Assembly: GCA_017609985.1 (NCBI GenBank)
Contig: JAFCCW010000011.1
Location: 1 to 27,852 of the forward strand
Reading direction: 5' to 3'
DNA length: 27,852 nt
Source of the DNA: Candidatus Iainarchaeum sp.
GTDB taxonomy: Archaea > Iainarchaeota > Iainarchaeia > Iainarchaeales > JAFCCW01
The position numbers and the translations under genes are program-made. The notes under the pieces are model-generated. The model was not told where the DNA came from. It did not search any database and worked only from the letters and a program-made list of their open reading frames with translations. This document shows, in pieces, positions 1 to 27,852 of this stretch (the first letter of the stretch is position 1; every line of letters begins with the position of its first letter).

Positions 1-591
1 ATAAGAACCTGAAAGGCTTAGAACAGCCATGACCTCGCTTGAAGCAGTTATTTGAAAAGCTTCTTTTCTTGGTCGCTCCATTGCAGCACAACACAGAGCA
101 ATCTCTATTTCTCGTAATGCTCTGTCATCCATGTCAATGCATCTGTGAAGTGTAATGTTTTTCTCGTCTATCCGAAGCTTGTTTCCGTGCTGGATGTGGT
201 TGTCCACGAGAGCAGCAAGCAGATTGTTTGCCTCGCCTACTGCAGGAATATCTCCCGTAAACTGAAGATTTATTTCCGCGCTCGGCTCCAGTCTTGACTT
301 TCCGCCTCCTGTTCCCCCGCCCTTTATGCCAAAGACTGGTCCGAGGGATGGCTCGCGAATGCAGACAATGCTTTTTCTTCCAAGCTTCCAGAGAGCCTGT
401 GCTAATCCAATGCTTGTTGTTGTCTTTCCCTCTCCAAATTTAGTGGGAGTCATTGCAGTTACAAGAACAAGTTTTCCTTTTTGCTTCCCATTCACTTTTT
501 GGAAGTCAATCTTTGCTTTGTTTTCGCCAAAGCATTCAAGCAGGTTTTTTTTCAATCCAATTTTTTTTGCAATGCCTGCAATTTCTTTCAT
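1..591 (-). CDS. fhs: Formate--tetrahydrofolate ligase (5' part; runs off the window edge)
   Basis: Not in the ORF track. Manual translation from ATG at 591 gives MKEIAGIAKKIGL...GKLVLVTAMTPTKFGEGKTTTSIGLAQAL...IREPSLGPVFGIKGGGTGGG...INLQFTGD...NNLLAALVDNHI, the FTHFS signature motifs. Confidence 0.96.
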   Translation of the reverse strand, partial: MKEIAGIAKKIGLKKNLLECFGENKAKIDFQKVNGKQKGKLVLVTAMTPTKFGEGKTTTSIGLAQALWKLGRKSIVCIREPSLGPVFGIKGGGTGGGKSRLEPSAEINLQFTGDIPAVGEANNLLAALVDNHIQHGNKLRIDEKNITLHRCIDMDDRALREIEIALCCAAMERPRKEAFQITASSEVMAVLSLSGSY

Positions 592-649
592 TCAAACCGC
601 AACTATTTAATCCAAACTTATTAATATATCCTGCTGCTTTTTTTATTGC
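592..649. promoter_or_regulatory. Divergent archaeal-type promoter region (fhs / orphan at 650)
   Basis: AT-rich TTATTAATAT at 618-627, about 24 nt before ATG 650. The same tract reads as a TATA-like element on the minus strand for fhs. Confidence 0.5.
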
Positions 650-1405
650 ATGGCGTCAAGGAGAAAAAGAGTTAGAAATCTTATTGAGCATTCTCGCAAT
701 CTTCTCAGACCAAAGCATATTACTCCAAAAACAAGAGAGATGCGGGCTAAACTTAAAGCTCTTGGTCGTGAAATAACCAGTGAGCTCAGAAAACGCTCTG
801 GTTCAAGATTTGCAAGAGTTCATGTTATGGCAATCGGAAGCATTGCAAAGGGATATGCTGGCAAGTGAAGTGATTATGATATTGCAATTTGTGCCAGCGG
901 AATCAATTATGTGTCTGCAAAAGTTGCTGACCCACATGACTTCTTTTTAAAGTTGGCAAAAGAGATTGTTCAAAAGAGAATTCCTGAAATTGATTTCAAG
1001 GGAATATCTTTTGCAGATGTTGATGGGCTTGTGAAAAATATAATAACTGAGAACCAGCCGTCTGCTATTGAGACTGCTCTTGTTTTTCTTCCGTGCTTTT
1101 CAGGAATTCCTACGGCTGACAGGAAAAGGGTTTTGAACGCTATTGCAAGCACAAAAGAATCAGACACGTTTTGGAACCTGGTTTCAGTTGAGTTTTCAAG
1201 GCTTCTTGAGCAAACTGATGAAAGCAAAGAGCACACAGACAGAGTTAAGCAAAGAATTAGGGCTGCTGGTGGAAATCCAGACGAAGAGATTAAAAAATTC
1301 AACAAGACAAGGCTTGGTTCTTTTGCAGATGTTTGCAGGTTATATAATGTTAGTCCAGGCGGCCCATGTTTGGATTGTGGCAACCGAAACCAATTTATTA
1401 ATTAG
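650..1405 (+). pseudogene. Nucleotidyltransferase (Pol-beta/MNT-like) domain gene with basic N-terminus, interrupted by one in-frame TGA (866-868)
   Basis: ORFs 650-868 and 911-1405 share a frame. Reading through gives IGSIAKGYAGK*SDYDIAIC, the GS...DxD nucleotidyltransferase motif split by the stop. Confidence 0.75.
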
Positions 1406-1420
1406 CTGCTTTTCTTCTAT

Positions 1421-2032
1421 ATGAAGAAGATTAAAATCGTTGCAATGGGAAGCACTAAGGGAACTGATTTGCAGGCTGTGATTGACGCAATTGAGTCAGG
1501 TGACCTTAAAGCAGAAATAGTTGGCGTGTTTTCAAACAAGAAAGACTCTTACATTCTTGAGCGTGCCCGCAAACACAACCTGCCCGCAGAATTCCTTGAC
1601 CCCTCTGGAATTGAAAAAGAAGATTATGATGCGGGACTAATTGAAAAAATTGACAAAGCAGGAGCAGACTATATTCTTCTTATTGGCTACAACAAGATTC
1701 TTACAAAAAAGTTTGTTGATCATTTCTGGGGCAAGGCAATGAACATTCACCCTTCTCTTCTTCCTTCATTTAAGGGTTGGGATAGAAATGTTCACGAGGA
1801 AGTTATTGAATCAGGTTGCAGTGTCTCTGGTTGCACTCTGCATCTTCTCACAACCGAGATGGATTCTGGCCCAATAGTAGGACAGAAATGCGTGTGTGTT
1901 AGCCAGCGGGAAACCGCAGAGAGTCTTAAGGAAAAAGTTCAGCTAGCAGAACAAGAGCTGATTGTTGAAATATTGAAGATTCTTGAAGAAAAAAAATTAA
2001 TTGTTGATGGGAACAGGGTGTTGTTTGAATGA
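1421..2032 (+). CDS. purN: Phosphoribosylglycinamide formyltransferase
   Basis: GSTKGTDLQAVI N-terminal loop, NIHPSLLPSFKG, SGCTLH, MDSGPI. ATGA overlap with purH. Confidence 0.96.
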   Translation: MKKIKIVAMGSTKGTDLQAVIDAIESGDLKAEIVGVFSNKKDSYILERARKHNLPAEFLDPSGIEKEDYDAGLIEKIDKAGADYILLIGYNKILTKKFVDHFWGKAMNIHPSLLPSFKGWDRNVHEEVIESGCSVSGCTLHLLTTEMDSGPIVGQKCVCVSQRETAESLKEKVQLAEQELIVEILKILEEKKLIVDGNRVLFE

Positions 2033-3579
2033 CTAAGAAGCGTGCATTAATTTCAGTGTCTGACAAAAATGGTTTAGAAGAGTTTGCAAAAGCATTGCTA
2101 AAGCATGATTATGAAATTATTTCAACCGGCGGCACTGCCCGCTTTCTCAAGGAAAAAAATATGCCAGTTACTCTGGTTGAAGAGGTTACTGAGTTTCAGG
2201 AAATGCTTGACGGTCGAGTAAAGACTCTTCATCCAAAGGTTCACGCGGGAATTCTTGCATTGCGGGACTCAAAAGACCACATGAAACAGCTTGAAGGAGC
2301 AGACATTTTTCTGATTGACTTGGTTGTTGTAAATCTTTATCCGTTCAGGGAGACTGTTGACAAGAATTCAGAGAATCTTGACGAAATTATTGAAAACATT
2401 GACATTGGAGGCCCCACCCTAATTCGCTCTGCTGCAAAAAACTATCGTGATGTTGCAGTTGTTGTCAGCCCAAAGCAATATCCTAAAATGGCTGAAGAGC
2501 TTGATGGGAACAAGGGAGTTATTCCCCTAACACAGAGAAGAAAACTTGCAGCAACAGCTTTCAGGCACACTGCTGGATACGATGTTGCAATTGAAATTTT
2601 TCTTAACCGCAAATTCAATCAGAAGCAAAAGTTTCCCAAGAAACTTAATCTGTCATTTGATCTTAACCAAAAGCTTCGCTATGGGGAAAATTGGCATCAA
2701 GAAGCTGCTTTTTATTCTGACTTGTTTCCGCACGAGCCCTGCATTGCTACTGCTGAGCAGATTCAGGGAAAGGAAATGTCTTACAATAACATCAACGATA
2801 CTGATTCAGCAATAGAACTTTCAAAAGATTTTGAAGAACCCTGCGCTGTCATTGTCAAGCACGCGAACCCTTGCGGAACAGCTGTTGCAAAGGACCTGCA
2901 CACTGCTTTTGAAAAAGCTCTTGCATCTGATCCGGTTTCTGCTTTCGGCGGAATTATTTCGCTAAACGGCGAGTGCGATGCAAAAACTGCTGAAAGAATT
3001 ACTTCTTTTTTCAATGAAATTGTTGCTGCTCCCTCTTATTCAAAAGAGGCTCTTGAAATCTTTTCAAAGAAAAAGAATCTGCGCGTTCTCTTGTTAAAAT
3101 CTGTAAAGAACAGCGAGCGCGGAAAAATGGATTTCAAAAAAGTTACTGGTGGCTTGCTTTTGCAGGATAGAGACATGCACGAGCTCTCAAAAAAGGATTT
3201 GAAGTTTGTTACAAAAGAAAAGCCGTCTGCAAAACAGCTTGAAGACATGCTGTTTGGCTGGAAGATTATAAAGCACGTTAAGAGCAATGCAATCCTGCTT
3301 GTGAAAGACAAGGCAACTATTGGCGTTGGTGCAGGGCAGATGTCCCGCATTGACTCCACTGAAATCGCTGTCAAGAAAGCTGGCGAGCGCGCCAAGGAAA
3401 GTGTTCTCATTAGCGATGCATTCTTTCCTTTTCGCGACAATGTTGACCTTGCTGCAAAGTCAGGAATCACTGCAATTATTCAGCCCGGCGGAAGCGTTAA
3501 TGATGGCGAGGTCATTAGGGCAGCAGACGAGCACGGAATTACAATGGTTTTCACTGGCGTGAGGCACTTTAAGCATTGA
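2029..3579 (+). CDS. purH: Bifunctional AICAR transformylase / IMP cyclohydrolase
   Basis: RALISVSDK, STGGTA, GRVKTLHP, ENIDIGGP, LRYGEN, VKHANPCG, SDAFFPF, QPGGS, TGVRHFKH. Confidence 0.98.
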   Translation: MTKKRALISVSDKNGLEEFAKALLKHDYEIISTGGTARFLKEKNMPVTLVEEVTEFQEMLDGRVKTLHPKVHAGILALRDSKDHMKQLEGADIFLIDLVVVNLYPFRETVDKNSENLDEIIENIDIGGPTLIRSAAKNYRDVAVVVSPKQYPKMAEELDGNKGVIPLTQRRKLAATAFRHTAGYDVAIEIFLNRKFNQKQKFPKKLNLSFDLNQKLRYGENWHQEAAFYSDLFPHEPCIATAEQIQGKEMSYNNINDTDSAIELSKDFEEPCAVIVKHANPCGTAVAKDLHTAFEKALASDPVSAFGGIISLNGECDAKTAERITSFFNEIVAAPSYSKEALEIFSKKKNLRVLLLKSVKNSERGKMDFKKVTGGLLLQDRDMHELSKKDLKFVTKEKPSAKQLEDMLFGWKIIKHVKSNAILLVKDKATIGVGAGQMSRIDSTEIAVKKAGERAKESVLISDAFFPFRDNVDLAAKSGITAIIQPGGSVNDGEVIRAADEHGITMVFTGVRHFKH

Positions 3580-3584
3580 TTTTT

Positions 3585-4307
3585 ATGGTGAAGGAAAGAA
3601 GAACCTGCAATCTGGAGAAAAGAGGGTTTGCAAAAACCACTGGTGGAAGAACATCTCTTACTCAAAAAGGGCATGAATTTCTTAGAACGCTTCGTTTTGG
3701 CCGGTCAAAAAGAGTAGCGAAACGTTTTGGTTTGAATATTGACGCGGCTGAAGAATATGGGAGCTTATTTAGTGATTTTGCTCCACGCGACCTGCATTAT
3801 CGTGAAGGAATTGATTTTTAGTATCATCCTTCAAGCTATGGTTTTTTGCTTTCTTTTGTAGAGCATGCTTTTCCCTGAGAAAAACTCAAGGGCAAGAAAA
3901 TTCTTGACATAGGTTATGGGCATCCAGCACATCTTGAATATTTGGCAAGTAAAGGTGCAGAAGCCCATGGTATTGATCAGCATTTTGAATATCCTGATAG
4001 CAGTATTTCTGGGAACCTAATCAAGGATCATTTTCAAAATATCTCAAAACATTTTAAGCCAGGTTCTCTGGATATAATTATTTCAAAAGAAACTTTTGAG
4101 GAAAGAGGGGTAAGAAAAGTTGATGGATTAAAAACAGCAAGAGATATAAGGTCTCTTTTGAAGCCAGGTGGTTTCTTTGTAATGCAGGTCGCTGAAGCTC
4201 CAACTATGGCAGAAGAGCATTTAAAAAAAGCTGGATTCAAAGTAGATTATTATTCAATTCCTGCCGGCAGACAAGGTTTTTTCAATTTAATTGTTGCTCA
4301 AAGATAA
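3585..4307 (+). pseudogene. Class I SAM-dependent methyltransferase-like gene with basic N-terminus, interrupted by in-frame TAG (3819-3821) and TGA (3876-3878)
   Basis: ORFs 3576-3821 and 3942-4307 are in frame. The gap reads *YHPSSYGFLLSFVEHAFP*EKLKGKKILDIGYGHPAHLEYLASKGAEAHGID (motif I ILDIGxG), followed by GSLDIIIS and LLKPGG. Confidence 0.72.
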
Positions 4308-4865
4308 TTATTTGATAATTCTTTCCTCAGTAACTATCTTTCCAATTTTTTCATCGTTCCCGTCAACAGGGACTTTTTCTACTATCTGGCATTCAAACGC
4401 AAGAGCAACCGAAGAGCACTTCAATTGCTTCAAGAGCCAGTCATAGCATCCTGCTCCTCTGCCGAGCCTGTTCTTCTCTTCATCAAAGGCAAGTCCGGGA
4501 ACAATAACTAAATCAATTTCTTTCGGTTCTATTTCTTTGATTTCTTTCGGTTCCATTATTCCTGATTCTTTTTCTTCAAGCTCTTCAAATGATTTTATTT
4601 CTGCAAGTTCCAGCTCATAGTCTTTAAGGTCTGTCACAGGCACTGCAACCCTCTTTCCTCTTGCGAGAGCAATCTTTATTGCTTCGTGAGTTTCAACTTC
4701 TTGTCTGAAGGAAACATAGAACAGGATTGTTTCAGCTTCTTTAAACTCTGGCTGAGAAAAAAGTTCTTCAACTATTGTTTTGCTTTTCTTGGATAGCAAG
4801 CTTTTTGAAGTCTTTGAAAGTTCTTCAATTGTTTTCTTTCTCAAGCTGATTTTATCTAAACCCAT
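4308..4865 (-). CDS. 5-formyltetrahydrofolate cyclo-ligase
   Basis: K..LRK N-terminus, YVSFRQEVET, IDLVIVPGLAFD...RLGRGAGCYD, IVTEE. Confidence 0.95.
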   Translation of the reverse strand: MGLDKISLRKKTIEELSKTSKSLLSKKSKTIVEELFSQPEFKEAETILFYVSFRQEVETHEAIKIALARGKRVAVPVTDLKDYELELAEIKSFEELEEKESGIMEPKEIKEIEPKEIDLVIVPGLAFDEEKNRLGRGAGCYDWLLKQLKCSSVALAFECQIVEKVPVDGNDEKIGKIVTEERIIK

Positions 4866-5646
4866 GCACTTTTCCCCATCTTGTCATTCTCTTTTTAAGT
4901 TTTTCAAACTCGCTTTTTTCAAGAACTTGTTTCTGTTCTTCAAGGAATTCAGTTATTGGAATCATTCTCTCTATTTCAAGTGCTTCAGCCATTGCAACAT
5001 GCATTAAAAGATTGGTTGGTTTCTCTGCTTTTTCTCTGACATATTTCCTTAGTTTTTCCCAGTCAATATCTGAGAATTCAAAATAAATTGGCAGTCCAAC
5101 ACCCCTCTTTTTTTCTGTTTTAGTAAGAGGTCTTTCTTCAGGATGCTCTTTCTGCCATCTTTCTTCATCAATTGGTCTTGTTCCAACATTAAGTGGGTTG
5201 CTATTTGGAGTTATTCCTGCCTTCAAAATTTCAGGATAATTAAATCTATTTAACTGGTCTGGACCCATTGAACGCTCTCTTTTTCTGTAAGTTTTATGGC
5301 CTCTGGCTGAAGGCAAATATTCATTTTGATAAGCATCCTGAACCATTGTCTGAAAAGCTGGGTGAGTTTCAGCATATCTGGAGTAAAGTTCTTTTTTTTG
5401 TCCTTCTCTTGCTCCTGTTGCTTTGACAAAATAGCCTGGGAAAAGTATGTTCAGAGTTCTTAGGAGGTGATACATTGCTTTTTGGTTTTTAACTGGATTA
5501 TCTTTATGGCTTCTCCAGTGAACTCTTGCTACTTCTCCTGAGAAACCAAATTTTCTTCCTGGCGGGGCTCTGTAAACATCTGCTTCCTCTGCTCTGACCC
5601 ATGGTTTTTTTCCATGTCTTCTTTTAAGTGCAGGATTTTTATGCAT
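4852..5646 (-). CDS. Hypothetical protein with basic N-terminus, possibly a degenerate kinase-like fold
   Basis: 264-aa ORF filling the gap between purM and the cyclo-ligase. It starts MHKNPALKRRHGKKP. GFSGEV, GITPNSNPLNVG and PIYFE loosely echo kinase motifs (weak). Confidence 0.7.
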   Translation of the reverse strand: MHKNPALKRRHGKKPWVRAEEADVYRAPPGRKFGFSGEVARVHWRSHKDNPVKNQKAMYHLLRTLNILFPGYFVKATGAREGQKKELYSRYAETHPAFQTMVQDAYQNEYLPSARGHKTYRKRERSMGPDQLNRFNYPEILKAGITPNSNPLNVGTRPIDEERWQKEHPEERPLTKTEKKRGVGLPIYFEFSDIDWEKLRKYVREKAEKPTNLLMHVAMAEALEIERMIPITEFLEEQKQVLEKSEFEKLKKRMTRWGKVHGFR

Positions 5647-5677
5647 GTAAAAATAAGTGTTGCTGACTTAAAAAAGA

Positions 5678-6718
5678 TTACTTTATGTCCACACCGCAGC
5701 CTTTTGCAATTGAACCAATCTCGGTAAACTTTTGCTTGTTCTTTTCAAGGATTTGCACTGCTTTTGCTCTTTCGTTGACTGGAATCACTATAACCAGTCC
5801 AATTCCCATATTAAAGGTTCTCCACATATCCTGCTCGTCCACGTTTCCCTTTTCCTGAATGAATTTGAAGACAGGCAGAACATCAATCTCGTTCTTGTTG
5901 ATTACTGCGCAGGTTCCCTTTGGAAGAATTCTCGGGATATTCTCTACAAGCCCTCCGCCAGTGATGTGTGCCATTCCCCTTATTTCAATCTCTTTATCAA
6001 GCAGTTTCTTCACGATGTTCACATAACTCTTGTGTGGTTTTAATAGTTCTTCTCCAACAGAACAAGCAAGTTCTTCTACATAATCTTCTGTGTTTAGTCC
6101 GGCAACCTCAAAGAAAACCTTCCTTGCAAGAGAGTATCCATTAGTGTGAAGACCATCCGATGCGAGCCCGAGAATAACATCCCCTTCTTTTATTTTTGAA
6201 CCATCTATCACATCTTCTGCATCTACCAACCCATATATTGCGCCTGCTAAATCTGTTTCTCCTTTTTCATATACTCCAGGCATTTCTGCTGTCTCGCCGG
6301 CTATCAATGCAATTCCTGCTTCCCTGCAGGCTTCTGAAATTCCTTTCACAATCTGTTCAATCTGCTCCGGCTCTATCTTGTCACTTGCAATATAGTCCAT
6401 GAACGCAACAGGGAAAGCGCCCTGCACAAGTATGTCGTTTGATGAATGATTTACAATATCTTTTCCAACAGAATCCCACTTGTTTGCCATTGAGGCAACC
6501 TTCATTTTTGTTCCCACTCCGTCAATACTGCATACTAAAGCAGGCTTTTTCATTTTTTTTGCTTTTTCAAGAGAAATCATCCCTCCAAATTTTCCAACAT
6601 CCAATAGAACATCCTTGGTGAACGTACTCTTTACATGTTTCTTGATTCTCTTCACTGACTCGTTTCCTGCATCAATGCTTACTCCAGCATCTTTGTAAGT
6701 GAGTTTTTTCTTAGTCAT
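5678..6718 (-). CDS. purM: Phosphoribosylformylglycinamidine cyclo-ligase (AIR synthetase)
   Basis: TYKDAGVSIDAGN, DGVGTK, GETAEMPG, SDGLHTNGYSLARK, HITGGG, TFNMGIG. Start is ATG 6718 or GTG 6721, overlapping the purD stop. Confidence 0.97.
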   Translation of the reverse strand: MTKKKLTYKDAGVSIDAGNESVKRIKKHVKSTFTKDVLLDVGKFGGMISLEKAKKMKKPALVCSIDGVGTKMKVASMANKWDSVGKDIVNHSSNDILVQGAFPVAFMDYIASDKIEPEQIEQIVKGISEACREAGIALIAGETAEMPGVYEKGETDLAGAIYGLVDAEDVIDGSKIKEGDVILGLASDGLHTNGYSLARKVFFEVAGLNTEDYVEELACSVGEELLKPHKSYVNIVKKLLDKEIEIRGMAHITGGGLVENIPRILPKGTCAVINKNEIDVLPVFKFIQEKGNVDEQDMWRTFNMGIGLVIVIPVNERAKAVQILEKNKQKFTEIGSIAKGCGVDIK

Positions 6719-8004
6719 CACAATCCCCCTGTTGGGACTTCGCCCCTGTCCAAAGCTTTTTTTCCAATATCTTTTCTGTAATGCATTTTTTCAAACTTAA
6801 CTTTTTCAACTAAATCATAAGCTTTTTCAATGCTTTCTTTAATGCTTTCTCCAAGCCCCACGCAGCCAAGAACGCGTCCGCCATTTGTGAAAATTTTTCC
6901 GTTCTCCAGTTTTGTTCCTGCGTGAATAACTAGCTGTCCTTCTCCTTTTTCTCCTATTGAAATTTCTTTTCCTTTTTCATAGCTTTCCGGATACCCCCCG
7001 CTTGCAAGAACAACACAAGTGCAGGCCTTATTGCTCCACTTAATTTTCTGGTTTTTTAGAGAACCGTTCATGCAAGCCTCCAGTATTTCAATAAGGTCTG
7101 ACTCCAGTCTTGGAATAACTGCTTGTGCTTCCGGGTCACCAAATCTTGCATTGAATTCTATAACTCTTGCTTTTCCGTTCTTAATAATTAAGCCTCCGTA
7201 AAGAAATCCCCTGAATTCTTTTTCCTCTTCCTTCATTGCTCTGATGGTAGGAATCATTATTTCTTCCTTTATCTGCTTTTCAAGTTCTTTTGTTACAACC
7301 GGTGCTGGAGAATAAGCTCCCATTCCCCCTGTGTTTGGTCCCTTGCCTTCATCAAAAACTGGCTTGTGGTCCTGACTTGAAACCATTGGCAGAATACTTT
7401 CTCCGTCTGTAAATACAAGATAGCTTGCTTCCTCTCCCTCAAGCTTTTCTTCCAGAACAATTTTTGCTCCTGCTTCTCCAAACTTATTATCTTCCATAAT
7501 CTCTTCAATTGCCTTGACTGCTTCTTCCTCTGTTTCAGCTACTGTAACTCCCTTGCCAGCTGCTAAACCATCTGCCTTGACAACAATTGGAGCTCCTTTT
7601 TCCTTAACATATTCCTTTGCTTTCTCTGCATCAGTAAAGACAGCATACTCTGCACTTGGAATTTTATATTTTTTGAGAAGGTCTCTTGTGAATGATTTGC
7701 TTCCCTCTATTTCTGCTGCTGCCTTGCTTGGTCCAAAACATCTTAATCCTTTCTTTGAAAATTCGTCAACTATTCCTGCCACAAGCGGTGCTTCTGGTCC
7801 GACAATAGTTAATTCAATTTTTTCTTTTCCTGCAAAATCAGCCAACGCATTTATGTCTTCTGCGTCAATATCAATGTTTTCTCCAACTTCCGCTGTTCCT
7901 GCATTTCCCGGTGCAATAAAAATCTTGTCAACTTTCTTACTCTGTTTTATTTTCCAGGCAAGCACGTGTTCTCTGCCACCTGAACCAATAATCAAAACTT
8001 TCAT
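6718..8004 (-). CDS. purD: Phosphoribosylamine--glycine ligase
   Basis: MKVLIIGSGGREH start at 8004 (ATGA overlap with purF stop), KADGLAAGKGV, QDHK, GPNTGGMGAYSP, EFNARFGDPE. Confidence 0.97.
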   Translation of the reverse strand: MKVLIIGSGGREHVLAWKIKQSKKVDKIFIAPGNAGTAEVGENIDIDAEDINALADFAGKEKIELTIVGPEAPLVAGIVDEFSKKGLRCFGPSKAAAEIEGSKSFTRDLLKKYKIPSAEYAVFTDAEKAKEYVKEKGAPIVVKADGLAAGKGVTVAETEEEAVKAIEEIMEDNKFGEAGAKIVLEEKLEGEEASYLVFTDGESILPMVSSQDHKPVFDEGKGPNTGGMGAYSPAPVVTKELEKQIKEEIMIPTIRAMKEEEKEFRGFLYGGLIIKNGKARVIEFNARFGDPEAQAVIPRLESDLIEILEACMNGSLKNQKIKWSNKACTCVVLASGGYPESYEKGKEISIGEKGEGQLVIHAGTKLENGKIFTNGGRVLGCVGLGESIKESIEKAYDLVEKVKFEKMHYRKDIGKKALDRGEVPTGGL

Positions 8005-9593
8005 TTCTTTCCCCTGCATGAATTTCCTGCGGTTCCGCATGCTTGGTATGTTCTCCCGCTGGGTGTCTTGCCCATGTTTTCTTTGGAATGTTCTGCAAGA
8101 AGTTTTCCGCAAGGAGTGGGATATTCTCCGTTAATGCAAGCCATGCACATTTCATTTTTTGGCAAACCAATTGCTTTCACAAGACCCTTGAGTGACTGAT
8201 ATCTGAGGGAATCAACTCCTATTTCTTTTGCAATTTTTTCAATAACTTTTTTATCAATGTCTTCAAGCCCTCTTTCCCCGAGCTCGTTTTTGTTAACATA
8301 TTTTGGAGCAATAAGCTCGTCCATTGTGCTCATATCAATTCCATAAAAGCAAGGGCTTACAATTGGAGGACAGCTTACACGCATGTGAACCTCTTTTGCT
8401 CCTCCTGCTTTTCTCACATAGTCTATAAGAACCTTGGAGGTTGTTCCACGCACAATACTGTCTTCAACAAGAATTACTTTTTTGCCTTTGAGAATTGCAC
8501 GGTTTACTGAATATTTGTCTTTTACTTTTTGAGATCTTTCGCCGTCTTCAATAAATGTTCTTCCAACATATCTGTTTCTCATTAAACCTTCCATTGACCT
8601 GACGCCAATTTCGTGAGCATAACCATCTGCAGCAGGCTTTGAAGTGTCTGGCACTGCAACAACAATATATTCTCCGTTTTTTATGTTCAGGTCTTCTTCT
8701 TTTCCAAGTTGTTTTCCAAGATTCCATCTTGCCTCGTAAACATTCACTCCATCAAATGTTGAAGCAGGGTTTGCAAAGTAAACATATTCAAACATGCAGA
8801 TTGCTTTCTGCTTTGCCTTGGCAAATCTTTTCTTTTCAACACTGTTTCCGTTAACAATAAGCATTTCCCCTGGCTGAACATCGTGTCTTTTTCCTTCAAG
8901 CGCATTCAGTCCCACACTCTCGCTTGCTGCTGCAATCATTTCATCATTTTCAAGATAAACAAGTGGTTTGAATCCCACAGGGTCTCTCATTATTGCAAGC
9001 TCGTCCATTGCATTCATGTAAACAAGGCTGTAGGCACCGTCAAAATTTTCAGTAGCATTTGAAAAAATTTCTCCGATGTCTTTTGGCTTTGGACCGTTTA
9101 GCTCTTTGGAGAGAGAATGCATTATGACTTCAGTGTCAAGGTCTCTTACAAGATGGTATCCATTTCCTTCAATGTCTTTTTTTAAGTCAACAAAGTTTGC
9201 AAGATTTCCATTGAATGCAAGAGAAAACCATTTCCATTTTCTTCCATGATATCTTTCAAAAGGCTGTGCTGCGCCAGTATCATTGCTTCCGGAAGTAGCA
9301 TATCTGATGTGTCCTATTCCTTTTTTTCCAGAGAATTTTTCAAGAATTCCTTTGTATTTTGGTTCTATTCTAAACCAGAAAGCCTCGTTAACAGAACCAA
9401 GCTTTTTGTAAGTGTCAATCATTTCTTGTCTGTTGGGATCAAAGGTGGAGATTCCTGCTGAGAGCTGTCCCCTGTGCTGCTGGTGCAATAGCATCTTGAC
9501 AAGATAGTGTGCTGCCTTGCCTTCGGGATAATTTTTCAGGGGTTTCTTAAGAGAAACAGCTGCGACTCCGCATTCTTCATGGATTTCGTCCAT
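8001..9593 (-). CDS. purF: Amidophosphoribosyltransferase (propeptide, Fe-S type)
   Basis: MDEIHEE-CG propeptide and catalytic Cys, QHRGQ, GHIRYATSG, PRPP motif VEDSIVRGTT, Cys ligands CMFEYVYF, PCFYGID and CMAC. Confidence 0.97.
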   Translation of the reverse strand: MDEIHEECGVAAVSLKKPLKNYPEGKAAHYLVKMLLHQQHRGQLSAGISTFDPNRQEMIDTYKKLGSVNEAFWFRIEPKYKGILEKFSGKKGIGHIRYATSGSNDTGAAQPFERYHGRKWKWFSLAFNGNLANFVDLKKDIEGNGYHLVRDLDTEVIMHSLSKELNGPKPKDIGEIFSNATENFDGAYSLVYMNAMDELAIMRDPVGFKPLVYLENDEMIAAASESVGLNALEGKRHDVQPGEMLIVNGNSVEKKRFAKAKQKAICMFEYVYFANPASTFDGVNVYEARWNLGKQLGKEEDLNIKNGEYIVVAVPDTSKPAADGYAHEIGVRSMEGLMRNRYVGRTFIEDGERSQKVKDKYSVNRAILKGKKVILVEDSIVRGTTSKVLIDYVRKAGGAKEVHMRVSCPPIVSPCFYGIDMSTMDELIAPKYVNKNELGERGLEDIDKKVIEKIAKEIGVDSLRYQSLKGLVKAIGLPKNEMCMACINGEYPTPCGKLLAEHSKENMGKTPSGRTYQACGTAGNSCRGKK

Positions 9594-9716
9594 TGCTCCC
9601 ACATAATGTTAAGAGCTAATAGAGTTTTTAAGTGTTTGCCTGTCGTGTTTGATTAACTGCTTCTTTATCCTCAACCCTTAAAAACATTTTCTCATTTCTC
9701 TTAGCTGTGGGAGCAG
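9594..9716. promoter_or_regulatory. Symmetric divergent promoter of purF and purL
   Basis: AAC(A/C)CTTAAAAAC on each strand (9624-9636 minus; 9673-9685 plus), 30-31 nt before each ATG. TGTGGGAGCA immediately precedes both starts (9594-9603 minus; 9706-9715 plus). Confidence 0.65.
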
Positions 9717-12689
9717 ATGATTCAAAGGATTGAGGTTGCGCTAAAGCCTGGCTTTACTGATGCTGCGGGCGAGGGAGTTGTTTCCGGAATTAAGAGCAAT
9801 CTTGGAATAGAGATTGAATCCTGCAAAACAGTGGATGTTTTCACAGTTTCCGGTCCGATTGAGGAAGCTCAGTTGAAAAAAATCCTTTTCGCTTTTTATG
9901 ATAAAATAATTCAGGATGTTTCTCTTTCCCCAATTGCACAGGCAAAAGATTTTAACTATCTTGTAGAAGTCGGCTTTTTGCCGGGAGTAACCGACAACAT
10001 TGGAAACACTTCCCGCGAAGCAATAGAGTATGCTCTTGGAAAAAAATTCGGAAAAGAACTCTCGGTTCATTCTTCAAGACAGTACCTGATTAAGGGAGAC
10101 TTATCTAGCGAACAGATAGAAAGCATTGCAAAAAATTATCTTGCAAATCAGTTGATTGAAAGATTTGAAATTTTTTCCACTGAAGACTGGGAAAAGGGAA
10201 AACAAATCAAGGCAAGCATTCCAAAAGTAAAAGAGGACTTTGAAATAAAGGTTGATGAAGTTAATCTTGATGTAAGCGATGACGAGCTAGTGAATATTTC
10301 AAGAGAGGGAACTCTTGCATTGAATCTTGACGAAATGAGGGCTGTGAGAGATTATTTCAAGCAGCCAGAGATTCTAGTAGAGAGAAAAAAACAGGGCTTG
10401 GGAGAGAAACCAACAGATGTAGAATTAGAGGTTCTTGCACAAACCTGGAGCGAACATTGCAAGCACAAGATTTTCAATGCAACAATTAATTACAAAGAGG
10501 GAGATAAGAAAGAGCAGATAAAAAGCATTTTCAAAACCTTTATTCGCGGAAGCACTGAAAAGATTGGGGAAGAAAAAGACTTTCTTGTTTCTGTCTTTCA
10601 CGACAATGCTGGAATAATTAAGTTTACTGACGACTGGAATCTTTCATTCAAAGCGGAAACTCATAATTCTCCTTCTGCTCTTGACCCCTATGGCGGGGCA
10701 CTCACTGGAATCGTGGGTGTGAACAGGGATGCACTTGGAACCGGCAAGGGCTCTCGTTTGATTTTCAACACAGATGTTTTTTGTTTTGCAGATCCTTTTT
10801 ATTCAGGAAATCTTCCTGAGGGCATGCTTCATCCGAGAAGAATTTTTGAAGGAGTCAGAAAGGGAGTGCAGGACGGGGGCAATAAATCAGGCATTCCGAC
10901 TGTTAACGGAACAATTGTTTTTGATGACAGATACAGGGGAAAACCTTTGGTTTACTGCGGAACTGGGGGATTGCTTCCTGCAAAAATCAATGGAGAGCCA
11001 ACTGAAGAAAAAACAGCAAAGCCAGGCGATGCGATTGTTATGGTTGGCGGAAGAATTGGGAAGGATGGAATTCATGGAGCAACTTTTTCAAGCGAAGAGC
11101 TTCATGAAGGCTCACCAGCAACAGCTGTTCAAATCGGTGACCCAATTACTCAAAAGAAAATGGTTGACTGCATTCTTGAAGCCAGAGACGAATGCTTTTA
11201 CAACAATATTACTGACAATGGCGCTGGAGGACTAAGTTCCAGCATTGGTGAAATGGCCAGGTCAAGCAATGGTTTCGAGCTTCACCTTGACAAAGTACCA
11301 TTAAAGTATGCTGGCTTGCAGCCCTGGGAAATAATGCTTTCTGAAGCACAGGAGCGCATGACTCTTGCAGTACCTCAAGACTCGGTGGACGACTTTATGG
11401 CTTTGTGCAAAAAGCATGATGTTGAAGCAACTGTTTTGGGCAAGTTCACTGACTCTGGAATGTTCCACGTATTCTTTGAAGGGCGGGCAGTGGCTTTTAT
11501 GACAATGGATTTTGTTCACGATGGATTGCCTGAAATGATTCTTGAAGCAGAGTGGAGTCCTGAAGAAAAAGCAGGGGCAGAAGAAAAGATTTTTTCCACT
11601 GACTTTTCTGGAGACTTAAAAAAACTTCTCGCTTCATTGAATATCTGCAGCAAGCACTATGTTGTAAGACAGTATGATCATGAAGTTCAGTGTTCCAGCA
11701 TCGTAAAACCTCTTACTGGGGCAATGAATGATGGTCCAAGCGATGCAGGAGTTATTAAACCTATTTATGATTCCTGGGAAGGAATTGCTGTAAGCAATGG
11801 AATTTGTCCAAGATACAGCGATATTGACACTTATCATATGACTGCTAATGCTATTGATGAAGCAATAAGAAACGCTGTTGCAGTCGGAGCAGACCCTGAC
11901 TATGTTGCATTGCTTGATAACTTTTGCTGGCCTGACCCGGAAGTCGATGAGGAAAAGAATCCTGACGGCAAGCACAAGCTTGCTCAGCTGGTCAGAGCAA
12001 ACAAGGCGTTGAGTGATTATGCTCTTGCTTTTTCTGCACCTTTTATTTCTGGCAAAGACTCTATGAAGTGTGATTTCAGAATGGGTGGAGAAAAAATCAG
12101 TGTACCTCCAACTCTTTTAGTTAGCGCAGTTGCAAAGCTTCCTGATGTGCGAAAGGCAGTCACAATGGATGTTAAATGCAAGGGAGACCTTGTTTATGTT
12201 TTAGGAGAAACAAAGAACGAGCTTGGTGGAAGTGAATTCCTGGCTCTCTCTGGAAAAATCGGAAAGAATGTTCCAGTTGTTGATGCAGAAAAAGCACTCA
12301 AGCTTTACAGAGCATTGCATTCAGCAATAAAAAAAGAGCTTGTTGCAAGCTGTCATGATTTAAGCGACGGAGGGCTAGCAGTAGCTCTTGCAGAGACAGC
12401 TTTTTCTGGAGAACTTGGACTTGAAGCAGATTTGTCCACGCTTTCAAAAGAAGATGGTATGGATAACACTCAGATTCTTTTCTCAGAGAGTGCTTCAAGA
12501 TTTGTTGTGAGCGTTTCTGAAAAAAACAAGGAAGCTTTTGAAAAAGAACTGGCTGGAAACAGCTTTGCAGTTGTTGGAAAAGTTAATGATTCTAATGCTT
12601 TGTTGGTGAAAGGAATTGATGGAAATCAGATTATTAATGAAAAGATTTCAGAACTTAAAAATTCTTGGAAGAAAACATTGGACTGGTGA
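9717..12689 (+). CDS. purL: Phosphoribosylformylglycinamidine synthase subunit PurL with N-terminal PurS-like extension
   Basis: QTWSEHCKHKIF, DNAG, KAETHNSPS, DNGAGG, SEAQERM, QYDHEV, DNFCW, SGKDS, HDLSDGGL. 990 aa with no glutaminase domain. Confidence 0.97.
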   Translation: MIQRIEVALKPGFTDAAGEGVVSGIKSNLGIEIESCKTVDVFTVSGPIEEAQLKKILFAFYDKIIQDVSLSPIAQAKDFNYLVEVGFLPGVTDNIGNTSREAIEYALGKKFGKELSVHSSRQYLIKGDLSSEQIESIAKNYLANQLIERFEIFSTEDWEKGKQIKASIPKVKEDFEIKVDEVNLDVSDDELVNISREGTLALNLDEMRAVRDYFKQPEILVERKKQGLGEKPTDVELEVLAQTWSEHCKHKIFNATINYKEGDKKEQIKSIFKTFIRGSTEKIGEEKDFLVSVFHDNAGIIKFTDDWNLSFKAETHNSPSALDPYGGALTGIVGVNRDALGTGKGSRLIFNTDVFCFADPFYSGNLPEGMLHPRRIFEGVRKGVQDGGNKSGIPTVNGTIVFDDRYRGKPLVYCGTGGLLPAKINGEPTEEKTAKPGDAIVMVGGRIGKDGIHGATFSSEELHEGSPATAVQIGDPITQKKMVDCILEARDECFYNNITDNGAGGLSSSIGEMARSSNGFELHLDKVPLKYAGLQPWEIMLSEAQERMTLAVPQDSVDDFMALCKKHDVEATVLGKFTDSGMFHVFFEGRAVAFMTMDFVHDGLPEMILEAEWSPEEKAGAEEKIFSTDFSGDLKKLLASLNICSKHYVVRQYDHEVQCSSIVKPLTGAMNDGPSDAGVIKPIYDSWEGIAVSNGICPRYSDIDTYHMTANAIDEAIRNAVAVGADPDYVALLDNFCWPDPEVDEEKNPDGKHKLAQLVRANKALSDYALAFSAPFISGKDSMKCDFRMGGEKISVPPTLLVSAVAKLPDVRKAVTMDVKCKGDLVYVLGETKNELGGSEFLALSGKIGKNVPVVDAEKALKLYRALHSAIKKELVASCHDLSDGGLAVALAETAFSGELGLEADLSTLSKEDGMDNTQILFSESASRFVVSVSEKNKEAFEKELAGNSFAVVGKVNDSNALLVKGIDGNQIINEKISELKNSWKKTLDW

Positions 12690-12693
12690 TTTG

Positions 12694-13533
12694 GTGACAA
12701 AAGGAAAAGCAATTGTGCTCTATGGTTATGGAATAAATTGCGATTACGAGACACAGTTTGCTTTGAGCAATGCTGGTTTTGAAGCAGAGCGCGTTCATGT
12801 AAATGATGTGGTTGCAGGCAAGAAAAAACTTGAAGACTTTCACTTGCTTGCTTTTCCAGGCGGTTTTTCTTATGGGGACGATCTTGGCTCAGGCAAGGCA
12901 ATGGCTAACAAGATTCAGACATCTCGCATTGGTTCTGACACTTTTGAAGCTCACCTGAAAAAGTTCATTGCTGAAGAAAAATTAGTGATTGGAATCTGTA
13001 ATGGTTTTCAGATGCTCGTAAAACTTGGCTTAGTTCCTGCATTGGAAGGAAAATATTTTGAACAACAGTCAACTCTGACATTTAATGAGTCTGGAAGATT
13101 TGAGGACAGATGGATTTATCTGAAGGGAAACAAGGAAAGCCCGTGTGTTTTTACAAAGGGAATTGAAAAAATAGAGCTTCCTGTAAGACATGGTGAAGGA
13201 AAATTTATTCCTGCTAATCCAAAAATTCTCGAAGAAATCAAATCCAAGAACATAGTTGTTTTTCAGTATGCTGACCCTGACTTTAATGTAACTGAAGAGT
13301 ATCCTCTTTGCCCAAACGGAAGCACTGATTCAATTGCTGGTTTGTGCGATGAAACAGGCAGGGTTTTTGGAATGATGCCTCATCCTGAAGCACACTTGTT
13401 TTTTGAAAACCATCCGCGATGGACTCGCAAAAAGGAATGTCTCTTGCGCGAAGGAAAAGAAATTCCAAAAGAGGGACAGGGCTCTCCCTTGTTCAGAAAC
13501 GCATTTAATTATGTTAAGTCAAAACTTCTCTGA
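12694..13533 (+). CDS. purQ: Phosphoribosylformylglycinamidine synthase glutaminase subunit
   Basis: GINCDYET, PGGFSYGD, GICNGFQML (catalytic Cys), HGEG, GMMPHPE. Likely start GTG 12694 (or TTG 12691) after GGTGA. Confidence 0.95.
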   Translation: MTKGKAIVLYGYGINCDYETQFALSNAGFEAERVHVNDVVAGKKKLEDFHLLAFPGGFSYGDDLGSGKAMANKIQTSRIGSDTFEAHLKKFIAEEKLVIGICNGFQMLVKLGLVPALEGKYFEQQSTLTFNESGRFEDRWIYLKGNKESPCVFTKGIEKIELPVRHGEGKFIPANPKILEEIKSKNIVVFQYADPDFNVTEEYPLCPNGSTDSIAGLCDETGRVFGMMPHPEAHLFFENHPRWTRKKECLLREGKEIPKEGQGSPLFRNAFNYVKSKLL

Positions 13534-13955
13534 TTGTTTCCTGTTCTTCCCATTCCTTGTGATTCAATAATTTCTATTTCCCATAGGATAAGAGCGTCAA
13601 TTTCTCTGTCAGAAAGAGTTCTAACTTCCCCTAGCTTGAGGTCAAATCTTCTTTTTGGGTCATCAAGATCAATATTGTTTGATTTAAAATAGTCAAGTTC
13701 AGTTTTTCTTCTGTGAAAATAGTTATGTTTCCATTTTTGGTCTGTTAATCCTTTTCTGGCTTCAATCCCGGCGACTCTTTTTGCAATCTCTGTTGCTTTT
13801 TCTTCGTCAATTTTGCCCCATCTTTTATTTATCTTTTTCAGGAACCATTTTGCTGAATCTGCTGCCTGAACAGTCTGATGTTTTCTTCTTTCAACAAGAG
13901 ATTCATTTACTTTCAGATTTAGTCTGAGCTGAGCTGGTTTTTTTCTTGGCAACAC
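13509..13955 (-). CDS. Hypothetical basic protein
   Basis: 148-aa ORF starting (M)LPRKKPAQLRL, preceded by TATAAATA at 13978-13985 (minus). Its 3' end overlaps purQ convergently by 25 nt. Confidence 0.65.
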   Translation of the reverse strand: MLPRKKPAQLRLNLKVNESLVERRKHQTVQAADSAKWFLKKINKRWGKIDEEKATEIAKRVAGIEARKGLTDQKWKHNYFHRRKTELDYFKSNNIDLDDPKRRFDLKLGEVRTLSDREIDALILWEIEIIESQGMGRTGNNQRSFDLT

Positions 13956-14060
13956 AGAATAAATCAGTTCAGACTAGTATTTATAGGCTTGCTTTAGATG
14001 ATTAAGGTTAGAAGAAGAATAAAATTAATGGGAATAAAATAAGAAAATAATTGAGGTCTT

Positions 14061-14510
14061 TTACTTGACCTCTAGCCTCTTGCTGTTGTTTTTCTTTTCT
14101 ATATTTTTTTTGTCTAGGTTTATTTCAAGAATCCCATTTTTAAGTTCTGCTTCTGCGCTTTCGCTTTTGATTTCTGTTGGCAGTGGAATTGTTCTGCTAA
14201 AAGATTGTACTGATCTCTCCGAATAATATATTCCTTTTTCTGCGTCTTTTTCTTCCATTCCAGTTTTGCTTTCTGCTGAAATGCTTATGCTGTTTTCTCC
14301 GAGCACCAAGTCAATGTCTTTCTTGTTTATTCCGGGCATTTCTGCAATAATCTTTATTTTCTTTCCATCGTCTCTGATGTCAATAAGCGGTTCTCGGTTG
14401 TGAATTTCACTTCCTTTTTTCAAATCAAATTCTTGGCCTGGAACGCCCCAGAAACCCATCATTCTTTTCTGCATTTTTTTCATTTGTTCAAAAGGATCAA
14501 AATAGTCCAT
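14061..14510 (-). CDS. Small heat shock protein (Hsp20/alpha-crystallin family)
   Basis: PLIDI..IIAEMPGINKKDI, ERSVQSFSRTIPLP, AELKNGILEI. AGGAGG ribosome-binding site upstream. Confidence 0.95.
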   Translation of the reverse strand: MDYFDPFEQMKKMQKRMMGFWGVPGQEFDLKKGSEIHNREPLIDIRDDGKKIKIIAEMPGINKKDIDLVLGENSISISAESKTGMEEKDAEKGIYYSERSVQSFSRTIPLPTEIKSESAEAELKNGILEINLDKKNIEKKNNSKRLEVK

Positions 14511-14553
14511 TTCAAAACCTCCTGTTGTTTAAACTATTTAATCAATTATATTA

Positions 14554-15693
14554 TTATTTAATCATCTTATTTTTAAATCTTTCCCCATAATCCGGCATGT
14601 ATTTTGGCTCAATCAGATGAGTTATTTCAGGGAGGAGATCTGCTTCCTTTACTGAAACACGTCCAAGATACAGATTTTTTATGTTTCCTCCTTTTTCCAG
14701 GTACTTGATTACCTCATTCCTGCCCTTTAAATAAATAATGTCTTTCGTGAAAGCTCCTTTTTCCTCTGTTCTTGCAAGACCTCGCTTTGCTCGCTGAACA
14801 AGCATGTATGAATCTTCGTCATTAAAATGTTCTCTGAGAATTTCAAAGCTTTCATAAAATGAATTTTTCATGGAATAGTACACTGCTACAACTCTTCCTG
14901 CATATTTTCTAAGAGTTGAGGTTGTCAAGACTCCAAAAAGTTCTTCATTGAATACTGCTAAACCCTCGTCTGTTCTCTGCCAGCCCTCTCCAACACCGGT
15001 TCCAAAAATTTTGAACGGCTGAGAATAACCGTTTTCGTAACGGTACAAGTGAGTTTCTATTTCATGAAATTTTAATCTCATTATTTCTGTGCTGGAAAAC
15101 ATTGCATCACTTCTGATTCTAATCTGTTTTAGTCCCGGAACAATCACAGCATCACTCACCAGCTTGTCGTCAGTGAAAACTTTCCAGTTAAATCCGTTTT
15201 CCTTTAAGTGAAACTGCAGAAAATATCTTGCGCCGTTTGCTGAAACATCTTTTTTTTCGTCTCTTGGAACAATTTCAAGAATTTGCTCTGCACTCTTCAA
15301 AAGGATTGAATCAATGCTTCCGTAATATGAAATAGAGTTCTCAGTAAACTGTTCCGCGTTTCCAATCGACTGAAGTAGTTTTATCTTGCTCTTAAGCAGA
15401 GTTTTTCTTTTCTCGAAAAGTTTTCCAATAGCTGAATCATCTGTGTCAATCGAATCAAGAGTCTTTATACAGTTTTCATAATCTGGATTAATCTTTAGAT
15501 ATTTCATAATCGGGTTTCTTGGAAGAAATTCATAAACAGGATTGTGTTTTTCTCCTTTTTCAAGAGCTCTAAAGAACTTTTTCTTTTCAGACAGGCAGTT
15601 CTGTGGATTAACATGCTTGACAATACTGACATCAAGCAAAGAAGCAATTTCGAAAAGTTCTGTGTCTGTTTTTGCAAGCTCTTTTAAATTCAT
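14554..15693 (-). CDS. DUF1704 / MATCAP-like (tyrosine/phenylalanine carboxypeptidase family) zinc metallopeptidase
   Basis: HExxxH (FHEIETHLYR), TDEGLA, YAGRVVAV, RAKRG and FTKDIIYLKG, the motifs of the QEGLA/DUF1704 family. Confidence 0.85.
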   Translation of the reverse strand: MNLKELAKTDTELFEIASLLDVSIVKHVNPQNCLSEKKKFFRALEKGEKHNPVYEFLPRNPIMKYLKINPDYENCIKTLDSIDTDDSAIGKLFEKRKTLLKSKIKLLQSIGNAEQFTENSISYYGSIDSILLKSAEQILEIVPRDEKKDVSANGARYFLQFHLKENGFNWKVFTDDKLVSDAVIVPGLKQIRIRSDAMFSSTEIMRLKFHEIETHLYRYENGYSQPFKIFGTGVGEGWQRTDEGLAVFNEELFGVLTTSTLRKYAGRVVAVYYSMKNSFYESFEILREHFNDEDSYMLVQRAKRGLARTEEKGAFTKDIIYLKGRNEVIKYLEKGGNIKNLYLGRVSVKEADLLPEITHLIEPKYMPDYGERFKNKMIK

Positions 15694-15731
15694 ACAATAT
15701 TATGAATGCATTATAGTTTTTAGGGCTTTCA

Positions 15732-15929
15732 CTATTCTGAGTAAAATTCATCATATCCGTTTTCGAGATCAACTTCTTTTGCTGGCTTTACTGAAAGCCG
15801 TCCTGTGGCTGACAAAACAACAACCAGTTCCAGATTGCACTCTGGGCAGGCAAGATAGTCGCCGTCATCGTATTCATCCAATTCAATTGAAAAAGTTTCT
15901 TCGCATTCAGGACATTTTATTTTCTTCAA
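15732..15929 (-). CDS. LysW-like small acidic zinc-ribbon protein
   Basis: CPEC...CPECNLELVVV, very acidic, C-terminal Glu (ENGYDEFYSE). GGAGGGTGG ribosome-binding site before a TTG start. Confidence 0.8.
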   Translation of the reverse strand: MKKIKCPECEETFSIELDEYDDGDYLACPECNLELVVVLSATGRLSVKPAKEVDLENGYDEFYSE

Positions 15930-15996
15930 TCAAACCACCCTCCAAATCTTTTTTAGTTCCCATTATTTATTTAAATCTAACCAATAACCTTTGATT

Positions 15997-16755
15997 ATGG
16001 ATTTAGCGCAGGCAATTGTTTTAGGGCTTCTTCAGGGTGTTTTTGAATGGCTTCCGGTTTCATCTCAGGGACAGGTAATGGGTTTGGGAATTTCCTTTCT
16101 TGGATTAACAGTTGAGTCAGCAAAAAATTACAGCATTTTTCTTCACATTGGAACCCTGTTTGCGGCAATAGTTTTTTTCAGAAAAGAGATAAAGCGAATT
16201 ATTTCAAGCAGGGATGTTCCCTTGGCAAAGTTTTTGGGAATAGCAGTTCTTGCAACAGCTATTACTGCCATTCCATCCTATCTTTTGCTTAATGCATTTT
16301 CTTTGCTTGGAATTCCGGCACTGCTTTTTTTTATTGGAATTTTTCTTTTAATCACTGGCTATTTGCAGGGAAGAAAACAGAGTCAGAAAAAACCAGGCCT
16401 TTCAAACAAGAATGCATTCTTTCTTGGTCTTGGACAGGGATTTTCTGTTCTGCCTGGAGTTTCAAGAAGCGGAACCACTGTCAGTGTTTTGCTTTTTGAA
16501 GGATTTTCTCCAAAAGAAGCCTTTCGCCTGAGTTTTCTTCTAAGCATTCCTTCAGTGCTTGTTGCAGAACTTGCGTTTTCAATTTTTGACCCTATTTCAA
16601 TTGGACTCAATGAAATAGTTGCTGTTGTTTCAGCTTTTGTTTTTGGTCTTGTTTCAATTTCCGTTCTTTTAAAACTAGCTGAACAGATTTCTTTTTCAAA
16701 ATTCTGCTATGCATTTGCATTGCTTTATTTTGGAATAGCTTTTTTAGCTCTCTGA
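15997..16755 (+). CDS. uppP: Undecaprenyl-diphosphate phosphatase (BacA/UppP family)
   Basis: LGLLQGVFEWLPVSSQG, LHIGTL, LPGVSRSGTT, SFLLSIP and multiple hydrophobic helices. Confidence 0.9.
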   Translation: MDLAQAIVLGLLQGVFEWLPVSSQGQVMGLGISFLGLTVESAKNYSIFLHIGTLFAAIVFFRKEIKRIISSRDVPLAKFLGIAVLATAITAIPSYLLLNAFSLLGIPALLFFIGIFLLITGYLQGRKQSQKKPGLSNKNAFFLGLGQGFSVLPGVSRSGTTVSVLLFEGFSPKEAFRLSFLLSIPSVLVAELAFSIFDPISIGLNEIVAVVSAFVFGLVSISVLLKLAEQISFSKFCYAFALLYFGIAFLAL

Positions 16756-16767
16756 TTGATGGAAAGC

Positions 16768-17394
16768 TCACAAAATAAAAACAGTAATGTGAATAACTGT
16801 CACAAGCAGCCAGCTGAACAGATTTTTCAAAATACTTCCCTGAACAAGCTCTGCGACAAGGGAATAAAGAAGATATTCTCTCCAGACCAGTAAAACAAGA
16901 CCTGCAAGGACGCCGATTCCCGCAATCACGATTTCAAAACTTCCAATGTCTTCCTTTAGCATGTCAAAAGCAATTCCATAATCTGAAACAGAGTTTGTTG
17001 ACTTTGCTGTTGCCACTGCATTCAAAGAAGCAGGGCTAAAAATTGCAAATATTACAATTGAAAGCACAAGTGCATTAATTGCTACAACAATCCATCTCAA
17101 AGAAATTGCTGAAAGAATTCCATTAAATTTTCCATCCGTATTCTTTCCCGCAAAAAGATATGCTACGAGATAAACAACTACTCCCAAAAACACTAGCTTT
17201 GCAAATTCTCTGAATACGAGAAATGCAATCAGTCCAAGATCCAATTCTATTCCCAGAAGAACATTTCTTGAAATAACATATACGATAAGAAAAGCAGCTA
17301 CTAATCCTGCTGAAATCGCAAGATTTGGGTTTTCCAGAGAATCTCTTACAGCATTTCCTGGCTTGAGAATATTCAAGTTCATTTTAATCGGCAA
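16768..17394 (-). CDS. Multi-pass membrane protein, Yip1-like
   Basis: About five hydrophobic segments and an N-terminal 'ILKP' pattern typical of Yip1-like proteins. Alternative start ATG 17382. Confidence 0.6.
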   Translation of the reverse strand: MPIKMNLNILKPGNAVRDSLENPNLAISAGLVAAFLIVYVISRNVLLGIELDLGLIAFLVFREFAKLVFLGVVVYLVAYLFAGKNTDGKFNGILSAISLRWIVVAINALVLSIVIFAIFSPASLNAVATAKSTNSVSDYGIAFDMLKEDIGSFEIVIAGIGVLAGLVLLVWREYLLYSLVAELVQGSILKNLFSWLLVTVIHITVFIL

Positions 17395-17466
17395 TATATT
17401 GTTTTAATTATTATATAAAGATTTGTTTTTCAGGATTTTAGATTTATATCTTTTTGAACAGATTTG

Positions 17467-17919
17467 TTATTGTTCGGTTATTGTAACCTGAACTCTTTTG
17501 CTTACATCAAATCCCTTTGGCACATCAAGAACTGCTTCAACATACCATTTAGTCATGCTGGGCCCTCCGATGAGTGCGCTCCCTATATTCATTGCCATTC
17601 CAAGAGTTTCGTTTTCTGGTTTTGCACCTATAAGATTTTTAGGGATGCTGATTTCAAAATCATATTCTTCGTTTAAATATTCTTTTTCTATGTCCAAATC
17701 CTGTTCAAATTCGTAAACTCTTTCAGTGCTGCTTGTTCTTCTTCCGTCCGAAATGCTCCTATGTGAAACAGTTCTTTCCCCAAAGAAAACAAGCTTCAGC
17801 CGTCTTGCACTTACTGGTTTTTTAAGCTTGAGGATTGTTCTGCCTTTTATTTTTTCGCCCGAAACAAAACTATTTTTTTCAAGGTTAACTAATATTTTTC
17901 CCTTTAAGAATCCAAACAT
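17467..17919 (-). CDS. Arrestin-N / SpoOM-like beta-sandwich protein
   Basis: FVSGEKIKG..ILKLKKPVSARRLKLVFFGER, YDFEISIP, WYVEAVLDVP. GGAGG ribosome-binding site. Confidence 0.6.
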   Translation of the reverse strand: MFGFLKGKILVNLEKNSFVSGEKIKGRTILKLKKPVSARRLKLVFFGERTVSHRSISDGRRTSSTERVYEFEQDLDIEKEYLNEEYDFEISIPKNLIGAKPENETLGMAMNIGSALIGGPSMTKWYVEAVLDVPKGFDVSKRVQVTITEQ

Positions 17920-17975
17920 GAAATCGCCTCCAAAGATTAAATAAAAAAATAAAGGCTTTCTGATATAAAAATCTT

Positions 17976-19049
17976 TTACCTGGTTATTTTGAAGCTTTGA
18001 ACCTGTTTTAGCAGGTCTGCAGCTTTCTTGTTTTTTTCAAAATGTTTTCTCACTGGTTCCAGCAATTCATTCACGCTGTTGGCTACACTGGTTTTAAGGT
18101 CTGCCGGGTGAAGATTTCCATTAACAAAGTCTACTTCAAGATCGTTGTAGGAGTTGTACTCAATATTTCCGCCAAATTTTTCTGGTCTCTCTATTTTCAG
18201 AGAATCAAATTTTTCAAAAACAATATATTTTGCATATTCAAGAACAGGGTTTTCTTCTGCAATCTTTTCCGGACAGAATGCTTTTGAAATTTTTCTCTGC
18301 ACATCCTTTGCAGAGTCAGTCATGAATATCGCAGAATCTGGTCTGCTTTTGCTCATTTTCATTTCAATCTTTCTGTCAATTCCCTCTGCACTAGTTTTTG
18401 GCTGTTCCAACCCCATAAGCATGTGGTGGTGTACTGCAACTGGCTTCCAGTAACCAAGTTTTTCTCCGAGTTCTCTGGCAAGCATGTTAACCTTTCTCTG
18501 GTCCATTCCAAGCTGGGGAATATCTACTTCGAGATGAAATATATCTGCTGTCTGCATGCAGGGATACAAAATCTGTGCAGCACTTAACCCATCTTTTTCT
18601 CCTCTGCCCATTATCTGAGAGCATCTGATAATTCTGTTAACCGTGCTTCCGGTAGCAACTGACATAACCTTTTTCCAGTAATTTTCGTCCTGAACTGCCT
18701 CGTTTGCCCAGACAAATTCCACTTTGTCCAAGTCCATCCCTGCAACTTTCCAAACTTCAATCAAATACTTTCCAGCAGTCTGAATGTCTTCAAGATTCCC
18801 ACTAAGTTTGTTGTTTGCCCAGGCATGCCAGTCTGCCACAAGCATCCTGAACTTGCAGCCCGCCTTTGCCATCTTGTTTACATTTATTGCTCGCATTATT
18901 CCCTGGGCAATATGAATGTTTCCGCTTGGTTCAAACCCATCGTAAGCTATTGGTTGTTTCTTCTTTTCCAGCAAAGCCTTCAAGTCTTCTTGAGTAATAA
19001 TTTCTTCGCCGACTTCTTCAATCAGGCTAATGCGCTCTTCAAGTTTCAT
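17976..19049 (-). CDS. tyrS: Tyrosine--tRNA ligase, archaeal/eukaryotic type
   Basis: AYDGFEPSGNIHIAQG (HIGH-like), YPCMQTAD, GMDQRK, KMSKS, LHPADLK. Confidence 0.97.
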   Translation of the reverse strand: MKLEERISLIEEVGEEIITQEDLKALLEKKKQPIAYDGFEPSGNIHIAQGIMRAINVNKMAKAGCKFRMLVADWHAWANNKLSGNLEDIQTAGKYLIEVWKVAGMDLDKVEFVWANEAVQDENYWKKVMSVATGSTVNRIIRCSQIMGRGEKDGLSAAQILYPCMQTADIFHLEVDIPQLGMDQRKVNMLARELGEKLGYWKPVAVHHHMLMGLEQPKTSAEGIDRKIEMKMSKSRPDSAIFMTDSAKDVQRKISKAFCPEKIAEENPVLEYAKYIVFEKFDSLKIERPEKFGGNIEYNSYNDLEVDFVNGNLHPADLKTSVANSVNELLEPVRKHFEKNKKAADLLKQVQSFKITR

Positions 19050-19092
19050 GCAAACCAATTAATATAAATTACAAAACTATTTATAGGTTTAT

Positions 19093-19488
19093 ATGCCTAA
19101 AAAAGTGCTTGCTTTTGGAACATTTGATGTTCTGCATCCAGGACACGAGTTTTTTCTTGAAAAAGCAAGTTGTCTTGGTGATTCTCTCACAGTAATTGTT
19201 GCACGCGATTCCAATGTAAAGCAAATAAAAGGAAAGCCAGCTGTGCAAAACGAACACGAGAGATTGAATTCTGTTAAAGAAGTTTCCTTTGTGAACAATG
19301 CTCTTCTCGGAGAAGAACCTCTTTCCTACAAGATTGTTGAAAAGCAAAGACCAGCAGTAATTGCTCTTGGATACGACCAGCAGGCAGACACAGGGAAACT
19401 TGAAAAAACAGGAGCAGAGATTGTTCGCATTCCTGCTTTCAAACCAAGCAAGTTCAAGTCATCAATCTTAAATACCAGGAAAGACTAA
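19093..19488 (+). CDS. ribL: FAD synthase (archaeal RibL, cytidylyltransferase family)
   Basis: FGTFDVLHPGH, VIVARD, IALGYDQ, KSS. The close family could alternatively be a glycerol-3-phosphate cytidylyltransferase. Confidence 0.8.
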   Translation: MPKKVLAFGTFDVLHPGHEFFLEKASCLGDSLTVIVARDSNVKQIKGKPAVQNEHERLNSVKEVSFVNNALLGEEPLSYKIVEKQRPAVIALGYDQQADTGKLEKTGAEIVRIPAFKPSKFKSSILNTRKD

Positions 19489-19496
19489 TTTTATGT

Positions 19497-19889
19497 ATGG
19501 CGCGCAGACCTAGTGAAAGAAGAAGCAAAACAGTTACTCAAAGACACAGTGTTCAAAAACCAGTTGCTCACACGCCAGTTAATCCTGAGGCAATAATTCC
19601 CGGCGGGCTTGGAAGATTTTCTGCTTCCGAGCGGGCAAGAGCATCAGGGCAGGACCCAAGAAATAAGCGTGAGCCAAAAGCTCAAAGAACAAAAGACGAG
19701 TTAAGAGACAGGGAACAGGGTTTGCTTGTAAGAGTTGCTCAACAACAAGGCTTATCAAGACACTCCATAGAAAAGATGCTAAATTATATTTCGCACCATA
19801 AAAAACACACAAGAAACGTGAGGCAGGCGCTTGAAGAAGGAGCTGTTCCCCAACTGGGAAGACTTATTCATTTAGTTCTGCTGAAATGA
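19497..19889 (+). CDS. Hypothetical highly basic protein
   Basis: 130-aa ORF starting MARRPSERRSK, with TTAAATA at 19468-19474 about 22 nt upstream. No recognisable domain. Confidence 0.6.
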   Translation: MARRPSERRSKTVTQRHSVQKPVAHTPVNPEAIIPGGLGRFSASERARASGQDPRNKREPKAQRTKDELRDREQGLLVRVAQQQGLSRHSIEKMLNYISHHKKHTRNVRQALEEGAVPQLGRLIHLVLLK

Positions 19890-19929
19890 AAAAATAGGCC
19901 TGATGGGAATCTTAAGTTTTCAAAAAAGA

Positions 19930-20391
19930 TTAGTTAATCTCCTTTTTCATTAAGATATTGTCCACAAGCTTTCCGTCAACCATGCTTCCTTTTTCAAGAA
20001 AGCCATATTGTTCAAATCCGATTTTCCTGTACAATTCGATTGCTGGCTTGTTGTCTGCCTGAACCTGAAATACAACAATCTTAATTTGTGCAGGCATCTC
20101 TTTCAATGCTCTTTCAATAAGCTTTCTTCCAATGCCTTTTCCACGTTTTTCGGGAGCAACAATCAGGGAAAACAATTCTGCAAGATGCTTGTGTCTTCCA
20201 GTTCCTAAAACAGATTTAATGTGTCCAATCAGCTGGTTGTTGGAAACCGCAAAAAATCTTTTTTCACGTTTGCTTTTAAGAGTCTTTTTAGTTTTTTTCT
20301 CAGCAAGGTTGCCTTTCCAATGAGGAAAAAGTTTTGATAAACCAATTGCATCGTTTTTTTTTATTTCTCTTATCTCAATTTGTTCAGTCAT
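19930..20391 (-). CDS. GNAT family N-acetyltransferase (RimI-like)
   Basis: LIVAPEKRGKGIGRKLI (acetyl-CoA motif A) and NKPAIELYRKIGF. ATG 20391 overlaps the upstream stop (ATGACTGA). Confidence 0.9.
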   Translation of the reverse strand: MTEQIEIREIKKNDAIGLSKLFPHWKGNLAEKKTKKTLKSKREKRFFAVSNNQLIGHIKSVLGTGRHKHLAELFSLIVAPEKRGKGIGRKLIERALKEMPAQIKIVVFQVQADNKPAIELYRKIGFEQYGFLEKGSMVDGKLVDNILMKKEIN

Positions 20392-20812
20392 CAGAAAGCA
20401 CTTTTTCACTAATTTCTGTTCTCTTTTTTTCATCCACTAGATTATGGGACTGATGGGTTTTTTCCACGTCCACTAAAAAATTTGAGTGAAGAACATCTCG
20501 CCCAACCAGAATTTTGTGAGTCATTCCTTGTCTGTCTTCAAGATTCAGTTTAACCTTTACTCTCTTTCCTCTTAATTCAATTTCGCCAAGCACGACTGCG
20601 CGCCTAACATATCCCTTAATGGAGGTCTTGCTTTTTATCTTAGTGCTTGCTACAACAGGACCTAAGCCTGCTTTTGCAGCAATTCCCAAATCTACGGATG
20701 TGTGGGTTGCGCCAGTGTCAAGAAGAGCTTTTTTTCTAACCTCTCCTTTTTCGCCAATTACTTTTACAACTTCAACTAATCCAACAACTTTTTTTGATCC
20801 AATGCCACTCAT
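20384..20812 (-). CDS. RimK-associated retropepsin-like protease (RimB / 'putative ATP-dependent zinc protease' family)
   Basis: VGLVEVV, ALLDTGATHTSVD, RRAVV, LEDRQGMTHKILVGRD. Likely start ATG 20812 with GAGG upstream. Confidence 0.85.
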   Translation of the reverse strand: MSGIGSKKVVGLVEVVKVIGEKGEVRKKALLDTGATHTSVDLGIAAKAGLGPVVASTKIKSKTSIKGYVRRAVVLGEIELRGKRVKVKLNLEDRQGMTHKILVGRDVLHSNFLVDVEKTHQSHNLVDEKKRTEISEKVLSDD

Positions 20813-20915
20813 TTTTAAATGCCTCTGAAAAAGAAAACGCATGGAAATGTTTAAAAAGCGTAAATGGGAGGTATTACTTAAAGTATTTTTGGCTTTATGA
20901 ATTCGAGTGGATTTG

Positions 20916-21757
20916 ATGAATGTTTTACTTCTCGCAGGCAATAAAACCGATGTTATTTCTGGGCTGAAAAAAGCCTTTTCTGAAAACAGGTTTTCAAAAG
21001 TAACTTATCTTAACATTGCAAGGCTTAATCTGATTACAAAGGGAACGAAAACATATGTCAAAGACTCTGGGCTAAACATTGATGATTATGATGCTGTTTA
21101 TATGCGCGTGAAACTTTCTTTTGCACCGTTTGTTGAACCATTAATGGATGAGCTTGCTGACAAGAGCATTTACACTCAGATAAAGCGTGGTTCATATTAT
21201 ATTAATTCAAACGAGCCCCTGCAGTTAATTACTCTTTCTCAGGCAGGAGTAAAACTTGCAAAAACAGCAATTGTTGCAGATCCAAGACAGATTAATTCAA
21301 TGGTTGATAATTTTTCTTATCCAGTTATTTTCAAATCATTCAAGGGTCTTGAGAAGACTCAGGCAATAGTTTTGGAATCAAAAAAACAGCTTAGCTCGCA
21401 AATTGACAGCCTTAGATCCAAGGTAAATTGTGTTGTTGTAAGGGAATTCATTGACGCTCCTCTTCAACAGTGTGCTGTAATTGGAGACAATGTTTTCTGC
21501 ATTGAGAGAAGAATGACTGATAATGGTTTGCAGGAATTGTCCAAAGGGCGCTTTGTCAAGCTTTCAAGAGAAGAGAAAAAAACTGTTATCAATGCTGCTC
21601 AGGTTTGCGGCTGTGATATTGCTACAGTGAAAATGGCAAAAGGGCATGTAACCGAAGTAATTCCTGACATAAAGTTTAAGGTGTTTAACAAAAAGTTTTC
21701 AGAAGACTTTTATTCTCTTGTTGCAGAAAATTTTGCAAAAAAAATTGGTGAGAAAAA

Positions 21758-21761
<4 letters not shown>
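20916..21761 (+). CDS. Degenerate RimK-like ATP-grasp protein
   Basis: Has the RimK layout (YDAVYMR, LSQAGVKLAKT, YPVIFKS, VVREFID, AVIGD) but lacks the GxxGxG, RxNxxxGG and EVN motifs (EVIP instead). Confidence 0.75.
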
Positions 21762-24002
<2,241 letters not shown>

Positions 24003-24163
24003 CTAAACCAAAGCAGAATAAGTTTGGAAATTGTTTTAAAGGAATGTCAAAAAGAGAGTTTTGTAGTCATGCAATCTCGCGCAGACTGAACTTTATACAT
24101 AATTGTTTCAAACCCTTTTTAAAGAATTGCTTTATATAAATAAGCTAAAAGGAGTGATTCCGA

Positions 24164-25618
24164 ATGTCTGTGTCTTCTATTCCAATCGGGCTGACTTTTG
24201 ATGATGTTCTGCTTGTTCCACAAGCAAGCAAAACCCTTCCAGGCGATGTTCTGCTTAAATCAAAGCTGACCAAAAAAATTGATATTAATATTCCACTTAT
24301 TTCTGCTGCAATGGATACTGTAACTGAAGAAGCCACAGCTATTGCAATAGCTAAAGAGGGTGGAATTGGAATAATTCACAAAAATCTTTCTGCTGAAGAG
24401 CAGGCTGCCAAAGTAGCCAAGGTTAAGCGGGCAGAGTACTGGGTTATTACAAAACCAATTACGGTTTGTCCTGACGACCCTGTTGAAAAACTTTTTTCAA
24501 TTGAGCTAGAAACTGATATAAGCTCTTTTCCTGTTATTGAAAAAAATGGAAAGCTTGCTGGAATTGTAACAAGCCGCGACCTTCGCTTTGAAGAGCACAA
24601 TTCTCAGAAAAAAGCAAAAGAAATAATGACAAAAGACCTGATTACCTCTGACATAAAGGTTTCGCTTGAAAAGGCAAGAGAAATAATGCACAAAAACCGT
24701 GTTGAAAAGCTTCCGCTCGTTGACGGTGCAGGAAAGTTAACAGGCCTTATTACAATAACTGACATCCTGAACAGAACCAAGTATCCGAATGCTCTAAGGG
24801 ACAAGAAGGGAAGGCTTATGGTTGGAGCAGCTGTTGGCCCAAGCGACGACAAAAGAATCGAGGCACTAATCAAGGCAGAAGCTGACGTAATTGTTGTTGA
24901 TACTGCTCACGGGCACTCGAAAATGGTTGTTGAAAGCGTTAAAAAAATCAAGAAAAAACATGATGTTCAGCTTATTGCAGGAAATGTTGCAACAGCTGAA
25001 GCAACAAAAGATCTTATTTCTGCTGGTGCAGACGCAATAAAGGTTGGAGTCGGACCAGGAGCAATATGCACTACTCGTGTTATTTCCGGTGTTGGAGTGC
25101 CCCAGATAACTGCAATAAAAGAATGCTCTAAAGCTGCCGAAAAATCAAAGACTCCGATTATTGCTGACGGAGGAGTCAAGTACTCTGGAGACATTGTTAA
25201 AGCAATTGCTGCTGGAGCATCAACGGTAATGATTGGCTCTCTTTTCGCAGGCTGTGATGAAACACCTGGCAGAGTAATTTATTTGAATAACAGAAAATTC
25301 AAGCAATACCGCGGAATGGGTTCTCTTGGAGCAATGAAGAAGGGAAGCAAGGACCGTTATTTCCAGAAAGGATTTGGGGATGCAAAACTTGTGCCTGAAG
25401 GAATTGAGGGAATAGTTCCATTTAAGGGAAAAATCAGTGAAATGGTTTACCAGCTTCTTGGGGGTGTGAGAAGCGGAATGGGTCTTGTTGGTGCAGGAGA
25501 CATTAATGCATTGCGCACTAATTCCAAGATGGTGAAAATTACTTCTGCTGGATTGAAGGAAAGTCATCCCCACGACGTAACCATTACTGAACAGGCTCCA
25601 AACTATCCTGGACAATAG
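24164..25618 (+). CDS. guaB: IMP dehydrogenase with CBS pair
   Basis: [68 protein letters not shown] ribosome-binding site. Confidence 0.98.
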
Positions 25619-25626
25619 GTGTTCTG

Positions 25627-26229
25627 ATGTCTGAAAAGCTTGTCAAAAGAGTTACTGAGGCAAACCTTCCGACAAGATTTGGAGAATTCAAGGTTCTTGG
25701 ATACCACTCTATTAAAGAAAACAAAGACTATGTTGCTCTTGTAAAGGGAGTTGTGGGTGGTGAAAAGAATGTGCTGGTTCGCGTTCACTCTGGTTGTCTA
25801 ACAGGAGATGTTTTTCATTCACTCAGATGCGATTGTGGAACTCAGCTTGAACAGGCTCTTGCAATGATTAATGAAGCTGGAGCTGGCGTGTTTTTGTATG
25901 TTGAAAGCCATGAAGGCAGAGGCATTGGATTAATGAACAAGCTCAAAGCATATCATCTTCAGGACAATGGCAGAGACACTGTTGAAGCAAATGAAGACCT
26001 TGGTTTTTCTCCTGATGCAAGGTCTTATGAGGCAGGAGCACAAATTCTTTCAGACCTTGGATTAAGCACAATTAAACTGATTACAAACAATCCGCACAAG
26101 ATTGACTGCTTGAAAGAATATGGTTTGGAAGTTGTGGAACGCGTTCCAATCTGTGTAAAACCAAACAAGCACAATAGAAAATATCTGAAAACAAAAAAGG
26201 AAAAAATGGGGCATCTGCTGGATGGCTAA
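25627..26229 (+). CDS. ribA: GTP cyclohydrolase II
   Basis: RVHSGCLTGDVFHSLRCDCG, HEGRGIGL, DTVEAN, LITNNP, YLKTKKEKMGH. Confidence 0.97.
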   Translation: MSEKLVKRVTEANLPTRFGEFKVLGYHSIKENKDYVALVKGVVGGEKNVLVRVHSGCLTGDVFHSLRCDCGTQLEQALAMINEAGAGVFLYVESHEGRGIGLMNKLKAYHLQDNGRDTVEANEDLGFSPDARSYEAGAQILSDLGLSTIKLITNNPHKIDCLKEYGLEVVERVPICVKPNKHNRKYLKTKKEKMGHLLDG

Positions 26230-26333
26230 ATGCCCAACGCTTTTTTCTCTTTTGATATTTTAGTTTCTAATCTTCTTTCAAATCTTTTTTTCCAGACGCA
26301 ATCTATTTATATTTGAAAGAATCTTATAAAAGA

Positions 26334-27653
26334 ATGAAAAAAGAGGTCAGAATTCCGAAAAGCATTCTATTGTTTGGAAGCAAGGACTTGCTCAAGCAGG
26401 CAAGACTCAAGTTTAAGGCAAAGAAAATCAGGGAATGGAGACACAAGTCTTTTCCTGTTTACGAGTTTTCTTCAAAGGGAGCGAATTATGGATTAAGCTG
26501 TTTTTATTATGGTGCGTCTGCTGCTGCTGCAAGCATTGAAGACTTGATTTCAGCAGGAGCTGAAAGAATTATTTTTGTTTCCTATTGCAGGCCGATTGAT
26601 GAAGAGATTGAAGTAGGAAACATTATTTTGCCCACTCGCGCAGTAAGGGATGAGGGAACAAGCTTTCACTATCTCAAGGAAGCAAAGCATGTTTATGGAA
26701 ACAGTGATGTTCAAAAAAAGCTAAAGCAGGAATTCAAAAAACAAGCTCTTAAATCAAGATCTGGATTAACTTGGTCAACAGATGCTCCTTTTTCAAAGGT
26801 CAGAAGGACAGCAGAACTTGTTAAGTCTGGCGCACTAGTAATTGACAATGAAACAGCTGCTTTGTTTGCTGTTGCAAGATACAGAAAGATTTTTCTTGGA
26901 GGCTCATTAATTGTTGATGAGTCCACAATTCACGGACGGGCAAAGAACAAGCTGAAAGACCAGCTTAAAGCTCTTAAAAATCATGTTATTTCAGTTAGCC
27001 TTTCTGTTTTGTCTCAGGCTTCGTTTTGGAGAAAGCTTGAACTCGAAGAACAAGAAACAGTGAAAGAAAAAGCAAAGCCTGTTAAAAAAACCCAAAAGAT
27101 TGTTCCAGAATGGGATGACAGAGTTATTGAACTTGCAAAAGCAATTGATTCTGAAGCAGGGGCTGCTTCAATGGAGAATGAAGAAAACAAGAAAACTCTT
27201 GAATCTGTTTTAACCGAGGCAGAATTCTTTATTGCTCAGTATAATCGGACAAGAAGCAAGTACATCAGAAAAAGAATTTCAAAAAAAAACTATGGCAGTA
27301 TTTCCACTGCCTGCATTGAAGTTCTTGAAAGCAATCTGAAAACAATTCAGGATTTGAAACTAGCCCATGAAAAAACAATTGACTGGGATGACGTTGACCA
27401 TGACGAGATTGCAGAACATGTTTATTCACAAATCGGGGAAGAGGAAGAAAACGAGCCACTTCTTGTTGCCACTGAGCCAGGAAAACCCAGGAAGACAAAG
27501 CTTGCTGTCTGGCTTGTTAATCTTCCGCGAAGATTTAGATACAAGCCATACTACAGGGACTTTTTCAAACAGCCTGTTGACCCGACGAGAATCAATTACA
27601 GGCAATTTGTTGGCAAGGTTGAAAAGAAAGAGAAAAAGAAAGAACAACACTAA
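26334..27653 (+). CDS. Nucleoside phosphorylase-like (PNP/UDP family) domain fused to a charged C-terminal domain of unknown function
   Basis: IEDLISAGAERIIF, AVRDEGTSFHY, GLTWSTDAP and DNETAALFAVA in the N-terminal ~230 aa. The remaining ~200 aa are Glu/Lys-rich and unrecognised. Alternative start TTG 26313. Confidence 0.75.
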   Translation: MKKEVRIPKSILLFGSKDLLKQARLKFKAKKIREWRHKSFPVYEFSSKGANYGLSCFYYGASAAAASIEDLISAGAERIIFVSYCRPIDEEIEVGNIILPTRAVRDEGTSFHYLKEAKHVYGNSDVQKKLKQEFKKQALKSRSGLTWSTDAPFSKVRRTAELVKSGALVIDNETAALFAVARYRKIFLGGSLIVDESTIHGRAKNKLKDQLKALKNHVISVSLSVLSQASFWRKLELEEQETVKEKAKPVKKTQKIVPEWDDRVIELAKAIDSEAGAASMENEENKKTLESVLTEAEFFIAQYNRTRSKYIRKRISKKNYGSISTACIEVLESNLKTIQDLKLAHEKTIDWDDVDHDEIAEHVYSQIGEEEENEPLLVATEPGKPRKTKLAVWLVNLPRRFRYKPYYRDFFKQPVDPTRINYRQFVGKVEKKEKKKEQH

Positions 27654-27852
27654 ACCTATTTTTGAAAGTCGCCTAATCTGATTAATATGGCTTTTCTTCA
27701 ACTTACTTCACAGTTGCTCTTAACTCCGTTCGAACCTACAATTGCACGGGGGCAACAGAGAACAAATAGTTCAATGCCTTTTCAGGCTTTTCAGTGATTT
27801 TTTTATGCAGAAATAGTATAGTGTAAGTTATTAATTATGGTTTCGGTTTGTG

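Follow-up and report, generated by a model that had tools for sequence, protein, structure and literature searches.

Arginine- and proline-rich N-terminal tips on orphan proteins and sigma-70-like factors of Iainarchaeales: a possible signal for delivery into bacterial cells

DPANN genomes carry bacterial-type sigma-70 genes (fam00359) whose role is unclear, and bacterial hosts have been raised as a possibility in the passages of Castelle et al. 2021 (PMC8204110) drawn on here. Type IV secretion (T4SS) signals, for example the Arg motif of the Agrobacterium VirB/D4 system and the positive tail in Bartonella, are described in parts of PMC10025392 as positive, poorly conserved, terminal and borne by unrelated effectors. 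The genome under study belongs to the Iainarchaeota (Diapherotrites), order Iainarchaeales, and is 87% complete; the window, the whole stretch of DNA analysed, is 27,852 nucleotides long. In it the initial annotation had singled out five orphan genes with basic N-termini (650 MASRRKRVR, 3585, 5646, 13955 and 19497 MARRPSERRSK), proposing a shared sorting signal. All five were recovered where it had placed them, 3585 as a weak case, with gene starts taken from our own gene caller. The genes and their upstream elements are arranged as follows.

614..629, forward strand: BRE/TATA-like element, score 5.7, about 20 nt before the ATG at 650 (limits approximate)
650..1405, forward strand: class gene 1, a pol-beta-type nucleotidyltransferase behind a basic tip; split by TGA at 866-868 into pieces 650-868 and 911-1405
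3585..4307, forward strand: class I SAM methyltransferase with a basic start; broken by TAG at 3819-3821 and TGA at 3876-3878; without a promoter of its own
4852..5646, reverse strand: class gene 3, an intact orphan of 264 aa flanked by purM and 5-formyl-THF cyclo-ligase
5667..5684, reverse strand: BRE/TATA-like element, score 3.6, about 20 nt before the ATG at 5646, overlapping the purM stop (limits approximate)
13509..13955, reverse strand: class gene 4, an intact orphan of 148 aa flanked by purQ and a small heat-shock-like gene
13978..13995, reverse strand: BRE/TATA-like element, score 6.2, about 22 nt before the GTG at 13955 (limits approximate)
19461..19476, forward strand: TATA-like element, score 3.6, about 22 nt before the ATG at 19497, within the end of the upstream gene (limits approximate)
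19497..19889, forward strand: class gene 5, an intact, Arg-rich orphan of 130 aa that follows a cytidylyltransferase-like gene

Tip charge, defined as the net charge of residues 2–16 with a class threshold of at least +4, is +5 for 650, +3 for 3585, +6 for 5646 and +5 for both 13955 and 19497. These charges are reached by 3.8%, 16.8%, 2.0%, 3.8% and 3.8%, respectively, of known soluble proteins (n = 559), which makes 3585 unremarkable. A hydrophobic core of the Sec/Tat kind is missing from all five, as had been noted, the best 13-residue Kyte–Doolittle mean in the first 45 residues lying between −0.37 and 0.79. For promoters, a BRE/TATA matrix was derived from known genes and a score of at least 3 at leaderless spacing taken as positive; the four elements listed above pass, 3585 reaches only 1.5, and no SD match of at least four bases precedes any of the five window genes, in agreement with the four leaderless genes with TATA-like boxes first described.

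Two of the genes are disrupted, as had been recognized. Read through its stop with X, ORF 650–1405 matches Pfam Polbeta (E = 5.6e-5, below the curated cut-off) and NTP_transf_2 (E = 0.001), and the GS..D.D motif of pol-beta nucleotidyltransferases is present, spanning the stop. A search of 1.84e9 representatives returned no homologue beyond its own pieces; a weak paralogue that also has a basic tip (G000:C17:1477-2142, E = 1.5e-4) is present in the same genome, and a second contig carries a 164-aa piece that shares the start of ORF 650 and differs at one residue. Translated across its stops in the same manner, ORF 3585–4307, which starts 5 nt past the purH stop, exceeds the cut-off for Pfam Methyltransf_23 (E = 7.9e-8) and contains methyltransferase motif I. 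Its homologue P0016, 84% identical over residues 88–240, is open across the second stop. Residues 10–37 give a weak winged-helix match (PF14947, E = 0.034), so that the basic start may be a domain remnant rather than a leader, and assignment of 3585 to the class is doubtful. Interpretation of the window stops as Trp codons, or of the genome as recoded, was rejected, since P0016 carries Gly where 3585 has its second stop, and purH ends in TGA.

ORF 5646 has a single close homologue, P0002 (73% identical, same start), in which the tip has diverged yet is equally basic, and one distant homologue, present in 1 of 200 related genomes; searches of Pfam, NCBIfam and PHROGs gave no match. The order of kinase-like motifs is suggestive by eye in a three-row alignment. 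Pfam, PDB and hhalign gave no support for a kinase, and profile comparison never rose above shuffled controls. Of the folds originally proposed, the nucleotidyltransferase (650) and methyltransferase (3585) are upheld by Pfam, whereas the kinase is statistically unsupported. AlphaFold models of ORF 5646 (pLDDT about 40) were unusable, and Atlas matches in this structure work were all below 0.9. ORF 13955, which begins GTG-TTG (MLPRKKP), has no significant Pfam, NCBIfam or PHROGs match and no homologue among the called genes of sampled genomes, and ORF 19497, with 13% Arg in its body, has no significant match in the same three collections. Metagenomes yielded no sister versions of the window loci.

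Genome-wide, a tip charge of at least +4 was found in 31 of 106 soluble orphans and 45 of 559 known soluble proteins (p = 2e-8), more often than chance would give, and at least three Arg in residues 2–21 in 37/106 and 39/559, respectively (p = 5e-13). The excess consists of Arg, as claimed, together with Pro, which occupies position 2 in 17/106 soluble orphans and 22/559 known soluble proteins (p = 2e-5). Lys, the other residue named at the outset, is not elevated in this count, and a Lys-rich proteome was rejected as the origin of the tips. Iainarchaeales possess a class of unrelated, soluble, Cys-poor (0.34 versus 1.19%), polycationic proteins amounting to about 3% of genes, with a tip of 10–15 N-terminal residues that is rich in Arg, Lys and Pro, poor in Asp and Glu and without a fixed motif; most of the genes have a leaderless archaeal promoter of their own. 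Turnover of the class is fast: purH-adjacent genes differ between genomes and some class genes are broken. Recognized cargo includes sigma-70 factors, multi-HTH proteins, SAM methyltransferases, nucleotidyltransferases, a kinase, HEAT repeats and protease-like domains. Many of the recognizable cargos bind nucleic acids, where basic arms are common, and this counts against export. Single insertion among core genes, originally thought distinctive, is not special to the class (19/32 class genes versus 56/124 other orphans, p = 0.17).

Class proteins are basic throughout, with a median of +7 per 100 residues versus +0.7, which is partly a consequence of the class definition. When the class is selected on body Arg alone, the N-terminus still exceeds the body by +1.24 (p = 0.003, n = 47) and gains 4.5 points of Pro (p = 5e-4), whereas 51 known proteins of equal Arg richness show +0.32 (p = 0.28). 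In this genome the C-termini of the class are as basic relative to the body (+1.84) as the N-termini (+1.76); C-termini of outgroup and known proteins are likewise basic. Neither a linear motif nor an amphipathic excess was detected in the class tips. Across the order, 36 of 1,083 sampled genes belong to the class, compared with 2 of 722 in other archaea. The N-terminus exceeds the body by +1.27 in other Iainarchaeales (p = 3e-4, n = 58) but not in four outgroup archaea (−0.43, p = 0.16, n = 31), p-values across genomes being overstated here and below because related genomes are not independent.

The tips could be a by-product of fast evolution, in which dispensable genes drift and gain upstream starts in A-rich DNA that translates to Lys and Arg. 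The broken state of two of the five window genes, the near absence of homologues and a small basic bias at either end of known proteins (+0.43 N-terminal, +0.60 C-terminal) speak for this account, which we nevertheless regard as improbable. It predicts poorly the Pro-rich tips, encoded by CCN codons although upstream DNA is C-poor, and the unraised Lys; the remaining half of the soluble orphans has no basic N-terminal bias, and genomes with the class span 36–54% GC. Starts lie at leaderless promoter spacing in 22 of 35 class genes, the corresponding figures being 4% within ORFs and 0 of 20 for the next ATG, and P0002 retains start and charge despite its changed tip sequence. This spacing, together with the start shared by P0002, also answers the concern that the true starts lie downstream of the basic segments. 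Class composition (Cys 0.3%, Glu 9%, AGA forming 66% of Arg codons) differs from translated random DNA.

Least probable among the alternatives considered, and in our view very unlikely, is a role of the tip as a packaging arm, in genes that either survive as remnants from viruses or other mobile elements or supply the cargo for a vesicle or internal compartment. Viral protein packaging arms are basic, the genes are scattered and lineage-restricted, and a few excisionase/MerR-like HTH matches were obtained. Against this, 74 of 79 class proteins have no PHROGs match, the other five giving weak HTH or methyltransferase matches; promoters are of host type; no sheath gene was found in this genome; and codon use follows the host's, with a four-fold-site GC of 0.236 versus 0.242. 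On the same codon evidence, a recent high-GC import of the class was rejected.

Sigma-70-like ORFs, all outside the window, were chosen by PF04542 alone, independently of the tip, and the first-ATG rule was applied to them and to conserved Iainarchaeales proteins alike. A net charge of at least +4 occurs in 19 of 28 Iainarchaeales sigma-70-like ORFs, 94 of 1,022 conserved Iainarchaeales proteins and 2 of 35 other sigma-70s, one of these two grouping with an Iainarchaeales sigma. The surplus in the Iainarchaeales sigmas sits at the N-terminus (N minus body +3.2 versus −0.8, p = 5e-7), with no C-terminal difference (p = 0.7). Tipped sigmas comprise RpoD/RpoS-like, FliA-like and ECF-like types and are scattered over several parts of a tree whose deep support is weak; in one ECF family the tips are unalignable among members yet still basic. 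NCBIfam sigma matches at E ≤ 1e-4 were obtained for 26 of the 28 proteins (L251–L279, L035); L035 has Pfam sigma regions r2 and r4 and matches RpoS/SigA chains, and region 4 is missing from some others. In region 2.2, Asp is kept in 22/27 and Gln in 19/27, which we take to be core-binding residues, whereas the region is partly eroded at Glu (6/27) and Gly (4/27), each kept in 23 of 34 controls. Sigmas occur in 22 of 51 genomes of the Woesearchaeota order; a profile search of this genome (87% complete) found none, and no phage sigma controls were retrieved from viral contigs. DnaA, considered as a second bacteria-only cargo, was uninformative, its matches being generic AAA except for a bacterial-looking one on a 1.3-kb contig.

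Sigma-70 depends on the bacterial core RNA polymerase, and the marker searched for it, the alpha-CTD, matched in only 6 of 121 genomes, weakly or contaminant-like, the single strong match being a fragment of rpoA that looks bacterial and lies where a contig ends; a bacterial recipient is therefore the likeliest. The same tip on sigma factors suggests proteins marked for delivery into bacterial cells and lends independent support to the shared sorting role first proposed, while pointing to a bacterial rather than archaeal recipient. We tentatively propose, at somewhat below an even chance, that the tip is a signal of the composition type, directing proteins into a bacterial partner. A single export route would recognize it, and the exported proteins would act in another cell, probably that of a bacterial host or prey, where the cargo would alter transcription and macromolecules. 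The window genes would be current or decaying members of this effector repertoire, with 3585 doubtful. Other features weigh against a simple portable leader, namely the missing motif, the basic bodies and the C-termini as basic as the N-termini in this genome. Part of a review, in which Iainarchaeum is possibly free-living (PMC6349945), counts against host association.

Alternatively, the class may work inside the archaeon, its tips and bodies serving as non-specific DNA- or RNA-binding arms in nucleoid packing, ribosome or tRNA modification or regulation, with the sigma-like proteins as repurposed DNA-binding regulators. Basicity of whole proteins and both termini would fit such a function, as would the HTH, sigma, methyltransferase and nucleotidyltransferase domains among the cargo, the eroded region 2.2 and the unsuccessful searches of this genome for Tat, TraG/VirD4 and sheath genes. 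With r-proteins set aside, however, this genome's known nucleic-acid-binding proteins mostly lack the tip (present in 3/41, mean net +0.3), other sigma-70s bind DNA without it, and arms of this kind would leave unexplained the Pro at position 2, the Cys depletion, the rapid gain and loss, and tips on HEAT-repeat and protease-like proteins. We rate this account somewhat less likely than delivery, and as its main rival.

The co-occurring secretion system that the initial annotation had suggested seeking did not emerge: in this genome, at 87% completeness, there was no match to TatC (PF00902), the TraG/VirD4 coupling protein (TraG-D_C and P-loop TraG profiles, PF12696 and PF19044) or the contractile tail sheath (PF04984). 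Four type IV pilus/T2SS-type ATPase systems and three DUF87/HerA-type ATPases, one of them HerA-like by NCBIfam, are present, and the four systems together with large HerA/DUF87-type ATPases are, speculatively, candidate conduits. Lytic transglycosylase (SLT) was found in 39/121 genomes of the order and 0/4 archaeal controls, with no match in this genome; sigma and SLT co-occur in only four genomes. Family f3 offers a negative comparison, with 0 of 146 candidates in G002 and 0 of 11 for sigma and SLT alike. The broadest extension of delivery into bacteria, possible but doubtful, has Iainarchaeota live off bacteria as parasites or predators and deliver into their cytoplasm a large, fast-evolving protein set, including captured sigma factors that would redirect bacterial RNA polymerase, via a previously unrecognized cationic N-terminal signal and a putative conduit. 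Were this export real, it would be an archaeon-to-bacterium protein delivery without a described counterpart in the literature searched; were it wrong, an order-wide polycationic orphan class would still be real and unexplained.

Ribosomal, histone-like and other nucleic-acid-binding proteins have basic low-complexity N-terminal arms; those of this genome's nucleic-acid-binding proteins are conserved and mostly of Lys type, whereas class tips are of Arg/Pro type, non-conserved and also found on enzymes. The N-terminal T3SS signals described in parts of PMC10025392 resemble the tips in being short, variable in sequence and defined by composition, but are mainly polar and uncharged, whereas class tips are strongly cationic and archaeal. 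T4SS signals, in the same parts, share with the class a positive, poorly conserved terminal signal on unrelated proteins, but are C-terminal and read by VirD4-type coupling proteins (PMC10025392), whereas in the class the N-terminus is the specific end and TraG/VirD4 is unmatched in this genome. In the eCIS/PVC systems, as partly covered in PMC9054023, an N-terminal peptide likewise loads unrelated cargo for injection, but a tail-like particle and the Pvc15 ATPase are required, and the sheath gene was not found in this genome. The sigma-70 genes of Castelle et al. 2021 (PMC8204110) are alike in being bacterial-type sigma-70s in DPANN; in its main text 'arginine' and 'effector' each occur 0 times, and the passages drawn on leave N-terminal composition unmentioned. 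Unlike in those passages, the sigmas here are joined to a wider orphan class through their common basic tip, which provides a rule for listing candidate effectors and makes the questions of sigma role and host testable. Common to sigmas and to about 3% of otherwise unrelated genes, the tip unites two DPANN questions, the role of the sigmas and the existence of bacterial hosts, both touched on in those passages (PMC8204110).

Basic-tipped proteins form a real class that is wider than the five orphan ORFs of the window (650, 3585, 5646 on the reverse strand, 13955 on the reverse strand and 19497). The window is the entire contig C21 of a 37-contig genome (G000; 1.16 Mb, 86.6% complete), and a purine cluster makes up most of it. 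The five N-termini quoted in the initial annotation are all present in the sequence and, as described there, lack a hydrophobic core. Strongly basic N-termini were confirmed for four ORFs, whose net charge over residues 2–16 is matched by no more than 4% of known soluble proteins, and not for ORF 3585. The proposed TATA-like box without a ribosome-binding site divides in the same way: the four ORFs have BRE/TATA elements at leaderless spacing, ORF 3585, starting 5 nt after the purH stop, has no promoter, and none of the five has a Shine–Dalgarno match of at least 4 bases.

Two of the five ORFs are indeed disrupted: ORF 650 by a TGA, past which it reads in frame to 1405 as a pol-beta-type nucleotidyltransferase, and ORF 3585 by a TAG and a TGA, past which a class I methyltransferase reading frame extends to 4307. 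Recoding at these stops was rejected in favour of ordinary nonsense codons, because P0016, a homologue of ORF 3585, has Gly at the second stop of that ORF. ORF 5646 has a single close homologue, P0002 (73% identity, same start), whose tip differs at 7 of 16 positions with equal basicity, and a distant homologue in 1 of 200 related genomes; its kinase-like appearance is a resemblance by eye. Profile searches of Pfam, NCBIfam and PHROGs gave no significant family match for ORFs 13955 and 19497. The window also contains the following genes.

14554–15693, reverse strand: MATCAP-like protein (tyrosine carboxypeptidase family), 379 aa, Pfam E = 5.8e-51
15732–15929, reverse strand: acidic 65-aa protein with CxxC motifs
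17467–17919, reverse strand: arrestin N-terminal-like domain protein, 150 aa, Pfam E = 3e-7
20384–22762: aspartyl/zinc-protease-like gene, divergent from two ATP-grasp/RimK-like genes (RimK label by eye)
26334–27653, forward strand: nucleoside phosphorylase domain with a fused stretch of about 240 unassigned residues, with a basic tail at the end

The MATCAP-like gene lies near RimK-type ligases, and the second ATP-grasp/RimK-like gene (21758), which is conserved, starts with basic residues of the Lys type (net +6) in the same window as the orphans. The acidic CxxC protein, which we take to resemble LysW, has a counterpart in another sampled locus (L203).

Every count depends on a purpose-written gene finder (dicodon model plus upstream matrices), which may miss or shorten Arg-rich genes, a bias that works against the observed effect. 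The starts of class genes look real: a promoter match stands at the start in 22 of 35, compared with 4% of within-ORF positions and none of 20 ATGs next in line downstream, a test that is partly circular since start choice used upstream signals; the five window genes are exempt because each uses the first ATG or GTG of its frame.

The genome-wide charge comparison proposed in the initial annotation bore out the basic tips. Among 1,220 called genes, 905 lay within the window or fetched regions, and 854 were 5′-complete and no shorter than 70 aa; those without a BLAST match in sampled relatives (388) were searched against Pfam (E ≤ 1e-5, using no more than the first 420 residues), leaving 188 orphans, 106 soluble and 82 membrane. 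Residues 2–16 carry a net charge of at least +4 in 31 of the 106 soluble orphans, compared with 45 of the 559 known soluble proteins (odds ratio 4.7, p = 2e-8); membrane orphans show no excess (2/82). Over residues 2–21, soluble orphans contain 9.9% Arg (versus 4.2–4.8%), 5.6% Pro (versus 3.0–3.2%) and 11.7% Lys (versus 12.9–13.6%). About half also have an Arg-rich body. With the class redefined by body Arg only (at least 7% Arg, at least 90 aa; 47 proteins), the N-terminus exceeded the body in basicity by +1.24 (p = 0.003) and also in Pro content; the N-terminal excess was not significant in 44 further orphans or in 51 known proteins rich in Arg. Class codon use is native, Cys is low and Pro is often at position 2. 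Across many tests, no k-mer motif in 73 tips rose above z of about 3, and class C-termini in G000 are as basic as the N-termini, which argues against a discrete leader. The claimed insertion of single orphans among core genes did not stand out, placement between two known genes being not significantly more frequent for the class than for other orphans (19/32 versus 56/124). One class member, L232:3397-3777 on G000 contig C18, matches DUF7002 weakly (E = 8e-4), and its start looks ADP-ribosyltransferase-like by eye; two small acid-free proteins with 43–47% Lys (L226:4410-4706 and L235:17469-17777) have a histone H1-like composition.

One fixed rule for class candidates, applied to samples of 40–200 kb, selected 36 of 1,083 genes in eight Iainarchaeales genomes (from 0/146 in G002 to 13/186 in G029), at least one of them falsely (ribosomal L35Ae), versus 2 of 722 in four outgroup archaea, which belong to the Anstonellales (one), the Hadarchaeota (one) and the order of a Woesearchaeota record (two); cross-genome p-values overstate the difference because related genomes are not independent. 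The N-terminal basic excess occurs in Iainarchaeales only, the C-terminal excess in Iainarchaeales and outgroups alike. Of the 57 ORFs that flank purH in 29 Iainarchaeales loci, 7 are class-like; they occur in 6 of these loci and are mutually unrelated. The 58 other loci gave 2 of 115 flanking ORFs; 30 and 79 loci, respectively, were examined, the script recognising no purH ORF in the remainder. The recognisable cargo of 81 class and candidate proteins comprises SAM methyltransferases, nucleotidyltransferases, one kinase, HEAT repeats, multi-HTH proteins, a zincin-like and an Rce1-like protease, and one sigma-70; 58 had no Pfam match at E ≤ 0.003.

The sigma-70-like member of the class, L035:1051-2262 from the one-contig genome G016, allowed a test independent of the N-terminus. 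PF04542 was found in 31 of 121 genomes of the order and in 0 of 4 archaeal controls, with no match in G000. Thirty loci were returned and 28 counted, read from the first ATG; L259, which lacks an ATG start (its in-frame TTG start is basic and Pro-rich), and L280, cut by a stop, were left out before counting. A net charge of at least +4 was found in 19 of 28 Iainarchaeales sigmas; the same rule gave 94 of 1,022 for conserved Iainarchaeales proteins, and among other sigma-70s (mostly unnamed database proteins, presumed bacterial) 2 of 35 reached this charge. Start uncertainty runs both ways: the first ATG of L262 is in doubt, a GTG start gives L253 a basic extension and the L267 tip is on an upstream fragment. 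One of the two tipped controls groups with L258 in the tree. In the Iainarchaeales sigmas it is the N-terminus, rather than the C-terminus, that carries the excess, and their bodies are basic too; an archaeal promoter match stands at the start in 11 of 28, versus 1.8% within ORFs. The 28 cover RpoD/RpoS-, FliA- and ECF-like types and appear to occupy several positions in a tree from which seven short or divergent rows were omitted and whose deep nodes are weakly supported. Sigma-like genes frequently stand in tandem or beside a related gene (L254, L255, L279, L204, L262), and some are truncated or split (L255, L267, L280), a sign of fast turnover. Bacterial RNAP alpha-CTD went essentially undetected in the same 121 genomes; an rpoA fragment of bacterial appearance at the end of a contig (L282, G133:C3) and dnaA on a 1.3-kb contig (L283, G118:C15) are probably contamination of their assemblies. 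Lytic transglycosylase occurs in 39 of the 121 genomes, with no match in G000, and co-occurs with sigma-70 in just 4; family f3 has neither in any of 11 genomes, and its sample, G002, has zero class candidates.

The strongest rival reading, that class proteins bind nucleic acids inside the archaeon, agrees with how basic they are overall and with cargo of HTH and sigma type, but the known nucleic-acid-binding proteins of G000 are rarely tipped (3 of 41, hand-picked from Pfam results), and we consider it rather unlikely. Different sigma types, methyltransferases, nucleotidyltransferases and other proteins share an unalignable cationic, Pro-rich tip, for which a single process reading the tip on all class cargo would be the simplest account. 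Drift, which we regard as improbable, and mobile-element or compartment cargo, which we regard as very doubtful, fit less well. The bacterial polymerase is the target of sigma-70, which favours delivery into a bacterium, a reading that we prefer tentatively: the tip would act as a signal, the signal would lead to export, and export would reach a bacterial recipient. The sorting-signal idea of the initial annotation gains one independent line, the sigma test, and is plausible, though short of proof. The search for a conduit came up empty: G000 has four pilus/T2SS-type and three DUF87/HerA-type ATPases, and no TatC, TraG/VirD4 or sheath match in this 86.6%-complete genome. Two large DUF87/HerA-type ATPases common to several relatives (G000:C27:15202-17286, which starts inside an intein and adjoins multi-pass membrane genes, and G000:C23:96135-99233) are possible candidates for transfer machinery.

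Searches of openly accessible literature, mostly at the level of listings and abstracts, turned up no publication that describes basic-tipped orphans in DPANN or links such proteins to sigma factors; Supplementary Table 3 of PMC8204110 may bear on sigma distribution. That study (Castelle et al. 2021) describes both sigma-70 genes and murein transglycosylases from DPANN; it assigns the sigmas no clear role and brings up the possibility of bacterial hosts. Potential bacterial hosts are mentioned in a preprint (10.1101/2025.11.11.687807), and according to Dombrowski et al. 2019 (PMC6349945) Iainarchaeum could be free-living. Among known systems, secretion signals that are positively charged or defined by composition are reviewed in PMC10025392, and loading peptides at the N-terminus in PMC9054023.
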